A stretch of DNA of 64,000 nucleotides from Acidobacteriota bacterium. Its GTDB lineage: Bacteria > Acidobacteriota > UBA6911 > RPQK01 > JAJDTT01. Location: NCBI GenBank assembly GCA_965263035.1, contig OZ253580.1:1760001-1824000 (forward strand). The letters run 5' to 3'. This document shows, piece after piece, positions 1 through 64,000 of this stretch; positions within the stretch are counted from its first letter, which is position 1, and each line of letters begins with the position of its first letter. Made by a program: the position numbers and the translations under genes. Under the pieces are notes generated by a model, which saw nothing but the letters and a program-made list of their open reading frames with translations, was not told where the DNA came from and ran no database searches.

Positions 1-200
1 GCCCGACGTGAACTTTCGAGTGGATCGCGAGCGGGGCCGGGTCGTCTGGACCGTCGACGGAGAGGACTAAACCAAGCAATTTTACCCGCCCAACCTGAGA
101 AACCTGGAGTTCACTTTCCACAGCCTCATTGCCGAGATGGACTACGCCGGCGTGGACGTGACGCTCCTGCGCACCGACCCCATGTTGATCCGGGAAAGCA
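1..200 (+). pseudogene. Degenerate internal fragment of an amidohydrolase gene, paralogous to 20305..21576
   Basis: Aligns by eye, nearly base for base, with 20661..20860 (gcccgacgtgaactttcgagtggatc...). It carries an in-frame TAA at 68-70 where the intact copy has TTC. Confidence 0.85.
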
Positions 201-450
201 GCCCTAATGTGCGCAGCCCGTGAGCCATCATCAAACCGACGTAACCACCGTCGACAATCACCGCCCGGCGCAGTTGTAGGCGCTCGACCTGTTGCCGAAT
301 CTGGAGTCCACGTTCCAAGCGGCTGACCGTCCAGACACCGGCTAATTCGCAACCTTCGATATTGGGCTGGATCGGTATGTAACCAGTGGCCAGCACTAGT
401 TGATCGTAGGAGAGATCGAAACTGTCGTTGCCGTAGACAGGCTGGCGGCG
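200..450 (-). pseudogene. Fragment of an FAD-dependent pyridine nucleotide-disulfide oxidoreductase (NADH oxidase/CoA-disulfide reductase-like)
   Basis: Translation has YDQLVLATG and a degenerate NADH-binding motif AVIVDGGYVGL. Both ends are missing. Confidence 0.7.
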
Positions 451-749
451 GAGAGTTTTTTTGCCGGCAGATGATCCATTTTGCCCGCTTTGGTGGAGTG
501 TCACCGGACGGGATTCATTAAAAAATCCTTCCTGAACCCCTGATGATCATCAAGAGCGATGCACAGAATGTCGATTGCTACGATACTGTGCGCAAGAAAT
601 ATGTCTGGTATTTGAAGGCCAACTGGTTTTCAGGGCGTCGAAGCATTGCCCAGGCTGAGACGGGCGATTTCCGGCACTGGCCTTTAACTGAGTGAGTGAC
701 CGGCCACCACCCACCAGTCGGGAATAATCGGACACGACATAAAGATGTC

Positions 750-2102
750 ATGTTGAATAAAAGAATTCTCTACGTTGTATTCGTTTCGTTTGTGGCGGCC
801 CTGGGCGGTTTCCTGTTTGGCTATGACTTGGTGATGATCTCGGGGGCGGTCATATTCCTTAAAGAGGAATATGGCCTCAGCGCTGCGGGATTGGGGTTTA
901 CCACGGCCAGCGCGGTCATCGGTTGTATTGTCGGACCGATAGCGGGAAGCCGGCTGTGTGACCTGCTGGGCCGCAAGCGGACACTGATCACCGCGAATAT
1001 CCTGTTCGGGATCAGCGCCATTGGCACAGCGTTGCCTGAGACCATCGATCAATTCAATTTTTTTCGCGTCATCGGCGGAATCGGGTGTGGTCTTGCCAGC
1101 GTAGCCTCGCCCATGTACCTGGCTGAGATTGCTCCCGCACACCAACGGGGCCGACTGGTGATGATCTACCAACTGGCCATTGTCGTCGGGGCCTTTTCCG
1201 CCACTCTGGTGGCCTATTACCTTGCCTTTTTCGAGGCTTGGCGCTGGATGTTCGCTTCCGAGCTGGTTCCCATCCTGGCCTTTGGAGTCCTGTTGACCCT
1301 GATACCGCGGTCACCGAGGTGGCTGGCCCAGCAAAACCGCTACCAGGAAGCTCGAAGAGTCCTGGCTCGAATCAACGGGCGGGAAAAAGCGGAGGGACTA
1401 CTCCAGGAGATTCAGGAATCGCTGGCCGAGGAGACCGGCACCCTTTCCGAATTGCTGAAGCCCGGAATCCGAACCGCCTTTGCCGTAGCCGTGCTGCTGG
1501 CCGTTTTCAGTCAATGTACCGGTTGGAGTTTCATCGCTTCCTACCTGCCTATCCTGCTTCAGAAAGCTGGATTTGAAGAAGCCAGCGACGCCATCTTCCA
1601 ATACGCGATGGTTAACGGAATCAATATCGGATTGACTCTCGTCTCCATGTGGCTGGTGGATCGCGTCGGCCGTCGGCCTATCTGGTTGGTGACGTCGTTG
1701 GGGATGATTTTCGGGGTCACGCTGCTCGGCGCGGTCTTTCACTTTGATCTCACCGGGTTTGTCGTGGTTGGGGCGGTGTTGATGTGCGCCTGGCCTCATG
1801 TCGTTGGTCTCGGCCCGTTGCCTTGGGTCATGATGTCGGAGGTCCTGCCCACCCGGGTGCGGGCTCGCGCTGTCAGCATTGCGACCATGTGCCTATGGAT
1901 AGCCAACTATTCGGGTGTTCACGCCTTTCCGGTTCTCCTCGAGTTGTCGGAGGAGCGCTTCGGCTCTCCAGCAGCAGTTTTCTGGATCTTCACGTTGACT
2001 TGTGCCTTGGCCTTTATCTTCGGCTGGAAATTGGTGCCCGAGACCAAAGGCAAGAGCCTGGAGAAAATCGCGCAGGACTGGCGGCATTCCGGGCATCGTT
2101 GA
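750..2102 (+). CDS. Sugar porter family MFS transporter
   Basis: Motifs GGFLFGYD, DLLGRK, PMYLAEIAP..RG, PRSPRWL, DRVGRR, PETKGKSLE; many hydrophobic segments. Confidence 0.95.
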   Translation: MLNKRILYVVFVSFVAALGGFLFGYDLVMISGAVIFLKEEYGLSAAGLGFTTASAVIGCIVGPIAGSRLCDLLGRKRTLITANILFGISAIGTALPETIDQFNFFRVIGGIGCGLASVASPMYLAEIAPAHQRGRLVMIYQLAIVVGAFSATLVAYYLAFFEAWRWMFASELVPILAFGVLLTLIPRSPRWLAQQNRYQEARRVLARINGREKAEGLLQEIQESLAEETGTLSELLKPGIRTAFAVAVLLAVFSQCTGWSFIASYLPILLQKAGFEEASDAIFQYAMVNGINIGLTLVSMWLVDRVGRRPIWLVTSLGMIFGVTLLGAVFHFDLTGFVVVGAVLMCAWPHVVGLGPLPWVMMSEVLPTRVRARAVSIATMCLWIANYSGVHAFPVLLELSEERFGSPAAVFWIFTLTCALAFIFGWKLVPETKGKSLEKIAQDWRHSGHR

Positions 2103-2103
2103 G

Positions 2104-2238
2104 CATCCCGCATTTCTCACCAGGTCGCTATGCGTATGATGAAAAAGAATCCGTTCTTGAGCATTTACGCGAATTTTTCCAAGTTTCTCCGGAACCGACT
2201 GCGCTGGGCGCGCGCTCGCTGGTGAGAAATGCGGGATG
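2104..2238. mobile_element. Non-coding IS1380-type MITE/internal deletion derivative
   Basis: Perfect 20-bp inverted repeat catcccgcatttctcaccag (2104-2123) / ctggtgagaaatgcgggatg (2219-2238). The core resembles the IS1380 terminus cctgcatttctcatcag at 30831. Confidence 0.7.
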
Positions 2239-2303
2239 GGACGAACCCGGTAATCGTCACCCCACGATCTTGATAGGACATCGTTTGGGGAGATGATCAT
2301 TCC

Positions 2304-3350
2304 CTACTCAGGGATCGAAATACCCAGCGAGGCTGCCAGATCAACCAACTCGCGCCAGAGCGTATCCGGGATCGGAATTCCCTCTCGTAGCCGGAGGGCC
2401 CTGGCCTGGAGTTCGGGATCGCCGGGGATCAGAACTTCCTCGAAACCTGCGGCCGGAGGGACAGCTTTGATCCGTTTACGGAGCCGGTCGGCCCTCTTCG
2501 CATAATCCGCAGATGGCTGAAACAGGTCGGCCTTGAAAACCATCATGGTCGCGCCGGCATGACTGAAATAGAGACCCCCGCGATTGGCCTGGGCGAATTG
2601 GGCTGATCCAGTGAAGACTCGGCCCAGCCATTCAGCCACCACCGCCAGCGCGTACCCCTTGTGCTCCCCAAAGGGCAATTGTCCCCCTCCTTCCAAAAGA
2701 TCATCCACATTGTTGGTGGGATTCCCCTCTTTATCGACGATCCAACCGTCGGGGACTTCTTGCCTGGTGCGCCGGGCGTTGGCGATTTTGACTCCTGACG
2801 AGGCAGCAGTGGCGAAATCGAACAGCATTCGGGGCTCCCTCCCGGCGGGAAGACTCATGGCCACAGGGTTGGTTCCCAGTACGGCGCCGCGACCTCCGTG
2901 AGGCACCACGGTTGGCCTTTTTTCGGCAAATCCACCCGCCCAAACCATCGAAATCATTCCTTCAGCGGCTGCCGTTTCCGCATACTCCCCCAGACGGCCG
3001 ATATGGTGACTTTCCACTAAACCGACCACAGACAAGTCGTGCTTTGCCGCCTTGGCAATGGCTTTCTCGATGGCGAATTTCGCCACCACTTGTCCAAAGG
3101 TCCAGTTGCCCCTGACCAACGCACTGGTGCTCGTTTCCCTCACGATCTCAGGCCGGGCAGCCGGAACCAACTCTCCGGCTTGTATGGCAGCGATGTAACC
3201 CGGTAGTTGCCAGATCCCATGCGTGTCGACGCCACTCAGGTTGGCTGAAACCAGATGTTTGGCCACTACGGCGGCGTTGGCCTCATCGGCTTTAACAGCC
3301 ACCAGCATTTCCTTCACCAGTTGCTCGAGTTCGTCAGCGCTCTTTCTCAT
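2304..3350 (-). CDS. Ldh_2 family (malate/L-lactate/ureidoglycolate/sulfolactate dehydrogenase-like) oxidoreductase
   Basis: Motifs GVDTHG, SHHIGRLG, GTNP, FDFAT, HKGYAL and IPGDPE are typical of the YiaK/AllD/ComC family. Confidence 0.92.
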   Translation of the reverse strand: MRKSADELEQLVKEMLVAVKADEANAAVVAKHLVSANLSGVDTHGIWQLPGYIAAIQAGELVPAARPEIVRETSTSALVRGNWTFGQVVAKFAIEKAIAKAAKHDLSVVGLVESHHIGRLGEYAETAAAEGMISMVWAGGFAEKRPTVVPHGGRGAVLGTNPVAMSLPAGREPRMLFDFATAASSGVKIANARRTRQEVPDGWIVDKEGNPTNNVDDLLEGGGQLPFGEHKGYALAVVAEWLGRVFTGSAQFAQANRGGLYFSHAGATMMVFKADLFQPSADYAKRADRLRKRIKAVPPAAGFEEVLIPGDPELQARALRLREGIPIPDTLWRELVDLAASLGISIPE

Positions 3351-3553
3351 TCTTTTGCGTCTCCACGATTAACAACAGTACAATTCCGGGCAGGACCCGG
3401 CCAACCTGAATGCAAGTCGGAACGTGAAAAGAAAACCATTGCTGCACCAGGAGAGCCGCCTGGGTTCAGGCAGGGCAAACCGGCCTCCGGACTTCGCCTT
3501 CCACCAGGGATTGAGGCTTCGGGATACGCTGATACTTGAGGAGAAGGACGGCC

Positions 3554-4336
3554 ATGTTGTTGCAGGATAAAGTCGCTCTGATCACAGGTGCAGCCTCGGG
3601 AATCGGACGGGCAACTGCCCAATTGTTTTCGCGCCAGGGCGCCAAAGTGGTCGTTGCCGATATCGATGGCACCGGAGCCGCAGAGACGGTCAAGAACATA
3701 AGGAGGGGTTCCGGCGAAGCCTTCTCTATCCAGGCAGACGTGGGAAGGATGGACTCGGTGGAGGCGATGGTCGGGTCGGCGCTGGATCGGTATGGCCGCC
3801 TGGACATCGTACACAGCAACGCCGCGGCCTATGTGCTGGGGACGGCTTCAGAGACGAGTGAGGCGGATTGGGACCGCACCCTCGATGTCTGTTTGAAAGC
3901 CACCTGGATGATTGCCCGCTGTGCCCTGCCCCCCATGGTGGCTCGGGGTGGCGGCACTTTCATTATTACGGGATCGGTTCATTCCATCCGAGGCTACTCC
4001 CTCCATGCAGCCTATCAAGCCTCCAAGGGGGGCTTACTGGCTCTCACCCGGTCCTTGGCCGCAGACTATGCGCCCTCAGTTCGGGTGAATGCGATTCTGC
4101 CAGGCGCGGTGGAGACCGGGTTGTGGAAGGGTCTCTCCCAGGCCGATCGTTTGAAGATCAAACAAATGTGTCCCCTGCGCCGGAATGGTCATCCCGAAGA
4201 TATTGCTCAAGCCACTTTGTTTCTGGCATCTGACATGTCAGCGTACATGACAGGCACTTACTTGGTGGTGGACGGCGGTTTGAGTTCGATTATCGAGATG
4301 CCGGAGTGGCTGTGGTCAAGACTCAAATCCCGATGA
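3554..4336 (+). CDS. Short-chain dehydrogenase/reductase
   Basis: TGAASGIG, YQASK catalytic motif, VDGG. Confidence 0.95.
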   Translation: MLLQDKVALITGAASGIGRATAQLFSRQGAKVVVADIDGTGAAETVKNIRRGSGEAFSIQADVGRMDSVEAMVGSALDRYGRLDIVHSNAAAYVLGTASETSEADWDRTLDVCLKATWMIARCALPPMVARGGGTFIITGSVHSIRGYSLHAAYQASKGGLLALTRSLAADYAPSVRVNAILPGAVETGLWKGLSQADRLKIKQMCPLRRNGHPEDIAQATLFLASDMSAYMTGTYLVVDGGLSSIIEMPEWLWSRLKSR

Positions 4337-4429
4337 GGACTCAGGTAAAGCCCGAAGAGCAGCAGCAACCAGCAACACCAGCGATCGGGAGATTTTGGCG
4401 GTATCGGTTCAAGCGCAGGGGCCAAGGCG

Positions 4430-5176
4430 ATGGGTAAGCTTCAGGGAAAAGTTGCTCTAGTCACCGGAGGAGGCACTGGGATAGGAAAGGCAACCTCTCT
4501 CCTGTTTGCCCGGGAGGGAGCAGATGTTGCCGTGAACTTCTCCCGTTCCAGATCCGATGCTGAGGACACGGTGTCTGAAATACGGCAACTCGGCTCGCAA
4601 GCAATCGCTGTCTGTGCAGATATCTCAAACGACGACGCCGTAAGATCGATGGTCGGGAAAGTCGTGAAGACGCTGGGGAGGTTGGATATCCTCGTCAACA
4701 ACGCGGCGATTACAAAGTTCGTCCTCCCAAAAGATCTCGAAGGAATGACCGAAGAGCTCTGGGACAAGATCCTCGATGTGAACGTCAAGGGCACTTTTTT
4801 TTGTTCGCGAGCAGCGATCGCTGCCATGAGAATTCATGACGGCGGGCACATAGTCAATGTGTCCTCCGATTCGGCCTTCACCGGAAGAGGAAGTTCCATT
4901 GCCTATACTGCTTCCAAAGCGGCAATTGTCAATATGACTCTGGCATTGGCTATCAGCCAAGCTCCGGCGATTCACGTTAACGCGGTGGCGCCCGGAGTCG
5001 TGCAAACTCGCTGGATCGATAATATAAAGCCGCTTGCAGACGAGGCTCGGAGGAAAAATCCTCTCCAACGGCTGGCCCACCCAAACGACATCGCCGAAGC
5101 CATTTTGAGTCTGGTGGTTAGCGATTTCATCACGGGCCACACGCTGGTAGTAAACGGCGGAGCCACGCTCGTGTAG
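4430..5176 (+). CDS. Short-chain dehydrogenase/reductase
   Basis: TGGGTGIG, NNAA, YTASK. Confidence 0.95.
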   Translation: MGKLQGKVALVTGGGTGIGKATSLLFAREGADVAVNFSRSRSDAEDTVSEIRQLGSQAIAVCADISNDDAVRSMVGKVVKTLGRLDILVNNAAITKFVLPKDLEGMTEELWDKILDVNVKGTFFCSRAAIAAMRIHDGGHIVNVSSDSAFTGRGSSIAYTASKAAIVNMTLALAISQAPAIHVNAVAPGVVQTRWIDNIKPLADEARRKNPLQRLAHPNDIAEAILSLVVSDFITGHTLVVNGGATLV

Positions 5177-5286
5177 CCACGGCTGGAGTCAGGTGCGCCA
5201 TCAGGATATACCTTAGATGTCCCCAGGAAGTGGTATTCGAAAACCAGCCAAGACGATTTGCACAGCGGTAAGGAGTTTTCCCAATT

Positions 5287-6390
5287 ATGAAATCGAAGGC
5301 GGCAATACTCTTTGAAGTGGGCCAACGGCTCGATATTCGAGAAGTTGACGTGGCAAAACCTCGGGCGGGTGAAGTACTGGTGCGAATGGCAGTCGGCGGC
5401 ATTTGTCACAGTGATCTTCATGTGATGACGGGACACTTGAACGCCCCGACACCGTCGATCCTGGGTCATGAGGGCGCTGGGACCGTGGTCGAAGTCGGCT
5501 CGGGGGTGACCTCCGTCCGACCTGGCGACAACGTCATACCCCTTTGGCGGCTCAGTTGCGGCGAATGCGAATACTGTACTTCGGCTCGACCGGCACTCTG
5601 CGCCGTGGGACTGAAGATCCGGTCTACGGGACGTCTCTTGGACGGTAGCAGCCGCTTTTCCCTCAACGGGTCCGAGATCAAGCACTTTCTGGGAGTGTCG
5701 ACTTTCTCCGAATACACCGTGATTCTGGAAAAAGCGCTGGTGAAGGTTCCAAAAGACATCCCTCTCCAGCAGGCAGCCTTGCTGGGCTGTGCCGTGATTA
5801 CCGGAATCGGAGCGGTGACGAATGCCGCCCGAGTGAAGCCGGGCAGTCAGGTCGCGGTTTTTGGCAGTGGAGGAGTCGGCTTGAACGTGATCCAGGGAGC
5901 CGCTTTGGCGGGCGCCGAAAAGATCATCGCGGTCGACCTTTTGGACAACAAGCTCGAAATGGCGCGACAATTTGGAGCCACGCACACGGTCAATGCGTCA
6001 GCGTGCGATCCGGTCGAACAGGTCCGGTCGTTGACCGAACAGAAAGGAGTGGACTATGCCTTCGAGGTGATCGGGCTTCCCAAAACAGTGCGACAAGCCT
6101 TTGACAGCTTGGCCAAGCGCGGTGAGACCATTGTCCTCGGAGTCACCCCTCTGGAAACCGAAGTGTCGATACCGATCATGCCCCTCATCTTTGAGGAGAA
6201 AGTGATCAAGGGATCGGTCTATGGCTCGAGCCGGCCTCGAATCGACATCCCCAAGTTGATGAATCTCTATCGGGCCGGGAAACTCAAACTCGACGAATTG
6301 GTGACCCGCACCTACTCTTTCGATCAGATCAACGAGGCTTACGCCGCACTCGAGCGGGGCGAAGTGGCTCGAACCGTGGTTCTGATGTGA
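5287..6390 (+). CDS. Zn-dependent alcohol dehydrogenase (class III-like MDR)
   Basis: CHSDLH, GHEGAG, structural Zn motif CGECEYC...C, GSGGVG. Confidence 0.95.
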   Translation: MKSKAAILFEVGQRLDIREVDVAKPRAGEVLVRMAVGGICHSDLHVMTGHLNAPTPSILGHEGAGTVVEVGSGVTSVRPGDNVIPLWRLSCGECEYCTSARPALCAVGLKIRSTGRLLDGSSRFSLNGSEIKHFLGVSTFSEYTVILEKALVKVPKDIPLQQAALLGCAVITGIGAVTNAARVKPGSQVAVFGSGGVGLNVIQGAALAGAEKIIAVDLLDNKLEMARQFGATHTVNASACDPVEQVRSLTEQKGVDYAFEVIGLPKTVRQAFDSLAKRGETIVLGVTPLETEVSIPIMPLIFEEKVIKGSVYGSSRPRIDIPKLMNLYRAGKLKLDELVTRTYSFDQINEAYAALERGEVARTVVLM

Positions 6391-6599
6391 GCTGAACTAG
6401 GAGTCTGCGCGGTAGAAATGATCGTAGCGAGAAAGTGGGGAATCGAGGAAATATGGACCGATTCTACCACTTTCGCAGTAGATCAATTTCTGCTGCGCAG
6501 GCTTCTAGGCTCTTGGATCTTCCGAAAAAGAATTCGTGCACAACCCCCCTCCTGTCCCATGTGCACTCCCCGATCGACACAGCGGGGTGGGTGCGCTAC

Positions 6600-7118
6600 G
6601 GGTCCCGATCTACGATCTGGTGAGCAACTGAGCCTACATGGTGATGGCGGTGCTGGCGTGGAACCTCAAGAGCTGGTTCGCGATGATGATGCACCTCAAG
6701 GCGGACCGCCGGAAGTACGTCGCCATGGAGTTCCGGCGCTTCATCCGCGAGATGATCCTGCTGCCTTGCCAGGTCATCCGCCGGGCCCGGCAGACCACGC
6801 TGCGCATCATCGGCTGGCAGCCGACAACCGGCCGGCTGTTCAGCGCATGGCGCACGATCGAACGGACCGCGTTCCCGAGTGGCTTCGCCTGACGCCCCAC
6901 GTTCCCTTCGCCCCTTCTCGCGGCTGCATCGTGCCTCCCTTGGCACCGCTGTCTCCCGTGGCCAAAATCACTCCGGAACAGCCGAGAAACCAGACCCCGA
7001 AGACCCCGTTCATCCTCTCGCAGACCTGCGAAACGGCCTCCGTGCCGCCTCCAAGTCGATTTTGTGCCAACCCGCAAAACCGAAAACCGCCGCCCGTAGC
7101 CTACTCGCTTATTTTAGG
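6600..7118 (+). pseudogene. IS1380-family transposase C-terminal remnant plus probable right end
   Basis: Reads DLVSN*AYMVMAVLAWNLKSWF...MEFRRF...LPCQVIRRARQ, a typical IS1380 C-terminus with an in-frame stop. The non-coding tail ends in tcgcttattttagg. Confidence 0.7.
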
Positions 7119-7252
7119 TCTGGTCTGCCTGAAGATCCTCCAAATAGACGACAGTACGAAGGAGTTGCATAGCTTGATCTCTGTGGCATCGTCCGTCTCT
7201 TTCACGCCAACGATGTGGTAGACGCGATGAACAACCTGTTGCGAGTTCGCAG

Positions 7253-7489
7253 TTAGCCCGCCCCTTTTGGTTCGGGTGGCGTTCCATGTTCGGAGAGATA
7301 CTGACGCAGCACCTTATTGACCATCGCGGAGTCCAGGAATAATTTTGCTATGTCAGGCTCGAGCAGCACTACGTTGGTCCCCTGCTTGTAGCGTTCGTAG
7401 TACTTGCCCCGGACGCCACCTCGGAGATCGTACTCAGGCCTCATGTCGTCATCGGCCAGTTTCCTATCTCGATTCTTCTTCATAAACAT
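7253..7489 (-). CDS. Small BrnA-like antitoxin-type protein (orphan)
   Basis: MRPEYDL.GGVRGKYY..Y..GTNVVLLEPD.A..F.DS..VN..LR pattern of BrnT-associated antitoxins. No toxin gene lies upstream. Confidence 0.65.
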   Translation of the reverse strand: MFMKKNRDRKLADDDMRPEYDLRGGVRGKYYERYKQGTNVVLLEPDIAKLFLDSAMVNKVLRQYLSEHGTPPEPKGAG

Positions 7490-7540
7490 TCCATTCTATA
7501 TAATCCCCAAAAAGAAGGGGCGGAAACAAAGGGAGACGAC

Positions 7541-9520
7541 ATGGCTGAACTCCACCGACGGGACTTTGTCAAACTGGGTGCGGCCACGGCCGCCGGCGCC
7601 GGCGCACTGGTGAGCTGTTCAAGGGGAGCGAAGGAAAATGCGCCGCCAACAGCTTCCACCTATGAGGCCGACGTGCCGGACACGCTGGATTTGGCGGAGC
7701 GGGCCCGGCTCTCAGTCAATGCCTTGACCGGCGCGGTCGACCTCCAGCAGAACTGCGAGACCTTCCAGTGTCTGCACTTTGACACCAACCCACCTTATTT
7801 CACTCACAACACCGGAGGTCCGTGTCTGCCCAAGGCGATCCATGTTTTGCCGCTGATGCGCAAGATGAGTGGCAGTACGCTCCACGCCGATTATGACAGC
7901 AGGATGGTCGATGCCTTGCTTACGGACATCGACGAGAACGGTCTCTGGTGGCTCCGTTATGCCGGAAGGCCCTCTCGGGAGGGTTTTCCCAATTACGGAG
8001 AAGATGTTTACTGGCCCTTCCCCCATGCTCGGCTCATGGTCGCTTTGATGGCCTGGCACGAGTTTGACAACAACCCGAAGTGGCTCAAGGTCGGGAGGCA
8101 TTTGGCCGAGGGGCTGCAGAAGGTGGCGCAGCAGAACGAGCAACGTGCCTGGTTTACCAACAATAAGCCGACCTTCCTGGCTCGTGCGGCCATGGCGGAG
8201 GAATACGAAGATCTGGTTGCCATGGGTGAAGGGAAAAAGCCGACCGGGAAGGGTGGCTCCGGTCCGGCGGTCGAGGAGCCGGACAAAATCAATTTTCAGG
8301 TCATCGGCAATCCCTTGCGCGCGCTATCCCTATGGGCTGGTGTCAGCGGAGACGAGGAGGCGCTCGAACTGGCCCGGAAAACAGCGCGCTTTATGCTCAA
8401 GCCCACCATGTGGGGATCTTCCGACGGACCGACCATGATTGCGGGGCCGGAGCACGCTCATTGGGAAGGCCACTTCCATACTCGGACCACCGGTGTGATG
8501 GGAATGGTGGACTACGCCATCATTGCCAACGATTACGTGGCCAAGCATTTCGTGCGCCATTTCTATGAATACACCCGGAATGCCGGGATCGGCCGCATTG
8601 GGTTTTTTCCCGCGGTTCTAGGTCCCCTGGAGAAGATCCAACAGAACAACCGGCGGGCCTACGGGGGATCCGCTCAAGTGTGTGAGACCTGCTCGATCGG
8701 AGACATGGTCTATATCGCCTGCCGGCTCAGCCAAGCCGGAATCGGTGATTACTGGGACGATGTCGACCAGTACGTGCGAAATCATCTGGTCGAGAGTCAG
8801 TTGTTGCGTCGCGACCTGATCGAAGAAATCATTGAGACCGCCATCGAGCACACCCTCAACCCTGAGATCGAGTCCGGCGAGCGAGTCATCGAAAGAGGAC
8901 TGGGCGGTTTTGCTTCCGTCTCCGATCCAACCATGCTGCATGCCTGGTGGACGATGTGCTGTAATGCCAACGCCCCTGTGGGGCTCTACGAAGCCTGGAA
9001 TTCGATCGTCCAATACAACCAGGGTCTGGCCCAGGTGAATTTGCTCTTGAACCGGGCTTCGGCCTGGGTCGATATCGATAGTCACCTGCCCTACGAGGGC
9101 AAGGTGGGATTCAAAATCAAGACGGCAAAAAAGCTGAGTGTGCGCATTCCCACTTGGGCTGACAAGAGGGCGGTACGATGCCAGGTCAATCAGAAAAGCA
9201 TCTTGCCGGCATGGTCGGGTAATTATGTTTTGGTTGATCGATTGCAGCCTGGTGATGAAGTGACCCTGACTTTTCCCATGGTGGAGACCACGGAACATCA
9301 CACCGCGCCCACCTATGAGATTCAATACACCTGCCATTTCAAAGGGAATACCTTGGTTGACATTTCGCCGCGGCCGGACACATTCGCCTGGAAACTGATG
9401 GCCTCGGACGATGGCGCCAAGCTTCCTGTCAGGAGAGGGTACCCACTCTATTTGAGGGAGTTCTATAAAGGTGACAAAGCCCCGATGAAGAAGATTTCCC
9501 GCTATGTCCATCGGGTTTAG
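7541..9520 (+). CDS. Tat-exported GH127/GH146-like (beta-L-arabinofuranosidase-like) lipoprotein
   Basis: RRDFVK Tat signal with a lipobox-like Cys; CETCS and CCNAN Cys motifs; LSVRIP.W beta-sandwich. Confidence 0.75.
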   Translation: MAELHRRDFVKLGAATAAGAGALVSCSRGAKENAPPTASTYEADVPDTLDLAERARLSVNALTGAVDLQQNCETFQCLHFDTNPPYFTHNTGGPCLPKAIHVLPLMRKMSGSTLHADYDSRMVDALLTDIDENGLWWLRYAGRPSREGFPNYGEDVYWPFPHARLMVALMAWHEFDNNPKWLKVGRHLAEGLQKVAQQNEQRAWFTNNKPTFLARAAMAEEYEDLVAMGEGKKPTGKGGSGPAVEEPDKINFQVIGNPLRALSLWAGVSGDEEALELARKTARFMLKPTMWGSSDGPTMIAGPEHAHWEGHFHTRTTGVMGMVDYAIIANDYVAKHFVRHFYEYTRNAGIGRIGFFPAVLGPLEKIQQNNRRAYGGSAQVCETCSIGDMVYIACRLSQAGIGDYWDDVDQYVRNHLVESQLLRRDLIEEIIETAIEHTLNPEIESGERVIERGLGGFASVSDPTMLHAWWTMCCNANAPVGLYEAWNSIVQYNQGLAQVNLLLNRASAWVDIDSHLPYEGKVGFKIKTAKKLSVRIPTWADKRAVRCQVNQKSILPAWSGNYVLVDRLQPGDEVTLTFPMVETTEHHTAPTYEIQYTCHFKGNTLVDISPRPDTFAWKLMASDDGAKLPVRRGYPLYLREFYKGDKAPMKKISRYVHRV

Positions 9521-9607
9521 CCGTGCGGACAAAAGTTTCGTCCTTGCCGGTTGCCGGCGCTGCCGAAGGACTTCACTGGTGCGGCAACTAAAATCTTGTA
9601 TCCTAAA

Positions 9608-9765
9608 CAGCCCGTGGCAAAAGTCCTCACGGCATTCGACCGTCCCTGCATCCCGGCGGACTGCGTTGCGACTCGGTCACATACTCCCGGTATGCTCCCT
9701 CATCGCGCCTTGTCCGGCGGGCGCAGGAACGGTCTCGGTGCTCGCGGGACTTTCACCACGGACTG
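9608..9765. mobile_element. 158-bp MITE-like repeat, copy 1
   Basis: Terminal IRs cagcccgtggcaaaagtc / gactttcaccacggactg. A near-identical inverted copy lies at 16896..17053. Confidence 0.85.
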
Positions 9766-9803
9766 TCAAGTGACATGGATTTTCATTTCTGGGGGATTTG
9801 GCG

Positions 9804-10697
9804 ATGACAGATGCAGCAGCCCCGATGCGATTCGGGAACGCAGCCTACGGCTTCCGGGAGTACGGCTTTCCGGAATTTTTCGAGGCTTGTAGCAGGATCG
9901 GCACGCCGGCGGTCGAGATTGACGCTGGATGGTTCAATGAAGGCGAAGCCGAAAACCGGGTTTCGTTGGACGCCACCGCCCAGGAACTCGACCAGGTGAA
10001 GGAATTGGCAACGGCGGCCGGCGTGAAGGTGACCGCGCTGGGAGGTGGGGCCGTGGTCGGCCTCGCAGGCGACGTCGCCGAAGATCGCTCCGCAGAGATC
10101 ATGAAGGCGGTCGACATTGCAGAGGTCCTGGGCGCGCAAGTGATTCGGGTATTCACTGAACACGATTTCACCCACTCCAAACACTACGTCCTGACACCTG
10201 ACCGGGTTACCGACGCGCTTTACGAAACGCTGGCCATTGCCTTCAACAAATTGGGCGATTATTTGAAGGGCAAAGGAATTCGTGTGGGAATCGAAAACCA
10301 TGGCGGCACCTCGGCCACCGGCGCCGGCCTCAAGAAGCTCTTGGACATGGTGCCTCACCAAGAAATAGGGGTGACCTACGACCCCGCCAACTATGCCTTT
10401 GGGGGAGAAGATCCTTTCCAGGCGTTGTTGGCGGTGCAGGATCGAGTCGTCTATACGCACTGGAAAGACGTCGCCCAAGCGCCTGACAAACCCAGGGGCG
10501 TTGAATACCGAGCCTTCGGAGAGGGTGAGATCGACTGGTCTCCCATCATACGCACGCTCTTGGACTCGTTTGACGGAATCTGGGCCATTGAGTACGAGCG
10601 CAAGGAGGCCAGTACGCTGGAGAATCTTGCCGAAGGCACGCGAAGATCGAAGCAGAATCTTGCAACGATCATCGAGCAGGTCAGGAACGCTTCATGA
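9804..10697 (+). CDS. Sugar phosphate isomerase/epimerase (xylose isomerase-like TIM barrel)
   Basis: IENHGG, YDPAN, HWKD, GEGEIDW and IEYE metal-binding motifs. Confidence 0.9.
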   Translation: MTDAAAPMRFGNAAYGFREYGFPEFFEACSRIGTPAVEIDAGWFNEGEAENRVSLDATAQELDQVKELATAAGVKVTALGGGAVVGLAGDVAEDRSAEIMKAVDIAEVLGAQVIRVFTEHDFTHSKHYVLTPDRVTDALYETLAIAFNKLGDYLKGKGIRVGIENHGGTSATGAGLKKLLDMVPHQEIGVTYDPANYAFGGEDPFQALLAVQDRVVYTHWKDVAQAPDKPRGVEYRAFGEGEIDWSPIIRTLLDSFDGIWAIEYERKEASTLENLAEGTRRSKQNLATIIEQVRNAS

Positions 10698-12379
10698 TTC
10701 GGGTCCGAAACTTCACTCACGTTGCCATCAGCGTCCCCAACGTCGAGGAGACCGTCGAATTCTACGAAAAAATTGTCGGGCTCGAGACGAGCGGCCGCGA
10801 CAACGGTGCCGTCTTTTTGCGCTGTAACCGCAACCACCACTGCCTGGCTATTTATCCTGGCGATCGGGCCCTGCATCACCTCGGATTGGAAGTTTCCGGT
10901 GAGCCGGCTTTGGAGCAGGCCGAGCACGAGCTGGCGGCACAAGGCTTCCGCCCCCAGCCCCGGGACTACTCCGAACCAGGTCACGGATCCGGCCTTTGTT
11001 ACCGCGATCCCGACGGAAACAGGGTGGAACTCTACGCAGGAATGCAAACCCTGGATCAACCGTTGGAACCGCGTGAAGTCCGGCCGGTTGGTTTCGGCCA
11101 TATCACGCTCATGACCGCCGACCTTCCGCGTTGCGCCGCGTTTTATACGGATGTTCTCGGATTTCGGATTTCGGACACCGTGGACGACTCAGCCATCTGG
11201 ATGCGGTGCAACCAGCAGCACCACGGTGTCGCCATCCTCCAAACCGGTCAGACCAAGGTGAACCACTATGCCTATGACCTGGCCGACTGGAGCGAACTGA
11301 AAAAGATCTGTGATCATCTTTGGAAGAATGACGTTCCCATCATCTATGGCCCCGGTCGTCACGGTCCCGGGCACAACATCTTCATTTACATCCCTGACCC
11401 CGCCGGAAATGTGATCGAACTGACCTTGGAGGTCGACCAGATCTGGGATGAAGAAACCTACCGGCCCCTGAATTGGACCAACGAACCCAAAACCGTCGAT
11501 GTCTGGAGAGCACTCCCACAGCCTCCCTACATGCTGGAAGGGGAAGGCCGTGATTTTACGGATTGGTCGACCGGCTCCCCTCTGATCGGACGAGGCTGGA
11601 GCATTCCCCAAGTGGACGGCCACGAGCTGCTCGATCCAACCGCCACCGTGACCCCTCCTAGGTCGGAAACGCCCGAGCTGAAAATCGAGATCCCTGCCTT
11701 TACGCTCAAGTTCGATAATCCTCTCGACCACGTGAAAGCCATGTTTGTGAGCGATCGGCGCTATCCCACGGGCGAAGGTCTTTCCGTTTCCGTAGACCTC
11801 TGCGTTGAGGTGAATGGGACCGAAGGCAACCCCTTCGGCGCGGATCCGGATAATCCCAAGTTGGCAAACGGGGCCATCGCGTTGATTGACAACACCACCG
11901 GGGTGGTCTTGAACTTCGGGGCATCAAATCGACGTATCCTGGCGTTACGCGAACACTTCCAGGTGAAATCACCCACGGGCAAAGACTCGACTCTGCCCAT
12001 GGTCGATCCGCTCCTGACCGACCTGACGATTGAGCCCGGTTCGTGGCATCGTTACGAAATTCGTTATCAGCCGGGAGAGGATGGCTGGTTGGAAGCTGCT
12101 CCCGACCACGCCCAATGGCTGGTGGACGGCCGGATCGTTCGCGAAGTCAATTGGGTCGCCACCATCGACCAGCCCTCGGCTCCAATCGTTCTACCCGCTC
12201 GGTTCCGGGTCATCATGGCCATTTTCACCTTGCTGGACGATCTTCCCGACGGGAGGGGAGGCGTTGTGCCGGGACTCGATTCCCAATACCGGCACTCACT
12301 CTTTGGACAAGGTGTCACGGCTCGTTGGCGCAATTTGAAGGTCCTGACTTCCAGTCAAGCCGAGCACATCAAGACGTGA
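10694..12379 (+). CDS. VOC-family extradiol dioxygenase-like protein fused to a C-terminal beta-rich (DUF6081-like) domain
   Basis: Two glyoxalase modules and the signature GPGRHGPGHNIFIYIPDPAGNVIEL, followed by about 260 extra aa (LDHVK..., FTLLD..., LFGQG). ATGA overlap with the upstream gene. Confidence 0.8.
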   Translation: MIRVRNFTHVAISVPNVEETVEFYEKIVGLETSGRDNGAVFLRCNRNHHCLAIYPGDRALHHLGLEVSGEPALEQAEHELAAQGFRPQPRDYSEPGHGSGLCYRDPDGNRVELYAGMQTLDQPLEPREVRPVGFGHITLMTADLPRCAAFYTDVLGFRISDTVDDSAIWMRCNQQHHGVAILQTGQTKVNHYAYDLADWSELKKICDHLWKNDVPIIYGPGRHGPGHNIFIYIPDPAGNVIELTLEVDQIWDEETYRPLNWTNEPKTVDVWRALPQPPYMLEGEGRDFTDWSTGSPLIGRGWSIPQVDGHELLDPTATVTPPRSETPELKIEIPAFTLKFDNPLDHVKAMFVSDRRYPTGEGLSVSVDLCVEVNGTEGNPFGADPDNPKLANGAIALIDNTTGVVLNFGASNRRILALREHFQVKSPTGKDSTLPMVDPLLTDLTIEPGSWHRYEIRYQPGEDGWLEAAPDHAQWLVDGRIVREVNWVATIDQPSAPIVLPARFRVIMAIFTLLDDLPDGRGGVVPGLDSQYRHSLFGQGVTARWRNLKVLTSSQAEHIKT

Positions 12380-12543
12380 GCGACAGACGCGAAATCGACA
12401 ACCGAAAAGCAAGTCTCATCACGGAATTCTAACGTCCAGCCGGCCAGTTCTTTACACCTCCCTGATCGTTTTCATGATGGTTTGCGCCGGAAATATCCCA
12501 TTTATCTGGGCGGGACGGGTGAAAAACTGGATCCCTGATCTGC

Positions 12544-12933
12544 TTGTATCGGAATAAGAATTCAGGGCGGATTTCGGTGCGGATTCCCTTCTGGGTCAAC
12601 AGCAAAGAGGTCCGCAGATGGGTTTCGGGGAAGGAACTTTCAGCGGTCCGGATCGCCAACTTCCTGATGTTTGAGGACCCCAAACCGGGTGACAAGATCC
12701 GTCTTCAGTTCCCAATTCGGGAAGACAGCGCCGAATATACGGCTAATTCCAGGACCGAAAAGGAGCAAACCTACAAGTGCACCTTTCGAGGCAGCACTCT
12801 GGTGGACGTTTCGACTCGAGACTCTTCACCGACCAGCTACCCTCTTTACTTGCGTCAGCACCTGAGAAAAGACAAAGCACCTATTAAAAAGGTTTCGCGT
12901 TTCCTGGCCGAAAAGAAGGCTTTGCAATGGTGA
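12544..12933 (+). pseudogene. C-terminal fragment of a GH127-like protein paralogous to 7541..9520
   Basis: ISVRIPFW, Y.CTFRGSTLVDVS and YPLYLR....DKAP.KK.SR match the C-terminus of the 659-aa protein. The catalytic domain is absent. Confidence 0.85.
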
Positions 12934-13158
12934 TTGCCGGGACACCGGACTGTGGCAAGGGCCTTCAATCTTGACCAATCCCCCAAACTGAGAAGATTGC
13001 AGCGGTTTGAAATCCAGGCTCTGAAGGCCGCTCGATATTTTCCCGGTAGACGATTGAGTGAAACGGTGTCCGACGATCTTGGCAGGCTGCCAAAGCCCCA
13101 GGAAAGGCCCTCTCAATCCAAAAGGATCAGGCCGTTTGGCCCTCTTAGCTCTATACTG

Positions 13159-13938
13159 TTACCTTTGACTGATATGCCCCCTCAGGCGGGCGGCTGAGGT
13201 GTCGATCGCACGCGCCAAATGCGCCCAATCCACGCCCATAAGCACCCATTGGATTCCCTTTTCTGTCCACTCCATAAGCGCTTCAGGATCATCGGCCAGA
13301 CCGATACCGGGAAAGACGCCGGCTTGATGTGCCTTGGTAACGACCGTTTCAACGGCGCTCTGCACCTCCGGGTGTTGAGGATTTCCCATATATCCCATTG
13401 AACCGGCCAAATCGTTGGCACCAATCATGATCGCGGTGAGTCCCGGCACGCGAACGATTTCGTCGATGACGTTGACAGCGTCTATGTGCTCGATTTGCAC
13501 TATACAAACGATTTCCTCGTTGGCTCGCCGGCAGTACTCTGCGTCCCCGATGCGACCGTATCGAATCGGACGTCGTGGACCGAATCCCCGCTCTCCCTCT
13601 GGAGGATACAAGCATGCAGAGACGGCAAGCTGAACGTCTTCGACCGAGCGGACGAGCGGGACCACAATGCCGTCTGCCCCAATGTCCAACACCGGCTTGA
13701 TCAAGACGGCATCATTCGATGCAACACGCACCAACGCCGCGGCGTCGCTACCCTTTGTCGCCATGATGTGAGCCTGAACTGTTTCCAAGGAATGGGCATT
13801 GTGCTCCATGTCGATGAAGGCAAAATCGAGTGTGTGAGAGATTAACTCGGTCACGGTTGGATCCGAAAAGCTCACTCCGCAACCAAGCGGGATTTGCCCA
13901 CTTTCCAGCTTGGCCCTGAACTTGTTAGCGTTCTCCAT
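13159..13938 (-). CDS. HpcH/HpaI aldolase family protein
   Basis: IDMEH, LVRV, LDIGADGIVVP, YPPEGERG, QIEH, IGANDL. Confidence 0.93.
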   Translation of the reverse strand: MENANKFRAKLESGQIPLGCGVSFSDPTVTELISHTLDFAFIDMEHNAHSLETVQAHIMATKGSDAAALVRVASNDAVLIKPVLDIGADGIVVPLVRSVEDVQLAVSACLYPPEGERGFGPRRPIRYGRIGDAEYCRRANEEIVCIVQIEHIDAVNVIDEIVRVPGLTAIMIGANDLAGSMGYMGNPQHPEVQSAVETVVTKAHQAGVFPGIGLADDPEALMEWTEKGIQWVLMGVDWAHLARAIDTSAARLRGHISQR

Positions 13939-14053
13939 CAACACCCCTTTCTTGGATTGCTTGAAAGCTGTTGCGTCGATTGACAACTAACGGTTGAATT
14001 ACCGCTTAGCCGTTTCGGAACAGGCGTTGGGATGGTCAAAATTAATTCAACCA

Positions 14054-14941
14054 CTATCCGATTCCAATCGATCTCAAGTATTCCCGGTTTCGTTTGGCGA
14101 TTGGCAATGGTTTGTCGAACGGCACAGGATACATGTCTTGTTCAACAATTGCCCATCCGTCAAATTCGATTTCCTGCAACAAATCTCGAAAGGCAATGTA
14201 ATCCACCAATCCCTTTGAGAGTTCACAGAACATGCCCATCTCGACAGCATGAACGAACGCTATTTCCTCAGCCACCACTTGCTGGCGAAGTTCAGGGTCC
14301 ACACTCTTTAGATGAAGGTAAGGAATCCTCTCGTGATGCCGGCGCACGAAGGCGACCGGATCCACCCCGCGGTAGGCCAAATGACCAATATCCTGACCAA
14401 GGGAGACCACCTCGGGGTCAGTATCTTCCAGTAACTTCTCAATCTGATCTTCAAAGGCAACGTGGGAATCGGGGCTGGAATGATAAACCAACTGGAGATC
14501 GAATTTTTCCCGCACCATGATTGCCGCCCTGTGGGTGGTATCGATCAGGCGCTTCCACGCATCCTCATCCAATCGTTCGGGCTTGATTCGTTCGCCGGTA
14601 AACCAATCAGTGTGCAGGTCATCGATCAAGACAAGAAATTGCGCTCCTAGTCCCGCCAGCAACTCTCCTACTCCCAAAAGCTGCGACTCCAACCCCGGCC
14701 ATGCTTCCGGGTCTTCCAGATGAGCCATTAGAAAAGTGCCCGAGACCTTCAAATTACGCCGGCTCAATTGCCGGCGTAAGACGTTGAGATCTTGCGGAAA
14801 ATAACCATAAGGACCCAGTTCGATCCACTCATAGCCGGCCTCCGCCACCTCGTCAAGAAACCTCCGCCAGGGGATTTGTCTTGGATCTTCCCCAAACCAC
14901 ACACCCCAGGAATCCGGGCAGCTACCCACCTTGACGTTCAT
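14054..14941 (-). CDS. Myo-inosose-2 dehydratase-like TIM barrel protein (IolE-like)
   Basis: PDSWGVWF, IELGPYGY, DIGH, HLK, IVEQDMYP. Confidence 0.85.
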   Translation of the reverse strand: MNVKVGSCPDSWGVWFGEDPRQIPWRRFLDEVAEAGYEWIELGPYGYFPQDLNVLRRQLSRRNLKVSGTFLMAHLEDPEAWPGLESQLLGVGELLAGLGAQFLVLIDDLHTDWFTGERIKPERLDEDAWKRLIDTTHRAAIMVREKFDLQLVYHSSPDSHVAFEDQIEKLLEDTDPEVVSLGQDIGHLAYRGVDPVAFVRRHHERIPYLHLKSVDPELRQQVVAEEIAFVHAVEMGMFCELSKGLVDYIAFRDLLQEIEFDGWAIVEQDMYPVPFDKPLPIAKRNREYLRSIGIG

Positions 14942-15276
14942 TGTTGGAATCTCCTATTGGTCAATGGTCTGTCAGCCGTGCAATCCTAAAATGAACTGGC
15001 TCCCCTGCCCTCTTGGTCCATTGGCGGCGATCTTCCGGTTTGACCTGGTGGACAATGGGACCGAGGGACCCTCTCAGCTATCTTCCAAAGAGTTTGTCTT
15101 TGGCATCCTGCGCCGTCTCGGCCACTTGCGTGGCACCCCGGAAAAAACCAATTGCCAAAAAATCCAGCCTCCGAAAATTGATGGGTTTCCGAGCCGACGC
15201 TGACGGGCCACAATATCGGAGAGTAGACAGGCTGGCAAGTTGCCCAGGAATCGCTTTGATACATTCGTCAAGAAGG

Positions 15277-15525
15277 TCAATGTTGGGGAGGTAAAGCTAC
15301 GTCTTCCTGGACCAAATTGTCGATCTCTGCCGCCAGACGGGCCAGTTCCTGCTCCTTTTCAGCCTGTGCCGCCGCCAAGCGTCCTCGTTCCTCTTCGAGG
15401 ATTTCCTCAATGCCCTTCTCGGCCCATTCGTAACCGCGAGTCTCTTGCAGGTATGGCGTGTATTCGCTCCAAATGAGTTCTGGATCGCTCGGCAGCCGGA
15501 GAATCCAGAATAGCGGCTCTGGCAT
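15277..15525 (-). pseudogene. Probable gene fragment (coiled-coil, unknown function)
   Basis: Protein-like acidic helical translation sitting among other gene fragments; no family recognised. Confidence 0.35.
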
Positions 15526-15548
15526 AAGCAGCCAGGGCGGCCCGCGAA

Positions 15549-15995
15549 TTGCGAACGACTGCCGAGGCGGGAGCGGCCCTGCAACTGTCAGAAGTGAGCC
15601 GGGGAGCAGCCTTTGGCGACATTGACAACGACGGTGACGTGGACATTCTGATCACCAACAACAACGGACCGGTGCGGTTGCTGTTGAATGAGATCGGGTC
15701 GCGACATCACTGGCTACAGGTTCAACTGGAGGGGGTGCAAAGCAACCGCTACGGGGTAGGAGCCCGGGTGGGAGTGCAGCGCCAGGGTAAGAGAACGCTA
15801 TGGCGTCGCGCGCATACCGACGGCAGCTATTTGAACGCCAACGACCATCGGGTGCACTTTGGCTTGGGCCGAGACCAGGAGGTCAAGGCAGTCATCGTCC
15901 ACTGGCTCAGCGGCAGCAGCGAGATCTGGGAAGGGGTGGAAGCTGACCGGCTCGTCACCCTCCAAGAAGGCTCCGGAATACCGTGGAAGCCGTAG
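15549..15995 (+). pseudogene. C-terminal fragment of a CRTAC1/ASPIC-UnbV family protein
   Basis: RGAAFGDIDNDGDVD (FG-GAP), SNRYGVGARV, GSYL, VHFGLG. The N-terminal propeller is missing. Confidence 0.85.
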
Positions 15996-16136
15996 CGGAC
16001 CAGGATTCCCCAAAAAGCGACGTTGGAGCCCCCGGTCATCTTTCAAAAAATCTGGAAATAGGGAGGAACTATTAGTGACAATAGGAGTTCTCGTGCAGAG
16101 ATCCGAAAAAGCCATTGACGCTCGAAGGAGGTTCTC

Positions 16137-16895
16137 ATGGCAGCCAGTCTCGACAACCGAATTGCTTTGGTAACGGGCGGAGCCTCGGGGATTGGCCGAG
16201 CCACCTGTCTACTGCTTGCTCGGGAAGGCGCCAAAGTGGTTGTGGCGGACGTACAGCAGGATAAAGCGAGCGAAACCGTCCAGTTGGTCAAAGCTGCCGG
16301 TGGGGAGGCGATGTCCGTAGCCTGTGATGTGACGAAAGCCGGTGAAGTCGAGGGGTTGGTCCAAGCATGCGTGAGCCGGCATGGCCGGCTGGATTGCGGT
16401 ATTAACGTCGCCGGCATTTTGGGAGAAATGGGCAAGATCCACGAGTGTACCGAGGACAACTACGATCGTGTGATGGCAACCAACACCAAGGGCATATGGC
16501 TGTGCATGAAATATGAAATTATCCAGATGCTTGCGCAGGGGTCGGGAGTGATCGTGAACATCGCCTCTGTCGCTGGTGAGGCGGGAACCCCCGACTTGGC
16601 GGTTTATGGAGCGTCCAAGGTGGCTGTCAGTATGCTGACACGGGCGGCAGCGGTCGACCTGGTCGCCAGGAATATTCGTGTGAACGCCATTAATCCCGGA
16701 TTCGTCCAGACTGCAATGGTCGACCAGCAGGAAGCGGACTATCCCGAAAAGGTAAAGGAATATCAAGAAGGTCTTAGAATCGGTCGCATGGGACGTCCCG
16801 AGGAAATCGCCGAGGCGGTCGTGTGGTTGTGTTCGGACAAAGCCTCTTTCGTCGCCGGCCAAGCGATGAACGTCGACGGAGCGGCTCTGGCCTAA
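16137..16895 (+). CDS. Short-chain dehydrogenase/reductase
   Basis: TGGASGIG, YGASK, VNAINPG, VDG; RBS aggagg. Confidence 0.95.
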   Translation: MAASLDNRIALVTGGASGIGRATCLLLAREGAKVVVADVQQDKASETVQLVKAAGGEAMSVACDVTKAGEVEGLVQACVSRHGRLDCGINVAGILGEMGKIHECTEDNYDRVMATNTKGIWLCMKYEIIQMLAQGSGVIVNIASVAGEAGTPDLAVYGASKVAVSMLTRAAAVDLVARNIRVNAINPGFVQTAMVDQQEADYPEKVKEYQEGLRIGRMGRPEEIAEAVVWLCSDKASFVAGQAMNVDGAALA

Positions 16896-17053
16896 CAGTC
16901 CGTGGTGAAAGTCCCGCGAGCACCGAGACCGTTCCTGCGCCCGGCGGACAAGGCGCGATGAGGGAGCATACCGGGAGTATGTGAGCCGATAGCAACGCAG
17001 TCCGCCGGGATGCAGGGACGGTCGAATGCCGTGACGACTTTTGCCACGGGCTG
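16896..17053. mobile_element. 158-bp MITE-like repeat, copy 2 (inverted relative to copy 1)
   Basis: Reverse complement of 9608..9765. Flanked by a CTAA direct repeat (16892-16895, which includes the SDR stop codon, and 17054-17057). Confidence 0.85.
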
Positions 17054-17094
17054 CTAACCTGCACTTCTCACCAGAGAAACAATTATCGGTTTGT

Positions 17095-17529
17095 TTAGCA
17101 GCATTTCAGTAGTTCTTTCTCCATTGGTCTCCAAGCGGTTTCTTGCGAGCTCGAACGGGACGACGATGGCCGAAATCCGTCGATCTCGGGAGCCTGATCG
17201 TCCTCCATGGCCAGCAGAAACGTCCCCGAGAAAGTCCGGCTTGGATCGGGCGTCTGCTGAAAAGCGTTGCGGATCGAGCAGATCTCCGAGTCATCGGCAT
17301 CCCGTTCCGCCAAATAGTCGACAAGACGCCAAGTGCCATGTTTCCACTCCCGGAAAAGGGCGGACTGGGGCTCCGACCGGTCCAGGTCGCTCAGATAGAT
17401 GGCTTCCGCAGAATCGGCTTCCGTTTGTTCAGCGGTCGGCTTGGTCGCGGGGTCGTCGACTCCGTTATCCGAGCAGGACGCAATCGGAACCAGCGTCAAG
17501 ACCGGCAGGGATCTGTTCCGTGAATTCAT
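17095..17529 (-). pseudogene. Hypothetical lipoprotein, probably truncated
   Basis: Signal-like N-terminus with IASC. The C-terminal half looks frameshifted and ends near mobile-element ends. Confidence 0.35.
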
Positions 17530-17875
17530 AAATGAAGGTCCGCTCGATCATGCCGTACGGCGTTCAAAAACACCCAGGATTCGATAGCGAACGATTACGG
17601 ACTTGCACCAGGACCAATTCTCCTGGCCGGGTGAAGGCCAGTGATCATTTTGCGAGCCTATTAGCAGGCGGACGCGGTGGTCGCGAACTCACCGGCCGGG
17701 TCCTTGCGACGTCCTCCAAGTCCGAGCGACTCCACGCGCCAGGCTCTCGCAATCCTTGAATGGGACCCTTGGGGACCGTACTCTGCTGGCAATGACCGTC
17801 CCGCATTTGCTGTCTGAGACTGTTCTGAAGCTGATTCTTCCGGTCAGGAAAGCGATCCGATGCCTGATGCCGGCA

Positions 17876-20254
17876 ATGGAGTTCGTTACCAAGAGAAGTA
17901 TGCTGGTACATTCCGGCGCAGCCGCAGTCTGTCTGGGTCTGGCGACACCGTCCGCCGCTCAGGAGGCCGCCGGGTCCGCGGAGAAGGTGCCGGACCGGTT
18001 CGTAGAGCTATGCTCCAGTTGCCACGGTGAACAGGCCCAGGGCACCGAACGGGGCCCTTCGCTGGTCCACAGCCGGAACCTCCGAAGCCTTTCCGACGAC
18101 CAGATTCGCGCCGTCATCCGCAACGGTACGCCGGGAGGGATGCCGCCGTTCGCGATGGAGGACTCGGCGCTGGCGAACTTGGCGGCTTGGGTCCACTCGC
18201 TGAACGCCTCGGCCTACGATGTCCAGCCGCCCGGAGACGTCCTTGCCGGCGAGCGCTTCTTCTTCGGACAGGGCGAGTGCGGGACCTGCCACATGATCGC
18301 GGGCCGCGGCGGCATCAACGGCCCCGATCTCTCGGATATCGGACGTCAACTCACCGTACGCCAACTGGACCAGTCGCTGGACGACCCCCTTGCGCGCGCT
18401 GCCGTCCGCTCTTCCGATTCCTGTCCCGGTTGGGCCTTCTGTCCCGAAAACCCGTGGGAGATCGCCACCGTCCAACAGCGCGACGGATCCGTATTGCGGG
18501 GGTTCGTTCGCAAACGCGGGATGCACGACCTGCAGCTTCAGACGCTCGACGGGCGCTTTCACCTGCTGCTCGACACCGAGTACACCGGCATCTCCATCGA
18601 ATCAGAACCCCTGATGCCGGCGCTCGTGGCTTCGGCCCGGGAGCGCCGCGATCTGGTGGCCTATTTGAGCCGGCGCGGCGGCACTCCGGTCGGTCCCCTG
18701 GCCAGTGAACCGGAACCGGTGTCGGACGAAGAAATGCAGCGAATCCTCTATCCGGAACCCGGGGAGTGGCCCACCTACAACGGAAACCTGAACGGCAACC
18801 GTCACAGTCGTCTCGATCAGATCAACACCGGCAATGCCGGGAAGTTGCGCCTTGAATGGTCCTATTCCATTCCCTACACACCTCTCGAAACGACTCCGCT
18901 GGTCAGCGGCGGGATCATGTTCGTGACCGGGCCGAACCGCGTCTGCGCGTTGGACGCGCGCACGGGACGGCAGATCTGGTGCTACGTCCGTCAGCGCAGC
19001 CAGGCGGGCACCATTTCCGGCGACGCCGCGATCGGAGCGAACCGTGGAGTGGCGATCCTGGGTGACCGTGTCTTCTTCAGTACCGACGATGCCCACCTCA
19101 TCTGTCTGAACCGCATCACGGGCGGATTGATGTGGGATGTCGACATGCCGGATCCGGACCTCCCGGGGCCCTACGGATCGACCAGCGCGCCGCTGGTGGT
19201 CAACGATCTGGTCATCGCCGGGGTCGGCGGCGGCGACGAGGGAATTCGAGGCTTCCTGGACGCCTACACGGCGGCGACGGGAGAACGCGCTTGGCGTTTC
19301 TGGACCGTCCCGGCGCGGGGGGAGCCGGGCTCGGAGACCTGGATTGGCGACGCCATCGAACTCGGCGGCGGGGCCACCTGGCTGACGGGGTCCTACGACG
19401 TCGAATCGGGATGGCTCTACTGGACCACCGGAAACCCCTGGCCCGATACGGACCCCACCGACCGAATCGGTGCGAACCTCTATACCAACTCCGTCGTGGC
19501 GCTCGACGTGAAGACCGGAAAGCTGCAGTGGTACTTCCAGTTCACCCCGGCCGACGTTCACGACTGGGACGCCACCGAGCCGGTCCTCCTCGTGGACACC
19601 GAGTTTCAGGGACAGGACCGGAAGCTCCTGCTGCAGGCAAATCGCAACGGTTTCTACTATGTCCTCGACCGCACCAACGGCAAGTTTCTGCTGGGGGAAC
19701 CCTTCGTCAAGAAACTGACCTGGGCCAGCGGCATCGACGACAACGGTGCGCCGCAACTGCTCCCCGGCAATGAGCCGACGCTGGGCGGAGCAAAGTCGTG
19801 TCCCGCCGTGCGGGGAGCGACGAACTGGTATTCGACGGCCTTTCACCCGGCGACCCGGTTACTTTACGTGATGGCCGTGGAGGACTGCACCATCTACCAG
19901 AAGGCTCGGCTCGGGGGGTTCTTGCCGTACCGGAATCCGGAGGACCCGCCCCAGAAGTTTCTGAGGGCGTTGGAAGTCGACACGGGGAAGATCGCCTGGG
20001 AGATTCAGCAGGTCGGCACACCCGAGTCGAACTACTCCGGCGTCCTGTCCACCGCTGGCGGAGTCGTATTCTACGGCGAGACGGGCGGCAGCTTCGCGGC
20101 GGTCGACGCCAAGAGCGGCGAGACTCTGTGGCACTTCGAGGCGAACCAGATCTGGAAGGGCTCGCCCATGGCCTACGCGGTCAAGGACAAGCAGTACGTC
20201 GCCATCGCTTCGGGCGGGAACATCCTCTCGTTCGCGTTGTCCGACTTGGAGTAG
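17876..20254 (+). CDS. PQQ-dependent dehydrogenase with N-terminal cytochrome c domains (start uncertain)
   Basis: Heme motifs CSSCH and CGTCH; WPTYNG, Trp-docking repeats, GNPWPD, HDWDAT, QANRNGF. Confidence 0.92.
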   Translation: MEFVTKRSMLVHSGAAAVCLGLATPSAAQEAAGSAEKVPDRFVELCSSCHGEQAQGTERGPSLVHSRNLRSLSDDQIRAVIRNGTPGGMPPFAMEDSALANLAAWVHSLNASAYDVQPPGDVLAGERFFFGQGECGTCHMIAGRGGINGPDLSDIGRQLTVRQLDQSLDDPLARAAVRSSDSCPGWAFCPENPWEIATVQQRDGSVLRGFVRKRGMHDLQLQTLDGRFHLLLDTEYTGISIESEPLMPALVASARERRDLVAYLSRRGGTPVGPLASEPEPVSDEEMQRILYPEPGEWPTYNGNLNGNRHSRLDQINTGNAGKLRLEWSYSIPYTPLETTPLVSGGIMFVTGPNRVCALDARTGRQIWCYVRQRSQAGTISGDAAIGANRGVAILGDRVFFSTDDAHLICLNRITGGLMWDVDMPDPDLPGPYGSTSAPLVVNDLVIAGVGGGDEGIRGFLDAYTAATGERAWRFWTVPARGEPGSETWIGDAIELGGGATWLTGSYDVESGWLYWTTGNPWPDTDPTDRIGANLYTNSVVALDVKTGKLQWYFQFTPADVHDWDATEPVLLVDTEFQGQDRKLLLQANRNGFYYVLDRTNGKFLLGEPFVKKLTWASGIDDNGAPQLLPGNEPTLGGAKSCPAVRGATNWYSTAFHPATRLLYVMAVEDCTIYQKARLGGFLPYRNPEDPPQKFLRALEVDTGKIAWEIQQVGTPESNYSGVLSTAGGVVFYGETGGSFAAVDAKSGETLWHFEANQIWKGSPMAYAVKDKQYVAIASGGNILSFALSDLE

Positions 20255-20304
20255 GAGTCTGCGTTTCCCTGCAAGTTGGATGTGATCCAGTTTTGAGCAA
20301 CGGG

Positions 20305-21576
20305 ATGAAGACGACGCCCAGGAGACGGGATTTCATCAAAGGGGCGGTCGGTTTGGCGGCAGGTCTGCTGGCCGGATCCTGCCTCAGTGACTCCTCCGAA
20401 AGGTCGAACCGACAACCCGGGAGCGGCCCGTCCGGAGGTGGCATCCCGGAGAAAAAAGGAAGGACCATGATCGTAGACTCGCACGCCTACGTGTTTCTGC
20501 CCGGGGACGAGCCGGCTGGGCATGCCAACTCCAAAGAGCACCTGGCCTGGATCCAGGCGGCTCACGCGGGACATCATCAGCCCGCCTGGAGGATCCGAGA
20601 CCGGGCGCCTGCCTCATCCGAGCCTCTGGCGCCAGGGGGATTCAAGAGTCTGTCCGACCTGCCCGACGTGAACTTTCGAGTGGATCACGAGCGGGGCGGA
20701 GTCGTCTGGACCGTCGACGGAGAAGACTTCACCAAACAGTTTTACCCACCCAACCTGAGAAACCTGGAATTTACTCCCCACAGCCTCATCGCCGAGATGG
20801 ACTACACCGGCGTGGACGTGACGCTGCTCCACACCGATCCCATGTTGGTCCGGGACAGCCGTTACCTGGCGGACAGCGTGCGCCTCTACCCGGATCGGCT
20901 TCGCTCCATGGCTCCCGTGGATGAGTGGCGGATTCCGTCTGAAACCGACGCCGTGATCCGGGAACTGGACACGGCCATCAACGGGTTCGGTCTTCACGCC
21001 ATCAAGTTCATTCCCCCTCTGGGATACGTGAGCAGCGATGAGCCCTGGGACGATGGCCCCTACCGGCCGTTTTGGGAGGCGGCCACCTCCTGGAAGGTTC
21101 CGGTCTTCTTCACCCTGGGTACGGGACCCGGCGCGGTGTCCGTCGAGGACCAGCGCCTCGGGTATCTCAACGAATTGGGGATCCTGATGCGTTGGATGGA
21201 ACGGTATCCGGACACGGTGTGCAGTCTCACCCACGGGTTTCCGTGGCGCGTGTTTCTGGATGGGAATGGGGTCCGTCTGCCGCAGGACATCTGGCAGCCT
21301 TTCCGGAATCCGAAATGCAATCTGGAGGTGAGCTTTCCGGTGCGGCTCGGCGATCTCTTCGACTACCCCTACCGGGAGGTGTGGCCCACGCTGGAGGCGA
21401 TGGTGGAACACGTCGGTCCAGATCAACTGCTGTGGGGCACCGACATGCCCTTCCAGAACCGCTTCTGCACCTACCGGCAGTCCCGCGACTGGATCGAGAA
21501 ATACTGCCGTTTCCTCGGTGCCGAGGACCTCGCCAAGATCATGGGCGGGACGGCGGCCCGCATCCTGAAGCTGTGA
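20305..21576 (+). CDS. Amidohydrolase family protein (Tat-like leader; alternative start 20467)
   Basis: RRRDFIK leader, IVDSHA, LLWGTDMP, GGTAARIL. Confidence 0.88.
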   Translation: MKTTPRRRDFIKGAVGLAAGLLAGSCLSDSSERSNRQPGSGPSGGGIPEKKGRTMIVDSHAYVFLPGDEPAGHANSKEHLAWIQAAHAGHHQPAWRIRDRAPASSEPLAPGGFKSLSDLPDVNFRVDHERGGVVWTVDGEDFTKQFYPPNLRNLEFTPHSLIAEMDYTGVDVTLLHTDPMLVRDSRYLADSVRLYPDRLRSMAPVDEWRIPSETDAVIRELDTAINGFGLHAIKFIPPLGYVSSDEPWDDGPYRPFWEAATSWKVPVFFTLGTGPGAVSVEDQRLGYLNELGILMRWMERYPDTVCSLTHGFPWRVFLDGNGVRLPQDIWQPFRNPKCNLEVSFPVRLGDLFDYPYREVWPTLEAMVEHVGPDQLLWGTDMPFQNRFCTYRQSRDWIEKYCRFLGAEDLAKIMGGTAARILKL

Positions 21577-21584
21577 AACTGCGT

Positions 21585-21675
21585 AGGAGCGGCGGCTTTC
21601 TTGCCGCCGATTGGGGGGTCTGGGGGGCTTGAAGCCCCCCTCCTCAGTCAGGCGACAAGAAAGTCGCCCCTCCGG
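21585..21675. repeat. REP/BIME-like palindromic cluster between convergent genes (possible bidirectional terminator)
   Basis: ggagcggcggctttcttgccgcc pairs in inverted orientation with ggcgacaagaaagtcgcccctcc; internal hairpin ggggggcttgaagcccccc. Confidence 0.6.
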
Positions 21676-22749
21676 TCATGCCGCGACGTCGGCAACGGCC
21701 TTGTTCAAGGCGGGCATCAGCTCCTTGGCGAACAGTTCCAGGTTGCGGATCCAGCTGGCCTTGTCGTCCCAGTCGAAGCCCATCAGGACCAGGGTGCCGA
21801 AGGGACCGCTCTCTTCCATGAGCTCCAGCAGGCGCCGGAGCACCTCGTCCACGTCCCCGGCGATGATCTGCTCTTTCAGCCAGAAATCCAGGTTGCAGTC
21901 GGCGTCCGGCATGTCTAGGTCGCGCTTCAGGATCCCCCGGTGCCCCAGCGAATTGTCCAGCAGGGAGGCGATGTACTCGTAGTTCCCGCCCACCGAGTTG
22001 TTGCGCGCCAGCTTCACGGCCTCCTCGGTGGTGTCGGCGAGGAAAATGGCGCGACAGACCTTCCAGTCGGCAGGATCGGCTTCCCGGCCCGCCTCGGCGG
22101 CGGCCCTGGCGTAGGTCGCCCAGTTGTCCGCCAAGACGTTTCCAGCGGCGAGTGCGGCCGAGAAGGGAGCGTACCCGCGTTGGCCCGCCAAGCTGAGGGA
22201 GCCCGAGTTGCGGCTGAGCCCCGGTATTGCGATCGGTGGATGCGGCTGTTGCAGGGGTTTGAATATGTATCCGATCCCCGTCGCTTCATCGACGTTCTCT
22301 TCGAGCGAGAACTGCCAGAATTTCCCATCGTGGTGGTAGGGCGGGTCCGACGCCCACAGTTTCAGGATGACGTCCAACGACTCCCGCGTCATCGCACCGC
22401 CATCCTTGGGATGCTGGCCGTAGAGCTCCATGTCGGTGCTGACGCTGTTGGGTCCGAAGCAGAGGTTGAGCCGTCCCTTGGAGAGGTGATCCAGAAACGC
22501 GAGCCGCGTGGCCACGTAGGCGGGATGGTGCAGATTGTGGCACACCGGCGCGGCCCCCAGACGAATGCGTTCGGTCACTCCGAGTACGCGGCCGATGAAC
22601 ACCTCGGGGACCACGATGGGCTCGAACCTCATGGTATGGTGCTCGCCGATCCAGAACTCGTCGAAACCGAGCTCCTCCGCCCGGACGGCCAGTTCGGCAT
22701 CCTCGTCGAAGCACTGAGCCAGCGGCTTGCTCGAAGGATGGTAGGGCAT
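21676..22749 (-). CDS. LLM class flavin-dependent oxidoreductase (N-terminus apparently frameshifted)
   Basis: AEELGFDEFWIGEHH, LDHLSKGR, KPLQQPHPP, LELFAKELMP. Confidence 0.9.
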   Translation of the reverse strand: MPYHPSSKPLAQCFDEDAELAVRAEELGFDEFWIGEHHTMRFEPIVVPEVFIGRVLGVTERIRLGAAPVCHNLHHPAYVATRLAFLDHLSKGRLNLCFGPNSVSTDMELYGQHPKDGGAMTRESLDVILKLWASDPPYHHDGKFWQFSLEENVDEATGIGYIFKPLQQPHPPIAIPGLSRNSGSLSLAGQRGYAPFSAALAAGNVLADNWATYARAAAEAGREADPADWKVCRAIFLADTTEEAVKLARNNSVGGNYEYIASLLDNSLGHRGILKRDLDMPDADCNLDFWLKEQIIAGDVDEVLRRLLELMEESGPFGTLVLMGFDWDDKASWIRNLELFAKELMPALNKAVADVAA

Positions 22750-22990
22750 GATGAAAATGCCGGTTTTTCAACCGGCGATGCAGAGAAACTGCTTGAATGA
22801 GGATAGATCTATCACGCTGGGGTGACAGGCGCAAGGGAAGAAGGAAGGGAGGGAGATGCGCCCCTCCCAAGGCGTGGCCTGGATCTTCACCCGGTCGTCG
22901 TATTTGGTTGGTCTGGAATTTCGGCGTGGTGTGGCGGCAGTTGGCAGTGTCCTAATTTGGTCCGGGACGCTGTTCTGTTAGCATCCGCAA

Positions 22991-23016
22991 TGGAGCCGGC
23001 GTCGGGAATCGAACCC
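22991..23016 (-). other. tRNA 3'-end fragment (att-like scar, possibly tRNA-Thr-like)
   Basis: Minus strand gggttcgattcccgacgccggctcca gives a T-arm plus acceptor 3' strand plus CCA. No D-arm or 5' half is recognisable. Confidence 0.6.
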
Positions 23017-23051
23017 TGGAGTGATCGGTTTCAAACAGCGACAAGGGCCAA

Positions 23052-23327
23052 ATGAAAATGGAGAGAAGACATACTGTATTGACCTGGTTCTGTTTGGGTC
23101 TCTTGGTCGCTCATATCCTGAACCACGATGAAAAGGGACCAGCTGACCACGCCAAAGATATTTTCAATTCTTGGATCGAGTGGATCTACTGGGGAGTGAC
23201 GGTCTTCTGGAATTGGATATGGATTAGGGGCGGATGGATCTGGGTATTGGTCATTGCGATATGGGTCACGGTAAAGAAGGTCAGACGAGCCAACGCCGAG
23301 CAGAGTGATGGGCCTTCGGAGAAATGA
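23052..23327 (+). CDS. Hypothetical Trp-rich membrane protein
   Basis: 91-aa ORF with 2-3 hydrophobic segments and lower GC than the flanks. Confidence 0.6.
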   Translation: MKMERRHTVLTWFCLGLLVAHILNHDEKGPADHAKDIFNSWIEWIYWGVTVFWNWIWIRGGWIWVLVIAIWVTVKKVRRANAEQSDGPSEK

Positions 23328-23621
23328 CCGCTCATGCTTCCCCAGGAAGTCAAGGCAGGAATGAAGTGCCGGGGACTGAGTTCTGTTTCAATCCCCGACA
23401 CTGGGGCTGCTAGGTTTGGGACCGCTGCCCGTGGAGGGCTTGCAGGAGAAGTTCCAAGTAGGGACCTCCGACTAGCACACCTGCCGTCTCAGGACCGGGC
23501 CATCTTCTCTAGCACGGGATGGCCGGGATCTCCAGCGTGCGCTCTTCCAAATGCCGGATTTGGAAGAATGATGTTGGCCGCCACCCGAAATATCACACCT
23601 GATTGTTAAACTTGACAAGCA

Positions 23622-24269
23622 ATGGAGGATCTAAGTTGCCTTTCGTTTGTCGCTTGGCCCATGGCTGCGGTCCTCTTTGGAGTGGCTTTCTTGTTGCTGT
23701 TCCGAAAACAGATCCGCCAGCTCCTTGGCCGAGCCAAGAGTTTCGGCAAGGAGGGCTTCCGTTTCGGCGAGGAAGGCGACCGTGCCTACAAGGACCCGCA
23801 ACCCTCGGCCAGAAGGCCTGACGCCCCCACCGAGTTCTATGACGAGTTCGAGAGTCCTCTGTTTCTTGAGGTAGAGTCTGACATTGAAAAAGAATTGCAG
23901 GATCGAGGAATCACTGATCCAATCTTCACTAGAAAATTCTTGTTGAAGACGCTGGCCAGAACGTTCATCTTTCGCCAGTTCGAGGCAGTTCATAGTGTCA
24001 TCTATGCAAGTCAGTTAAGATCGCTGATGTTCCTCAACATACAGCCCACACTGACGACTACGGCTGAACTCAAGTCCCGCTTCTACGACACCGCCGTCGT
24101 TAACTTCCCGATGACGTACAAGGACCGAGCGTTTGGCGAGTGGCTTGGTTACCTTCAGCTCCAAGCGCTGATTATTGGGAAGGAGGAGCGGATAAGTCTC
24201 TCTCTTCGGGGTCGAGAGTTCTTAAAATGGCGTGTGGATAATGGGTTTCCCGAGCCGCCGTTTGTCTAA
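23622..24269 (+). CDS. Hypothetical protein with N-terminal TM helix (cargo gene)
   Basis: 215-aa ORF with AWP...FLLLFRKQIR TM segment and a soluble, possibly winged-helix C-terminus; converges on the portal gene. Confidence 0.75.
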   Translation: MEDLSCLSFVAWPMAAVLFGVAFLLLFRKQIRQLLGRAKSFGKEGFRFGEEGDRAYKDPQPSARRPDAPTEFYDEFESPLFLEVESDIEKELQDRGITDPIFTRKFLLKTLARTFIFRQFEAVHSVIYASQLRSLMFLNIQPTLTTTAELKSRFYDTAVVNFPMTYKDRAFGEWLGYLQLQALIIGKEERISLSLRGREFLKWRVDNGFPEPPFV

Positions 24270-24294
24270 TAGCCCATAATCACTCTGAATCCCG

Positions 24295-25314
24295 TCATCT
24301 CAGACCCGCCAGCCGTTCGGCATCTTCCGCAGACCACCCCGCCGCCCGCAAAGTGGCAGCACCCCGGATGCGTCCGGGCAGGTTGTCCGCTTGCAAGGAT
24401 TCGGCCATGTTCCACTGAAACGGCGTTTCCAGGACTCGGGCGAACTCTTCCGCCCAGGTGGAGACCCAACCGGAGACGACACCCCGGATCCAGGTGGCCA
24501 GCGTGTCGCGCCGTGCAGTCGCTCCGGTGGCCGTGATCCCTACCAGTTGCGGAGGGAATCCAAGCGACTGCGCCACGGCTGCGCCCAGCTTCTCGTACAG
24601 TTGCAGGACAGGCCCAGGCACGTCTACACCCAGGCGAAGTAACGCGGGGGGTGTATTGCCTTGCATATTGTCTCCCAGGACAGAAGCGCCGCCACGCATT
24701 TTCGATAGCATCTTGGAGGTATGAGCGTACCAGTCCACTGCGCCGCCGCTCGCCCCTGCGACCCGTGCCAGTACCTTCCCAGTCGGTCCGGCAGTCTCTT
24801 CCCCAAACCGGAGTACAAGCCGGGCGAGTGCTACGCCGTCAGGTCCGGCCACGTCCAGCCAAGACCGCCCACGCCATGGCCGAGACGGGTCCGGGTGTAG
24901 CTTCAAGTGGGCGACACTCTCCGGCCCTAGTCCGTTGAGCGTGACGCTACGATCAGGCCCAGGGATTTCTACGTCATAGATCAGCGCATCCAAGCGACCT
25001 CTTAATGAGACGACGTGCGCCGGGTAGAGCATGGGCGATCCGTTCATGATGCGAACGACAAAGAAGGCCTGTCCATTCTGGACCAGCCGCGCAGCCGCCC
25101 AAGGAATCCATGGGCGGATCGTATCCGGTGGAGCACCAGCGGACAGGGCAGACGCCAGCCTTGCGGAACAGGCACTCACAACCGCCGGGACCCGTCCCCC
25201 GACCGATCCTTTATAGACACTCACCTGATTCTGCGGTAGCCATTCGGACAGGGCGTCCGAACGGGTCTGGACCTTCGGCTGGGTCTCCAGGCGTAGCAGC
25301 GTCAGACCAGCCAT
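24295..25314 (-). CDS. Phage portal protein, divergent HK97-like
   Basis: AVVSACSARLASALS, LVQNGQAF, VAHLK..P...PWRGRS, VAQSLGFPPQLVG; position in a head module. Confidence 0.75.
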   Translation of the reverse strand: MAGLTLLRLETQPKVQTRSDALSEWLPQNQVSVYKGSVGGRVPAVVSACSARLASALSAGAPPDTIRPWIPWAAARLVQNGQAFFVVRIMNGSPMLYPAHVVSLRGRLDALIYDVEIPGPDRSVTLNGLGPESVAHLKLHPDPSRPWRGRSWLDVAGPDGVALARLVLRFGEETAGPTGKVLARVAGASGGAVDWYAHTSKMLSKMRGGASVLGDNMQGNTPPALLRLGVDVPGPVLQLYEKLGAAVAQSLGFPPQLVGITATGATARRDTLATWIRGVVSGWVSTWAEEFARVLETPFQWNMAESLQADNLPGRIRGAATLRAAGWSAEDAERLAGLR

Positions 25315-25805
25315 TTTCTCGGCCTCCGGCGCGGTTCCGGGTCTGTTTCTATGAGGTGGCGGATCTCTTCCACTTCCGACCGTGGATAGGCTTGTCTGTC
25401 CACCAAAGCCAGCCCGCGAAGGGTGCCGACCGAGACAACCAGTACCTTCCCTTGCGCCCGAGTCTGACGCCGGACGAACTCGATACTGACGCCTTCGAGG
25501 ATACCGCCACGGATCAAGACGGCCGCGTCTCTCCCGTCGCCCGTGTCCGGGAGCGTCAGGGAGAAGCGGAGGGCCGTGGGCGTGTCCGTCAGGACCAGGC
25601 CGCCATCGGGAAACCGCCCTAACAAGCGGTCCCGGCGGTGGCCCAGATTCATGAAAACCGGACCCGCCAGCTCGCCAAATGCGCCCGGTTGGATGCGTTC
25701 ACGGGTCCCCAGGCGATCCAGGATCAGGGATGGCTGCCCGTACACGATGGCGACCCCGGAGACGATGCCGGGACCGTCTCCGTTGTCTTGTCTGATTTCC
25801 AGCAT
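25302..25805 (-). CDS. HK97-family prohead protease
   Basis: GVAIVYG, ERIQPGAF, H.RDRLLGR, LPDT.DGRD, GVSIEF, LALVDRQAYP. Confidence 0.92.
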   Translation of the reverse strand: MLEIRQDNGDGPGIVSGVAIVYGQPSLILDRLGTRERIQPGAFGELAGPVFMNLGHRRDRLLGRFPDGGLVLTDTPTALRFSLTLPDTGDGRDAAVLIRGGILEGVSIEFVRRQTRAQGKVLVVSVGTLRGLALVDRQAYPRSEVEEIRHLIETDPEPRRRPRKWLV

Positions 25806-25817
25806 GGCGTGAACGCC

Positions 25818-27062
25818 TTACGGGAGCGACAACTTGCGCCGGGAATACGCCTTGGCGTCGATCAGCTTGAAGTTGGTCAACAAGATAAGATCGACGTAAA
25901 CCTCGCCCTTCGCCGACCCCGTGTAGGTATCGAGAATCGAAGTCAGTCCGTCTTCCCAAACCGGAGACACGGCGGCGGTATGGTCCGCTTTGCCGCACCA
26001 CGTCAACGAGTCTTGCTTGTTAGATGCCGGGTCGGGAATGTGCGCCGACGTGAAAATACTCGACCCCACGTCAGATATCAGGCCGGACAGGTCCGCCGCC
26101 AGTTGGGGCAGCCCGATACTCGTTAGTGTCCCGACCAGGACACGATAGGACTGGACACCCAGTGCGATCTTTACCATTTTCAAGTCGCTGGCATATTTGC
26201 CGTCAATCACACTCGCCATGCCTTGCAGGACGGTCCCGACAGAGATGTCGTTCAAGTCCGCGCCCGCCGTCAGGGACGGCAGCAGACCGTTGATAACATC
26301 GTTTCCGGTCCCGAAGGTATTGAGGGACATTTGGTCCAGACTTTCTTCCAGAGCTGCGCGAGCTTCACGCCTCAGAGCGTCTTCAAACATGGCGACCATT
26401 GCGGCGTCTTCGCGCCGCCAGCCGACACGGACCTGGACCCGCTTCGGGGTCGCAGTCTTCGGCGTCAGGGTCCAGGCGGAGGCGTCCACGGTTGCGCCCT
26501 TCGCTGCCGAGGCCGGGGTGACGCCGGAGGACACGTGCTGCCATGCGGCTGTCCCACGTGGGACCATTGGAAACTGACATCCCATGCGTCTCGCGGACAG
26601 TCTCGCGGTCACTCGGTCAATAATGCTCTGGACATTGACGGCGGTTCCGGTGGCCGGGGCTTCGCTGTAGGCATCGGCGCGAATCTGGACCCGCTCTGCA
26701 TGGTCCAGGAGTCCGACCCAAGGGATAGAATCTCCGCCGCCGGTTTCCTGCCGATATTCCAGACTCTCGCCCGTGGGCCGACCAAACAGGAAGCCGGACA
26801 GGTTCACGCCGTCTTCCAGGCGGGCGAACTCCAATTGATCGGCGGATAGGTCGCGGTTCTGGGTTTCCTTCTCCCGTTCCTTCGGGTCCGGCGCAGTTTC
26901 GACGGCGATCCGCCAGCGGCTTTCTACATCTTCAAGTTCGGCCCGCTTCTGCGTTAGGGTCGTAGTCTGATCTTCCGTCAGTGTCCCTTCGGCGAATAGT
27001 AATGTGTTTATTTCGGTCCGTAGAGTGGACTTGCGGACTTCAAGCTGCTGAATCTGAGTCAA
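25818..27062 (-). CDS. Phage major capsid protein (HK97 fold with N-terminal coiled-coil delta domain)
   Basis: 414 aa with a helical N-terminal scaffold region, TPKRV and LNTFGTGN..NGLL; RBS gggagg before TTG; adjacent to the protease. Confidence 0.8.
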   Translation of the reverse strand: MTQIQQLEVRKSTLRTEINTLLFAEGTLTEDQTTTLTQKRAELEDVESRWRIAVETAPDPKEREKETQNRDLSADQLEFARLEDGVNLSGFLFGRPTGESLEYRQETGGGDSIPWVGLLDHAERVQIRADAYSEAPATGTAVNVQSIIDRVTARLSARRMGCQFPMVPRGTAAWQHVSSGVTPASAAKGATVDASAWTLTPKTATPKRVQVRVGWRREDAAMVAMFEDALRREARAALEESLDQMSLNTFGTGNDVINGLLPSLTAGADLNDISVGTVLQGMASVIDGKYASDLKMVKIALGVQSYRVLVGTLTSIGLPQLAADLSGLISDVGSSIFTSAHIPDPASNKQDSLTWCGKADHTAAVSPVWEDGLTSILDTYTGSAKGEVYVDLILLTNFKLIDAKAYSRRKLSLP

Positions 27063-27107
27063 TGTCTTATCCTCCCTGGTCGATTCATTTTGTTGTACAC
27101 TTATCCA

Positions 27108-27398
27108 TTATCCTGTATGTGTGTACAATAAATCAAACACAGCTTGTCCCCATGCCGTCCGCTCCGGGCGGTCCATGGCCTCATGGAGCATTTTATGGTC
27201 CCGATAACAGACACTTTGCAGGTTATCCACGTCCCACGGGTCGCCACCTTGCCGGATCGGTTCAACGTGGTGGACAGTGGTTGCAAGGCGTCCGCACCCG
27301 CAGATCGGGGACAGGGACAATTTCCAGGAACGGAGGGATTTCCAACGCCTGGTATTGTAGACGCGCCTATGAGCCTCTTTCCTCGTCATGCGATCCAC
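27108..27398 (-). CDS. HNH endonuclease (terminase-associated gp74-like)
   Basis: YNTRRWKSLR, C.CG, VHHVEP..GG.PWD.DNLQSVC..DH..LH. Confidence 0.92.
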   Translation of the reverse strand: MDRMTRKEAHRRVYNTRRWKSLRSWKLSLSPICGCGRLATTVHHVEPIRQGGDPWDVDNLQSVCYRDHKMLHEAMDRPERTAWGQAVFDLLYTHTG

Positions 27399-28849
27399 TC
27401 TGAGGCCGGGGGGGTGTAGTACAGTTGCGGTGGCGTTTGCCTGGACCTCCTGGACCCTTCCCCTATCGCCAGAACCGCAGCTATCGCAGCATCATTATTT
27501 CGTTGCGCCCCTTCCCTGGATCGTTTCGTGATCTTCGGATTTCCCGCCGGGTCCCGCACTAACAGGGATGCCGCCAGAGCGATCCGCATAAGTAGAGATG
27601 GTCTGGACCTTATTCTCTTCTCTAACAGCGTCCGGGTGAACTCCCTAACATCGTTTGAACTGTCACGGAATCCAAGTCCCCTCCACTCCACAAGTAGGCC
27701 AAGAGACGCCAGCGCGTCTTCCAGTTCCGGTTTACGGTAGCGGTCCGCCAGTACCACTTCCGGCGTCCCGAATCGTTCTATGGCGTCGGACAGGACCAGG
27801 GCCGGGGGTGTCGTTCGGGTCCCTGGAATCATCACCAACTCGCCCCTTCGGACCATGGACGAATAGACCCCTATATTTCCGTCTTTCTCTTCCCGTCTGG
27901 CAAGCGTGGGAATGTCTCCGAAGTATCCGGCCACTTCCAGCCGTCCCGTTTGATACCAATAGGCGGCAGCACCCGTCATGCTGCGACCTCCGCCCAAATC
28001 CAAGCCCAGGACCATGGGACCGGATCGTTCCGGGAGCGTGTCGGTTTCGGCCATGCGAGTCCATTCGTGCGACGTACATAAAACATCTTCAACCAACTCG
28101 GAATTACCCATATTCAGCCGCAGATTCCTGAAAGACGCCATAGCAGCGGCCGATTTCGCGGCGTCTTCGGATTCCTCTTTGATGGCAGATTCCAGGGCCT
28201 CAAATCCGGGTAGACCCAACGATGGATTAGCAGACCGCCATGTTTTCGGGTCCAATGGATCGGAGTCCCGTTCGGCGTGCCAGATCAAACCGGAAGATTT
28301 CAACAGGTCTTCAAACCAGTGGCCTGCGCCGTCACTTGGCCTGGTCCCGGTGATGATCAATTTAGATCCGGGAGTCTTCCCGAGTCCGGTCCGCAAGGCG
28401 TTAAAAACCCTTTGTCCGCGAGTATTTGGAAAGCTGGACGGTTCGTCTATGATGGCGCACTTGAATCGTTTTCCTGTCAGTGAGTGCGCCGACCCTGCTA
28501 CGGCGCACAATTTGACATTCCATGGGAATTCGATTTGTTTTAATTGCGGATAATCTCGGATTTTTACGCCTATTTCCTTCCAGTCCGGGACCATTCGGCA
28601 GTAGGCGTCCACGGCGTCTCTCCAACTGATTCCAGCTTGTCCCAAAGTCGGACCAGCAATGAGCACGTCATATCCGGGAGCGTGTCCGGGTCCGGCTGAA
28701 AAATAGACCGCAAGTCGTGCGGCTTCAACACTTTTTCCGTTCGACCTCCCCATGGAGTAGGCGACTACGGAGCGGCCATTCGGGTCCAGGATTCGAGCCT
28801 GGACCTGGAGACCCCAGGGGGTGTCAGGGTACGGAAATTGTGAAATCAT
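27386..28849 (-). CDS. Terminase large subunit
   Basis: Walker A GRSNGKS, Walker B AIIDEP, ITGT coupling motif, WRSANPSLG, nuclease GLDLG and NDAAIA. Confidence 0.92.
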   Translation of the reverse strand: MISQFPYPDTPWGLQVQARILDPNGRSVVAYSMGRSNGKSVEAARLAVYFSAGPGHAPGYDVLIAGPTLGQAGISWRDAVDAYCRMVPDWKEIGVKIRDYPQLKQIEFPWNVKLCAVAGSAHSLTGKRFKCAIIDEPSSFPNTRGQRVFNALRTGLGKTPGSKLIITGTRPSDGAGHWFEDLLKSSGLIWHAERDSDPLDPKTWRSANPSLGLPGFEALESAIKEESEDAAKSAAAMASFRNLRLNMGNSELVEDVLCTSHEWTRMAETDTLPERSGPMVLGLDLGGGRSMTGAAAYWYQTGRLEVAGYFGDIPTLARREEKDGNIGVYSSMVRRGELVMIPGTRTTPPALVLSDAIERFGTPEVVLADRYRKPELEDALASLGLLVEWRGLGFRDSSNDVREFTRTLLEKRIRSRPSLLMRIALAASLLVRDPAGNPKITKRSREGAQRNNDAAIAAVLAIGEGSRRSRQTPPQLYYTPPASEWIA

Positions 28850-28865
28850 CTATGTGTGCTTCCTA

Positions 28866-28871
28866 ATTATA
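28866..28871 (-). promoter_or_regulatory. Consensus -10 box upstream of terL (candidate packaging-operon promoter)
   Basis: TATAAT on the minus strand 16 nt before the terL ATG, in an AT-rich intergenic region; no clear -35. Confidence 0.45.
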
Positions 28872-29103
28872 TGCACGTATTCTTATCAGTGTATTCCTAT
28901 AATTCCATAAACCCTGACATATATTGAGACCTGAGGTGGAAACCCGGTTTCACGGATTCGGGCCGGGGGGTAGGGAACCCTTTTTATGAACATGTTAGTG
29001 CACATGTTCGCGCCTGATACCGTGATAATCTGTGCCTTAGTGAATCTTTGGACCTGATCTATTGCACTGTCATATAGTTGTTTAGTGGACACTGCATTAG
29101 TTA

Positions 29104-29439
29104 CTAACCTATCCTGGTCTGTCCCAACCTTCGGATCAGCGTGCCCCGGCTTGTCTTCGGGCGCTTCAACTCTCGATCGACGGCTTTTCGTAGAACCTCG
29201 ACACTCAGGTCGAATGCCCCGCAAATCCAGACGACCGTTCCCACGTCACCCCGCTCCGAGGCAAGCCATTCCAGGGCGTCCAGTTGCGCTTCCCGCTGTA
29301 TACCGTGATCGAGCGCTGGCCCGCAGCCCAGGCAGTCCGACAACGAGACCGTCAACACTCGCAGCCAAAGCCGCCTCACAGAGTCCAGGCGCGGGGTGTA
29401 TTCCGGTACATCCGCCACTATTGCCGGCAGTCTTCTCAT
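29104..29439 (-). CDS. Small phage-type hypothetical protein
   Basis: RRLWLRVL...ALEWL...WICGAFDL..EVLR helical pattern resembling small phage proteins; TATACT lies just upstream. Confidence 0.6.
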   Translation of the reverse strand: MRRLPAIVADVPEYTPRLDSVRRLWLRVLTVSLSDCLGCGPALDHGIQREAQLDALEWLASERGDVGTVVWICGAFDLSVEVLRKAVDRELKRPKTSRGTLIRRLGQTRIG

Positions 29440-29585
29440 GAAGCCAGTATACGATAAATTGGGTGTTTCGTTTTCACGGAAGGGACAAGCGGCAAGGTGG
29501 GGACGATGGGTCCATGGATACTGCCCTTGTATGGCACCCTGACCGCATAACGCGGGTGGACACGTATCCATGGACCCCGAAACGC

Positions 29586-29825
29586 TTAGAGGGCGTGTGG
29601 CGGCTTTATGGGCCGGTTTCTATTTCTCTCGATTTCCTGGTACAGTTTTTCATCGTCATCGCCGTCGCTGATCTTCTCCATGGCGTGAGCCATATCCCAC
29701 GCCTGTTTCAGCCATTCTGGCTTCAGCCAATTTGGATCCAGGGCGCCTCGGGGTGCCTTGCCCAATCCCTCAGCGACAATCCTCCCTGACACGACCTGAC
29801 CAAAGAAATAGTCGATTCTTTTCAT
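29586..29825 (-). CDS. Small hypothetical protein
   Basis: ORF MKRIDYFF... preceded by an aggatggag purine-rich RBS. Confidence 0.55.
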   Translation of the reverse strand: MKRIDYFFGQVVSGRIVAEGLGKAPRGALDPNWLKPEWLKQAWDMAHAMEKISDGDDDEKLYQEIERNRNRPIKPPHAL

Positions 29826-29994
29826 TCTCCATCCTCCTTCGAGGTTTGCGTTGCCCACAATGGCAACGCAACGAGTTAATGATTTGGACTAACCACGTCG
29901 GTTTGTCTTCTTACAAACCTATAATACTCCGCACTCACAAAACGTCGGTGGCGGATTTTTCACTTATCAATTTTTTAAGATATGGGGGATTCCT

Positions 29995-30129
29995 GGTACA
30001 AGCGAGTACAAGCGAACCTCACACCAAGAACCTAAGAGTTAATTTTTTCTCTTCTCTTCTCTTCCTCTTAGGAGGAATCTTACTCTTAGGAGGTTCTTTG
30101 GTGTAATGTTCGCTTGTACAAGTTGTACC
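29995..30129. repeat. Long imperfect inverted repeat (ori-like hairpin/cruciform)
   Basis: Left arm ggtacaagcgagtacaagcgaacctcacaccaagaacctaagag. The reverse complement of the right arm is ggtacaacttgtacaagcgaacattacaccaaagaacctcctaagag. The loop is CTCTT-rich. Confidence 0.8.
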
Positions 30130-30830
30130 GAGTGGAGGTGCCATTAGTCCGAATCCTCACCCGTGACAGGATCTCGACCCATGACCTCGTACTTCCTCCA
30201 GTTCTGGCGAAACAGTTGGAAGATCTTGCTAGTGGGTGAGAGACCGCTTGTGTTCTTGGTAGTGATCCAGTGCTGAGACTCCACCCACTCCAAATACTCC
30301 CGGCACAAAGCCAACTGACCCGTGCCCAGAAGCCGAAGTAACTTCCACCCCATTCTCTTTTGCCGTTCTCCTACCCACTCGGCCAGGTCTAGATAGGCGT
30401 CTTTTGCCCCTTCTCCAAATAGTCTCTGTGCCAGTTGGAGGTCATTTTGCAGACCCTCAATCATTGATGGTGTTGGATAGGAGAGGAAGTCCTCAATCCG
30501 GGCATCCAACGTTGATGTGGGTCTTGATGTGGATGTGTGTAAAACAGGCTTCGCCATGGGCTTCGGTGCCTTGGTGATCTTGGTGTTCCTGTGTTCCTGC
30601 AAAATCTGAGACACCCGCTGTTGACTCACACCCCATTTCCCGGCGCATTGAACTTGCGTCAGTCCACTTTCGTAGTCGTTGATGATGTGGGTCCATCTAG
30701 GTCGCGCGCGACCTCTGCGACGACGCCCGCCTCTTAACCCGTCCCTTCTCCCTTTCCAGCTTTTCAGACCCTCTTCTGAGTTGGTGAACCGGCTTCGGGC
30801 CTCCTCACACTCGTCAACGATCTCCTCTAG

Positions 30831-32595
30831 CCTGCATTTCTCATCAGTAGAACAATAAACGGAAGTTGAACCGTCGTCTGGGTGATTCTTTATCCATACG
30901 AGTTCAAGAGGCAGTTTTCGTGCTCGAACGTGCCGACCAACGGCCAGATGCAGCGCTTCTCCAGAGCCTTTTGACGCCCATCCTGCGCTTCTGAGCGACG
31001 ACTCTCGACCCGGTGCCCACTCCGGGGCGCAGTCCATCCTGGGGACTCCCAAGTCGCCATCGTCCAAAGAGTTCTTTCCATCCGTTGCTAACAGCGAAGC
31101 GGGAGGGCTTGCACTTGCGTCAGAGCCGTCCTCAACAGCGCCGCATACGGATAGCTCTCGGAAAAGGACAACCAGACCTTGCGGCTGGTGATCCGGACCT
31201 GTGCCCCGATCTTCAGCAATCTCACCCGCAGGGTCCAGCTCTGCGCCCGCGCCAGCTTCGTCCCCGCCAGCCCCACCCGTCGCAACGTCTCCATCATCAC
31301 GTAGGCGAATGCCGAGAAATACAACCGCAGTTGATTCCCCGCCAGCTTCCGGGTCGACGTGCGGTCCGCAAACAGACCCATCTGCTGTTCCTTTATCCGA
31401 TTCTCCATGTCTCCCCGCGCGCAGTAGACCTCCTCGTACAATCTTCGCCCATCGCATTCCTGGACCGGGACCGAAGTCACGATGAATCGCGGGTTCTTTC
31501 CCCGGGGCAGGTGCTCCACCTTCGCCACCACCCGGCGCTCGCACGACCAACTCTTGTGCGTCTGATAGCGCAGTTCCTGGAACTGCCTCACGGCCTTCCC
31601 GATCGCCCGCTGCAACTGCCGGACGGTCTCCATCCGGGTCGCGATCCTCCGCTTCAGCCGATCGTTCTGCGCCAACCCCAGGACGTAATCGATCCCTTCC
31701 TTCTCGCACCAGACCATCAACTCGTCGTTGGAGAAGGCACTGTCCCCTCGAACCGTGATCCGCACCTGGGGCCACGCTTCACGCAGCCGCCTCACGATTG
31801 GTTCCAACTCCGCCACCACCCCGTGGGCCGCGCCTCGATCCGCCGTGCGCAGCCGCGCACGCAACAGGTGTTCCCCACAGAAGACGTACAGCGGCAGGTA
31901 GCAGTAGCGTTTGTAATAGCCGTGGAAGAACCGTCCCTCCTGCTTCCCATGCAGCGGATCGTCCGTGGCGTCTACATCCAGGATCACCTCCTCCGGGGGC
32001 TCCGGATGCGCTTCCACAAACACCTCCAGCAGCAGCTCGTCCATCCCCGCCGGGTCGGCCACGATCTTCTTGTACGCGCCCTCCGGTCCCTCCAACGGAG
32101 TCCGCTCCAGTCGGTTCAGGGTGCTCTTGCCTGCCAGCGGCTTGCCTCGATCCGACTCCACGCGCCGGAACTCCCCCGTCAGATCATCTCGATCACACAA
32201 CAGCGCCAAGAGCCGGTCCCGGCACAACTCGTCGTGGTCGTTGAGGTCCTCGTAGCCCAGGCACAGCCCCAGCACCCGCTGTTTGATCAACGCCTCCACC
32301 GGGTGTTCGACTCGATCCGAGTCTCGATAGTCGGTGAAGCATTCGCTCAGACGACCCAGAATCCGGGTCCGCTGCTCCACTTCGCGCAGGAGCACGCCAC
32401 CGGCGTCGGAGGTGATCTCGCCGCCGTCGAACCGGCCCACGACATCCCGTCCGTCCAGGCCCTGAAATCTGAGCTTTATTCTGGTACACTCTGCGGTCAT
32501 AAGGTCGCGTCCCTTCTGCTTTGTAAGTTATTGATTACACAACACTTATAGCAGAAAACGCGGCCTTTATCAATCTTTCTGATGAGATATCCGGG
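30831..32595 (-). mobile_element. IS1380-family insertion sequence
   Basis: TIRs cctgcatttctcatcag / ctgatgagatatccggg; CTAG direct repeats at 30827-30830 and 32596-32599. Confidence 0.92.
31088..32500 (-). CDS. IS1380-family transposase
   Basis: FDGGEITSDAG, GYEDLNDH, LDVDATDDPLHG.QEG.FFHGYY, RGDSAF, YCARGDMENRIKE. Confidence 0.97.
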   Translation of the reverse strand: MTAECTRIKLRFQGLDGRDVVGRFDGGEITSDAGGVLLREVEQRTRILGRLSECFTDYRDSDRVEHPVEALIKQRVLGLCLGYEDLNDHDELCRDRLLALLCDRDDLTGEFRRVESDRGKPLAGKSTLNRLERTPLEGPEGAYKKIVADPAGMDELLLEVFVEAHPEPPEEVILDVDATDDPLHGKQEGRFFHGYYKRYCYLPLYVFCGEHLLRARLRTADRGAAHGVVAELEPIVRRLREAWPQVRITVRGDSAFSNDELMVWCEKEGIDYVLGLAQNDRLKRRIATRMETVRQLQRAIGKAVRQFQELRYQTHKSWSCERRVVAKVEHLPRGKNPRFIVTSVPVQECDGRRLYEEVYCARGDMENRIKEQQMGLFADRTSTRKLAGNQLRLYFSAFAYVMMETLRRVGLAGTKLARAQSWTLRVRLLKIGAQVRITSRKVWLSFSESYPYAALLRTALTQVQALPLRC

Positions 32596-32926
32596 CTAGT
32601 TGGTCCGGCGTGAAAGGATCTCCAAGCTCGGTGCTAAATCGCTCAACGCCCATTCTCACGAATCCATTTTGGTATGTGGCGCTCTCGGGGGGACCCATCA
32701 ACTTGTACATGCTCTTGAACATCCTGACTCGTGGAGGAGTGGCCGGTCCACCTAACAGCGGTGCCCGCTCGACGATCCGCCTTTCCTTTTCTTCCGTGCT
32801 CAGGTTAGCTCGTAGCGGCTTTCGTTTCTCTGTAGTATTGTAGCGGTGAGATGTCATGTTCTTCTCTCCCTTTGTTTTCGCCCCTGGTCCATGGTCTCTA
32901 AACACTGGATCGGGGGTGTATCTGTT

Positions 32927-33226
32927 TTACTTGCCAGCCGGGAGCAGCGGGAAGGTGAACCCGATCTTGCGTAGCAGGCGCAATTTCTTAACGGCCTTTT
33001 CGGGGAAGTGCGGACCCACGTCTCCCGCCTCGTGACTCAGCACGAATTCAGACAAGAGGGACCGAAAGGCGTCACTTATGGACAGTCTGCCATGAAACCG
33101 TCTGATCCACTCCAAAGCCTCCATTTCCTCCGGGGACAGTAGAACTCCGATATGGCGGTCCCGCGTCGGTAGGTCCATACGGTGGACCTCACCCTTTGGA
33201 CTCATGATAAACAGTTGTTTAGACAT
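32927..33226 (-). CDS. Ribbon-helix-helix (CopG-like) regulator
   Basis: RHIGVLLSPEEMEALEWIRRFHGRLSISDAFRSLL beta-alpha-alpha pattern; RBS gggagg. Confidence 0.6.
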   Translation of the reverse strand: MSKQLFIMSPKGEVHRMDLPTRDRHIGVLLSPEEMEALEWIRRFHGRLSISDAFRSLLSEFVLSHEAGDVGPHFPEKAVKKLRLLRKIGFTFPLLPAGK

Positions 33227-33271
33227 TGTGTTTCCTCCCTTTCAAAGAGAATGTATTTAATATTCGATTCA

Positions 33272-33300
33272 ATACTACAGCACAGATAGATACAAAGCAA
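33272..33300 (-). promoter_or_regulatory. Sigma70-type promoter for the RHH-rep operon
   Basis: Minus strand TTGCTT-N17-TAGTAT. Confidence 0.6.
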
Positions 33301-33330
33301 CTAGGAGGGTGTTGTCGAGAAGGGTGGACA

Positions 33331-33367
33331 CACCTCTTCCCGTGGTAAGTGGCCACGGGAAGAGGTG
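33331..33367. terminator. Perfect 15-bp stem hairpin downstream of the recombinase
   Basis: cacctcttcccgtgg-N7-ccacgggaagaggtg; no clear U-tract. Confidence 0.5.
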
Positions 33368-33480
33368 GAGTTTCACCGGCGACTATAACAGGAAGTCAGC
33401 CACCGGCCCGCCCTGGATGTCGTGTTACCAGCGGCAGCTATGTTTAGTACCCAATCAGTCTAGCATAGACGCATAGGCAC

Positions 33481-34458
33481 TTACCATTCCATCATCTTCG
33501 CCACCCGTGACTGTGTGGCCTTCTGATTCCTCAGATAGACGCTGACCATGGCAGGAGTCTTCCAGCGTCCGGCGGTTTGGATCTCACTATCCCTCATTCC
33601 CATTGAGGCCAAGTGCTGGGCGAATCCACGGCGTAAGCCATGGGAACTCGTAGTCACCCCAGCGACGCTGGCCCGCTTCGGGACCAGCCTACCAACGTGT
33701 AAAGTTGTCATCCTTCGGTCGGTCACAACCGGGTTAATATCAAACCCGCATTTTTGGATAGCGGGAAACAGCACACCCGAGACGATGCCGGCCATTCCGA
33801 CCCACTTCATCACCATGGAGACGACTTTTTGGGGAACTGGTAAAACGGTCCCAGCCCCATACGCATCTGTTTTTGATCTTCTGATTGTCAGAAGCCCGGA
33901 CCCTTCCTTTTGAACTTCCAAGTCCTCAACATCCAGATGGGTCACTTCCGACACCCTCAATCCGGAAACGAACATGAGGGAGATGAGTGAAGCATCTCTG
34001 GCACCCCACAAGCTGCCTCTCGCGGTTGCCGTCCGACAAATCTTCTGTACCTGTTCCATGGTGACGGGCGCGGCACTTCCTCGCCCTCTTCCTGCTCCCT
34101 TCCGCCGTGCCATGCTCAGCATTGCCTCCGTCTCCATTCCATAGGGGGAAGGGTGCCTGAGTGCCTTCGCGCGAAACTTCGCCGCTGACACGGTGATACA
34201 GATACTGGGAGGGGCCAAGCCCCGTTCGTGCTCGGCGGTGATGAAATCCGCGAGCAATTCATCGGTGAGAGTACGTCCGCACAACCACGCATCCAGTTTC
34301 TTATTTGCTCTGCGGTAGACGCTTGCGGTGCCGTCCGATTTCCCCAAATAGGCACGGGTCAATTTTGGATCCTCTTTGATACTCCCGCTTCTCAGTTCAT
34401 TCAACTGCTCCGGTGAGAATAAAGACCCTCTACGACGAAAAGCTACAACGTTGCTCAT
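33481..34458 (-). CDS. Tyrosine recombinase/integrase, Cre-like
   Basis: Catalytic residues: GLRVSE (R), RSKTD (K), SHGLRRG (HxxR), GRW, MVSVY (Y); RBS ggagg. Confidence 0.93.
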   Translation of the reverse strand: MSNVVAFRRRGSLFSPEQLNELRSGSIKEDPKLTRAYLGKSDGTASVYRRANKKLDAWLCGRTLTDELLADFITAEHERGLAPPSICITVSAAKFRAKALRHPSPYGMETEAMLSMARRKGAGRGRGSAAPVTMEQVQKICRTATARGSLWGARDASLISLMFVSGLRVSEVTHLDVEDLEVQKEGSGLLTIRRSKTDAYGAGTVLPVPQKVVSMVMKWVGMAGIVSGVLFPAIQKCGFDINPVVTDRRMTTLHVGRLVPKRASVAGVTTSSHGLRRGFAQHLASMGMRDSEIQTAGRWKTPAMVSVYLRNQKATQSRVAKMMEW

Positions 34459-34671
34459 GCTGGATTCCTCCAAAGATATGATACGTCCCGTTAACCCAAA
34501 TGCCGGTTTTGATGGGTCGTGCGGTGGCTGTCGTGTCACCTGTCATGCGCCGCTGTCTCCCTTCGCCAACGGTTTCTCGGCGGGATGGATTTGTGTTTGA
34601 AGGATGTTGCAGCCGGATTTTGGAGTCAACCTCGATACGAGTTGCCGCATTCGACGAACGTTATGCCCCCG

Positions 34672-36345
34672 TTACACCCGTGTGGGCAGCGTCCGGTATT
34701 CGATGCTCAGCTCCAGGCTGTGGAGGATCATTTCGATCAGGACCTGAGGGTTCCGCTTCTTGAGGGTGGCTTCCAACCGGTTCGCTCCCTGCCGGATCCA
34801 GTCTCCGTGCGTGAGATCGTAGGACATGATGTAGTTGCCCTGGTACTCGATGGGTCCCGGCCCGACGCGGTTCATGGGAATTTCCAGACTTGGGTTCTCA
34901 GGCAACGGACGCCCGTTCCACTTCAGCTCCAGCACGTCTTCCGACGTCAGACCCACCACCGTCAGACTCAACTTGATCTCCTGGAGCATGCCTCTTCGAC
35001 GCGCCATGTCCAGGTCGTCCGCCACCAGGACCTCCACCTTTTTGGCCTTCCCCTCGGCCAACGCCTCCGGCAGCTGATGCACGAAGGCCTGGAAGACGTC
35101 GCTGCTGCGAGGATACTTCTTGAGGCAGTCGAAACAGCCGACCTCGGTATAGAGCTTGTCCTTGTGCTCCAGCGTCTTGGGATCTCCCAGTTCCTGGAAC
35201 ACCACCTCGGCTTCCTTCAGGTTGTGGCCGATATGGTGGTGGAAGTTGAACATGTAGATCCCGTCGACCCCCTGCCGCCAGGCGTTGGCGGCTCCGGCCC
35301 GGAGTGTCGCCGCGGGCGGACGCCGATGGTAGCCCGGCCCCACTTGTTCGGAAGTGCAGGCATAGACCCGGCATGAGGTCCCCTGAGCCAGAGCGACGAA
35401 CCTATCGAAGGGAATTCCCGTCGCCGTATCCCAATGGACTCCGGGCGATACGTAGTCGACCAATCCCTCCTGGATCCAGGTTTTCACATCCAGTCCGGTC
35501 TGACGGCACTTTCCCAGAGTTGCCGGCACCCGGACCCCGAATCCCAGGGGCCGGCCCCGATCGGCTCCGATGCGGTTGAACAAGGCCCTGGCTTCACGCA
35601 GATACCCGGTCAGGATCGGCCTCCCCTTCTCGATGTCGGGGAAATAGTGCCCGGGCTCGCGCAGGAAATCCCACTCGAAGCCGTCGGCGTCATAGCGGGT
35701 GCACGCGTCCTCTACCAGTTGCAGACGGTGCGCCCGGACCTCCGGTATTGCGAAGTTGAGGCCGACGCATTTCTCGGCGTAGACGCTTTCAGGACTATGG
35801 ACGCCCGAACCACAGTTGTCTCCCAACTCGTATTCTCGATGGGCAACCCGAAAGTGGCTCGGCCATTGAAAGCGGGGACCGTGTAGATCATTGAAGCGCA
35901 TGCCGATCCAGTACTGCAGGCCGGCTTCGTGAGCCAGCTCCAGAGACAGCTGCCAGGGATCGATGCCCTGGTCCAGAAGCCCTTGGATACAAGTCTGCTG
36001 TTTCCACTCGCTGACGTGAAGAAAGCTGTCCCGATCGATGCCCCGGGCATCGGCCACCCGGGTGGGAAACAGGGGAACCGCGTCGCCGAAGCCGAACATG
36101 TGGCAGACGACGGCGCCGATCTTGGTCCCGATGAACCGCCCCACGGCCTCGTAGACGAAATCCTCGGGCGCCCAGGGAGGGGAGGGATAGAAGAGGAAGC
36201 TGCCGTCGTTGTTGTAGAACAAAGGCGGCAGCGAAAGGCGCTCCGTCTTGGCCTCAAGAGGCCGGGCCGACGCGACTCCGGCCCCCGCCAAGGTCAGCGC
36301 GCCCACGTTTCGCTGAAACTCCCTCCGGTTCAGCTTCTTCGTCAT
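34672..36345 (-). CDS. Tat-exported glycoside hydrolase-like TIM-barrel protein (GHL10/DUF187-like)
   Basis: RREFQ Tat signal; YNNDG, MRFND.H, LNFAIPEVR, YDADGFEWDFLR, GVDGIYMFN. Confidence 0.75.
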   Translation of the reverse strand: MTKKLNRREFQRNVGALTLAGAGVASARPLEAKTERLSLPPLFYNNDGSFLFYPSPPWAPEDFVYEAVGRFIGTKIGAVVCHMFGFGDAVPLFPTRVADARGIDRDSFLHVSEWKQQTCIQGLLDQGIDPWQLSLELAHEAGLQYWIGMRFNDLHGPRFQWPSHFRVAHREYELGDNCGSGVHSPESVYAEKCVGLNFAIPEVRAHRLQLVEDACTRYDADGFEWDFLREPGHYFPDIEKGRPILTGYLREARALFNRIGADRGRPLGFGVRVPATLGKCRQTGLDVKTWIQEGLVDYVSPGVHWDTATGIPFDRFVALAQGTSCRVYACTSEQVGPGYHRRPPAATLRAGAANAWRQGVDGIYMFNFHHHIGHNLKEAEVVFQELGDPKTLEHKDKLYTEVGCFDCLKKYPRSSDVFQAFVHQLPEALAEGKAKKVEVLVADDLDMARRRGMLQEIKLSLTVVGLTSEDVLELKWNGRPLPENPSLEIPMNRVGPGPIEYQGNYIMSYDLTHGDWIRQGANRLEATLKKRNPQVLIEMILHSLELSIEYRTLPTRV

Positions 36346-36408
36346 GATGGTCCTCCCGTGAGCCCTGTCCCTGCGGACTCTCGGACCTCGATTCCCGCCC
36401 TGAAATCC

Positions 36409-37641
36409 TCAGGCCGGAATCCGCACGGCCCGGCGGCCGGCCGATGATTCCTTGGCCGCCTCGATGATCTCCAGCATGTGGACGTTGTCCCGAATCGGCG
36501 AGGGGGCCGGGGCCCCGGTCCGGGACGCCTCCAGAAAGTCGCGGAACAACTCTTCGGCCATAATGCCGCCGTAACCCGGCGTCTGCGGAATCTCGTAGGT
36601 CTTCCGGTGACGGCGGCCGCTGACCCAATGCCGTGCCTCACTGTAGAGAGTGTAGGTTCCGCCCGCAACGGCGGCATTCGTCGTCCCGTGTTCCACCGGC
36701 TCCACCAGCGGCAGGATGGAATAGCCTTCCGTTCCGCGCATGCCGACGTAGAAGTCGTAGACGGCCCGGCTCCCCTTCATGTGATATCCGGCCTGGAACG
36801 TCCCCAGCTTGCCGCTCTCGAAGCTCAACAACAGCAACCCGGTGTCCTCGACGGGGACCTTCTCGGGGTTCAGGTTGCCCACCATGGCCATGACCTCCAC
36901 CACCCGCTCCTGCATCAGGCCCAACACCAGGTCCATGCAATGGCACCCCAACCAGGACAGGATGCCGCTGCCCGAGGTCTTGGGGTCGAAGAGGTAGGTG
37001 GAGGTGTCCCGATACTCCAGCAGGCCGTTCAAGAGCTTGGCCTCGATCGTCATGATGCGGCCCAGGGCTCCGTCGGCCAGCGCCCGCTTCAAGTCCAGTA
37101 CCATGGGGTTGTAGCGCCACTGGAGCATGGCGCCGGCCGTCACGCCCTTCTTCTCCGCCAGTTCCGCCACCCGGCGGAGGTGCGACGAGTGGGTCGCCGC
37201 CGGCTTGTCGTACAGGACCGGCAGGCCGGCGGAGACGACCTGCTCCAGAATGGCGGGGGCCTGGTCGGGACGGGCGCAGACCGTCACCGCATCCAGGTCG
37301 TCCCTTGCCAGAAATCGGCCAAGGTTGGTGGACTTCGAGGCCACCTTGGAGGACCCGGCGGCGAGTTTCTCGACGTCGGCAAGTTCCGTGGCGGCGCAGA
37401 CGTGGATCTTGCCCACCTCCGAAAGCTGGTCCAGGACGCGCACATGTCCCCCGGCATGACCGTGGCCGGAGATGGCTCCCACCACCATCGATCCATCCCG
37501 GCCCGGGCTTGGCCCAAGCCTCGTTGGAAGGACGCCGCCGCTCGATCCCAACGGCTCGACGCCCCCCAGAACTTCCCGCCCCAAGGATCCCATCGCCGCC
37601 ACTGAGGGCAGCGCACAGCCGAGAAAGTTGCGTCTCTGCAT
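36409..37641 (-). CDS. Gfo/Idh/MocA family oxidoreductase with Tat signal
   Basis: RRNFL; VLYDKP, GALGRI, GILSWLGCHCMD, VED. Confidence 0.9.
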   Translation of the reverse strand: MQRRNFLGCALPSVAAMGSLGREVLGGVEPLGSSGGVLPTRLGPSPGRDGSMVVGAISGHGHAGGHVRVLDQLSEVGKIHVCAATELADVEKLAAGSSKVASKSTNLGRFLARDDLDAVTVCARPDQAPAILEQVVSAGLPVLYDKPAATHSSHLRRVAELAEKKGVTAGAMLQWRYNPMVLDLKRALADGALGRIMTIEAKLLNGLLEYRDTSTYLFDPKTSGSGILSWLGCHCMDLVLGLMQERVVEVMAMVGNLNPEKVPVEDTGLLLLSFESGKLGTFQAGYHMKGSRAVYDFYVGMRGTEGYSILPLVEPVEHGTTNAAVAGGTYTLYSEARHWVSGRRHRKTYEIPQTPGYGGIMAEELFRDFLEASRTGAPAPSPIRDNVHMLEIIEAAKESSAGRRAVRIPA

Positions 37642-37934
37642 TCTCTATTCCTCCATTTTCACGCCCGGTCTACAACGGATGCCGAAGGCCGCTCCGGGTT
37701 TCGCGGGGCGCCAGCGGCACGGGGATTGTAGTAGCCATGCGTCCTGAGACGCTACCCGCTTCGGTGAGCCATATCCGGCGAAGAAATCACATTCGTTGTT
37801 ATGAGAGCGTTTCCTGGTACGGACGTCTCCACCAACAGCAAGAACGGGAGCCCGATGATCCGACGCCGGCCGGTCACGTCGGCGTTTGGGAGCCGCGCCC
37901 AGGCGGCGGGCTTATTTCTAAGGAGGTATAGGCA

Positions 37935-38510
37935 ATGAGGTATTGCACTTGCCGGAACACCGGTTGGTTCAGAAAAACCACGGCGACGGGGCTGGTCCCG
38001 TTGCTGCTGGCGCAGTTCTTGATCGCACTGCTGTGCGTTCCCGACACGTTGAAGGCCGGTGCGGAGATTCGCCGCGAGATGACCTCGGAGGAACTTCGCG
38101 ATTTTCTGAGCGGCCAGGAAAAGTTCACGATTCTACTCTCGGAGGGGGGCGCCGTCCGGGGTAATGGGATCACAGTTCTGGCCGACAACATACATCTCGG
38201 TCGCATTACGAGAGCCACGGATGAGAAAAGGCACCCTAACGGTTCCGAAACCTCGATCGCCATAGGTTCAGTCAAAGAAATCCGCGTGGAGAAAATGCGG
38301 GGTAGCTTGCGGCGGTCGGGAGCCGTGGGTTTCGGACTTCTAGGATGTTGGATGGGGGCAGGTTTCGCGCTTGGTGATCCCCCTGCTATCAGAAACTCGG
38401 CGGCGGGTTTAACGGTCTGGCTTGGTTCGATTGTGGGTGGAGCATTTCTCGGCCACAAGTTGGGCAAACGCAAGGATCGTGAGACTACAATCATCAAGAT
38501 CGTCGACTAA
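37935..38510 (+). CDS. Hypothetical secreted/membrane protein with C-terminal glycine-rich TM hairpin (paralog A)
   Basis: Shares KAG.EIRRE, LSEGGAVRG, VKEIRVEK and GG.FLGH.LG.R..R.TTII with the next gene. Confidence 0.75.
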   Translation: MRYCTCRNTGWFRKTTATGLVPLLLAQFLIALLCVPDTLKAGAEIRREMTSEELRDFLSGQEKFTILLSEGGAVRGNGITVLADNIHLGRITRATDEKRHPNGSETSIAIGSVKEIRVEKMRGSLRRSGAVGFGLLGCWMGAGFALGDPPAIRNSAAGLTVWLGSIVGGAFLGHKLGKRKDRETTIIKIVD

Positions 38511-38833
38511 GCGGCTCGATTCCTTCCGGCGTATCCGCCAGGGCCCCAAGAAAAGTCCCCGGCGACGGCAGACATTCCACCTCATTCCCATGTGAGAAAT
38601 CGGACCTTGATCCGGAATCTGCAGCGCAGCACGCTGCACGCGGGTTAATTTCCTCCACTTCGGTGAGCCCATTCCGGCAAAAAAATCACATCTATCGACG
38701 CGGAGATCCTCTCGTGGGTACGGAGGGTGCAAAAAACGAGGAGGACAGGAAAGCGATTATCCGCCGGTGACCATTGCCGCCGGTGCTTGAACGTTGAATC
38801 CCAGCGACTGAGCGATTTCGAGGAGGTGGCGCC

Positions 38834-39394
38834 ATGGCAAGTCTCACACTCAAGAACAGCAGATGGATCAGGATAACCACGGCGGCGGGGCTGGCTCCTT
38901 TGACGCTGGCGCGAATCTCCATCGTCCTGTTGTGTCTTCCCCAGACCGTGAAGGCCGGTTCGGAGATTCGCCGTGAGTTGGCCTGGGAGGACCTTCCCGC
39001 CGTTCTTCACGGAGAGAAGGTCACCGTCACGCTGTCGGAGGGGGGCGCCGTCCGTGGTGGCGTGGTCGTGGTTCAGGAAGACGGCGTCTACCTGCCCAAG
39101 GTGACCATGGCCACCGACGGAATCCGCTATCCCGGTGGGTTCGACGCCTCGGTCCCCAGAGACTCGGTCAAGGAAATCCGAGTGGAGAAAGTGCTGGAGG
39201 ACGCAGCGATCGGGGGTGCGGTTGTGGGAGCCATTGCGGCCTTTGGCCTGACCGGCCTCACGCTCCTCAGTGCTCCTTGGGACCCAAGTCTGGAGTGGAC
39301 GACCCTACTGGTTTCGCCTGTGGGAGGCGGTTTTCTCGGACACCGGTTGGGCAGACGCCTGGGTCGCAAAACCACCATCATTACGGTTCGTTGA
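38834..39394 (+). CDS. Hypothetical secreted/membrane protein with C-terminal glycine-rich TM hairpin (paralog B)
   Basis: Tandem paralog of 37935..38510; RBS ggaggtgg. Confidence 0.8.
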   Translation: MASLTLKNSRWIRITTAAGLAPLTLARISIVLLCLPQTVKAGSEIRRELAWEDLPAVLHGEKVTVTLSEGGAVRGGVVVVQEDGVYLPKVTMATDGIRYPGGFDASVPRDSVKEIRVEKVLEDAAIGGAVVGAIAAFGLTGLTLLSAPWDPSLEWTTLLVSPVGGGFLGHRLGRRLGRKTTIITVR

Positions 39395-41075
39395 TCGGCA
39401 GCCCCCCCGGAAGTCCGCTCCCGAATTGCAGGCGATTCGAGCCGTTCACGGCCTTGGGCGCCGGCCGCAAGGCCAACTTCACCCTGCCTTGGGGTATTCG
39501 ATTTCTGCAAATGCGAAACGCGTAGACACTGCCTCGACGCAGCCACAGGCGCAATTTCACGACTCGTCCCCGCAATCGGCTCAGGTCCCGCCGATTCTTC
39601 CAGCGCACCGGCACTCGCAGGCCGTCGACCTGCCGCAGCACGAGGGCCTCTGCTCGGGAAAAGCCCGGGATCGGCTCACCGTCGGCATTCAGCACCTCGA
39701 CGGTGAGTTCGCCGTTCGGGACCTCCAGGTTGACCTCGACTTCCTCGCCCTCGACCCGAAACGGCCGGGTGGTGGCCCAGCCCAATCGATCGGATGCAGT
39801 CAACGAAACGAAACGATCCAGCGGAACCGTGGCCAGGCCGATGCCGGTGGGCGCTCCAGCGCCTCCCCGGCCGCTGTGAGAGATGGGACGCCCGACGTAG
39901 TAGATCCAGTGCTTGTCCTTCCAGGTGACGATGTTGGGAGCCGGCTGGATCCATTTGGCGTCGAAGCTTCCGGTAGGGCCACGGGTCAGGAACGGCTGGT
40001 TCCGGTACACCCACTCCAGATTCCAGGGGCGATCCCCGCGAGTCGTGGCCAGAAAGAAGTCCATCTCCTCGCTGTCCCCCGGCCGTTCCAGCGACCAGAG
40101 CAGCCCGAACTGGACACTCTCGTAGATCCATCCGTTCAAGCTGTAGATCTGGCGGGCCCACTCGTAATCCTTCCTGCCACTCTCCCGCCCCAGACACCAC
40201 TCGCGCACGGTCGTCCAATCTCCAGGGTGACTCCGGAGCTCCGTCCATGGGTTGACCATGTCCCGCGTTCCCCGAATCTCTCCCTTGCCTCCTCCCGTTC
40301 CATAGTCGGTCCGGGTGTAGAGGCGGTAGACCCCCGCATACGGATCCCAGAGCACCTGGTTGATGGTGTCCGCGGCCCGGCCGGTGATGGGCCGGCCCTG
40401 GTCGTAGTAGCTCCAGCGAAGACCGTCGGGGGAATAGGCCAGGGCGGTGGTGGTGCCGTGTCCCTTCTCGGCTCCGACGGCTGCCTTGTACTTGTGGCGC
40501 GGGTCCTTTTCGTTGGGATCGACAAAGGGGCAGTACACCTGCGGACGGCCGATCTGATAGATGTTGTTGGCCCGGCTGCCGTCGAATTCCACGAGTCCGA
40601 GCTGGGGCTTGACCCAGCGGACGCCATCCCGGGATTCGGCGTAGCAGAAGGTCGCCGAATCCCCGCCGGAGCCGGCGGCCCGGTACCAGATGCGGAACCG
40701 GCCGTCCTCCCGGAGCACGGCACCGACGATCGGCACACCGAAGTCTTCCCAGGGAGTGTCGTCGACGATCACCGGCCGGCCGTCATTCACTTTCAGGGGA
40801 CGCCCGAGCCGGCGCGCCAGCTGGTGCTTCTCGGCAATGACGTGGTCGTCGACCAACAACTGCTTCTGTTCTCCGAATTGAAGAATGGGGCCGTCATCCG
40901 TCTCGCCGGCGCGGACAGAGGCGAAGAGCGGGGTCAAAAGGAGCGCGAAGAGTGGTTGGCGGCACCGACGGAAAAGGATCTCCCGTACCGTCGGCCCGGC
41001 CTGCGGAGAGATGGTCTCCGGCGTACGGCCAAAGAACGAAGGGACGGTCGTGGCGGCAGGGTTGATCAGGCTCAT
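39381..41075 (-). CDS. Secreted five-bladed beta-propeller glycosidase-like protein (start uncertain)
   Basis: QLLVDD, FRIWY, YAESRDGVRWVKPQLGLVE, SPDGLRW, IGLA...DRFVSL. Confidence 0.75.
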   Translation of the reverse strand: MSLINPAATTVPSFFGRTPETISPQAGPTVREILFRRCRQPLFALLLTPLFASVRAGETDDGPILQFGEQKQLLVDDHVIAEKHQLARRLGRPLKVNDGRPVIVDDTPWEDFGVPIVGAVLREDGRFRIWYRAAGSGGDSATFCYAESRDGVRWVKPQLGLVEFDGSRANNIYQIGRPQVYCPFVDPNEKDPRHKYKAAVGAEKGHGTTTALAYSPDGLRWSYYDQGRPITGRAADTINQVLWDPYAGVYRLYTRTDYGTGGGKGEIRGTRDMVNPWTELRSHPGDWTTVREWCLGRESGRKDYEWARQIYSLNGWIYESVQFGLLWSLERPGDSEEMDFFLATTRGDRPWNLEWVYRNQPFLTRGPTGSFDAKWIQPAPNIVTWKDKHWIYYVGRPISHSGRGGAGAPTGIGLATVPLDRFVSLTASDRLGWATTRPFRVEGEEVEVNLEVPNGELTVEVLNADGEPIPGFSRAEALVLRQVDGLRVPVRWKNRRDLSRLRGRVVKLRLWLRRGSVYAFRICRNRIPQGRVKLALRPAPKAVNGSNRLQFGSGLPGGLPINEP

Positions 41076-41124
41076 TGCGGAAAGGCGCAATGCTCGCAGA
41101 TCCTCGGCGAACTTGTCAGGCCCC

Positions 41125-42555
41125 TCAGGGGCCCGGCGATTGAATTCCGAACAGCACCTTGGTGCGCGCCTCCAGGCTCTCAGCCAGGGCTTCGACCAAT
41201 CTGAGACCATTCAGGGCTTCGGTCCGACTGTAGTAGGTGAGGGCGGCCCGTGCCAGCTCCGGCTCGCCCGCCTGGAACAGCGCCAGCGCGATTCCCTCCA
41301 CCGTCGCCTGCTGGGCAATCAGCCCCGACTCGAAGGCGGTCAAGGCCTCCATGACCTCCGGCAGGAATTTCGCCTCGTGGGATTTCGCCAGGTAGAACAA
41401 CCGCTTGCAGGCGCGGAAAGCATACCGCGTCGATTCCAGCCCCATGTCCCCTTCCCGGATGTGGCGGGAATCCTCGCCCGCGGTGAGGTAGCGATGCCTC
41501 TTGAACTCGGGCGGCACATCCTGAACGCCGATGCGGTAGGGGACGAACGGCGCCGCCACCGGAGGGGCCGGCGCCACCCACAAGGTACCCAACTCCCGAT
41601 GGACGCCATGGCGCAAGTGGGCCACCTGGCCATAACCGGCCGAATCGCGAGTGAGTTCCGGCGTCCGAACCACCTCGATCATGTCCTGCAGGCCGATTCG
41701 GCCGGCCCTGGCCTGCAGCCGATCCTCGATCAGCTGGACCGCCGCGGCCTTGCCGGCCGACCGTCCATACACCTTTCCCACATGAAAGGGCTCCCCTGAC
41801 TGGGGGTCGTACCAGCCCTGGTCCACGGCGAAGGGAATCAGATTCCCGGATCCCATGAAATCAGGATGCTCCCGGTAGTTGAGCGGAACCTCATGGATAT
41901 AGCCGGGACGAGACACCCGGACGTCGTCCGGCCCCAGTCGCTCGGCAACCCAGAGGCCTTGGCCGCCGGCGAAGTTGATCAGGATCCATCCCTCTTCGGC
42001 GTCGGCAAATAAGTGTGAGTTGCCTCCATAGGTGGAAAATCCGTATTCGTCAATCAGCGCGCCCACGATCTCCGCGGCCTCGCGGGCGCTTCGGGCCCGT
42101 TCCATCACGATCCTGGACAGGTCGCTGTATTGCGGCCCGCGCTGCGGATTGGGCGTCATCTCCCGCAGCTCGATCCGTGAGGAGGACGACACATCCCGGG
42201 CCGCCACACCCTGCTCGTTCAGTCCGCCGTTCGTCAGGGGCGCCGGGAAACCCGCAAAATAGGAATAGTTCATGGTCAGGTAGCGAAACGTGGTGGGCAC
42301 CTGCGGAATCTCCATGAGCTCTCCGGGATAACGGGATTCCGGAGTCGCTCCCACCGTCAGGGTGGAACCGGGAGCATGCTGCCGAAGGGGCACGATCTCC
42401 AACCAATGGCTGGAAGGCTCGTCGCCGTAACCGGCCAGAAACACACTGCCGTCCCGGGTCAGGTTCTTCCCCACGTAGATTGCATAGCTGGCCTCGGCTC
42501 CGGCGCCGCCGGCGAGGCTGATCATCAAACTGGTCAGCGCGATACGACCTTTCAT
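41125..42555 (-). CDS. C69 family dipeptidase/secernin-like Ntn hydrolase
   Basis: Signal peptide, then SYAIYVGKNLT.DGS, GGLNEQGVA, ERARSAREA, ADAEEGW, LWVAERL. Confidence 0.85.
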   Translation of the reverse strand: MKGRIALTSLMISLAGGAGAEASYAIYVGKNLTRDGSVFLAGYGDEPSSHWLEIVPLRQHAPGSTLTVGATPESRYPGELMEIPQVPTTFRYLTMNYSYFAGFPAPLTNGGLNEQGVAARDVSSSSRIELREMTPNPQRGPQYSDLSRIVMERARSAREAAEIVGALIDEYGFSTYGGNSHLFADAEEGWILINFAGGQGLWVAERLGPDDVRVSRPGYIHEVPLNYREHPDFMGSGNLIPFAVDQGWYDPQSGEPFHVGKVYGRSAGKAAAVQLIEDRLQARAGRIGLQDMIEVVRTPELTRDSAGYGQVAHLRHGVHRELGTLWVAPAPPVAAPFVPYRIGVQDVPPEFKRHRYLTAGEDSRHIREGDMGLESTRYAFRACKRLFYLAKSHEAKFLPEVMEALTAFESGLIAQQATVEGIALALFQAGEPELARAALTYYSRTEALNGLRLVEALAESLEARTKVLFGIQSPGP

Positions 42556-42611
42556 GGTAGTGTCCTCATTTTCTTGGCGGCCAGCTCAATCCTGGCAGAA
42601 AGAGGGGAGAA

Positions 42612-42680
42612 TGCGGGGGTTTGTAACCCCCGATTCCGGGTCGCCGATGAAGAGGGGGACAGGAATGTCCCCCCTCCTGG
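42612..42680. repeat. REP-like palindromes
   Basis: gggggtttgtaaccccc and gagggggacaggaatgtcccccctc hairpins in intergenic DNA. Confidence 0.5.
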
Positions 42681-42761
42681 AGTGCCCCATGTTTCTCTCC
42701 GGACTCTGCCGGGGTGCCAGCCGGTGGGGAAACGTCTATCTGATACGAGCGTCGTCCAAGA

Positions 42762-43137
42762 CTACACGTCCACCCGGACGTGCTTCATGGCCTCGTAGGC
42801 CGGAGACGGCTTGCCCTGTACGTGGAGGAAGGGGTATCGGTAGTCCTCCTCTCCCACCCAGCGGGAGTCGCCGGTCATGAAAATCACGGTGTAGGCGCGC
42901 CGGGAATGCGGGCTCCGGTTGGGCTCGCTCCGGTGGTAGGTCAGCCAATGGTGGAATCTCACGCTTCCTTTGCTCAGCTCCACCGGAATCTCACCTCCCA
43001 AATTGCTCAGAGCCTCCTGGGTCAGCTTCCACGTATTCCCGGGCACTTTCGAATGCTCGTGATCGAGCAGGCCCAACTTGTGGCTCTCGGGGATCACGGT
43101 GAGGCTTCCGTTCTCGCGGGTCGCATCCTCCAACGCG
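42762..43137 (-). pseudogene. 3' half of a phytanoyl-CoA dioxygenase (PhyH) gene, duplicate of the 3' part of 61551..62312
   Basis: ALEDATRENG...HRSEPNRS...YEAMKHVRVDV is nearly identical to the intact copy; the HxD-containing N-terminal half is missing. Confidence 0.9.
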
Positions 43138-43213
43138 CAGCTGATGGTGACTGTCACCTGCTTGCTGGTGGTTACCCGGTCGCCTTCTATCATGATCACC
43201 CGCTCCCTTCTTT

Positions 43214-44383
43214 TCATGCGTTCTGAAGCAACATCGCCAGCTCGGAGACGCTGATCGCCTCAACGCCTTCGGTGACCGGGAAGCGCTCGTCGCCGGAATG
43301 CGCGACGAACGCATGGGCCGGCCTCAGGTCCGCGCGGGCGTTGTGGAAGCCGCGGTCCAGTCTCGGGGCGCGGCCCCGCTTGATCTCTATCGCCCACAGT
43401 TCGCCGTTCGGCAACTGAAGCGCGAGATCGACCTCGGCGCCAGCGGAAGTGCGGTAAAAACTGGCTGTCGTCCGTTCCGGGGCGGCCGCGAGCAGATTCT
43501 CTATCACATATCCTTCCCAACTGGCGCCGGCCACAGGATGGCCGGCCAGCGCATTGAAATCGCCAATGCCGAGCAGAGCGTGCAGCAGGCCGCTGTCGCG
43601 TATGTAGATCTTCGGCGATTTCACAAGCCTTTTCCCGACATTGGCGTGAAAAGGAGCCAGGCGCCGCACCAGCAGCAGATCGGTCAAGAGTCCGATATAG
43701 CGATTCACGGTTTGCACGCTCACACCCAATGACGAAGCCAGCCGGGAGGCATTCAACAGGCCTCCCTGGCTGTGGGCCAGCATGATCCAAAGGCGTTCCA
43801 GCGTTTCCGCGGGGAGGCGGGGCCCGAACAAGGCGACGTCGCGCTCCAGGTAAGTCCGGATAAAGTCCTTGCGAAGAAGAAAGCTACGCCTTCCGTCAAC
43901 GGCCAGAAAGCTGTCCGGGAAGCCGCCCCGCACCCAGAGCCGGGTGGGCGTGTCACTACCGCCCGCCACCTCGAGGAGGTGGAACGGCTGCATGTCAATA
44001 TAGGCGATCCGGCCGGCAAGGCTCTCGCTGGACTGGCGCAACAGATCCATCGACGCGGAGCCGAGGATCAGGAATCGTCCGGTCCGTTTTCCTCGCCGCC
44101 GGCCGCTGTCGATGACCCCTCGAAGATCCTGAAACAGGCCGGGAACTCTGTGGATTTCATCGAGAATCACGAGGCGTTTTTCGTAATGGCTCAGGAACAG
44201 CGCCGGGTCGCTCAGCTTCTGCCGATCGGTTCGGTCTTCGAGGTCGAGATATAGGGCTCCGCGCTCTTCGCCGATATCCAGCGCGAGCGTCGTCTTGCCA
44301 GCTTGGCGCGGGCCGATAATGGCCACCGCTGCCTGGTAACCAAGCGCCTCAAGAACGCGGGGCTTGATGTGCCGCTCTATCAT
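43214..44383 (-). CDS. AAA+ ATP-binding protein (AAA_14 + DUF4143-type)
   Basis: GPRQAGKTT, ILDEIH, LGSAS, ESLAGR, RGGFP, KSPKIYIRDSGL, EVD...AIEIK. Confidence 0.93.
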   Translation of the reverse strand: MIERHIKPRVLEALGYQAAVAIIGPRQAGKTTLALDIGEERGALYLDLEDRTDRQKLSDPALFLSHYEKRLVILDEIHRVPGLFQDLRGVIDSGRRRGKRTGRFLILGSASMDLLRQSSESLAGRIAYIDMQPFHLLEVAGGSDTPTRLWVRGGFPDSFLAVDGRRSFLLRKDFIRTYLERDVALFGPRLPAETLERLWIMLAHSQGGLLNASRLASSLGVSVQTVNRYIGLLTDLLLVRRLAPFHANVGKRLVKSPKIYIRDSGLLHALLGIGDFNALAGHPVAGASWEGYVIENLLAAAPERTTASFYRTSAGAEVDLALQLPNGELWAIEIKRGRAPRLDRGFHNARADLRPAHAFVAHSGDERFPVTEGVEAISVSELAMLLQNA

Positions 44384-44520
44384 CCTTGTATATTATCCAT
44401 AGAATGGACAATTAACAAGGATAGAATCCACTCCGAGGAAAGAAGCCGTCTATGTATTCCACAGGAACAAGAATACCTCCGCTCGTGGGCGCGTGGGCGG
44501 GTCCGGCACGCGTTCCCGAC

Positions 44521-44631
44521 TTACCCGTCCACCTGGACGTGCTTCATGGCCTCGTGGGCCGGAGACGGCTTCCCCTGAACGTGCAGGAAGGGGTACCGGT
44601 AGTCCTCCTCCCCCACCCAGCAGAACTCGCC
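44521..44631 (-). repeat. Third copy of the PhyH 3' tip (about 110 bp)
   Basis: Matches 61551..61661 and 42762..42872 (ggacgtgcttcatggcctcg...gtagtcctcctcccccaccca). Confidence 0.9.
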
Positions 44632-44779
44632 ATTTTATCAGCGGGGCGCTCGAAGAACCCAACGTCTTCGGGACCCTGGGCCAACTGACCAGGTCGTTTT
44701 GGCGCGCCGTCACTGACAAGTGGGTAGCCAGACCGATTGTCTGGCTCCGAAACCCCGTGCTTGGGGGAAGGTTCATGCT

Positions 44780-47700
44780 TCAACCCAAGATCATTCCGTC
44801 GATGACCGATGCGATCACCGCTGCATCCAACCCCCCGCCCGGCTCGTCCCGAGTTTCGATCAGCGTTCCTTCCAGGCCTCCGCCGTCCTCGTGAGGCCGA
44901 ATTCCGCAGTCCAGGTACTCGGCACGCTTCCGCTCCCATCGGGCTCTGTACCCTTGGTCGTCGAGCATGCCGAGATGCTCCCAATAGAAGGTCACGCCCC
45001 GCGCGTGATCCGCGATCGTGAAATCCGGGTAGCGGGTGCGACCATTGGCCAGCACGAGAGGCTGCTCGTAGGCGTAGTCGATCCCGCGCGCGTAAAGCTT
45101 GTCGGCAATCACCAGCTCGGACTTTGAGCGCACGAGATCACCGCGCTCGGTTCGATGAATGAGCCCTTCCTCGAGGAAGCGCTGCTGGGCGTTGACGGTT
45201 ACTTCGCGCGGCCGCGGATCCGCGAAGAGGTTCGTCATGCGCCGGGCGATCTCCGAGTGCTCGTCGCCTGCATAGCGGCGATACTCGACAAGTGGGCCTT
45301 CGTGCAGGATGACCAGCCGGTCCTGGTGGCGGGTCAGCGCCGTGTACAAGAGCTCGCGGGAGAGCAGCCAGCAGGGGTTGGTGAGTACGACGAAGGTGAC
45401 GCCGAACTCGCTGCCCTGGGTCTTGTGCACCGTCAGGCAGTAGGCCAGCTCGAGCGGGTTGCGGCCTTCGTCTCCGAACTCGCCGGGGTAGAACCGGTAC
45501 TTGGGGCCTAGTTGCCCGGCGAACTCGACCTCGAGCTTCCACGGCATGCCCCTGAACTTCTTCGTCTTGTACTCCCCGACGATGATGCCGATGTCGCCGT
45601 TGGCGAGGTAGGCCTCCCCAGCGGGCTTCGGCCAGACGTCGCGCCCGCGCTGGTTGATGACATTGATGACCTTGTCGCCGTAGAGGAGCATCTGCGGGCC
45701 GACGGGACGCGGCACCTTGCGACCCCAGCCCTCCGCCTCGGCAAGCTCCCGCGCCTCCGCCCGGAACCGCCTTTGGAGCATGCGGTTCAGCGCGTCCACC
45801 CCCACGAGGCCGGCGCGCAGAGGCGAGAGCATCTGCCACGCTTCCGCCCGCGCGGCGGCTCCCGGGTTGTCGCCGAAGCGGTTCCAGAAGAAGGCCCACG
45901 GGATACCCCCGTGACGGGCGCCGCCCAGCGATTCCTCGAAGCCCAGTTCGTCGTCCGGCCCGGCGAGACCGAGCGCCTCGACGAGTTCCGCGACGAGCTT
46001 CTCCTGAAGCTCCTGCGGGTGGTTCCACCGCACGAGCCGGAGGCGTCCGTCTTTTCCTTCCTGTCCCTCGTCCAACACGGCGTCTGCGCCAGGATCGAGC
46101 GGCCGTCCGCTGAAGTGCGATGCCAGGAGCACGTCGGCCCGGGACTCGCCCTGCTGGCGTCGCGGGATCGTGAGCCCGGCATAGCTCGGCCCGTAGCGCG
46201 GAAAGAGCGTCTCGACATTCTCGGGCTCGAGCTCTCGAACGATGTCCACGAACGGGCGACCGGCCCCAATCGGCGGGAGCTGGCGCGGGTCCCCGACGAG
46301 CACAAGCCGCTCGACGTTGCTGAGCGAGTCGATCAGCGCCGCGAGCTGCTCTTCGGTGAGCATCGAGCACTCGTCCACGATCACGGTCCGGTAGTCGCCA
46401 CAGCGAGGCGCCCTGAGCTTGGGAAAGTAGGCGCCGGTCTCCCCGTCGTAACGTTGCTGCCGGATCAGAAACTGCGCCAGCGTCCGGCCGGCACCCCGCC
46501 TGCCGGTCTGCTCTTCCAGGCGCACACGGGCCTTGCCCGTGGGTGCCAGGAGCAGCAACCCCTTCTCGGCGAGACCGGGAAGCGAGCAGAGCATCCGCAG
46601 CAGCGTCGTCTTGCCCGTCCCGGCCGGGCCGATCAGCACGGAGAGCCGCGAGCGGAAGAGCTGCTCGAGCGCCGCCGCCTTCTCGCGCCGCGCGCGCTCC
46701 TCCAGCTCGCGCTCTTCCGGATCCGTAGGCAGCGCCTCATCGATCCCTGCGTCCACGAGCCCACGCCAGTCGAGTTCGGCCACGTGCGGCTTCCCCTTCT
46801 TCCGGCCGAGCACTTCGCGGCGGATGATCGTACGGCACTCGATGAGCCGGTCCACCTGGTAGGCAGGCTCGTCCTGACGGGTTGCCGCGCACGCGACGAC
46901 CGGCGCGAAGCTCTCCTCGCAGGCGTCGAGCACGTTCTCGCCGAGCGGGCACGGCGGCTGGAGCGCTCGCTCCCGCGCCCTGCGGATGACCCAGCTCCGA
47001 GGGAGCAGCGTGTGGCCCTCGGCCGCTGCGTGCTCCAGGAGGTCCGCGACCAGTGCACGTACACGCCGTTCGTCGGCCGGGTCTTCGATGCGGCTCGGCT
47101 CCAACACTGGGAACTGCTCCCGCACTGCCTCGTCCGGGAACAGGCCCCGGTCCACCGCGCCAAAGGCAATCGGGTCGGCGGCGCGCCGGTCGTGCTCAAA
47201 GAGGAGGTAGGGATTGCGCAGCAGCTCGGCGTCGCTAGCCTCGATGCCGGCCTGCGCCCGTGCTGTGGTGTCGTAGAAGCGTAGCGCCTGATCCTCCGAG
47301 ATGGCGCAGCGGCCGAGGAGTTGGAGCAGGGCCCGCCGCTCGTCGGTTAGGCGCTTCCAGCCCTTGCGCAGCCCGTCCGTGAGGAGCTTTGCCACGGGAC
47401 CACCAAGCTTCGCGGGATCATCCATCACGGCGTCCACGAGCGCCCACGGATCGCCGCCGCCCTCGCGCTCGCGCTCGCGCAGCAGTTCGATCTCGTACGC
47501 GAGCAGGCTCCCGTGCTGGAAGCCCCACTCGTAGCCGAACGCCGAAAGCGCCGAGCCGAGGCCGGGGAACGCACCGCGCGCCCTCCACAGGCGGTTGAGC
47601 TGCGTATCGATCCAGGCGAGCACCTCAACCCACGGTCCCTCGATCCGGCCGCGCACCCGGTGCAACGTCGCGGCGCAGGCCACGAGGGAGGCCACGGCGC

Positions 47701-48601
47701 CATCGTGGGTCAGGAGTTCCGAGCCGTAGGAGTAGGCGTCGAAGTGCTCGTCCGGGGCGAAGGCCACGAACTCCTCGGGGTCGACCCCCTCGCGTTCGGC
47801 GAGCGCCAGCGCTTCCTGGTAGGGAAAGAGGAAGCCGTCCGCGAAGCCGGGCCGGACCGAATGGCCCACGTTGCACTCCCAGAGCACGCACCGAAGCGGC
47901 GGGTTCTTGACCTTGTATGCGTATTCGGTGGCCTCGCCGACGGAGAGCACCCGGCCCACGCCGACGATCACGCGCCGGGACTGCTCGGAGAGCGGGGTGC
48001 GCTTGGCATAGAAAAAGCAGAGCGACTCCTCTGGCCGGAGCGCGCCGAAGAAGGTGTCGAGCAGAGCGAGCTGGTTCTCGCGCTCCTGGACCCAGGCCGT
48101 CTCGACCTGCTTTCCGCCGCGGCTGCGGATGTCGGGCTCGCCGTCTGGCACCCAGCGGATCTTCAGGCGCTCGGCGATCCCGATCTCACCGTTCTTTGCG
48201 TTCCCCTCGACCTTCTCGCGAAGCATCCAGCGGAACGGAACGCAGGCAGCAGAGTAGGGCGATTGCACAAAGCGGGTGGGTGCGAAGTGGCCGTGGGTCT
48301 TGGGGTAGAACTCCGTGTACGGGTGGGTCATCGTCCGGGTGAGCGAGAAGGGCGCCATGAACGAGACGCGCTCGCCCACGCAGGGTGGCAGGTCGGCGTG
48401 GTCGAGCTCGTCGAGCCGCTGACCCGCGCAACGCGCCTCCACGTCGTCGCGCCGGCCTTCGCCGATGCGGGGAAGGACGAGGCAACTCGAGTTGTCCAGC
48501 GGCCGGGCACACACCGTCCCGGACCAGCCCCCGTCGTGCCACGGGACGCGGATGGTGACATGGTGGGGCGGAAGGCGGCGGGCGCCGGCGAAGCTTGTCA
48601 T
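44780..48601 (-). CDS. RecD-like SF1 helicase with Cys/His-rich N-terminal domain and C-terminal PD-(D/E)XK/Vsr-like nuclease
   Basis: GPAGTGKTT, APTGKA, IVDECSM, VGDPRQLPPIG, AYCLTVHKTQGSE, LLYTALTR; C-terminal RSKSE...YEQP...PDFTI...WEHLG. ATGA overlap with the RT stop. Confidence 0.9.
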   Translation of the reverse strand: MTSFAGARRLPPHHVTIRVPWHDGGWSGTVCARPLDNSSCLVLPRIGEGRRDDVEARCAGQRLDELDHADLPPCVGERVSFMAPFSLTRTMTHPYTEFYPKTHGHFAPTRFVQSPYSAACVPFRWMLREKVEGNAKNGEIGIAERLKIRWVPDGEPDIRSRGGKQVETAWVQERENQLALLDTFFGALRPEESLCFFYAKRTPLSEQSRRVIVGVGRVLSVGEATEYAYKVKNPPLRCVLWECNVGHSVRPGFADGFLFPYQEALALAEREGVDPEEFVAFAPDEHFDAYSYGSELLTHDGAVASLVACAATLHRVRGRIEGPWVEVLAWIDTQLNRLWRARGAFPGLGSALSAFGYEWGFQHGSLLAYEIELLREREREGGGDPWALVDAVMDDPAKLGGPVAKLLTDGLRKGWKRLTDERRALLQLLGRCAISEDQALRFYDTTARAQAGIEASDAELLRNPYLLFEHDRRAADPIAFGAVDRGLFPDEAVREQFPVLEPSRIEDPADERRVRALVADLLEHAAAEGHTLLPRSWVIRRARERALQPPCPLGENVLDACEESFAPVVACAATRQDEPAYQVDRLIECRTIIRREVLGRKKGKPHVAELDWRGLVDAGIDEALPTDPEERELEERARREKAAALEQLFRSRLSVLIGPAGTGKTTLLRMLCSLPGLAEKGLLLLAPTGKARVRLEEQTGRRGAGRTLAQFLIRQQRYDGETGAYFPKLRAPRCGDYRTVIVDECSMLTEEQLAALIDSLSNVERLVLVGDPRQLPPIGAGRPFVDIVRELEPENVETLFPRYGPSYAGLTIPRRQQGESRADVLLASHFSGRPLDPGADAVLDEGQEGKDGRLRLVRWNHPQELQEKLVAELVEALGLAGPDDELGFEESLGGARHGGIPWAFFWNRFGDNPGAAARAEAWQMLSPLRAGLVGVDALNRMLQRRFRAEARELAEAEGWGRKVPRPVGPQMLLYGDKVINVINQRGRDVWPKPAGEAYLANGDIGIIVGEYKTKKFRGMPWKLEVEFAGQLGPKYRFYPGEFGDEGRNPLELAYCLTVHKTQGSEFGVTFVVLTNPCWLLSRELLYTALTRHQDRLVILHEGPLVEYRRYAGDEHSEIARRMTNLFADPRPREVTVNAQQRFLEEGLIHRTERGDLVRSKSELVIADKLYARGIDYAYEQPLVLANGRTRYPDFTIADHARGVTFYWEHLGMLDDQGYRARWERKRAEYLDCGIRPHEDGGGLEGTLIETRDEPGGGLDAAVIASVIDGMILG

Positions 48602-51600
48602 AACCAACCTCCCTGCGCTGCCGTTTTCAGACCTGCGGGGGGATGCTTCCAGCCGTCGGCATTGGCTCCCGAGATGTCGTGGCGCTCCAGGAACCCGCCG
48701 ATGTCGTCGATTTCGAGGAACGTGATCGAGGCCTGCTGTCCGTGGGTGTGGAAGATCTGCCTAATGTGAGCATCGCTCCTCGGCCAGTAGGCGTTGCTGC
48801 CGCCGTACTGCCCGTTGTTGGCGACGACCACGAGTTGGAACATGTGATAGTGCAGCGCCAACGCCATCTGGTCGAACGTCTTAACGTCTTTGTTGAGCGC
48901 CGGGATCGCCAAGATATCTGACTCATCCCTGAGATCCGCAGCGAGGCCGAGATCCGTCGCATCATAGCAGACGGTCGCAGTCAGCCATAAGGGGCGGTCA
49001 CCGTCCGCGTCAGACCACGGATAGCCGATCAACCACTGGCAGGGCCGGAATCCCTGAAGAACGTGCGCCCCACCACCGTTGAACGCTTGCTCATTCGGGG
49101 CGAGGTGAGCCTTACCTTGACGGCGAGTCTTGATCTGCAGCCCGTAGGCGTCCGACCACTCCGGCATGACCCACAGGGCTGAGTTGACGAGCGGTTGCCC
49201 CGCTAGAATCTCTTCGTAGGTCAGCCCGGCGAGGATCATCGCCCTGTGAGCCCGTGCGAAAGGGACCAGATGAGTACGAACGTCCTTCGGATGGACGGCA
49301 AGCTCGGGCAGAATCAGCCAATCGAGCCGCCCTTCGCTCCCCTTGTGCGTCTCTCTCAACGCCAGCATGCGTTCCACGGCTGCGAGCGCTGCCGACAGGT
49401 GATTGCGGTGTCTTCGCCGAATTGCGGACTCGTTGAGTGCTAGGTCTGTGTGCTGCAAGTCACCGGTCGCCGGGATCGCTGTCTGGACCACGCAGGCACG
49501 CAGCGGCCTCGGCGTGTTCGTCGCTGTCGGTCGCCGGACCAGCAGCGGCAGGATCAGTGCGCGGGTAGCGCTACCTCGGCGCTGCTCGAGATCGGCGATC
49601 CTCTGGCCAATCTGCGTCCTCGCCTCTTGGATGCCCTGCTCGACCCAGCCGAACCCATCCGGAGCACGGCACCCCGGCCAGCGCAGGAGGCCCAGGAGGA
49701 GTCCTTCTACCCAGTCCGTGATCGGAAGCCAGTCGTCTCCGAAGGCCGGCTGCCCGCTATACAGGCCGTACAGGCGCTGGTACCAGTGGCTCTCGGCAGG
49801 GCGATAGAAAGACTCAGTCTCTTTCCAATGTCTCCTGCGGACGGGACGCGTGAAATCCGGCTGCCCCGACAGGATGAACCGGAGCAGAAAACCGAGTTGG
49901 AAGCGCCACCCCTCGCCGGCTTCACACCACGCGGGCACCTCGTATGGGGAGCCCGATGCGTCGGCCCGACTCCCCAGGATCCGCAGCGTTTCTACGTCAG
50001 CGACCGCCCGGTCCTCGCCGAGCTTCAGCGTGACCTGGCCTGGGGTGATCACCTCGGGCGGAAGCTTCTGCTGCTCCCACTGTTCGAGGAAAGCCCTCGC
50101 GAAGCGCAGAAGGGAGAGCTCGTTGCGAAGAGAACCGCTCGGGTGCGTATTCAGGACCGCCTTGGCCAGCGTGTCGTGGCCGCCGTCAGCCCCCTCCGGA
50201 GCCCGGCAAAGGTCCTCGCGGATGCGCGCCGGAAGGTCGTTGAAGAGAAGAGTATCCGTCGCGGTGTCGATGATCTCGAGAAGAAACGACGGGTCCCTCT
50301 GAGCGAGCTGCCGCCTCCTTGACGGACTGAGGCCGGGCCGCGTCAACTCAACCGCCCGCGCTCGATCCAAGAACGCACGTCTGGCGAGAACCGCGAGCGT
50401 CGCAAAATCCGAACTCCGGAGGCGGTCTCCGTCACCGCGCAGGAATCGGATCAGCTCCCGGTAATGCCGGGTCTCCGGTACCGTTCCCGTGCGCACGACG
50501 GGCGCCCCGACGGGATCGCAGACGGCGAGGAACAACAGCGCCTGCTGTCGTAGGTACCAAGGAATCGTCGGCCCGGGCAGGGCCACCAGGCGAGCGGCCT
50601 CCCCGCGAAGCTCCTCGCGGTAGGATTCGAGGTCGATCCCCAAGGGGAGCGATTCGGTGTCCGCCACGAGCGCCGTTTCCGTGGCTCCCGCGCGCAAGAC
50701 TTCAGCGAGGCAGTACCAAGCGACTCGCCTCGGCGCCTTTCGCCGCCCCCCCTTTTCCGTGAAAGGGCGGAGCAGTGAGAGAACTTCCCGCAACAACTCC
50801 ACATCCGGCCAGAGATCGAGGCCAATCCGAAGCAGGCGAACGTTCGATGGGTCGTCGATCCACCGTTGAATCAGACCCAGCGCAAACGCCCTCGCATCCT
50901 CGTCCAGCTCGCGCCGTGTACGCGCCACGCGCGGTCGCCCACCGGGCGGGGTATCGCCTCTACCAACCTCAGACTCGTCCGGCGTGTCGTCGTCTTGGAG
51001 CAGCGGCCTGATGGAACGGAACGTGGTTCGATATCGGGCAGCGCCGAATCTGGCGACCGTCTCGTCCCGAACGTCCGGGACCGGGGAAAACCGCCAGCCA
51101 CTGTCGTCCCCCACGCTCAGGGCTTCCTGCGCGCGCATCAGGCCCTGGATGGCATCGAGGATCTCCTCGCCGCCGAGCGCGTCGAATCCCCCCGACACCG
51201 CCGACTGGATGCGGTTCATCTTCGCGCTCTGCCGCACCAACGGTCGTTCGTCGCCCCCTAGCGCTGCGACTTGGCTCTTCTCGGGGGACAGCACGAGGCC
51301 GGTCGCATTCTCTTCCAGAACCTGACTTAGCCATCTCGAGACGGTCTTCTCAAGGTCATTCGACGAGCCATCCGACTTCGGGGCAACCGCAACCAGGATC
51401 CGCAAGTCGTCGACGTACCGGCACGAGTCCGCCACCCGGATTCCGGGGGCGATCTCCGTCCCGATCGCCACGCGCAGCACCTCGTCGAACGAAAGGAGCA
51501 CGACGTTCGCGAAGAAGCCGGAGGCGACGAGTCCCTGTGGCAATGCCACCCGCGTGAAGTCGTCCAACTCCGCCTGCTCTGCGTACATCTTGACATTTTT

Positions 51601-52356
51601 TTCGTCACGCGGATGCCAGCCCCAATTGAGCACGGACGCCGCCAGAGAAAAAAACGCCGGGTCATCGCCGTCGCGGCGGATCCGGTCGAGCGCTCCGGCA
51701 AGCAGATCCGGGCGCACGCGGTCGTAGAATTGCCGAATGTCCGCATGGACGACGTAGACGCGCTTTCCATCGGCTGCCGGAATCGACTCGGCCGCGACTT
51801 CCGGCCGGGAGAGGAACGCGCGGTAGTCCTGGTAGTAGGCGCGGTAGAGCTTGGCGGATCCCCACCGATGGCGCAGTTCGCCATATATCGCGTCGCAGAA
51901 CAGCCGGTTGCCATAGGAGACCACCTGCCTTCGCGACTCCTGATCACGTACCGGCTGTCGCGGATCCCCTTGCAGCGTCTCGACACGGTCGGCGAGACAG
52001 AGCATCAGCGCCGTCGCCACCACCTGGTCGGCCAAGCTGACGTGAGCGAGCGGTCGAAGCCGTGCCGAGCGCGCCCCCTTGACGGGCTCCCACACGCCTT
52101 CCTGCACTCGCCAGCGCTGGCTCTTGGGCGCCGGAACGATGCGTAGAGGATCGTTCTGCCAGCTCTCCAAAGACTGCAGGCGTTCGCCGAGTTCGCTGAG
52201 AAACGCCGGCAGGTTCACGGCCGCGCGGTCGAGAGCAAGCGTGTCGGAGAACCAGTTGTGGTAGCGGATGTAGGACGCGGTCTTCTTCCAGGCCTGAACG
52301 AGGACGTACTCCTCGCGGAGCAACTCCAAGCGCGGTTTGAGCTGCTCCTGAACCAT
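48598..52356 (-). CDS. Reverse transcriptase fused to a C-terminal nitrilase (carbon-nitrogen hydrolase) domain; UG1/DRT1-like defence-associated RT
   Basis: RT motifs LRPL, ADIRQFYD, LPQGLVASGFFAN, RYVDD; nitrilase triad ILPEL (E), QGK (K), VCYD (C), plus VANNGQYGGS. Confidence 0.88.
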   Translation of the reverse strand: MVQEQLKPRLELLREEYVLVQAWKKTASYIRYHNWFSDTLALDRAAVNLPAFLSELGERLQSLESWQNDPLRIVPAPKSQRWRVQEGVWEPVKGARSARLRPLAHVSLADQVVATALMLCLADRVETLQGDPRQPVRDQESRRQVVSYGNRLFCDAIYGELRHRWGSAKLYRAYYQDYRAFLSRPEVAAESIPAADGKRVYVVHADIRQFYDRVRPDLLAGALDRIRRDGDDPAFFSLAASVLNWGWHPRDEKNVKMYAEQAELDDFTRVALPQGLVASGFFANVVLLSFDEVLRVAIGTEIAPGIRVADSCRYVDDLRILVAVAPKSDGSSNDLEKTVSRWLSQVLEENATGLVLSPEKSQVAALGGDERPLVRQSAKMNRIQSAVSGGFDALGGEEILDAIQGLMRAQEALSVGDDSGWRFSPVPDVRDETVARFGAARYRTTFRSIRPLLQDDDTPDESEVGRGDTPPGGRPRVARTRRELDEDARAFALGLIQRWIDDPSNVRLLRIGLDLWPDVELLREVLSLLRPFTEKGGRRKAPRRVAWYCLAEVLRAGATETALVADTESLPLGIDLESYREELRGEAARLVALPGPTIPWYLRQQALLFLAVCDPVGAPVVRTGTVPETRHYRELIRFLRGDGDRLRSSDFATLAVLARRAFLDRARAVELTRPGLSPSRRRQLAQRDPSFLLEIIDTATDTLLFNDLPARIREDLCRAPEGADGGHDTLAKAVLNTHPSGSLRNELSLLRFARAFLEQWEQQKLPPEVITPGQVTLKLGEDRAVADVETLRILGSRADASGSPYEVPAWCEAGEGWRFQLGFLLRFILSGQPDFTRPVRRRHWKETESFYRPAESHWYQRLYGLYSGQPAFGDDWLPITDWVEGLLLGLLRWPGCRAPDGFGWVEQGIQEARTQIGQRIADLEQRRGSATRALILPLLVRRPTATNTPRPLRACVVQTAIPATGDLQHTDLALNESAIRRRHRNHLSAALAAVERMLALRETHKGSEGRLDWLILPELAVHPKDVRTHLVPFARAHRAMILAGLTYEEILAGQPLVNSALWVMPEWSDAYGLQIKTRRQGKAHLAPNEQAFNGGGAHVLQGFRPCQWLIGYPWSDADGDRPLWLTATVCYDATDLGLAADLRDESDILAIPALNKDVKTFDQMALALHYHMFQLVVVANNGQYGGSNAYWPRSDAHIRQIFHTHGQQASITFLEIDDIGGFLERHDISGANADGWKHPPAGLKTAAQGGWL

Positions 52357-53675
52357 ACCTCAGCCCCCCAGCACCTCGACCAGTTCCGCGATCACCTGCA
52401 ACTGGCCTTCGTCCGCGCTGGTGAGCACGATCGGCTCGAAGTCCGGGTTGACGGGGTTGAGGGTGATCTCGACGTGACGCCAGGAGTCTCCCTCCTTCGC
52501 CTTCTTGCTCTTGTAGCGCTTGACCGTGTAGCGCTGTCCGGTCTCCGGGTCGGTGGCTTCACGAAGCTGGACGAGGACGATCTTGCCCTGGCGCGTACCC
52601 TCGACAGGACCTCGAAAGAGGCACCAGGCACCGTCGCGAATCGCGGGCTCCATGGACTTGCCGACGACCTGGGCGACGAACATGCCCTTTCGCAGACGAT
52701 GGCGGGACTTGAGAGCGACCCACTCGAAGTCGTCGTCTTCGATGTGCTGCGGATCGCTGAAGGTGCCGGCGGCCACCCTAAGCGGGATGAGCGGCACGCA
52801 GGTGACGTAACGGTCCTCGGGTGCGGGCCCGACCGTAGGCGGCCGAAACGGGACCACCTTCGCCGTCCCCTCTGATGCCGCATCCGCCTCCGACACGCCC
52901 TGGAACGCGTCGGGCCAGCCGCCATGGGCTTCGATGACCTCGTCGATCTCGGACATGATGCGGACGGTCTCATTCAGGGCGACGACGATCTTCTGGTAGT
53001 GGGCGATGTCTTCATCCGAGAGCGTGCGGCCCTTCCGGTCCTTGAGCCACTTGTGGCAGACCTGGTAGCCGCCGATTTGGAAATCCCAGACCTCCCCGGG
53101 CACACCCCTGAAACCCATCGTGCCGGGCTTCGTCGCGTGGTGCCCCTCGCGCGCAATGGTCTTGCCCGCGTCGATCCACACGGTGCCGTCCGACCAGCCC
53201 GCGCGTCCGACTTCTGGGAGCTTTGGGCCGGTGTATGTCGTGATGGGCTTACCGAGTTCCGGAGACTCGAGCAGGTGGAGGGCCAGCACGTCATGGCCGA
53301 TCTCTGCCAGCCCTCGGAAAAGGTCGACGCTTCCGGGCAGAGGTACGCGGGGGAAGTCGAACTTGAGCTGGGCCTCATAGCGGCTCCGATAGCCGGGGCT
53401 GTGGAACACCGTGTAGATGTAGGCGAAGACGTCCTCGGGGCCGAAGGTCTTCCAGAGATCGCCCCGGCCGTCGCTGACGAATCGCAGTTCGGTGGCGGCC
53501 GCAATCTGCTCGACGAACCCCGAGTCCAGATTCGGAGTGCGGCCGTCCTTGCCCTTTGTCCAGCGGTTGAATAGCGAATCGTCGGCCCTGCCGACTCCGG
53601 GATAGAGGTAGAGCGGAAAGAGTGAGTTGACGTCGTAGGCCGAGCAGGTCTTGTGCGCAATAATGCTCGATGTCG

Positions 53676-54764
53676 CTAGTGTGGTGTCCTGGAAATACGA
53701 GTAGATAATCGTGCTAGCTTGTCCAGGATGGATTGGGCTGTGGCGGCCCACACGAAGGGTTTCGCCTCTTGGTTGTATCGATGGGTGAATTCCTCAATCG
53801 TCTTCACCAAGTGTCTCACGTTGCGGAACGAGGTGCGCTTGATCGCTCGCTGTGTGATCAAACCGAACCAGCGCTCCACTTGGTTGAGCCAGGAGGCGTA
53901 GGTGGGGGTGAAGTGTAAGTGGTAGCGTGGCCGCTTGGCAATCCAGGCCCGGACCCGTGGATGCTTGTGCGTGGCATAGTTGTCGACGACCAAGTGGAGG
54001 TCCAGATCGGGCGGCACTTCCCGGTCGATCAACCTCAGAAAGGCCAGGAAGTCCTGGTGGCGGTGGCGCTTCTTGCATTGAGCGATCACGCGACCCGTGG
54101 CGGCATCCAGGGCCGCGAAAAGGGTGGTGGTGCCGTGGCGGATGTAATCGTGCGTATATCCTTGAACGTACCCGAGACCCAGGGGCAGGGCCCGTTGGGT
54201 CCGGTCCAGGGCCTGGATTTGAGACTTCTCGTCGACGCACAGCACCATGGCGTGGTCGGGGGGATGGAGGTAAAGTCCCACGATATCTCGGACCTTCTCG
54301 ATGAAGAAGGGGTCGTTGGAGAGCTTGAAGGTCTGGGCCAGATGAGGCTTGATGCCAAAAAGCGAGAACCAGCGCTGCACGGTGGTCTTGGAGACGCCCT
54401 CGGCGGCGCCCATCAAGCGCACGCTCCAGTTCTCGGCGTTGGCCGGCTTCTGCTGCAGAGCGCGGCTGATCACCTGGGCGACCTTCTCGTCGTCGTAGCT
54501 GCGGGGACGACCGGGACGAAGCTCGTCATGCAAGCCCTGAACGCCGAGTTCGAGGAAGCGTCGACGCCACTTGCCGACGGCTTGGGGCGAAGCCCCGACC
54601 CGTTCGGCCACTGCCCGGTTGGTGAGGCCCTCGGCACTGGCCAGGATCATGCGGGCTCGCAGGACCAAGCCGTGAGGCAGACTGGTGGAACGGGCGACTC
54701 CCTGGAGTTGATGTCGCTGCTCGTCGCTGAGTACCAAGGGGGGAAGTTTGCGTCCGCGGGGCAT
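53676..54764 (-). CDS. IS630-family transposase
   Basis: [54 protein letters not shown]. Confidence 0.97.
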
Positions 54765-54831
54765 AGGCAGTCTCCTTTCTGAATGAGGAACCGCCTATTA
54801 TTATACACGAACTAACGGGACACTACACTAG
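53676..54831 (-). mobile_element. IS630-family insertion sequence (coordinates include both CTAG)
   Basis: TIRs ctagtgtggtgtcc / ggacactacactag with a duplicated (C)TA(G) target. Confidence 0.93.
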
Positions 54832-57511
54832 CGCGCCCCACTTATCTCTCGTCTGCCTCGTTGTGATTAGGCCGACGTTCTCCCCCGCGAGCATGTGCCG
54901 CATAATCTGCTTTACAGTTCGCCACACCAGCGAATCGTGATAGAAAATCAAGCGTTGGTCGAAGGGGCGATAGAGAACCGGCTTGATGTGTTCTCCCAAC
55001 TCCCTTTCACCTCCAATCAGTTTTCTCGCGTTGGGTATGTTCCACCCCTTCTTCAGCGGAATCCCCAGTCGGCGGCACAGTTCCTCATCAGAGTCTTTCG
55101 AATCGCGAAACTCACGTGCCCGCTCGAGCAATGGTGCTTCAGCGAAGTCAATCACTACATGGTCCCGTGCCGTCGTCATTCCAACACCATTCACCGGCAT
55201 CACTTCGGTGATTATCCAGCCCTGTTCGTATTCGGCTTTCAGTTCGGTGTCTTGCGGCACGAACAGGTAGAATGGCCGCTGTGGTCGCAGCACCATCCAT
55301 TCCGTGCTACCAGCATCGGTCGAGAGGAGCGTTTCGTACTTGCTCTCCCGCAGCTCCCACAGGTCGGCATGATGTAACTTGGCTGTGCTCCTCTTCCCCG
55401 CCTTATTTATAAAGAGTCCGAGCGCCACCCCCTGCTGGATGTCGAAGACGTTTTCATCTTTGCCTCCGTCCGGCGCGCGTTCCTGCTTCTTCGAGTTTCC
55501 GTGAAGGTCGAGCAGGAAGAGCTGATCGAACGTCGCAAGCAGTGCCCGCCGCACTCCTCGGAAAGTCGGGCTGTCAACATAGCTGTGGTTCGTGATGAAG
55601 CCATGAATGCCGGCACCAGCCCGCTCAAGTAGCCATTGTGAAAATCGCGTGAAGCGGACGTAGAGATCGTTCAGCCACTTCGGGTTGCGCTCATTCAGCG
55701 GCTCACCGTCTACCTCGAAGTAGCTCAACGTGCTTCGGCCACTCTGGAGTTCCTGACCGCGCATGAGCGCTGCGATCCAGTCCCCACCGCGACCTGCTTC
55801 GCCAAGGTACGGCGGATTCCCGATCACCACCGTGAACCGTTGATTCCGCTTGATCTCGTTGACCGCTTGGGCCTCGTGCGCCAGGGCCGGCAGGAAATCC
55901 AGGGTGAGCTGCCTACTTCCCGCCGGCTCCAGCGCGTTCGTCAGGTACACACGCGCCCGCTCGTCGCTCCCGAAGCGGTAGCCGGTCTCGTAGAGCTTGA
56001 GGCCGATCTTGAGGTGCGCGATGGCGTAGGGCGCCATTAAGAACTCGTATCCGTGCAGGCGCAACAGGAGGTGTTCCGGGACGTAGTGGTTCCAGAGCGC
56101 CTCGATCTTTTTCTCGCCGTGGCCCTGAGCCTTCCACTCCTCGACCATCGTCTTGTGGATAAGGTCGATTACCTCGACGAGGAACGTGCCGGTGCCGGTG
56201 GCGGGGTCGAGGATCTGGACGAAAGCCTGGTCGGGCGGCGTGCCGTTGGGGATCTCGAGATCTTCGTGCCGTTTCGCCATCTCGCCCCAGGTCGTTGTGT
56301 CGGCGAGGCCGTCAGTGAGGCCGAAATCGCTCCGCAAGAGCTGGTCCACCGAGCGCACGATGTAGGAGACCACCGGGCGTGGAGTGTAGAAGACGCCCCG
56401 GCTCACCTTCTGCTTCTTGTCGTAGGCGGCGAGGAAGTGCTCGTAGAAGTGGATGACCGGGTCTTCCCGGGGGTTCCGGTCGCCGAAGTCGAGGACGACG
56501 GCCTCCATATTAGCCTGGTCGAGTAGCTCCACCACCTCGGAGACGCCCAGCTCGTCGAAGTCGATGCCTAGCCCACCGGCCTTCCCGCGGCGCCCTCCCG
56601 CGTGAAGGAAGGTCTCCATCAACTCCTTCAGAAACGGGTTCGTCCGCATGTAGGCGGCGAGGTCGTCGGCTGTGCGCCGCGCCGGGTCGGTGATGCGCGC
56701 GGACAGCAGCCCGTATGCGAGGGTCTGGGCGTACATATCGGCGAAACCGTCCTCGTCCAGGTCGTGGACGAGCGCGGTCTGGAAAGCCTTCATAAGCTTG
56801 GTGAGCGGCCCGGACTCGGTCTCGATGGGGAGCGCCGTCCGGATGCGGTCGCGGATGGCGCGGGCGAGCTTCGCCAAGCGCTCCGAGAGCTGCTTTGAGG
56901 TGCTGATGACCTCGCGGTGGCGCAGTGTGAAGGCGGCGCGCCAGCGCTCGCGCCAAGCGTCGGGGTCGCCCTCGTCGTCGGGCCAGGCGAGGTGCGTGGT
57001 CAGCTCGCTAGCGACGGCGTCAAGGTGGAGCGGCGTGTCGAAGTTGTCCCAGCCGAGCACCTTGAGGGTGGGCAGGTCGTGGCCGTCCCGGGGCTTCGAG
57101 AAGTGCGCGAAGACAATGCGCCGCTCCTCGCCCTCACCGTAGTTGGAGACGAAGAGCAGGTCGTCGGCGGCCCAGGCCTGGCGCTCGGACTTGTTGGCCG
57201 AGGCGCGCTCCTTGAGCGCCACCTGGCCGAGGATGCGGCGCAGCGCCACCACGGGCAGGCGCTTCGGCTCGAACTTGACGAAGAAGATGCCCCAGGGCTG
57301 GCCCGTCGCGAGTGGGCGCAGGCGCTTGATCTCCTGGATCTTGGCCGCGTTCTTCGCGTCGATCCCGAGCTCCTCGGGGGTATAGTCGAAGGTCATTTCT
57401 TCGAAGTCGTCCGAGTCGATCGGCCAGCCGAGCTCGTCGCGGAGGTAGGCGACGAGTTGGTCGAAACGGCGGATGCATGCGAGGCGCTCCCGGTGGTTGG
57501 TCGGCATCGGT

Positions 57512-60500
57512 TCAGCCCTCGTTCAGCTCCATCCAGCAGCGAAGCCGCGGCTTGACGCCGACGGGGGCGTCCACGCGCTTCAGGTAGCTGTTCTTGATGT
57601 GCTTCTCGATCCGCTTGCGGATGTCGAGGAGCGTCTTCTCCTCCATGGTGCAGCGCCGGGGCGTCTCGGGCTTCGAGCGGATGCTCGCGACGATCTCGCC
57701 CGGCTCCTCGAGGATGGTTTCGCGGTCGAGGTCGTAGAAGTACCAGCGGGTGGTGCCGGCCTCCTCGGTGAACTCGTTCTTCTCCTTGTCGAGGGCGGGG
57801 AGCGCGTAGCAGAAGAAGACACCGCGCATGCCCTTCGCCGGGCGCTTGCGGCCGCTGAAGATCGCGCCGGGGAAGCGAGCGAGGCGCGCCTCCAGCTCGG
57901 GGTCGGCCTGGAGCAGCGCCTGGTACTCGAGATGCATGTCCTCCACGGCCGTGCGCGTGCCCTCGTAGGCGTGGTGAAACTCCTTCAGCGCCTCGTAATC
58001 GTCCTCCGGGGTGAGGAGCTTCTTGCCCTCGATGCCGAGGGTCTTGGAGATCAGGAGCGTCTTCTGCGTGACCTTCGTGTAGAGCGAGAGGATCTCGTTC
58101 AGCTCCTGAGGCGGGAGAAAGTTCCAGAACCAGACCCTGCCGCGCGAGGCGGCCGCCTCGGGATGGTCGGCGACGAGCCGCTTCTCGATTGCGGGATTCA
58201 TGCGGCGGTCCACCCGGCCGATGCGCTGCATGAGGCGCACCGGGTTCCAGTGGATGTCGTAATTGATCATCCGCGAGGCGTCCTGGAGGTTGAGACCCTC
58301 GGAGAGGACATCGGTGGAGATCAGGACGCGGGTCTCCTCGCTGCCCCGCTCGGCGAGCTCCGGGGACGAGCGGCCATTGTAGTAGGGCGCGAAGCGCTGG
58401 ATGACCTCTGAACGGTTCTTCTTCGTGGCACTGTCCACCTGCTCGACGCCCTCGATACCGGCCTCGTCCAGTTGACGCTTGAGGTAGCGGGCAGTGTCGG
58501 CGAACTCGGTGAAGATCAGAATCTTCTGGTCGGCCAGCGCCTTTGACTTGAGCAGGCGGATGAGCTTCTGGAGCTTGTCGTCGTGCTTCGGCTCGAACTT
58601 CCGGGCCTCGGCCAGGAACCGAACGATCTGGTCGAGGTCGAGGAAGGTCTCGGCCATCATCTCCTTGACGTCGTACGCGGCACGGTCGAGGCGCTCGACC
58701 GCCTCGAGCATCTCCTGGGGGACGACGTCATCATCGTCTGCCTCCTTGCCTTCCTCGCCCCAGAGCTCGAACTGGCGCTGGACGGCGCAGCCCAGGATGT
58801 CGGCGTTCTGCGCTTTCCACCTCTTGAGGCGCTTCTTCTCGGCGTCGCTCTCGCTGTGGACCTCGATGAAGGCCAGCAGCTTCTTGAGCAGGCGGTCGCA
58901 AGAGAGTTCGAAGGCGGCGACGGAACTCTCGAAGCGCTTGAGAAAGTTGGTCCGGATGAGGCCGATCACCTGTCTCTGGCGGTTCTCCTCGAACGGGTCG
59001 ATGTCCTTGTCCGGCCCCCTGTACCAAAACAGGGGGTAGTACATCGGGAGCGTGAAGAGCGGGCTCTGCTTGGCGAAAGCATTCTCGAACAGCTCGAGCA
59101 TCCGCCCGTAGGTCTTGCGGATCGAGTACGCTGCTACCTGAGGGTCCCTCCGGTCGGGAAAGGCAGCTGCTTTGCCGTACTCCCGAATCTGGCTCTCGCG
59201 GGCGTAAGCGCGGCTCCGCTGGACGACGAGCTCGCGGAAGAATGCGTCGGTGAAGAGGATCTCCTGGGCTTCGATCATGTGCTCCGCAGCATCCGCCACG
59301 TCCTGTCCCAAACGGCTGCGAAGCATCCTTTCCATCTGGCTGAAGTGCGCCCTCAGGTTGTTCACGCCGATCGTGCGCGCGAAGTAGGACTCGTCACGAC
59401 GCGTGAAGAGCTCGGTCATGTGGCGGAAGTCGCTCAGACGGTTGTTGATGGGGGTGGCCGTCAGCATGAACACGGTCTTGGGGCGTTCCGCGTTGTCGAG
59501 TAGCTCGAACAGGCGGTAGTAGCGCGACGGTTCGATTCCCCTGTCGGGATCACGCCGGCGGCCCGGATTGCGGAAGTGGTGTGCCTCGTCGATGACAACG
59601 ATGTCGGCGAGTTCCGCAATGCGCTGGAAACGCTGCGGGAAGTCCCCCTTTCGTCCGAGGTCGGTGTGGCTGAAGACGGCCAGGTTGCTGAAGTCCCCGC
59701 CACCGCCGACGCCGCCGATGTGCGGAAGCCACTGACGCAGGTGGGGCTCCCATACCCCCTCCTTGGCCCCCTTCGGTGCGAACAGCGCAACACGCTTGCC
59801 CTCGTGAAGGATGAGCCGCTCGATCAGCATCAGACCGACGAAGGTCTTGCCAAGACCCACGCCGTCACAGAGGAACGCACCGCGGTGCTGCCGGGCGATC
59901 TTCATGAGCGCCCAATACGCCTCCTTCTGATATCGATCGAGGTGCGGGAACATGCGCGACCGTGTCTCGTCCCACTCGGTCGCGGTCAGCTCGTGCCCCC
60001 GGAAGAACTGCTGCAGGGCCTTCGCGTAGACGTCGAATGGCGAATACGGGTGCGTATGGCGCGAGATCGTCTCGATGACGGCCTCGGTAACCCCGCTCGC
60101 TTCGTTCCAGTGCGTCTCGAACCACTCCTGGAGCTGCGCGACTTCGCGTGAGCTCTGGATCTGGACGTTCAACTCGATGTTCTTCGTGAGACCCGGACGC
60201 GTGAAGTTGCTGGAGCCCACCAGCGCCTGGGAACCCACTACCTCAAGCTTTGCGTGGGTGATGTAGGCCTTGGCGTGGAATTTGGCCTTGTCGTAGACAC
60301 GGCATTCGATCTTCCCGGAGCGGAGCGCGTCGAGGATCGCAGAGACCCCGTGCAGGAAGGGGTTCGGCTCCTTGTCCTCCTCGATGCTTTCGTCGAGCCT
60401 ATCGAGCGCTTGCGCCCGAACCGCTTCGAGAATGGCCTTTCGAGTCCGATGGGTGGTCTCCGCCCCCATCAGGATCCGGATCTTGTCGAGCCCCTGCCAT

Positions 60501-60661
60501 CTGCCGTCGAGGGTGAGCAGAGCGCCGATCTCGAAGTATCCGGTCGCGATGTCGAACGCCTTCGCGATGCTGGACCACTCCTCCAAGTACCGGAGCCCGG
60601 TCCAGCCGGAGACACTGTTGTCGACGATAAAGAGCTCGTGGCCCTTGGAGTCAGCGGTCAT
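57512..60661 (-). CDS. SNF2-family helicase with N-terminal PLD nuclease domain
   Basis: IATGYF, HAKAY...GSSNFT (PLD), DGVGLGKT, IDEAHHFRN, LTATPINN, KRFESS, IFTEFADT, SEGLNLQ, WNP.RL.QRIGRVDR. Confidence 0.93.
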   Translation of the reverse strand: MTADSKGHELFIVDNSVSGWTGLRYLEEWSSIAKAFDIATGYFEIGALLTLDGRWQGLDKIRILMGAETTHRTRKAILEAVRAQALDRLDESIEEDKEPNPFLHGVSAILDALRSGKIECRVYDKAKFHAKAYITHAKLEVVGSQALVGSSNFTRPGLTKNIELNVQIQSSREVAQLQEWFETHWNEASGVTEAVIETISRHTHPYSPFDVYAKALQQFFRGHELTATEWDETRSRMFPHLDRYQKEAYWALMKIARQHRGAFLCDGVGLGKTFVGLMLIERLILHEGKRVALFAPKGAKEGVWEPHLRQWLPHIGGVGGGGDFSNLAVFSHTDLGRKGDFPQRFQRIAELADIVVIDEAHHFRNPGRRRDPDRGIEPSRYYRLFELLDNAERPKTVFMLTATPINNRLSDFRHMTELFTRRDESYFARTIGVNNLRAHFSQMERMLRSRLGQDVADAAEHMIEAQEILFTDAFFRELVVQRSRAYARESQIREYGKAAAFPDRRDPQVAAYSIRKTYGRMLELFENAFAKQSPLFTLPMYYPLFWYRGPDKDIDPFEENRQRQVIGLIRTNFLKRFESSVAAFELSCDRLLKKLLAFIEVHSESDAEKKRLKRWKAQNADILGCAVQRQFELWGEEGKEADDDDVVPQEMLEAVERLDRAAYDVKEMMAETFLDLDQIVRFLAEARKFEPKHDDKLQKLIRLLKSKALADQKILIFTEFADTARYLKRQLDEAGIEGVEQVDSATKKNRSEVIQRFAPYYNGRSSPELAERGSEETRVLISTDVLSEGLNLQDASRMINYDIHWNPVRLMQRIGRVDRRMNPAIEKRLVADHPEAAASRGRVWFWNFLPPQELNEILSLYTKVTQKTLLISKTLGIEGKKLLTPEDDYEALKEFHHAYEGTRTAVEDMHLEYQALLQADPELEARLARFPGAIFSGRKRPAKGMRGVFFCYALPALDKEKNEFTEEAGTTRWYFYDLDRETILEEPGEIVASIRSKPETPRRCTMEEKTLLDIRKRIEKHIKNSYLKRVDAPVGVKPRLRCWMELNEG

Positions 60662-60864
60662 GATGCTCCCTGCCGGTCCGCAAAGCGCATTGCGACCATC
60701 TGCGTGCCAGCAGCGTCCTTCTTGCCCTTCAGACCCACACCGGCACGTTCGGGATCTTGCTTGATACGGACACAATTACCGGGATCGACAATCACGGCGA
60801 CATTCCGAATCAAGGTCAGTCGGTCCTCCAACGGGTTAAAGTCTCTCGTCGTTTTGTCGCCCAT
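60658..60864 (-). CDS. Small ORF translationally coupled to the helicase gene (may be a remnant)
   Basis: 68 aa; its TGA overlaps the helicase ATG (ATGA). Confidence 0.35.
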   Translation of the reverse strand: MGDKTTRDFNPLEDRLTLIRNVAVIVDPGNCVRIKQDPERAGVGLKGKKDAAGTQMVAMRFADRQGAS

Positions 60865-60946
60865 AAAGCAGAGTACTGTGGCTTGAAAGTTTTCACCCAG
60901 AAATTCGCAAGCAGTTGTTAAATAGGGACTTAGGAGGTATTCTCAA

Positions 60947-61375
60947 GCCCCGATTTTATCATAGTCATTAGGTAGTCTATCGGTACCATACAATAGATAA
61001 CAAAAGACTTACACAAAACCGAGGGCCTGAACAATGGGCCGAAAACGCGAACATCAGCTTCCGCTCTCCGGGCTCTGACCCGATCACCAACTCGCCCAGG
61101 AGCTGAAAGTCGTTTCCAGGATCTTGGAGGAATATCCCTCGGTCCTGGATCCGGTCTTACACGATCTGTGTGACTCCGTTCGCTCTGGCCAGGGCGCTCC
61201 GGGTCTGTCCGCGGAGCAGGTGCCGCACTCAGCCATCCTCAAGAACTGGCATCAGCTTTCCTACACCAAAGTGGCTTTCCACTCGAGCGACTCCCAGAGT
61301 TTTCGTTGCTTCGCCCGCCTAGCCTTCGGCTGCTCCCCAAGTGCTTCCTGTCTGTCGGAGAACATCCCCTACGAT
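60947..61375 (+). pseudogene. ISNCY/IS5-like transposase N-terminal remnant with probable left end
   Basis: From ATG 61034: MGRKREHQLPLSGL*PDHQLAQEL...GAPGLSAEQV...LSY..VAFH..DS.SFRCFARL; in-frame stop and truncation. Confidence 0.7.
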
Positions 61376-61384
61376 CGGGGGGGG

Positions 61385-61509
61385 CTGTAGGCGAGGCGCA
61401 TCTCTTGTATGGAGGGCTCGTCGGCGGGGCGGTCGGGGGCGGAATTATCGGCTATCAGTTGGGAAAGAGCCGGGACCGGGAAACCACCATCATCACGATT
61501 GTCGACTGA
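61385..61509 (+). pseudogene. 3' fragment of a third glycine-rich membrane protein paralog
   Basis: GGGIIGYQLGKSRDRETTIITIVD matches the end of 37935..38510 (GKRKDRETTIIKIVD). Confidence 0.75.
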
Positions 61510-61550
61510 CTCACCGGAATTTTTTCCGGCGCAAAGCGTGGACTCGAGGA

Positions 61551-62312
61551 CTACACGTCCACCCGGACATGTTTCATGGCCTCGTAGGCCGGAGACGCCT
61601 TTCCCTGAAGGTGCAGGAAGGGGTACCGGTAGTCCTCCTCCCCCACCCAACGGGATTCGCCGGTCATGAAGATCACGGTGTAGGCGCGCCGAGAGCGCGG
61701 GCTCCGGTTGGGCTCGCTCCGGTGATAGGTCAGGCAATGGTGGAACCCCACGCTTCCCTTGGTCAGCTCCACCGGAATCTCACCCCCCAGACGGCTCAGA
61801 GCCTCCTGGGTCAGCTTCCAGGTATTCCCGGGCACATCCGTATGCTCGTGATCGAGCAGGCCCACCTTGTGGCTCCCGGGGATCACCGTCAGACATCCGT
61901 TCTCGCGGGTCGCGTCTTCCAACGCGATCCAGGCCGTCAGCATCCGGTAGGGCTCGAAACTCCAGTAGTACATGTCCTGGTGGGGCGGGACCACGCCCCC
62001 TTCCAGCGCCGGCTTGGCAAAGAGTCCGTCCGCGTAGATGTCCAGGTCGGGCCCGAGGATCTGCTCGACGACGGCAGACAATTTGGGATGGGTGGCCACG
62101 GCGCGAAAAACCGGGTCGCGGTGGAGCAGCCCGAAGGCGTTCCGGAGCGCGGAATGATTGGTGGGCTCCCACTTGAGGTCTCCTTGGGGGTAAGGGATAT
62201 CCCGCCTTTCCAGGGCGTCCACCCGGGCCATGAGTTCGTCCATCTCCGCAGGAGTGAAGACGTCCTCCACGATGATATATCCGTTCTCGTCAAAGCAGCG
62301 CTTGAGGTCCAT
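61551..62312 (-). CDS. Phytanoyl-CoA dioxygenase (PhyH) family Fe/2OG oxygenase
   Basis: FDENGYI, KP, PHQD (HxD), WIALED...NGCL.VIPGSH, H.S..N.S..RR; RBS aaggag. Confidence 0.93.
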   Translation of the reverse strand: MDLKRCFDENGYIIVEDVFTPAEMDELMARVDALERRDIPYPQGDLKWEPTNHSALRNAFGLLHRDPVFRAVATHPKLSAVVEQILGPDLDIYADGLFAKPALEGGVVPPHQDMYYWSFEPYRMLTAWIALEDATRENGCLTVIPGSHKVGLLDHEHTDVPGNTWKLTQEALSRLGGEIPVELTKGSVGFHHCLTYHRSEPNRSPRSRRAYTVIFMTGESRWVGEEDYRYPFLHLQGKASPAYEAMKHVRVDV

Positions 62313-62436
62313 GGTTTCTCCCTTTCTCGACCCTCTCGCCCGGTGAGGCACAACAATATAGACGCAGCTCTCATGCGGAGCAAAGCCGCGCTTGAACCTC
62401 GCGGGAAATTCGGCGCCGCCGGAAACGGCGCCGCGG

Positions 62437-63213
62437 TCAAGTGGAGCCCTTGCCGACAGCCGTGAGTCCGTACAGATTCAGAAGCTCGATGAATTCCTGG
62501 CTCTCGCGAATACCGTCGAAGACCCCGTCCGCCGCCAGCCGCTCCTGGTCCGCGAATCCAGCCGCCAACGCCTTCCCCAGATACTTCAGACACTGGGCCT
62601 GGTTCCCCATTTCGGCAAAGAGGCGGGCCAGATTGTAGTTCGTTTCCGAGTCCATTCCCATGGGGTCCGGATAGGTCAAGCGGGATACACTCGTTGTTTT
62701 GAAGATCTCCGGGTCCAGAAGCGCGGCCTGGAGATAAGCTCCGCGAGCTTCCTCGTACCGGCCCCGCATCATCTGGCTGTAACCCAGGTTGACGTGATAG
62801 GACGCCTTCGGATCAAGGGCGATGGCCTTTTCGAAGTAGCCGACCGCCTGCTTGTACTTTCGATTCGAAAGGGCGACGATTCCCAACGTGTTGTAGTCGG
62901 AGGCGTATCCCGGCTGGAGCCGGATGGAGCGCTCCGCCGCCTTCCGTCCCTGCCAATACCTCCCGGTCCGGCAATAGGCGATGGCCAACCGGTTGAAGAT
63001 GGCCTCGTGATACGGATTCAGCGTCGTCGCCTCGACGTATTTCAAGACCGCCAGATGATCCTTGCCCTCATTCATCATCTCGTCGGCCTCACCCATTAGA
63101 CGATAGGCCTCGATCACTTTCTCTTGTGGAACCGGTAACTTCTTGATGCGAGAAAGGCCACAACCGAGGAGCGAACCGGTCAAGACGATGATGGCGGCTC
63201 CCCGAAATCTCAT
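62437..63213 (-). CDS. TPR-repeat lipoprotein
   Basis: Lipobox LLGC; TPR-like repeats (YNTLG..., YFEKAIALDP, YNLA). Confidence 0.85.
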   Translation of the reverse strand: MRFRGAAIIVLTGSLLGCGLSRIKKLPVPQEKVIEAYRLMGEADEMMNEGKDHLAVLKYVEATTLNPYHEAIFNRLAIAYCRTGRYWQGRKAAERSIRLQPGYASDYNTLGIVALSNRKYKQAVGYFEKAIALDPKASYHVNLGYSQMMRGRYEEARGAYLQAALLDPEIFKTTSVSRLTYPDPMGMDSETNYNLARLFAEMGNQAQCLKYLGKALAAGFADQERLAADGVFDGIRESQEFIELLNLYGLTAVGKGST

Positions 63214-63515
63214 GGCACCGACCCCAAAATAGCGGTCCCCATCAAAGAGTAATCGAGTGGCCCGCCTCTCACTCTCGGAAACAACAGCCGCAGAGGCCGA
63301 GCGGGGCCGCCCCGGACCAGACCGCGGCAGGATCAGATTCGATCCCGGGATCGTCGGGGCATTGCTCACTTGCGTCCGAAACCTCCCGGTGCCTCGGAGC
63401 GCGAAATTCGGCGACGGAAACCGTATCCTTGTATGCTTCCGATTATATCGGGAAAGTTCGTTTTCGGGCGCCTGGCCCGAATCCATGGAGCTGCAGGATC
63501 AGGGAGGTCCCAAGT

Positions 63516-64000
63516 ATGACTCTTCGTACGATGTCGGTTGTTCTCATCGGTTTCGTCCTGTCTCTGCAGCCGAGCGCCGGCGCCGGGAAAGAGACGGTCC
63601 TATTCCCGTTCGACGACTACAGCCTGCCCTTCAGCAAGGGCTTGGTGCTAGAACTCGTGCCGGGCCGAAAGAGCACGGTCAATCGGGGCACCGGAGCCGA
63701 TCCCCTGCACCCGAACAAGCCGGTTGTTCCTCCCGGCAAGCCGGGAGATCCGGACCATCCGCGGGTCTACTACTACGGGACCGTCCTGAAAATCGATGGC
63801 GAGTACCGCATGTGGTACACCGGTTGGGACAAGGAAAAGAAGAGACAGGTCCTCTATGCCGTTTCCCAGGACGGGGTCCGCTGGGACAAGCCCAACCTGG
63901 GACTCGTCGAGTACAACGGGAACCGGCGGAACAACCTGGTTCTGTTGGACGGCAAGGGGCCCATGAAGGGAGCCTTCTGCCTGGTCCTCCACGAGCCGGA
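63516..64000 (+). CDS. Secreted beta-propeller glycosidase-like protein (runs off the window), same family as 39381..41075
   Basis: Manual translation MTLRTMSVVLIG...YGTVLKIDGEYRMWY...YAVSQDGVRWDKPNLGLVEYNG; RBS gggagg. Confidence 0.8.
   Translation, partial: MTLRTMSVVLIGFVLSLQPSAGAGKETVLFPFDDYSLPFSKGLVLELVPGRKSTVNRGTGADPLHPNKPVVPPGKPGDPDHPRVYYYGTVLKIDGEYRMWYTGWDKEKKRQVLYAVSQDGVRWDKPNLGLVEYNGNRRNNLVLLDGKGPMKGAFCLVLHEP

Follow-up and report, generated by a model that had tools for sequence, protein, structure and literature searches.

A probable capsid-forming phage satellite with TerL-HNH-capsid-protease-portal gene order in an Acidobacteriota genome

What kind of element carries phage head genes and no recognisable tail? 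The question is raised by a locus in the 64,000-nucleotide stretch analysed here (the window), from the closed 6.2-Mb genome of a soil-type Acidobacteriota bacterium. A sequence-only reading had proposed a distinct tail-less, capsid-forming satellite, intact rather than left over from prophage decay. In the best reading, the locus, called element A, belongs to a new lineage of satellites that resemble cf-PICIs: it is probably a capsid-forming phage satellite in integrated form, and its lineage has to date been found mainly in Acidobacteriota. We hold this satellite reading with moderate confidence.

Element A is a discrete island, mobile, equipped with a tyrosine integrase and flanked by 13-nt att repeats. 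As integrated, it occupies positions 22755–34510, its bounds being set by empty sites in relatives and in metagenomes. The attL core, AAATGCCGGTTTT (22755–22767), marks the left end and is an exact direct repeat of the attR core at the right end (34498–34510). Empty sites with the flanks joined at the attL core occur in all four same-genus genomes (4/4), three of which were aligned base by base. Metagenome contigs in two of four runs join 22756 to 34500, a skip of 11,743, and in both of these runs the flank depth is several-fold above that of element A. No circular junction is among the joints listed, which come from assembled metagenome contigs only. The element is larger than the 24295–34500 and about 8.4 kb without the insertion sequence (IS) first assigned to it: its full length is 11.74 kb, of which the IS takes up 1,773 bp and the rest 9.97 kb. 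The positions of the att repeats mean that it also includes two or three plus-strand ORFs, at 23052–24269.

The genes listed earlier and their order hold up. Read 5' to 3', the minus strand has the integrase, then an RHH-like ORF, the HTH gene split by the IS and the small ORFs; TerL and HNH come next, ahead of the HK97-type capsid gene, the prohead protease gene and, last, the portal gene. For head building and packaging, element A has a self-sufficient set of genes: capsid, prohead protease, portal, TerL and HNH. The HK97-type prohead serine protease (167 aa; 25302–25805, minus strand) matches Peptidase_S78 (E = 1.8e-13) and phrog_80, head maturation protease (E = 9e-18); its match to TIGR01543 (E = 3.8e-10) is under the cutoff of that family. 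Portal and capsid have no direct match in Pfam, PHROG or NCBIfam, so their identities were established indirectly. For the portal protein (339 aa; 24295–25314, minus strand), an AF2 model (pTM 0.51) gave 32 Foldseek matches at E ≤ 0.001, and all of those listed are portal or neck entries from phages or GTAs; matches in the PDB are GTA 6tba (E = 3e-6), GBSV1, and HK97 8fql. The portal paralogs B12 and F10 exceed the Pfam Phage_portal cutoff, and the portal profile (A6) matches HK022 gp3 (E = 1.3e-4, 249 columns). The HK97-fold major capsid protein (414 aa; 25818–27062, minus strand) has a helical, delta/scaffold-like N-terminal domain. Its paralogs B09 and E08 (BLASTP E = 7e-17 and 6e-30 to the element A capsid) score 37.7 and 33.5 bits against a Pfam Phage_capsid cutoff of 24.2, which the IMG/VR relatives L056 and L052 likewise exceed, and the capsid profile (A8) weakly matches HK022 gp5 (E = 9e-4). 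The AF2 model (mean pLDDT 39.7) has helices at residues 3–93 (pLDDT 62–87) and is unreliable in the remainder; since it failed, the capsid fold is assigned from the paralog Pfam matches and one weak profile match.

The large terminase, TerL (487 aa; 27386–28849, minus strand), matches phrog_9 (E = 7e-50) and TerL_nuclease (E = 4e-6). Residues K39, D135/E136, D284, D369, and D453 are invariant in the alignment (A5); we take K39 to be Walker A, D135/E136 to be Walker B, and the last three to be the nuclease acidic residues. The HNH endonuclease (96 aa; 27108–27398, minus strand; Pfam HNH E = 7.5e-8, phrog_144 E = 3e-14) lies between TerL and capsid, and the host's islands C, D, F, and G have an HNH ORF at the equivalent position. 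No TerS had been recognised earlier, and no family match to one was found, but o155 (29104–29571, minus strand), directly upstream of TerL, is by its position a candidate small terminase. It is 33% identical to the ORFs that immediately precede TerL in island D and the sister element L013, and is the sole accessory ORF of element A conserved elsewhere; it has no family match, its nearest atlas clusters being unnamed phage-associated proteins (score 0.91). Two other small minus-strand ORFs are grouped with o155, namely, o112 and o90 (29586–29858), the latter without a paralog or a match in Pfam, PHROG or NCBIfam.

The integrase (33481–34539, minus strand) matches Pfam Phage_integrase (E = 2.9e-18) and phrog_1 (E = 1e-20), and it can be called nothing more specific than a tyrosine recombinase of the Phage_integrase family, so the label Cre-like is dropped. 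Because its mechanically called start, 34539, falls outside attR, the real start is probably internal. A perfect 15-nt hairpin (33331–33367; arms 33331–33345 and 33353–33367, 100% complementary, 7-nt loop) separates the integrase from o99 (32927–33226, minus strand), a candidate small regulator. To the eye, o99 resembles an RHH protein, as labelled earlier, with no family match in Pfam, PHROG or NCBIfam; an L013 ORF at the like position has weak NikA-like/DUF6290 RHH matches (E = 8e-5 and 1e-3). The 1,773-bp IS (30827–32599, minus strand; transposase 31088–32500, DDE_Tnp_1_4 E = 2.6e-148) has 13 further full-length copies in the host genome, at 97.4–100% identity, and is a later insertion, outside the satellite proper. 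It splits one longer ORF on the minus strand. The N-terminal part (32600–32905, about 102–108 codons, running into the IS; called as o111, 32570–32905) has no family match; the C-terminal part (30147–30824, 226 codons, open as far as the IS border) has weak PHROG HTH/regulator matches (E = 8e-4 to 8e-3) and no Pfam match. The Rep-like identity proposed for this ORF is unsupported, as HTH matches at E of about 1e-3 are all that it yields, and the plasmid-like RHH/Rep module is likewise without a family match behind it. A pri-rep gene was not found in element A. Downstream of the split gene, the hairpin noted earlier is present as an imperfect 22-nt inverted repeat (30006–30119; arms 30006–30027 and 30098–30119, 91% complementary). 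The head genes of this copy are intact, although the IS inside its HTH gene may have impaired its regulation or its replication.

The plus-strand ORFs form the accessory cargo. p91a (23052–23327) is small and hydrophobic, its C-terminus charged; it has one clear TM-like segment (residues 56–74), a weak DUF4870 match (E = 0.007), and no PADLOC match. p91b (23334–23609) is a doubtful ORF, with atypical codon-position GC (0.61/0.62/0.49) and no match in Pfam, PHROG, NCBIfam or PADLOC. p215 (23622–24269) has an N-terminal TM helix (TM-like residues 3–28) and a soluble domain; it has no match in these four collections and no paralog in the host genome.

Element A belongs to a family. At least seven islands, element A included, reside in the host genome, and the six others have the same core order. 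The seven share int, TerL, (HNH), capsid, (protease), and portal; island C is clearly degraded, and proteins of the intact islands are only 23–53% identical to each other. Integrase paralogs (27–43% identity) adjoin every other island. Syntenic elements were also found elsewhere, as the sequence-only reading had suggested checking: capsid is upstream of portal at 7 of 8 loci from five other Acidobacteriota genomes (L032 has fragments only) and in 14 of 16 IMG/VR relatives, all of which (16/16) are ≤13.6 kb. Six of these 16 are circular, at 9.3–13.6 kb with terminal repeats of 55, 99 or 127 nt, and the five annotated ones have primase/helicase or Rep genes. The L013 element, 9.75 kb, is bounded by a 14-nt repeat and contains a homolog of the defence gene PD-T7-4 (E = 8e-22); cargo is not conserved among element A, L013, and the other islands. 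The capsid family comprises 1,702 clusters at E ≤ 1e-30. Homologs are nearly all full length, at 26–99% identity: 413–420 aa in 9 of 11 capsid matches and 337–342 aa in 10 of 11 portal matches.

The lack of a recognisable tail was confirmed. No tail gene was recognised among 97 island ORFs with Pfam or 49 with PHROGs, nor any named one in the five annotated circular relatives, for which the Pfam scan covered 48 of the 58 called ORFs and the PHROG scan 25. The closed host genome has no match to PF10145, PF04984, PF04865, PF03354 or PF03237, phage tail/terminase families that do not span every tail type, and by this five-family search the host would appear to have no resident helper phage. No head–tail adaptor or connector is recognisable in element A or L013. 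The lineage of element A has no recognisable adaptor, connector or pri-rep genes. A gene termed sm precedes the portal gene in most relatives and is missing from these two elements; L050 has a head-completion protein just upstream of portal (Pfam Phage_HCP E = 5e-9; PHROG head closure Hc1 E = 1e-6). These portal-adjacent genes point to tail docking in the relatives. In L050 and L057, structural functions could be hidden in unnamed ORFs of about 720–764 aa that lie between protease and portal, and L057 has a weak HK97-gp10-like match (E = 0.003, under the Pfam cutoff). According to the available portions of two reports, cf-PICIs need connectors to bind tails, and their tail-less capsids are non-infective until tail-bound (10.1101/2022.09.08.507074, 10.1101/2025.02.11.637232).

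Most likely, by analogy, element A spreads like known capsid-forming satellites, borrowing tails from another phage. It would excise and replicate, after which capsid protein, protease and portal would form small procapsids. TerL and HNH, probably with o155 as TerS, would then cut the DNA to unit length, about 10 kb, and package it in the HNH-dependent, cos-type manner of HK97-like phages. The filled heads would take tails, and probably lysis too, from a co-infecting helper phage or, alternatively, dock to free tails after release, as in cf-PICIs. The cargo end would carry accessory genes, such as the membrane proteins of element A and the PD-T7-4 homolog of L013.

Could the heads do without a phage tail altogether? 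DNA-filled tail-less heads could be released via the element's own membrane proteins or host lysis and be taken up by another route. The adjacent membrane-protein ORFs p91a and p215, the lack of adaptor, connector or sm gene in element A and L013, and a host with seven islands and no match to the five families would suit such a helper-independent vehicle. We consider it unlikely: the sm gene conserved beside portal in relatives and the one head-closure protein suggest tail docking, the tail-less capsids of cf-PICIs are described, in what is available of those reports, as non-infective before binding tails, and a further point counts against it. We know of no case of DNA delivery by tail-less HK97-type heads. 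Less likely still is an autonomous phage of very small size, its tail and lysis functions hidden among unnamed ORFs, a reading for which the several ORFs without family match, the 720–764-aa ORFs, and the gp10-like match might speak. Outside integrase, head/packaging genes, and the regulatory and split-gene region, element A has about 1.5 kb of cargo, which, judged from the ORF map, is too little for any known tail; nor is this cargo conserved, and no tail family appeared in the ORFs scanned.

We give very little credence to the two remaining explanations. Phage-derived genes without a tail, the IS, and the degraded island C recall a decayed prophage retaining only its head module, a reading contradicted by the exact att repeats, the empty sites, and the recurrence of the same minimal set in divergent islands and circular 9–10 kb genomes; full-length homologs and a nearest phage TerL only about 25% identical tell the same way. 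A domesticated gene-transfer-agent-like head cluster serving the host is an equally improbable account, although element A is a small head-gene cluster and the best Foldseek match of its portal model is the RcGTA portal (E = 3e-6). Every copy comes with an integrase and att sites of its own and is absent from part of natural populations, a genome holds seven divergent copies, and episomal circular relatives have their own replication genes. RcGTA clusters include tail genes, and none were found in the islands scanned.

The preferred reading, a cf-PICI-like satellite, places element A beside the cf-PICIs of Proteobacteria and Firmicutes (prototype EcCIEDL933). Like element A, these integrative islands of about 10–15 kb have neither a tail nor a lysis module; they encode an integrase and an HK97-type capsid, protease, portal, HNH, and TerL of their own, and bear accessory or defence cargo at one end. 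Primase/helicase genes occur in element A's relatives. The reversed capsid-protease-portal order, put forward earlier as new, has a precedent: as far as the available text of the first report goes, proteobacterial cf-PICIs run capsid-protease-portal-connectors, then hnh-terS-terL (10.1101/2022.09.08.507074), and release of tail-less capsids is also described (10.1101/2022.09.08.507074, 10.1101/2025.02.11.637232). Element A is no standard cf-PICI, as several of the 11 core components of cfPICIs are missing from it. By description, it differs in phylum, in smaller size (9.97 kb), in the presence of seven islands in one genome, and in having no recognisable AlpA-type regulator, pri-rep, TerS, adaptor or connector. 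Its HNH gene follows TerL, whereas that of cf-PICIs is ahead of terS-terL, and the small connector-position gene, where present in the family, lies between protease and portal, not after portal.

Other systems are more distant. HK97/HK022-like temperate siphoviruses share the TerL, HNH, portal, S78 protease, and capsid families with element A, but they are about 40 kb and run terS-terL-portal-protease-capsid-connectors-tail, in contrast to the tail-less element A, which runs TerL-HNH-capsid-protease-portal and takes up about 10 kb; gp3 and gp5 are matched weakly by profiles. The nearest phage TerLs, about 25% identical, belong to ordinary tailed phages whose genes run in the standard order, which argues against a deletion remnant. 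The Streptomyces satellites MulchRoom and MiniFlayer, in the available part of their description (PMC10690885), encode terminase subunits, portal, major capsid protein, head-to-tail adaptor, and HNH nuclease and take the rest from a helper; MulchRoom has a tyrosine integrase, as does element A. Compared by description, they are unlike element A in their 20–26 genes, separate scaffold protein, adaptor, Actinomycetota hosts, and virulent BE-cluster helpers. Five of the six circular relatives fall within the size class of the DTR-bounded, metagenomic "Twilight-zone" mini-genomes (<11.6 kb) with an HK97-fold capsid protein (PMC13669383). That group is, in the portion of the report available, encapsulin-like and without terminase, portal or connector, whereas the element A family has TerL, HNH, protease, and portal.

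Element A, the head-gene island studied here, is a mobile, att-bounded island. It has a full set of genes for head formation and DNA packaging but no recognisable tail genes, and it belongs to a widespread lineage with complete genomes of about 10 kb. It is bounded by a 13-nt direct repeat, AAATGCCGGTTTT, at 22755–22767 and 34498–34510. A repeat of this length is, by our own estimate, about what chance would give within 15 kb, and it is convincing as an att repeat only because of the empty sites. The flanks are adjacent in all four same-genus genomes searched, and in three aligned same-genus genomes the empty site reads ACATGCCGTAGTT between identical flanks. In addition, two of four metagenome runs contain contigs in which 22756 is followed directly by 34500, so that 11,743 bases are skipped, and in both of these runs the flank depth is several-fold above that of element A. 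Thus, the att repeat, the empty sites, and the skipping contigs define an element of 11.74 kb that is polymorphic in natural populations. The sequence-only reading had begun the island at 24295, which is too short: the att repeat and the empty sites carry it 1.5 kb further left.

Element A is inserted at a gene for a luciferase-like monooxygenase, at its 5′ end. No circular junction of element A is found among the metagenome contig joints listed, which derive from assembled contigs only. Near the luciferase-like gene, some 30–60 nt (window about 21585–21647) have dozens of matches, at 85–100% identity, in all four same-genus genomes; this segment resembles the short dispersed repeats known as REP or MITE.

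Between 24295 and 34539, the minus strand bears the genes listed by the sequence-only reading. Direct family matches, all to minus-strand genes, identify a tyrosine integrase (Phage_integrase, E 2.9e-18), TerL (phrog_9, E 7e-50), an HNH nuclease (Pfam HNH, E 7.5e-8), an HK97-type S78 prohead protease (Pfam, PHROG, and NCBIfam), and an IS transposase (DDE_Tnp_1_4). Proteins of 414 and 339 residues have no direct family match in Pfam, PHROG, or NCBIfam, and their sizes first raised the suspicion that a standard portal-protease-capsid order had been misread; the identifications of both proteins ruled this out, as follows. For an AF2 model of the 339-residue protein (pTM 0.51), the PDB matches listed by Foldseek are portal or neck entries only, with 32 matches at E ≤ 0.001, and include the RcGTA, GBSV1, HK97, and G20c structures. 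The 414-residue protein has two paralogs in the host, E08 (E 6e-30) and B09 (E 7e-17), both of which score above the Pfam Phage_capsid cutoff; likewise, the portal paralogs B12 and F10 score above the Phage_portal cutoff. The family profiles also align, weakly, with HK022 proteins: capsid with gp5 (E 9e-4) and portal with gp3 (E 1.3e-4 over 249 columns). Taken together, the family matches, the portal fold, the Pfam-positive paralogs, and the HK022 alignments bear out the order TerL-HNH-capsid-protease-portal that had been read from the sequence.

PDB sequence searches (phmmer and profile) with capsid, portal, and sm, a small ORF beside portal, gave nothing meaningful. The AF2 model of the capsid protein, built from a 10-row alignment, is unreliable (mean pLDDT 39.7) with the exception of an N-terminal helical domain, residues 3–93, which we take to resemble the delta domain that serves HK97 gp5 as an integral scaffold.

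The IS occupies 1,773 bp at 30827–32599, and the host genome contains a further 13 full-length copies; without the IS, element A measures 9.97 kb. It interrupts one ORF, leaving an N-terminal part at 32600–32905 and an open C-terminal part of 226 codons at 30147–30824. Neither part matches Pfam and the C-terminal part has only weak matches to HTH or regulator PHROGs, so that the earlier description of this gene as Rep-like is unsupported. As for the RHH gene proposed alongside it, o99, a small ORF near the integrase, resembles an RHH protein only by eye and has no family match. Copies of the same 1,773-bp IS, at G000 22690–24462 and G000 5145349–5147125, directly adjoin two other host islands, C and E, respectively; the IS may insert preferentially at these islands or be tolerated there.

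The sole accessory ORF of element A with relatives is o155, located directly upstream of TerL. Because its relatives occupy that same position before TerL, both in island D of the host and in L013, a sister element in another Acidobacteriota genome, o155 is by position a candidate TerS. BLAST clustering of the ORFs upstream of TerL yielded small lineage-specific groups only, with no universal TerS.

The left arm (23052–24269 region) carries plus-strand ORFs: p91a, predicted to be a small membrane protein with hydrophobic segments and a charged C-terminus; p215, 215 residues with an N-terminal TM helix and a soluble domain; and, between these, a doubtful ORF. None matches Pfam, PHROG, NCBIfam, or PADLOC. 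Together, p91a and p215 make up a two-gene membrane cassette (window 23052–24269), the layout of which is loosely like that of holin/endolysin pairs, with no supporting match. PADLOC reports no defence system in element A, and Rfam no RNA family within 22500–34800.

No ORF of element A matches a tail or holin family in Pfam, PHROG, or NCBIfam, and no tail, tape measure, or lysis gene is found within 22755–34510. The host genome, which is closed and 97% complete, has no match to PF10145, PF04984, or PF04865, that is, none to the tape measure, sheath, or baseplate J families, and none to TerL_ATPase or Terminase_6N. Its capsid and portal matches are confined to the islands and one portal fragment. 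The fragment (G000 5647395–5648846, near 5.648 Mb) has an open frame of 162 aa that matches Phage_portal at E 1.9e-6; it adjoins another integrase paralog and may be an eighth, degraded island.

Six further islands, found by TBLASTN and all-against-all BLASTP, are present in the 6.2-Mb host. They share the gene set integrase, TerL, HNH, capsid, (protease), sm, and portal in a common order, and proteins of the intact islands are 23–53% identical; island C is degraded. Island D, at locus L009 (G000 5098127–5108942), splits a sodium:solute symporter gene, the halves of which correspond to profile positions 223–406 and 1–172. Island F adjoins another SSF gene. The island integrases appear to target protein-coding genes, not tRNAs. 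At the island E locus (L010), a gene of the aminoglycoside 3-N-acetyltransferase family (Antibiotic_NAT, E 3e-38; L010 293–1435) lies two genes from the integrase; as far as can be told, it belongs to the chromosomal flank, outside the island.

Of 401 genomes sampled from the phylum, 6, counting the host, contain the family in a capsid-profile survey that scored only four candidates per genome. Capsid is upstream of portal in seven of eight loci from other genomes. The locus L026 is a circular permutation: int-capsid-protease-portal-TerL-HNH. The capsid-profile scan of genome contigs gave one locus, in the only named relative, the Acidobacteriota MAG OZ246889.1; its element, L013, spans 9.75 kb and has a 14-nt repeat at its ends. 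Inside the att-bounded 9.75 kb of L013, at the cargo end, is a homolog of the DUF4145/PD-T7-4 anti-phage defence protein (L013 4835–5518, E 8e-22).

Scans of IMG/VR with TerL alignments found 16 contigs of 5.9–13.6 kb; IMG/VR and JGI metagenome scans with capsid alignment A1 found none. Capsid is upstream of portal in 14 of the 16. The contig L047 ends before portal, and L054 (6,286 bp) is a near-perfect palindrome, a capsid-HNH-TerL fragment followed by its mirror image, and probably arose in assembly. In 6 of the 16 contigs, the ends carry direct repeats of 55, 99, or 127 nt; these are read as overlaps left by the assembler at the ends of circular genomes, which measure 9.3–13.6 kb and the largest of which carries a Tn3 transposase. 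In five of the circular genomes, Pfam was run on 48 of the 58 ORFs called, the other 10 being set aside as probable wrong frames, and PHROGs on 25. Primase/helicase or Rep genes are present (D5_N/DUF5906, VapE-like, AAA_25, and Replicase+PriCT_1), and the ORFs scanned include neither an integrase nor any named tail gene.

By its HMM, sm is present in most family members and absent from element A, L013, islands C and D, and the loci L031, L047, L051, and L055; the match in L028 is marginal (E 0.003). sm matches no known adaptor, has no similarity to HK022 gp6 or gp7, and in an atlas look-up scored below 0.9 throughout, with no family recurring consistently. A head-completion Phage_HCP/head closure Hc1 protein adjoins portal in the circular genome L050, the only relative with such a match. 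In three circular IMG/VR genomes, a stretch of about 2.2–2.4 kb separates protease and portal (L050 3484–5778, L057 3181–5343, and the equivalent gap in L062). In L050 and L057, the stretch is an ORF of 720–764 residues that starts with an sm-like domain, with several sm-like stretches in L057; neither ORF has a family match.

The capsid family is large. Searched among 1.84 billion representatives of clusters at 50% identity, its profile matches 5,969 at E ≤ 1e-3, of which 1,702 reach E ≤ 1e-30, and nearly all of the 150 clusters listed are full length. The family is also distant from phages: almost nothing in phages matches a capsid paralog, and the nearest cultured-phage TerLs, about 25% identical, are those of ordinary tailed phages with the order TerL-portal-protease-capsid-connectors-tail. 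In the TerL tree, 20 of 22 family sequences fall on one side of a split with 97/95 support, away from two phage TerLs, which are the only outgroup and make the split indicative only. The TerLs of island E and of a further locus, L027, fall on the phage side. This placement suggests that the packaging gene was swapped in that lineage. The island E TerL (L010 7763–9865, 700 aa) also has an N-terminal extension of about 200 residues.

Element A is, in our judgement, probably a capsid-forming satellite like the capsid-forming PICIs (cf-PICIs), phage satellites that have their own head genes and use helper tails. In the proposed mechanism, element A would build small heads, TerL and HNH would package the element's own DNA, and tails and release would be supplied by a helper phage. 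The gene content would also suit heads that travel tail-less and independently of any helper. For cf-PICIs, tail-less capsids are described as released and later binding free tails, the choice of tail being determined by adaptor and connector (10.1101/2025.02.11.637232), and we consider helper-independent transfer of element A unlikely. Were a tail hidden among the ORFs without family matches, element A would be a mini-phage, which is quite improbable; neither the element nor its scanned circular relatives yielded a named tail gene.

A complete HK97-like prophage was rejected, as Pfam, PHROG, and NCBIfam find no tail, tape measure, or lysis gene in the att-bounded element. The presence of head genes alone might also be the result of decay. 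A prophage remnant with only the head module was rejected because the same gene set recurs across host islands, other genomes, and IMG/VR contigs, and we give decay very little credence. Gene transfer agents of the RcGTA type are single host-fixed clusters with tail genes and with no integrase or att. The RcGTA portal is among the structural matches of the 339-residue protein; an RcGTA-type identity was rejected on the basis of the integrase and att sites, the population polymorphism, and the seven divergent copies in the host. A GTA-like head cluster is just as hard to credit as decay.

A bolder version of the satellite reading is offered tentatively, and we regard it as doubtful. That is, element A, L013, and their metagenomic relatives, here called the A lineage, might be the most reduced capsid-forming satellite known, and the wider capsid family might represent a large and so far overlooked class of mobile elements of about 10 kb with head genes only. 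If so, the reduced set would be integrase, regulator, perhaps TerS, TerL, HNH, capsid, protease, and portal, with nothing at the head–tail interface. The bare portal would dock the helper's whole neck-and-tail assembly, so that neck and tail would both be stolen, or the DNA would move tail-less. Up to seven such elements would reside in one genome with no recognisable tailed prophage, and the 1,702 clusters at E ≤ 1e-30 would mark integrative or plasmid-like head-only elements across environmental bacteria.

Capsid-forming satellites were previously known from Proteobacteria and Firmicutes, the phyla from which cf-PICIs are reported in PMC10085698; there are related cases in Actinomycetota. 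On the satellite reading, the same strategy is now found in Acidobacteriota, a phylum that is dominant in soil and for which few viruses are known, and in seven copies in one genome. The family has two lifestyles, chromosomal with an integrase, or circular with primase/helicase or Rep genes in its place. Since this capsid family without a name comprises thousands of sequence clusters, the tail-less head-gene "viral" contigs of about 10 kb in viromes may often be satellites rather than phage fragments. The A lineage, having no recognisable head-tail connector, also offers a natural test of the minimal genes needed for a DNA-filled HK97-type head and of the way in which such a head finds a tail.

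Literature searches on satellites in Acidobacteriota, and on tail-less capsid/terminase/portal elements in metagenomes, yielded no account of the element A family. The mini HK97-fold genomes of PMC13669383 are presented there as a portal-less, terminase-less group; its supplements may list some of the IMG/VR relatives. The cf-PICI model, as outlined in PMC10085698, counts pri-rep, TerS, adaptor, and connector among its 11 core components and forbids tails and holins. Relative to this outline, element A is alike in its integrase with att repeats and empty sites, its large terminase and HNH, its capsid, prohead protease, and portal, and in that the forbidden tail and holin genes were not found. 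It is unlike the model in that no ORF matches an AlpA/MerR/Stl-type regulator (Pfam, PHROG, NCBIfam), no pri-rep was found, whereas the circular relatives do carry replication genes, and there is no adaptor or connector match, the sm HMM being negative in both element A and L013. As for the small terminase of the model, element A has no family match, and o155 is a positional candidate kept in two other elements. Thus, element A would work like a cf-PICI, but with several features of the model missing it is not a standard one.

The gene order of proteobacterial cf-PICIs, as given in 10.1101/2022.09.08.507074, is capsid-protease-portal-connectors, then hnh-terS-terL; the same source has cf-PICIs arising at least three times, and in the proteobacterial clade it puts the similarity of packaging-module proteins to those of EcCIEDL933 at 50–90%. 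Hence, the head-gene order that the sequence-only reading found striking, and called reversed, is a known satellite order. Capsid-protease-portal is common to both, whereas in element A HNH follows TerL and TerL-HNH precedes capsid. Compared with cf-PICIs, then, the A lineage is without recognisable regulator, pri-rep, adaptor, and connector genes, and element A is further set apart by its phylum, the position of HNH, its copy number, and its small size.

Follow-up and report, generated by a model that had tools for sequence, protein, structure and literature searches.

DRT1, a defence-associated reverse transcriptase (RT), protects E. coli as a single gene and needs T4 Dda, an SF1B helicase, to be triggered, and drt1b accompanies only about 18% of drt1 genes, as stated in passages of PMC13275509. 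In the passages of Mestre et al. 2022 (PMC9226505) that deal with helicases, methyltransferases, S24 or drt1b, the only partner reported for UG1 is a TM-protein (33/175). In addition, parts of a preprint (bioRxiv 10.1101/2024.01.29.577857) describe independent defence systems embedded, mostly co-oriented, in Hma, BREX, DISARM and Type I restriction-modification (RM) operons. Here we describe a UG1-type RT in an RM-like operon, within a 16.9-kb island (44632-61551) of the window, the whole 64,000-nt stretch of DNA analysed, with the following features.

44522..44631, no strand: left copy of a 110-nt direct repeat at the island border (repeat search, 90% identity)
44780..48601, minus: G4, PDC-S68, 1273 aa; N-terminal domain, SF1B helicase, predicted restriction-endonuclease-like C-terminus
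48598..52356, minus: G3, Drt1a (UG1 / DRT type 1), 1252 aa
52360..53676, minus: 3' part of G2, 438 codons; rest of the Type ISP TRD, linker of ~30 aa, LexA-type S24 peptidase domain
53679-54828, minus: IS630-family element, 1150 bp, splitting G2; transposase ORF 54764..53676
54829..57507, minus: 5' part of G2, 893 codons; N-terminal region, gamma-type N6-adenine methyltransferase, start of the Type ISP TRD
57512..60661, minus: G1, HKD/PLD-family nuclease fused to a SNF2-type SF2 ATPase, 1049 aa
60662..61551, minus: operon leader, GC 0.556, containing a ~480-nt repeat element (60888-61366)
61552..61661, no strand: right copy of the 110-nt repeat, forming the 3' end of the resident gene for a PhyH-like dioxygenase
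61551-62351, minus: PhyH-like dioxygenase gene, with sub-threshold NCBIfam matches to ectoine hydroxylase and chlorinating-enzyme families

The ORFs and junction sequences confirmed the layout given in an earlier note on this DNA: four co-directional minus-strand genes (G1-G2-G3-G4, 44780..60661) joined, in this order, by gaps of 4 and 3 nt and by an overlapping ATGA. G1 (60661..57512) starts with an ATG after GGGAGCA and stops at TGA 57514-57512, and ACCG then leads to the G2 ATG at 57507. The G2 stop (TGA, 52362-52360) is followed by GGT and the G3 ATG at 52356, and the G3 stop (TGA, 48600-48598) overlaps the G4 ATG (48601-48599), G4 ending at 44780. By ORF coordinates, G2 and G3 are separated by 3 nt or overlap by 4 nt in seven of the eight other loci whose junction is intact (L001, L005, L011, L016, L056, L058 and L063; the exception is L020). 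The junctions leave no space for a promoter of the RT gene's own, as the earlier note held, and Rfam found no RNA in 42000-64000; a promoter scan returned one site against 1.7 expected, located inside the IS630 element, and no drt1b-like gene is present at the operon. The remark that GC is higher than in the flanks holds by about 5 points, since the island has a GC of 0.642 versus 0.591 in the rest of the window; that of G4 is 0.686. The combination is also, as suspected, not a named system: PADLOC-DB 2.0.0 labels G2 (Type IIG RM), G3 (Drt1a) and G4 (PDC-S68) separately and gives G1 only a generic 'HKD+Snf2' profile, and none of the NCBIfam equivalog cut-offs is reached.

The island is horizontally acquired. 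It is absent from 8/8 other same-genus genomes, in which window 44001-44631 directly joins window 61551 onward, and a third copy of the border repeat lies at 42763-42872. The island has no integrase, and its insertion site has been reused. The genome and its congeners contain numerous copies (77-81%) of the repeat element in the leader; upstream of G1 in other loci, the element is not conserved.

Profile searches bore out the domains previously assigned to all four genes (PLDc_2 with SNF2/Helicase_C; N6_Mtase/Eco57I with Type_ISP_C and Peptidase_S24; Drt1a; SF1 helicase), and the catalytic motifs are intact. In G1, the nuclease domain (~aa 98-231) carries the motif FHAKAYITHAK...GSSN, and the ATPase carries GLGKT (aa 269), DEAH (aa 358) and Helicase_C (aa 734-857; numbering of the longer ORF). 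Pfam matches were PLDc_2 (9e-13), RE_NgoFVII, ResIII, SNF2-rel_dom and Helicase_C (1e-19), and PADLOC matches were C3a139 'HKD+Snf2' (8.7e-58) and DrmD (2e-32); the NCBIfam models phospholipD_antiphage (151.9 bits, cut-off 1100) and DrmD (138.9 bits, cut-off 610) stayed below their cut-offs. G2 has DPATGTG (~aa 441) and NPPY (aa 564). Its 5' part matches N6_Mtase, Eco57I and Type_ISP_C positions 1-124, its 3' part Type_ISP_C positions 127-341 (1e-51), and aa 1-345 have no Pfam match; the PADLOC model REase_MTase_IIG (PDLC03610, 4.4e-159) gives the two halves 530 + 146 bits. The TRD is a DNA-variable stretch between flanks ~90% identical among loci, as expected for a working RM specificity gene. 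G1 and G2 would form a split Type ISP/IIG-like RM pair, in which G2 (methyltransferase and TRD) would read and methylate the target and G1 (HKD nuclease and SNF2 translocase) would provide ATP-driven translocation and cleavage.

In this genome, however, the RM layer is most likely dead, because the IS630 element splits G2. Read by hand, both parts of G2 lie in one frame after removal of the element and one TA (893 + 438 = 1331 codons). The element encodes a transposase (Pfam DDE_3, 2.3e-22, plus HTH domains), has imperfect terminal inverted repeats (53674-53703 / 54804-54833) and is flanked by TA on both sides (54830-54829 and 53678-53677). The genome holds four full copies at 100% identity and one of 1088 nt, and the contigs of four runs contained no IS-less G2 joint; most likely, the jump into G2 was recent. 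G3 and G4 would here depend on read-through from the element or on another start.

The S24 domain at the end of G2 (window 52363-52821) has the cleavage-site motif VAAG, the Ser of GKSMEP and the Lys of TVKR. Pfam identified it as Peptidase_S24 (9.4e-10; 1.2e-10 when run alone), and phmmer against PDB returned no chain at E 0.01 or better. In 12 aligned domains, Ser56, Lys101 and the Ala-Ala are invariant (12/12), and the next residue is Gly in 10/12 and Ser in 2/12.

G3 consists of an RT domain (YVDD, 314-317), a helical repeat region and a C-terminal nitrilase with invariant E1018, K1082 and C1130, the invariant columns being taken from alignments of 31 and 51 sequences. It matches the PADLOC profile Drt1a (PDLC03745) with 1243 bits (protein 3-1243, profile 3-1176/1176) and the PDB entry 9YFD, 'Defense-associated reverse transcriptase 1', at E 7.7e-118 in two stretches (5-614 and 820-1221).

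G4 matches PDC-S68 (PDLC05065) with 1522 bits (protein 14-1272, profile 5-1218/1221). Its helicase carries GPAGTGKT (aa 658-665) and DECS (aa 743-746), and profile searches against PDB matched RecD2 (3e1s, 5.9e-40), RecD (4e-37), Pif1 and Dda (3upu, 2.1e-10); the NCBIfam RecD2 model gave 193 bits (cut-off 500). The N-terminal domain (~475 aa), putatively sensor-like, has invariant R18, W21, G28, C31, P34, N37, C40 and C74 and could be assigned to no family; its AF2 model (pLDDT 89) had no PDB fold match below E 0.16. The C-terminal domain has no Pfam match, and its AF2 model (pLDDT 83) matched Bax1, the DrdV nuclease and R2 RLE (E 3e-3 to 5e-2, prob 0.8-0.98), with invariant residues S, K, E / YE / PDF / WEH. 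The RecD-like helicase of the earlier annotation thus stands, and the fold match together with the conserved acidic, His and Lys residues suggests that the accompanying nuclease is a PD-(D/E)xK or restriction-endonuclease-like domain. The name PDC-S68 was not met in the papers of the literature searched; it is probably listed in the supplementary material of bioRxiv 10.1101/2024.01.29.577857.

These genes could instead serve DNA repair or the maintenance of a mobile element, for instance as an island addiction module: RM-like pairs can be selfish addiction modules, S24 domains belong to SOS biology, and the island lacks an integrase and occupies a reused site. We regard this as very improbable, since G3 is a full-length member of a family with experimentally proven anti-phage activity (passages of PMC13275509), the G4 family is a proposed phage-defence candidate found inside RM and BREX operons, and G1 and G2 show RM architecture.

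To determine the recurrence of the gene order, we inspected the neighbourhoods of 63 Drt1a loci; the patterns used to find them were derived from this G3 protein itself, so that the counts are biased toward relatives of this operon. The Drt1a homologues were recurrently linked to the same partners, the opposite of the outcome that the earlier note had named as refuting its proposal: all four genes occurred in the same order in 7/63 loci (L003, L005, L011, L016, L020, L053 and L058), and G1-G2-G3 with G4 truncated or absent in three (L001, L056 and L063). G3 was accompanied by a full-length G4 in 11 loci and directly followed by an N-terminal G4 remnant in seven more, and S24 remnants directly preceded G3 in seven. 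An adjacent partner or remnant was kept in 25/40 loci with a Drt1a identity of at least 58%, and in 0/23 with 55% or less. By record titles, the hosts were Acidobacteriota, Binatota, Pseudomonadota, Nitrospirota, Thermodesulfobacteriota and others. The histories of G3 and G4 disagree (L020 versus L014: G3 60%, G4 86%; L058 versus L014: G3 66%, G4 88%), indicating that partners were exchanged while the architecture was kept. Decay included a stop in G2 (L011), an internal G2 deletion (L003), insertions in G2 and G3 (L053), an IS in G3 with a truncated G4 (L063), a truncated G4 (L001) and the IS in G2 of the window; only 4/11 loci with G1-G2-G3, the window counted, looked fully intact, although some of the apparent decay may be MAG or long-read error.

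Recurrence could also arise if one lucky cassette in a chance defence-island mosaic had been copied by recent horizontal transfer, its order not being selected. DNA identity between phyla reaches 91%, showing recent transfer of one cassette; all modules occur alone, decay is frequent, and PDC-S68 paralogues lie near Drt1a in other, ordinary-island-like arrangements in L009 and L048. Against this, the order and the near-zero gaps persist down to protein identities of 59% (G3) and 51% (G4), and have survived exchanges of the G3 lineage, of the G4 type and of the TRD. DNA homology between loci extends only from ~9 nt before the G1 ATG to at most ~80 nt past the G4 stop, indicating that the conserved unit is the operon itself and not a larger island, and in an all-against-all clustering of 1,074 neighbour ORFs, the only large recurrent clusters beside Drt1a were G4 (14), G2 (13) and G1 (9). 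A chance mosaic is therefore improbable.

The further proposal of a single, interdependent composite system was not supported, since its parts occur separately and DRT1 protects alone (passages of PMC13275509). G1-G2 pairs without G3 and G4 were found in six loci (L077, L147 and L153-L156), G3-G4 pairs without G1 and G2 in four (L014, L037, L051 and L065), and G3 alone in many, including intact Drt1a without S24 and G4 in L004, L007, L008, L019, L057 and L062. Outside the operon family, PDC-S68 relatives lacked Drt1a in 14/14 metagenome or genome loci with at least 1.5 kb readable upstream. They lie inside Type I RM operons (HsdM-HsdS-bSEFIR-[PDC-S68]-HsdR in L073; HsdS-[PDC-S68]-HsdR in L074), adjoin BrxC/D (L075), form DUF6079-MTase-[PDC-S68]-SNF2-PglZ (L076) or accompany a MmeI-like MTase (L081).

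Taken together, the locus is probably, though by no great margin of confidence, a horizontally acquired island carrying one co-transcribed, coupled operon of three separable anti-phage modules that act as layered defence. Restriction would come first, with abortive infection and the helicase-nuclease behind it. As published for DRT1, G3 would synthesize protein-primed, template-free ssDNA adducts and rest as an inactive filament, and its nitrilase would kill or arrest the infected cell; G4 would contribute the SF1B (RecD2/Dda-like) helicase with its predicted nuclease. Each module could work, and does occur, without the others, and what keeps them together would be the layered defence gained from a common promoter and joint transfer; defence genes 'embedded' in operons of the RM, BREX or Hma type are known to follow this pattern.

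A tighter arrangement is conceivable, which we consider unlikely as a whole: the S24 tail, Drt1a and PDC-S68 would form a second line of defence that is gated by damage or anti-restriction and senses the state of the RM complex. On the appearance of RecA-ssDNA filaments, the LexA-like tail of the MTase would cleave itself, and PDC-S68, as a host-encoded Dda-like 5'-3' helicase-nuclease, would act on the ssDNA adducts that keep DRT1 filaments dormant and release the nitrilase. S24 and Drt1a indeed come and go together in the G2 family, the tail being carried by 11/12 G2 genes that precede Drt1a and by 0/6 G1-G2 pairs without it. The G2 tree shows three state changes; L147 (neither tail nor Drt1a) is sister to L063 (both) with 100/100 support, and their DNA sequences agree at 86% identity across G1 and G2, the similarity breaking off exactly at the TRD end. 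Similarly, a different, Eco57I-type MTase in L010 is S24-terminated directly before Drt1a. The invariant Ser/Lys dyad, the mostly kept Ala-Gly site, the triggering of DRT1 by T4 Dda (passages of PMC13275509) alongside the SF1B core of G4, the re-pairing of Drt1a lineages with PDC-S68 and the absence of a drt1b-like gene point in the same direction. However, only two of the three state changes are informative losses, and in L020 the G2 ahead of Drt1a ends in another kind of tail. In 22 regions examined, none of them with Drt1a, HsdR-like, DrmA/B-like and MZB proteins carry a fused domain of the same S24 subfamily, so that S24 looks like a general add-on of restriction proteins. The intact Drt1a genes without S24 and G4, those with G4 but no G2, and the PDC-S68 relatives without Drt1a also argue against it, as does bSEFIR, the neighbour of PDC-S68 in L073, which the name of its PADLOC model marks as a defence gene that stands alone. 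Layered defence remains our preferred reading; nevertheless, the tight coupling, the in-step S24 and Drt1a and the repeated Drt1a/PDC-S68 re-pairing agree better with a closer functional tie than with layers that are independent, and a mechanistic link by way of the S24 tail or the Dda-like helicase is plausible.

Compared with DRT1 (9YFD), G3 is matched end to end by the profile, keeps YVDD and the nitrilase E/K/C invariant, and has an invariant S388 two residues off the position aligned to the priming Ser402. It differs in lacking a drt1b-type small membrane gene and in being translationally coupled to the MTase-S24 gene upstream and PDC-S68 downstream. Each Type ISP enzyme is one polypeptide, whose nuclease is of the Mrr type. 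With Type IIG enzymes and those of Type ISP (LlaGI/LlaBIII type), G2 shares an N6A MTase of the gamma class, which has NPPY, and the Type_ISP_C specificity domain, and the ATP-driven SF2 motor and nuclease are contributed here by G1, a separate protein with an HKD/PLD-type nuclease and a SNF2 motor; the S24 tail is additional. The G1 domains resemble DrmD, DrmC and HmaA of DISARM (DrmC PLD, DrmD SNF2, DrmMI) and Hma, but score far under the NCBIfam cut-offs (138.9 versus 610; 28.4 versus 133), and the operon has no DrmA, DrmB or Hma ATPase gene. With LexA, UmuD and CI, the tail of G2 shares the Ala-Gly site motif, the GxSMxP Ser with its Lys and the Pfam family, whereas the part N-terminal to it is an MTase-TRD of 1,180 aa and not an HTH. 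PDC-S68 is a single-gene 'phage defence candidate' in PADLOC-DB v2; G4 matches 5-1218 of its 1221 positions, but here overlaps the Drt1a stop codon. That G3 and G4 might guard the RM complex is suggested by analogy with PrrC/EcoprrI, although neither an ABC-ATPase nor an anticodon nuclease is present here. In PrrC/EcoprrI and embedded systems (Payne et al. 2024 preprint; TgvAB in V. cholerae Type I RM, PMC11411939), second-line or complementary genes lie co-oriented within an RM operon. PDC-S68 relatives fill the exact hsdS-hsdR slot in L073 and L074, whereas the extra genes of the window are appended after the MTase, not between the RM genes. We thus regard the locus as a recurrent composite ('embedded') defence operon spread by horizontal transfer, whose order recurs across phyla and whose parts also occur alone.

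The interval 44780-60661 of the window contains four large genes in tandem, all called as ORFs on the minus strand, the second of which is split by an insertion sequence:

60661..57512, minus strand: G1, HKD/PLD nuclease and SNF2 ATPase, with an ATG start behind a GGGAGCA box
57507..54829 and 53676..52360, minus strand: the two halves of G2, Type ISP/IIG-like methyltransferase with TRD and S24 tail, split by an IS630-family element
53679-54828: the IS630-family element, 1150 bp, encoding a DDE_3/HTH transposase and bordered by imperfect terminal inverted repeats, with a TA on either side
52356..48598, minus strand: G3, Drt1a, a DRT1 reverse transcriptase with a nitrilase
48601..44780, minus strand: G4, PDC-S68, an SF1B helicase with a nuclease-like C-terminus

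The 4-nt, 3-nt and ATGA-overlap junctions claimed in the earlier note are exact: ACCG (4 nt) lies between G1 and G2, GGT (3 nt) between G2 and G3, and ATGA is shared by G3 and G4. Excising the IS630 element together with one TA restores the G2 frame, read by hand, to 1331 codons. The window's genome carries four full copies of this element at 100% identity and one 1088-nt copy, and the insertion into G2 is therefore recent. Since it splits G2, the RM layer of this genome is probably off; both G3 and G4 remain intact. Decay affects many copies of the operon, the window's copy among them. The insertion also creates a 463-aa ORF (52360-53751), which runs from a GTG start within the IS end into the TRD/S24 part of G2, and from which a predicted TRD-S24 fragment could still be produced. 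Over window 52000-56500, contigs of two DNA-type runs match exactly, with the IS at ~4-5x the depth of its flanks, and no IS-skipping joint is listed in the short contigs of four runs; the matching RNA-library contigs are an IS relative and 90-95% pieces only. A promoter and terminator scan returned fewer sites than in shuffles.

G1 joins a single HKD/PLD nuclease motif (HAK...GSSN) to an SNF2-type ATPase. Its best PADLOC profile is the generic 'HKD+Snf2' (8.7e-58), and its scores against the NCBIfam models for DrmD, DrmC and the PLD anti-phage protein lie far under the cut-offs. G2 combines a gamma-type N6-adenine methyltransferase (NPPY at aa 564) with a C-terminal Peptidase_S24 domain and strongly matches the PADLOC Type IIG model; Type_ISP_C (PF18135) aligns with positions 1-124 on one half of the gene and 127-341 on the other. 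Compared among loci, the TRD of G2 is a DNA-variable segment between flanks ~90% identical, the pattern to be expected if diversifying selection acts on an RM specificity gene.

The Drt1a profile PDLC03745 covers G3 from positions 3-1176 of 1176 (1243 bits), and the solved DRT1 structure 9YFD matches it at E 7.7e-118. The RT motif YVDD (314-317) is invariant in 31/31 aligned sequences, the PADLOC RTasNitrilase model matches aa 737-1244 (6e-57), and E1018, K1082 and C1130 are invariant; from their motifs, these three residues are the putative nitrilase Glu-Lys-Cys triad. The overlap of the G3 stop with the G4 start leaves no room for Drt1b between them, neither PADLOC nor Pfam gave a match for the small ORF 44450-44776, and the small ORFs that follow distant Drt1a genes likewise matched no Drt1b-like PADLOC model, if the library includes one. 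According to PMC13275509, the small transmembrane Drt1b is optional, being found at ~18% of loci with most drt1 loci lacking drt1b, and DRT1 works as a single gene.

G4 is matched by the PDC-S68 model PDLC05065 over positions 5-1218 of 1221 (1522 bits) and has the helicase motifs GPAGTGKT (Walker A) and DECS (Walker B). Its core is nearest to RecD2 (5.9e-40) and RecD and also matches Pif1 and T4 Dda (2.1e-10); from the SF1B family membership we infer 5'-3' polarity. The last 180 residues, a candidate PD-(D/E)xK nuclease domain modeled with AF2 (pLDDT 83), have no Pfam match; Foldseek returned nucleases of restriction-endonuclease-like fold, namely Bax1, the DrdV nuclease domain and R2 RLE (these three at E 3e-3 to 5e-2) and Hjc, at E 3e-3 to 0.1 overall and none at 1e-3 or better. 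Among 28 homologues, E68, D99, E114 and H115 (domain numbering) of this domain are invariant and K131 is near-invariant. The first 475 residues adopt a confident fold (pLDDT 89) with no Pfam family and no named or usable ESM Atlas match; against the PDB, the best Foldseek E was 0.16, to two small archaeal proteins, which are presumably EVE/PUA-like and serve as a lead only.

The operon resides in an island with a GC content of 0.642, versus 0.591 for the rest of the window. In a 20-kb DNA search, window 44001-44631 abuts 61551 onward in 8/8 other genomes of the same genus, and therefore the 16.9 kb at 44632-61551 is an insertion peculiar to the window's genome. It is bounded by 110-nt direct repeats, a third copy of which lies 1.8 kb further left, and the right repeat coincides with the 3' end of a PhyH-like dioxygenase gene. 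The three copies of this 3' end (42755-43137, 44522-44631 and 61544-61926), with 110 nt common to all and 300-378 nt in two, bracket a DUF4143/AAA_14 ATPase gene and then the island, an arrangement that looks like a reused insertion hotspot. The island ORFs include no integrase, and no tRNA or Rfam RNA turned up when the island was scanned together with its flanks. Among the homologous loci fetched from other genomes and metagenomes (L-numbers), DNA homology extends from ~9 nt 5' of the G1 start codon to at most ~80 nt past the G4 stop; these borders hug G1-G4, so the conserved unit is the operon and not a larger mobile element. Just upstream of G1, an AT-richer leader contains a repeat element of ~480 nt (60888-61366), present in at least 8 copies at 77-81% identity in the window's genome and in more in its congeners, which may supply the operon promoter.

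The earlier note had proposed that these genes form one composite system. Using the partner proteins as queries, we searched the flanks of 63 Drt1a loci, taken from one genome per species. All four genes stand in the same order and strand at 7/63 loci (L003, L005, L011, L016, L020, L053 and L058), and three further loci (L001, L056 and L063) keep G1-G2-G3 with G4 truncated or gone. Directly after G3, a full-length G4 is found at 11/63 loci and a G4 remnant (the first 20-590 residues) at 7 more; directly before G3, an S24-tail remnant is found at 7. By our tally, an adjacent partner or remnant is kept in 25/40 loci with Drt1a identity of at least 58%, and in 0/23 loci, mostly of Alphaproteobacteria, with identity of at most 55%. 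Thus, Drt1a is recurrently linked to the same partners in the same order, and a chance mosaic of defence genes, under which such linkage would not be expected to recur, is very unlikely. All-against-all clustering of 1,074 neighbour ORFs gave G4, G2 and G1 as the only large recurrent clusters. In the Drt1a tree, the partner-linked rows all fall in one 26-row clade (100*) and a small L018/L020/L050 group, and two 10-row alphaproteobacterial clades have no partner-linked row. The G2-G3 junction elsewhere is a 3-nt gap or a 4-nt overlap in 7/8 intact cases. In a 401-genome sample of the phylum, the sole other full-length PDC-S68 of this type (genome G381) lies directly behind an 80%-identical Drt1a.

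The gene order persists down to 59% (G3) and 51% (G4) identity. Five loci share a common G4 type (82-91% identical), yet their Drt1a proteins are 59-81% identical, and the Drt1a of one of them, L058, is closer to that of the window than to those of the other four. These discordant histories of G3 and G4 indicate that partners were exchanged while the architecture stayed. The deep persistence of the order, the G3/G4 discordance and the TRD variability rule out a single frozen accident.

Drt1a of the linked clade also occurs beside unrelated methyltransferases and RM-like genes (L018:6249-10004, L032:6070-9699, L008:7150-9942 and L009:13827-17453), the neighbours being an MmeI-like methyltransferase overlapping the Drt1a start, another IIG-like methyltransferase, a DUF499 protein and a downstream methyltransferase. 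This Drt1a lineage seems to be drawn to RM operons of several kinds.

As to whether the modules are INTERDEPENDENT, the comparison of gene neighbourhoods argues that they are separable. Six loci (L077, L147, L153, L154, L155 and L156) have the G1-G2 pair with neither G3 nor G4, four (L014, L037, L051 and L065) have the G3-G4 pair with neither G1 nor G2, and an intact G3 alone is common among the 63 Drt1a loci. The composite system of the earlier note is supported in its recurrent order and not supported in the interdependence of its parts. We also searched metagenome contigs with the G4 profile for relatives of PDC-S68, which were found in the following settings:

L073: HsdM-HsdS-bSEFIR-[PDC-S68]-HsdR
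L074: HsdS-[PDC-S68]-HsdR
L075: BrxC/D-[PDC-S68]
L076: DUF6079-MTase-[PDC-S68]-SNF2-PglZ
L081: an MmeI-like methyltransferase operon
L068, L071, L085 and L048: beside SNF2 or ResIII helicases
L077: G1-G2, then three unrelated genes, then the relative (38%)

Drt1a was absent upstream of the full-length relatives in 14/14 readable loci, including L009 and L048. Defence genes embedded in another defence operon are a published pattern, as a preprint describes (Payne et al. 2024, bioRxiv 10.1101/2024.01.29.577857), and the PDC names most probably derive from the same preprint. In L073:1345-13644, a Type I RM operon contains a bSEFIR/TIR protein and the PDC-S68 relative between hsdS and hsdR. The idea that PDC-S68 always follows an abortive-infection effector (Drt1a, or TIR/bSEFIR in L073) was dropped because L074, L075, L076 and L071 have no such gene before PDC-S68.

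In the S24 domain of G2, the LexA-like site reads VAAG, and the serine and lysine lie in GKSMEP and TVKR. In its alignment, S56 and K101 are invariant in 12/12 homologues, and the site reads AAG in 10/12 and AAS in 2/12; by sequence, the domain has no PDB match at E 0.01 or better. Searched with this domain at a threshold of E 1e-5, environmental assemblies yielded 2,830 longer proteins; of the 120 best matches listed, 119 contain the Type ISP TRD. The G2-S24 fusion is abundant in metagenomes, and therefore the arrangement is not limited to one MAG.

We then weighed a truly wired system, in which the S24 tail and PDC-S68 control Drt1a. The tail moves in step with Drt1a: it is present in 11/12 G2 genes preceding Drt1a versus 0/6 G1-G2 pairs without it, in which G2 stops 7-35 residues from the TRD motif HGGWPxAF or has another tail. 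On the G2 tree, this co-occurrence takes three state changes, and L147, with neither S24 nor Drt1a, is sister to L063, with both (100/100); the two are 86% identical in DNA across G1 and G2 and diverge exactly at the TRD end. In addition, a different, Eco57I-type methyltransferase in L010 also ends in S24 just before Drt1a. DRT1 activation requires the phage SF1B helicase Dda, as stated in PMC13275509, and in this operon the partner coupled to Drt1a is an SF1B helicase-nuclease of the host. However, the in-step behaviour comes down to only two informative losses, Drt1a in L020 follows a G2 with a non-S24 tail, and the S24 subfamily is found widely on other restriction-type proteins. At an E threshold of 1e-12, it matches in 26/401 genomes sampled from the phylum, and in 22 regions (L158-L179; L167 is G000:C1:483606-484064) it is fused to other such proteins, all 22 regions lacking a nearby Drt1a. 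It is C-terminal on HsdR-like proteins (L158) and on DEAD/Helicase_C/MZB (DrmA/B-like) proteins of ~2,000 aa (L159 and similar), and N-terminal on an HsdR (L174); the window's own genome encodes a separate MZB protein with a C-terminal S24, 1.3 Mb from the window. A predicted complex between the S24 domain and Drt1a residues 1-800, each with its own alignment and without controls, scored 0.00 and counts neither for nor against the wiring. Overall, we regard such wiring as doubtful.

Several further observations concern the tails. L010:1-3490 encodes the Eco57I-type methyltransferase-S24, and an additional S24 copy with a frameshift lies between it and Drt1a, perhaps a relic of one restriction gene having taken another's place upstream of this Drt1a. 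The alternative G2 tail (L020:9190-9837, L153 and L163) consists of two repeats of a ~60-aa motif (…ARELGYxRTGxRI…); a tie of this tail to Drt1a was dropped, as L153 and L163 have it without Drt1a. An Abi-type module as the constant follower of S24 restriction proteins was also dropped, since the followers vary: AAA_15/AAA_21 ATPases (L158 and L169), a Schlafen-like helicase (L173), TnpB, a sulfatase, a cytochrome-type protein and unknowns.

Because the same subfamily is widespread on restriction proteins, the S24 tail looks, from its domain contexts, to be primarily an accessory of these proteins, and perhaps an SOS-linked switch. Its occurrence on HsdR-, DrmA/B- and methyltransferase-type proteins hints at a proteolytic control of restriction systems, which may amount to an SOS-responsive restriction alleviation. 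A more specific version, which we consider quite unlikely, makes the tail a built-in RecA*/ssDNA switch of restriction proteins that here wires the RM pair to DRT1. Phage- or restriction-induced ssDNA would then trigger S24 self-cleavage, which would alter the RM complex and also license the co-translated Drt1a, and PDC-S68, as a host stand-in for the phage Dda, would strip the ssDNA adducts keeping DRT1 filaments dormant. If this were true, DRT1 would gain a defined, host-encoded trigger pathway, and an SOS-like proteolytic control layer in restriction systems would be revealed.

The reading that we favour, with moderate confidence, is that the operon is a layered but separable defence. The G1-G2 pair would methylate its own DNA and cut unmethylated invaders after SNF2-driven translocation; Drt1a would rest as dormant, ssDNA-decorated filaments and trigger abortive infection mid-infection; and PDC-S68 would contribute helicase-nuclease activity. 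A single promoter and translational coupling would provide joint expression and joint transfer. A non-defence role for these genes is extremely unlikely. If the modules are independent, the operon is a clean case of defence embedding spread by horizontal gene transfer, with ongoing IS-element decay. It represents a natural arrangement, recurring across phyla, in which Drt1a is coupled both to an SF1B helicase-nuclease and to a restriction methyltransferase with a LexA-like tail, and offers concrete, testable partners for the unsolved DRT1 activation step.

All four genes belong to known kinds or are closely related to them, and the embedding of defence genes has precedents. The main texts searched contain no description of the recurrent four-gene order, of a Drt1a clade coupled both to PDC-S68 and to IIG/ISP-type methyltransferases, of restriction proteins with S24 tails, or of a fused S24 peptidase-methyltransferase in an anti-phage context, nor do they name PDC-S68; we confine these statements to main texts because supplements may list UG1 neighbours (Mestre 2022) or the PDC-S68 context (Payne 2024). 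In the UG5 paper PMC13436386, 'helicase' and 'LexA' had no matches in a term search and 'methyltransferase' had one, in the reference list.

Among known systems, the layout of L073 resembles that of PrrC, and L074 fills the same hsdS-hsdR slot with PDC-S68 alone. The likeness to an RM-embedded guard of PrrC-like logic is one of gene order alone, silencing of the effector by the RM complex, and its release once the RM is inhibited, being predicted by analogy. With LexA-like self-cleaving peptidases, the G2 tail shares the Ser-Lys dyad and the upstream Ala-Gly site, and its cleavage is predicted. The DISARM core, DrmA (helicase) and DrmB (DUF1998/MZB), is absent from the ORFs of window 44780-60661. 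With Type ISP RM enzymes, G2 shares the NPPY methyltransferase and the Type_ISP_C specificity domain. Those enzymes combine an Mrr nuclease, an SF2 helicase, a methyltransferase and a TRD in one polypeptide, whereas the operon places the motor and an HKD nuclease on G1 and the methyltransferase and TRD on G2.

Follow-up and report, generated by a model that had tools for sequence, protein, structure and literature searches.

The operon that contains the RT-nitrilase gene drt1 lies on the minus strand of the window (the whole stretch of 64,000 nucleotides that was analysed). Its gene order is the PLD-SNF2 nuclease-motor, the methylase-TRD-S24 gene broken by an IS630-like element, DRT1, and PDC-S68 (Table 1), and the operon is widely transferred horizontally.

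Gene organization of the operon

The product of the first gene matched the PADLOC model 'HKD+Snf2' C3a139 (8.7e-58), and the 5′ part of the methylase gene matched REase_MTase_IIG PDLC03610 (4.4e-159). The IS630-like element that splits the methylase gene contains a DDE_3 transposase ORF (53676-54764) and carries 30-nt imperfect inverted repeats (53674-53703 and 54804-54833). The 3′ part of the methylase gene stops 3 nt short of drt1; Pfam Type_ISP_C (1e-51) and Peptidase_S24 (9.4e-10) were detected in it, together with a match to PADLOC REase_MTase_IIG. In relatives, the methylase is encoded by one unbroken ORF of 1305-1354 aa. Neither promoters nor terminators above the shuffled expectation were found inside the operon (one promoter-like site against a mean of 1.7). 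The insertion upstream could lower the transcription of drt1 in this genome.

The upstream module resembles the type ISP enzymes (LlaGI-type), which likewise combine a nuclease, an SF2/SNF2-type motor, an N6-methylase and a Type_ISP_C domain. However, the module is split here over two genes and its nuclease is of the PLD/HKD type. Furthermore, an additional S24 peptidase domain is present at the C-terminus of the methylase, whose gene is cut by the IS630-like element.

Table 1. Features of the drt1 operon and of the drt1 product in the window
Feature	Position	Strand	Basis
PLD(HKD) nuclease and SNF2-type helicase, first gene of the operon	57512..60775	-	Pfam PLDc_2, ResIII, Helicase_C
Methylase gene, 5′ part (N6_Mtase/Eco57I-type, start of Type_ISP_C)	54823..57507	-	Pfam, PADLOC
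IS630-like insertion sequence splitting the methylase gene	53674..54833	-	Pfam DDE_3, HTH_23
Methylase gene, 3′ part (Type_ISP_C target-recognition domain and C-terminal S24 peptidase domain)	52360..53751	-	
drt1 (Drt1a / UG1 RT-nitrilase), intact, 1252 aa, ATG start	48598..52356	-	PADLOC, PDB match
RT palm/fingers core, residues 195-364	51265..51774	-	Pfam RVT_1 stretch, motif positions
ADIRQFYD, residues 205-212	51721-51744	-	
LPQG, residues 272-275	51532-51543	-	
YVDD, residues 314-317	51406-51417	-	
Ser388, likely protein-priming serine (motif I-Q-x-A-x-S-G-G-F-D)	51193..51195	-	Conservation in relatives
Nitrilase (C-N hydrolase) domain, residues 955-1221	48694..49494	-	9YFD alignment, PADLOC
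Nitrilase Glu1018	49303-49305	-	
Nitrilase Lys1082	49111-49113	-	
Nitrilase Cys1130	48967-48969	-	
C-terminal 'lid' K-H-P-P-A, Lys1237 to Ala1241	48634..48648	-	K...A spacing as in 9YFD
PDC-S68 candidate defence gene, ATG overlapping the drt1 stop codon	44780..48601	-	PADLOC

The RT-nitrilase encoded by drt1

The initial annotation had described a 1252-aa RT-nitrilase with three RT motifs and a complete E-K-C nitrilase triad. The ORF was found exactly as claimed, with its ATG start, and the ADIRQFYD, LPQG and YVDD motifs and the residues Glu1018, Lys1082 and Cys1130 were present at the expected places. The product matched the PADLOC model Drt1a PDLC03745 with E=0 and 1243 bits, and the alignment covered residues 3-1243 of the protein and positions 3-1176 of the 1176 profile positions. 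In the sequence search against PDB, 9yfd_A was matched with E=7.7e-118. The nitrilase region was aligned with residues 952-1207 of 9YFD (E=5.7e-43), with Cys1130 placed opposite C1116, and was also recognized by the PADLOC model RTasNitrilase (6e-57). The Pfam matches were weak: RVT_1 scored 27.2 bits, under its cut-off of 29.6, and no Pfam nitrilase family was detected in the product at E<=0.01. Judged from these sequence matches, the full-length product belongs to DRT type 1 (UG1, class 3 UG/Abi). Its relationship to the solved DRT1 is distant: phmmer aligned two stretches only.

In the enzyme solved as PDB 9YFD (Neville et al. 2026; PMC13275509), D324/D325 of the RT and C1116 of the nitrilase are essential, S402 is the priming serine, and the lid mutations K1219A and A1223F abolish defence. 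We compared the corresponding positions among 50 aligned intact relatives of the drt1 product. Y314, V315, D316 and D317 were invariant (50/50), and this YVDD was aligned to the YVDD of 9YFD. E1018, K1082 and C1130 were also invariant in all 50, as were S388 and the LPQG motif, and ADIRQFYD was partly variable inside. In the lid motif W-K-x-P-P-A-G, K1237 and A1241 were each conserved in 49/50 and P1240 in 50/50. In the HMMER pairwise alignment, S402 of 9YFD falls two columns from S388, at G390, in a gapped loop; because of this offset, S388 is a probable and not an exact equivalent of S402. Since the 9YFD alignment ends before the lid segment, the equivalence of the lid rests on the conserved +4 spacing of K...A. 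With the serine as a putative counterpart, all of the residues that are essential in the solved DRT1, namely the RT Asp-Asp, the priming Ser, the nitrilase Cys and the lid Lys/Ala, appear to be present here.

The drt1 product and the 9YFD enzyme are alike in length class (1252 vs 1229 aa), in the order of the RT, alpha-helical repeat region and nitrilase, and in the possession of the YVDD Asp-Asp, the priming-loop Ser, the nitrilase Glu/Lys/Cys and the C-terminal K...A lid. They differ in that drt1 here derives from a high-GC environmental lineage, is distant in sequence, and sits between the methylase-S24 gene and the PDC-S68 gene (3-nt gap and 4-nt overlap). In addition, the priming loop is S-G-G-F-D here, whereas it is T-S-S-I-P in 9YFD.

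UG5-large/DRT5 also consists of a class 3 RT fused to a C-N hydrolase, and these RT-nitrilases are likewise template-free and protein-primed (PMC13275509). However, the PADLOC model RT_UG5-nitrilase matched only the nitrilase part of the drt1 product (7.9e-30, residues 999-1215), whereas Drt1a matched the full length with E=0. According to Mestre 2022 (PMC9226505), UG5-large needs a TM partner.

Retrons, class 2 DRTs (DRT2, DRT9) and group II intron RTs share with drt1 an RT with YxDD and a role in defence or in a mobile element, but drt1 here is accompanied by no ncRNA locus, intergenic space or match among the curated Rfam families. These three assignments were rejected on that basis and by the scores of the other PADLOC RT models, none of which exceeded 51 bits (Drt1a: 1243).

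RNA template and membrane partner

The upstream gene ends with TGA, which is followed by 3 nt (GGT) and the ATG of drt1 at 52356. The TGA of drt1 overlaps the downstream ATG as ATGA (48601-48598), and GGAGG is located 7 nt upstream. The neighbouring genes do abut drt1 on both sides, and the proposed lack of a flanking ncRNA template was borne out: there is no intergenic space, and none of the curated Rfam families matched at E<=1 between 42000 and 62000. Neither tRNA nor tmRNA was detected in the window.

The same was true of the proposed lack of a TM partner. The neighbours of drt1 are the methylase part and PDC-S68, and the PADLOC scan of the eight neighbourhood proteins revealed no Drt1b or membrane-protein ORF beside it. 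The two-gene form composed of drt1a and a drt1b TM gene was not found, since the 3-nt gap and the 4-nt overlap leave no room for drt1b. A small ORF at 44453-44776, the only one nearby, was considered as a hidden Drt1b and was rejected as a low-complexity, non-hydrophobic reading. Around 63 related DRT1 loci, 0/97 of the flanking ORFs tested matched the Drt1b model.

In PMC13275509, about 18% of drt1 genes adjoin drt1b; most drt1 genes have no membrane partner, and drt1b is optional. For this adjacency, Mestre 2022 (PMC9226505) gives 33/175. The characterised DRT1 needs no template for its DNA adducts, which are protein-primed, and no second gene for defence (PMC13275509). Given this template-free single-gene defence and the minority adjacency of drt1b, the lack of an ncRNA and of a TM partner, which looks odd at first, is the norm of the family, shared by most of its members, and not an anomaly.

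Linkage to PDC-S68 and the proposed mechanism

The PDC-S68 protein (P0002) matched PADLOC PDLC05065 over its full length with E=0. PADLOC treats it as a single-gene 'phage defence candidate', outside the definition of the DRT1 family. It consists of a Cys/His-rich orphan N-terminal region of about 630 aa, an SF1B RecD-like motor and a C-terminal nuclease-like domain. The motor was recognized by Pfam AAA_30, AAA_19 and UvrD_C_2, with visible GPAGTGKT and DECSM motifs, and its sequence matches in PDB were RecD2, RecD and Dda (Dda 1.6e-07). For the N-terminal 638 aa, no Pfam match was better than E=0.12, and the mean pLDDT of the AlphaFold2 model was 53. The C-terminal 175 aa had no Pfam match at E<=1. 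The model of this region had a pLDDT of 81.6, and its top Foldseek matches in PDB were all of the PD-(D/E)xK type; these were weak (best E 3.7e-3), with none at E<=0.001. On these fold matches, the region is a putative nuclease domain. No mention of 'PDC-S68' was found in the literature searched, and no description of a DRT1-helicase operon turned up in that search, in one on DRT1 with RecD, or in the passages of Mestre 2022 (PMC9226505) that were consulted. T4 Dda, a 5′-3′ ssDNA helicase, is required for the activation of DRT1 (PMC13275509), and given this requirement an ssDNA-acting helicase is a biologically suggestive neighbour.

We analyzed the linkage in two samples, both biased to the close relatives of the window: 63 related DRT1 loci, of which 58 were assessable for the downstream gene, and the best 80 of 545 PDC-S68 loci, of which 75 were assessable. 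Directly downstream of DRT1, a full-length PDC-S68 was present at 11 of the 58 assessable loci, truncated remnants at 6, and neither at 41. PDC-S68, full or remnant, adjoined 18/63 DRT1 loci, a higher share than is expected of a random neighbour. In the other direction, DRT1 was directly upstream of PDC-S68 at 3/75 assessable loci (best 80 of 545), and a restriction module without DRT1 occupied this place at 12/75. Elsewhere, the genes upstream of PDC-S68 include type III methylases, DrmMI, type IIG, NERD-UvrD and GajB-like genes; 10/23 upstream ORFs tested matched a defence model. The ATGA overlap and a good Shine-Dalgarno sequence are conserved in both diverged helicase groups.

DRT1 was present or absent as a unit. 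Two related loci, L093 and L034, are collinear (74-84% identical in DNA) apart from a DRT1 indel that has the size of the gene, and the window differs from L067, L075 and L118 by a 4.3-kb indel of S24 and DRT1. Helicases that are almost identical can have DRT1 beside them at one locus and lack it at another (for example L083/L085, L036/L091 and L034/L093), and at four loci intact RTs stand beside truncated helicases. Between L034 and the window, the identity is 73% for the RT and 50% for the helicase; between L034 and L036, it is 59% and 84%, respectively. The divergences of the RT and the helicase are thus decoupled, with no sign of co-divergence, and the link between DRT1 and PDC-S68 is best read as real synteny and not as a dedicated pair. 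The initial annotation had suggested that the DNA product is handled by the coupled RecD-like helicase-nuclease. As a dedicated partnership this was not supported: adjacency is a minority arrangement in both directions, the DRT1 indel is clean, RT and helicase do not diverge in step, and the genes that precede PDC-S68 include many unrelated defence genes. As a gene-sized cassette, DRT1 moves in and out of methylase-based defence operons in many phyla.

The family membership, the genomic context, the intact catalytic, priming and lid residues and the lack of a partner RNA or TM gene were observed at the locus itself, and we infer the biochemical steps from the literature on a homologue. The gene is very probably an autonomous DRT type 1 abortive-infection enzyme, carried as a cassette in a transferred operon and separable from PDC-S68. 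By homology, the proposal of a template-independent or protein-primed RT is probably right and is already established for DRT1; the aligned relatives show no variation at Ser388 or at the RT Asp-Asp. The RT domain would need no RNA template, and it would prime on its own serine (here Ser388) and then extend from it a semirandom ssDNA tail that is short and A-rich. This adduct would drive the enzyme to form tetramers through its nitrilase domains and to stack as filaments. The filaments would be dormant, with the nitrilase site shut by a domain-swapped lid at the C-terminus (here K1237 to A1241). Phage infection would free the nitrilase (Cys1130), for which Dda is required in the case of T4, and the chemistry of the nitrilase on its substrate would abort the infection. 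In the operon, drt1 would be a horizontally transferred cassette, co-transcribed with PDC-S68 but separable from it. Both the structure and the mechanism of this defence enzyme were published in 2026, and the gene here is a well-conserved copy.

Could DRT1 and PDC-S68 nevertheless form a functional two-gene variant? In such a pair, which we consider quite unlikely, the SF1B helicase-nuclease of the host would load on or trim the covalent ssDNA adduct of DRT1 and so serve as a built-in Dda counterpart that triggers filament release or keeps the adducts short. The ATGA/GTGA overlap occurs in the window and at nine related loci, the pair is kept in two helicase clades whose mutual identity is only about 50%, and at three loci it is found without the restriction module. 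In addition, T4 Dda, which DRT1 activation requires (PMC13275509), belongs to the same superfamily and is matched by PDC-S68, and at three loci of another DRT1 clade an ssDNA exonuclease-like gene (PADLOC RTasSbcB) lies directly upstream. However, the counts given above, DRT1 at 3 of the 75 helicase loci among the best 80 of 545 and no helicase directly downstream at 41 of 58 DRT1 loci, argue against a functional pair, as do the persistence of RTs with all catalytic residues beside truncated helicases, the clean indel without co-divergence, the occurrence of PDC-S68 after many unrelated systems, and the ability of the characterised DRT1 to defend alone (PMC13275509). That DRT1 gained, in the clade of the window, a host-encoded and translationally coupled PDC-S68 acting on its covalent ssDNA adduct as an in-cis stand-in for Dda is an improbable reading. 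If it were true, the system could fire against phages that lack Dda, or the filaments could be reset.

The idea that all four genes form one machine, in which foreign DNA is sensed by the nuclease-motor and the methylase-S24 protein, with DRT1 and the helicase-nuclease as the effectors, is highly improbable. Gene order and tight spacing are kept at six loci, partial forms occur at four, and S24 3′-end remnants travel with DRT1 at six, but all of the sub-combinations exist (restriction module with helicase, restriction module with DRT1, DRT1 with helicase, and each gene alone). Moreover, drt1 and the helicase gene are intact here although the methylase is split, and DRT1 is also found inside type I, DISARM-like and BREX-like operons (L014, L030, L058). 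It is somewhat less improbable, but still unlikely, that this copy is silent or decaying, with the IS630-like element in the second gene blocking the transcription of drt1, which would be intact only because the insertion is recent. The element with its terminal repeats inside the methylase gene, the gap of only 3 nt between methylase and drt1, and the single promoter-like site against the shuffled mean of 1.7 are consistent with this, and the package decays in relatives, with the RT interrupted or broken at four loci. On the other hand, the drt1 ORF is of full length and lacks none of the key residues. Outward promoters are a frequent feature of IS elements. Against a silent copy, relocated DRT1 copies also retain upstream only the final 35-170 codons of the S24 region, a hint that a promoter or RBS lies within the retained S24 3′ end.

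The drt1 protein and its family

The ORF list agreed with the initial annotation of a 1252-aa RT-nitrilase. All three RT motifs named there were found in the translation (residues 205-212 for ADIRQFYD, 272-275 for LPQG and 314-317 for YVDD), and the coordinate check confirmed a complete E-K-C nitrilase triad: Glu1018, Lys1082 and Cys1130. Pfam by itself barely recognises the protein: RVT_1 scored 27.2 bits, under its cut-off of 29.6, and no nitrilase family was reported at E<=0.01. The PADLOC model Drt1a (PDLC03745) aligned residues 3-1243 with profile positions 3-1176 of 1176 (E=0, 1243 bits), and the models of all other RT groups gave at most 51 bits. The sole solved structure matching by sequence was 9yfd_A, "Defense-associated reverse transcriptase 1" (E=7.7e-118), aligned in two stretches (5-614 with 10-601 and 820-1221 with 819-1207). 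The last 300 residues alone also matched it (E=5.7e-43), with Cys1130 aligned with C1116. The gene belongs to DRT type 1 (UG1, class 3 UG/Abi) and adds one more member to an already known family.

According to PMC13275509, DRT1 defends as a single gene and builds A-rich ssDNA adducts from Ser402 by template-free, protein-primed synthesis; the adducts drive the protein to assemble into tetramers and filaments, and the nitrilase is kept shut by a domain-swapped C-terminal lid. D324/D325, S402, C1116, K1219 and A1223 are each needed for defence. Of the 63 loci found, 14 have truncated or broken copies; the intact RTs of the remaining 49 were aligned with the window protein. D316, D317, S388, E1018, K1082 and C1130 were invariant (50/50), and K1237 and A1241 were each present in 49/50. 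Since the HMMER pairwise alignment places S402 of 9YFD two columns off S388, within a gapped loop, Ser388 is a putative priming residue, assigned from the invariant IQxAxSGGFD motif.

Direct abutting of both neighbouring genes was confirmed. Three bases separate the upstream TGA from the RT ATG, and the RT TGA overlaps the next ATG as ATGA, with GGAGG 7 nt upstream. The Rfam search of 42000-62000 gave no family at E<=1, and ARAGORN found no tRNA or tmRNA in the whole window. The sole small ORF near drt1 (44453-44776) is a low-complexity, non-hydrophobic reading. The reported absence of an adjacent ncRNA or TM partner is therefore upheld. The TM gene drt1b adjoins about 18% of drt1 genes and is absent beside most (PMC13275509), and 33 of 175 UG1 genes have a TM cluster (Mestre et al. 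2022, PMC9226505). Lacking a template RNA and a membrane partner is thus usual for the family. The suggestion that synthesis is template-independent or protein-primed fits the mechanism reported in PMC13275509; that half of the earlier reading is already published for the family.

The operon and its surroundings

The operon runs on the minus strand in the order PLD(HKD)+SNF2, methylase-S24, drt1, PDC-S68 and then the PDC-S01 gene, which extends the defence island beyond PDC-S68. The IS630-like element has 30-nt imperfect terminal inverted repeats (53674-53703 and 54804-54833) and splits the methylase gene. The split has probably inactivated the restriction module; drt1 and the gene for the helicase are intact.

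Features of the defence operon and exonuclease genes at related loci
Feature	Coordinates	Strand	Remarks
PLD(HKD)+SNF2 nuclease-motor	57512-60775	-	First in operon (Pfam/PADLOC)
Type IIG/ISP-like methylase	54823-57507 + 52360-53751	-	Type_ISP_C, C-terminal S24 peptidase; IS630-split
IS630-like element	53674-54833		About 1.16 kb; DDE_3 transposase
S24 peptidase domain	52360-52900	-	LexA/UmuD-type; residues ~320-457 of the 3' methylase part, fused to methylase/target-recognition C-terminus
drt1	48598..52356	-	ATG start, 1252 aa (ORF list and translation)
PDC-S68 helicase	44780-48601	-	PADLOC E=0, full length
PDC-S01 candidate	43214-44383		AAA_14/DUF4143 ATPase; just downstream of PDC-S68; PADLOC match
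RTasSbcB-type exonuclease	L050:6552-7937
RTasSbcB-type exonuclease	L054:6386-7780
RTasSbcB-type exonuclease	L057:6413-7834
RTasSbcB-type exonuclease, fragment	L046:7276-7782

PDC-S68 is catalogued in PADLOC as a single-gene "phage defence candidate". Its core is SF1B RecD-like (Pfam AAA_30 and UvrD_C_2; PDB RecD2, RecD and Dda). No Pfam family matched the N-terminal ~630 residues, and residues 1-638 (46688-48601) gave a poor AlphaFold2 model (pLDDT 53); this region starts with an invariant Cys/His-rich stretch, R-V-P-W-H-D..G-W.G.V-C..P..N.S-C. The C-terminal 175 residues gave a good model (pLDDT 81.6). Its Foldseek matches were weak (best E=3.7e-3), though the top ones were all PD-(D/E)xK-type (Bax1, R2 endonuclease domain, TnsA, McrC, DrdV, Vsr and Hjc). 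Thus, the label "helicase-nuclease" is plausible, with a weakly supported nuclease half.

A possible prophage remnant at 27389-34539 holds a tyrosine integrase (33484-34539) and an ORF that weakly matches a terminase large-subunit nuclease (27389-28849). Metabolic genes stand between this region and the operon.

Spread and genomic settings of DRT1

The genome scan with the window RT gave 63 loci at 49-88% identity, a sample of relatives of the window copy. The order of the four genes from PLD(HKD)+SNF2 to PDC-S68 is also found in L004, L010, L011, L026, L034 and L036. RTs 79-88% identical in amino acids (L001-L016, L028 and L063) come from assemblies whose labels span at least seven phyla and include Binatia, Gamma-/Alphaproteobacteria, Acidobacteriota, Thermodesulfobacteriota, Gemmatimonadota, Spirochaetia and Caldilineaceae. 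This distribution points to horizontal spread of the package, with recent transfer between phyla.

Relatives also lie in a type I operon, with the S subunit on one side and the methylase on the other (L014), overlap a DISARM DrmMI gene at its end (L030), follow BREX PglX (L058) or pAgo (L049), or precede a type IIG enzyme (L007). The last 35-170 S24 codons persist upstream of relocated DRT1 in L014, L020, L022, L033, L035 and L048. In L050, L054 and L057, a DEDDh exonuclease (PADLOC "RTasSbcB", E about 1e-174 to 1e-189) is directly upstream of the RT; these DRT1 genes form a Rhodobacteraceae/Hoeflea clade, for which the enzyme is a possible accessory ssDNA exonuclease. DEDDh genes adjoin DRT1 in L024 and L039 too.

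Linkage between drt1 and the PDC-S68 helicase

The state directly downstream on the same strand was assessable (at least 300 nt after the RT) in 58 of the 63 loci. Full-length PDC-S68 followed in 11/58 (L003, L004, L005, L010, L011, L012, L021, L026, L027, L034 and L036), a truncated remnant alone in 6/58 (L001, L002, L014, L028, L033 and L063) and no PDC-S68 in 41/58; in L006 the gene start was seen at the contig end. Helicase-linked genes are confined to one half of the RT tree, mixed with unlinked ones; the other half holds a 22-row, mostly alphaproteobacterial clade with none. The RT-helicase stop/start overlap is kept in both helicase groups. The linkage is a genuine synteny, ancestral to part of the window RT clade.

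In the reciprocal direction, the N-terminal region specific to PDC-S68 was aligned and used to scan metagenomes; the best 80 of 545 relatives were analyzed, and the upstream state was assessable (at least 300 nt) in 75. Among these, DRT1 was directly upstream in 3/75 (L073, L085 and L086), and the restriction module without DRT1 in 12/75 (L067, L075, L076, L077, L081, L083, L088, L091, L093, L095, L098 and L118). Helicases with neither gave 37 upstream ORFs; after exclusion of 12 under 125 aa and 2 near-duplicates, 23 were tested. Ten of the 23 matched models of other defence genes (type III methylase, DrmMI, type IIG, NERD-UvrD and GajB-like, with weaker matches to LmuB, PbeA and PD-T4-4_B).

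DRT1 behaves as a cassette. L093 and L034 are collinear, with 74-84% DNA identity, except at the RT gene (8005-11769 in L034), in whose place L093 has 25 nt. The window is collinear with L067, L075 and L118 except for 52900-48585 (S24 domain and drt1), replaced there by about 112 nt; the S24 domain is missing in these three and kept without DRT1 in L083, L088 and L093. In L085, DRT1 is flanked on each side by about 75 nt from the 3' end of S24 (1986-2060 and 5879-5953), a pattern suggestive of a cassette inserted by recombination.

The initial annotation proposed that the RecD-like helicase may handle the RT product. PMC13275509 reports T4 escape by mutation of Dda, a 5'-3' ssDNA helicase; a helicase of this kind activates the characterised DRT1. 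An SbcB-like exonuclease gene directly precedes DRT1 in another clade (L050, L054 and L057). These two points leave coupling some plausibility. The accessible part of Mestre et al. 2022 (PMC9226505) mentions no helicase partner of UG1. Against coupling, the counts of 11/58 and 3/75 and the gene-sized indels do not support it. On the helicase tree, near-identical copies have DRT1 beside them at one locus and lack it at another (L083/L085, L036/L091 and L034/L093). Intact RTs adjoin truncated helicases (L001, L002, L028 and L033), and broken RTs adjoin intact helicases (L011 and L012). Identity to the window in L034 is 73% for the RT and 50% for the helicase; between L034 and L036 it is 59% and 84%. 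The divergences are decoupled, and the two genes have been acquired, lost and exchanged independently, as expected of defence modules stacked within one operon and not of an obligate pair. On this comparative evidence, functional coupling of DRT1 to PDC-S68 is not supported and is unlikely.

Several relatives have broken drt1 genes: the RT span of L063 (8001-12921) contains an IS630-like transposase and that of L011 (8001-13086) a ~1.3-kb insertion, two frames are needed to read L012, and the L014 gene is interrupted by an in-frame stop.
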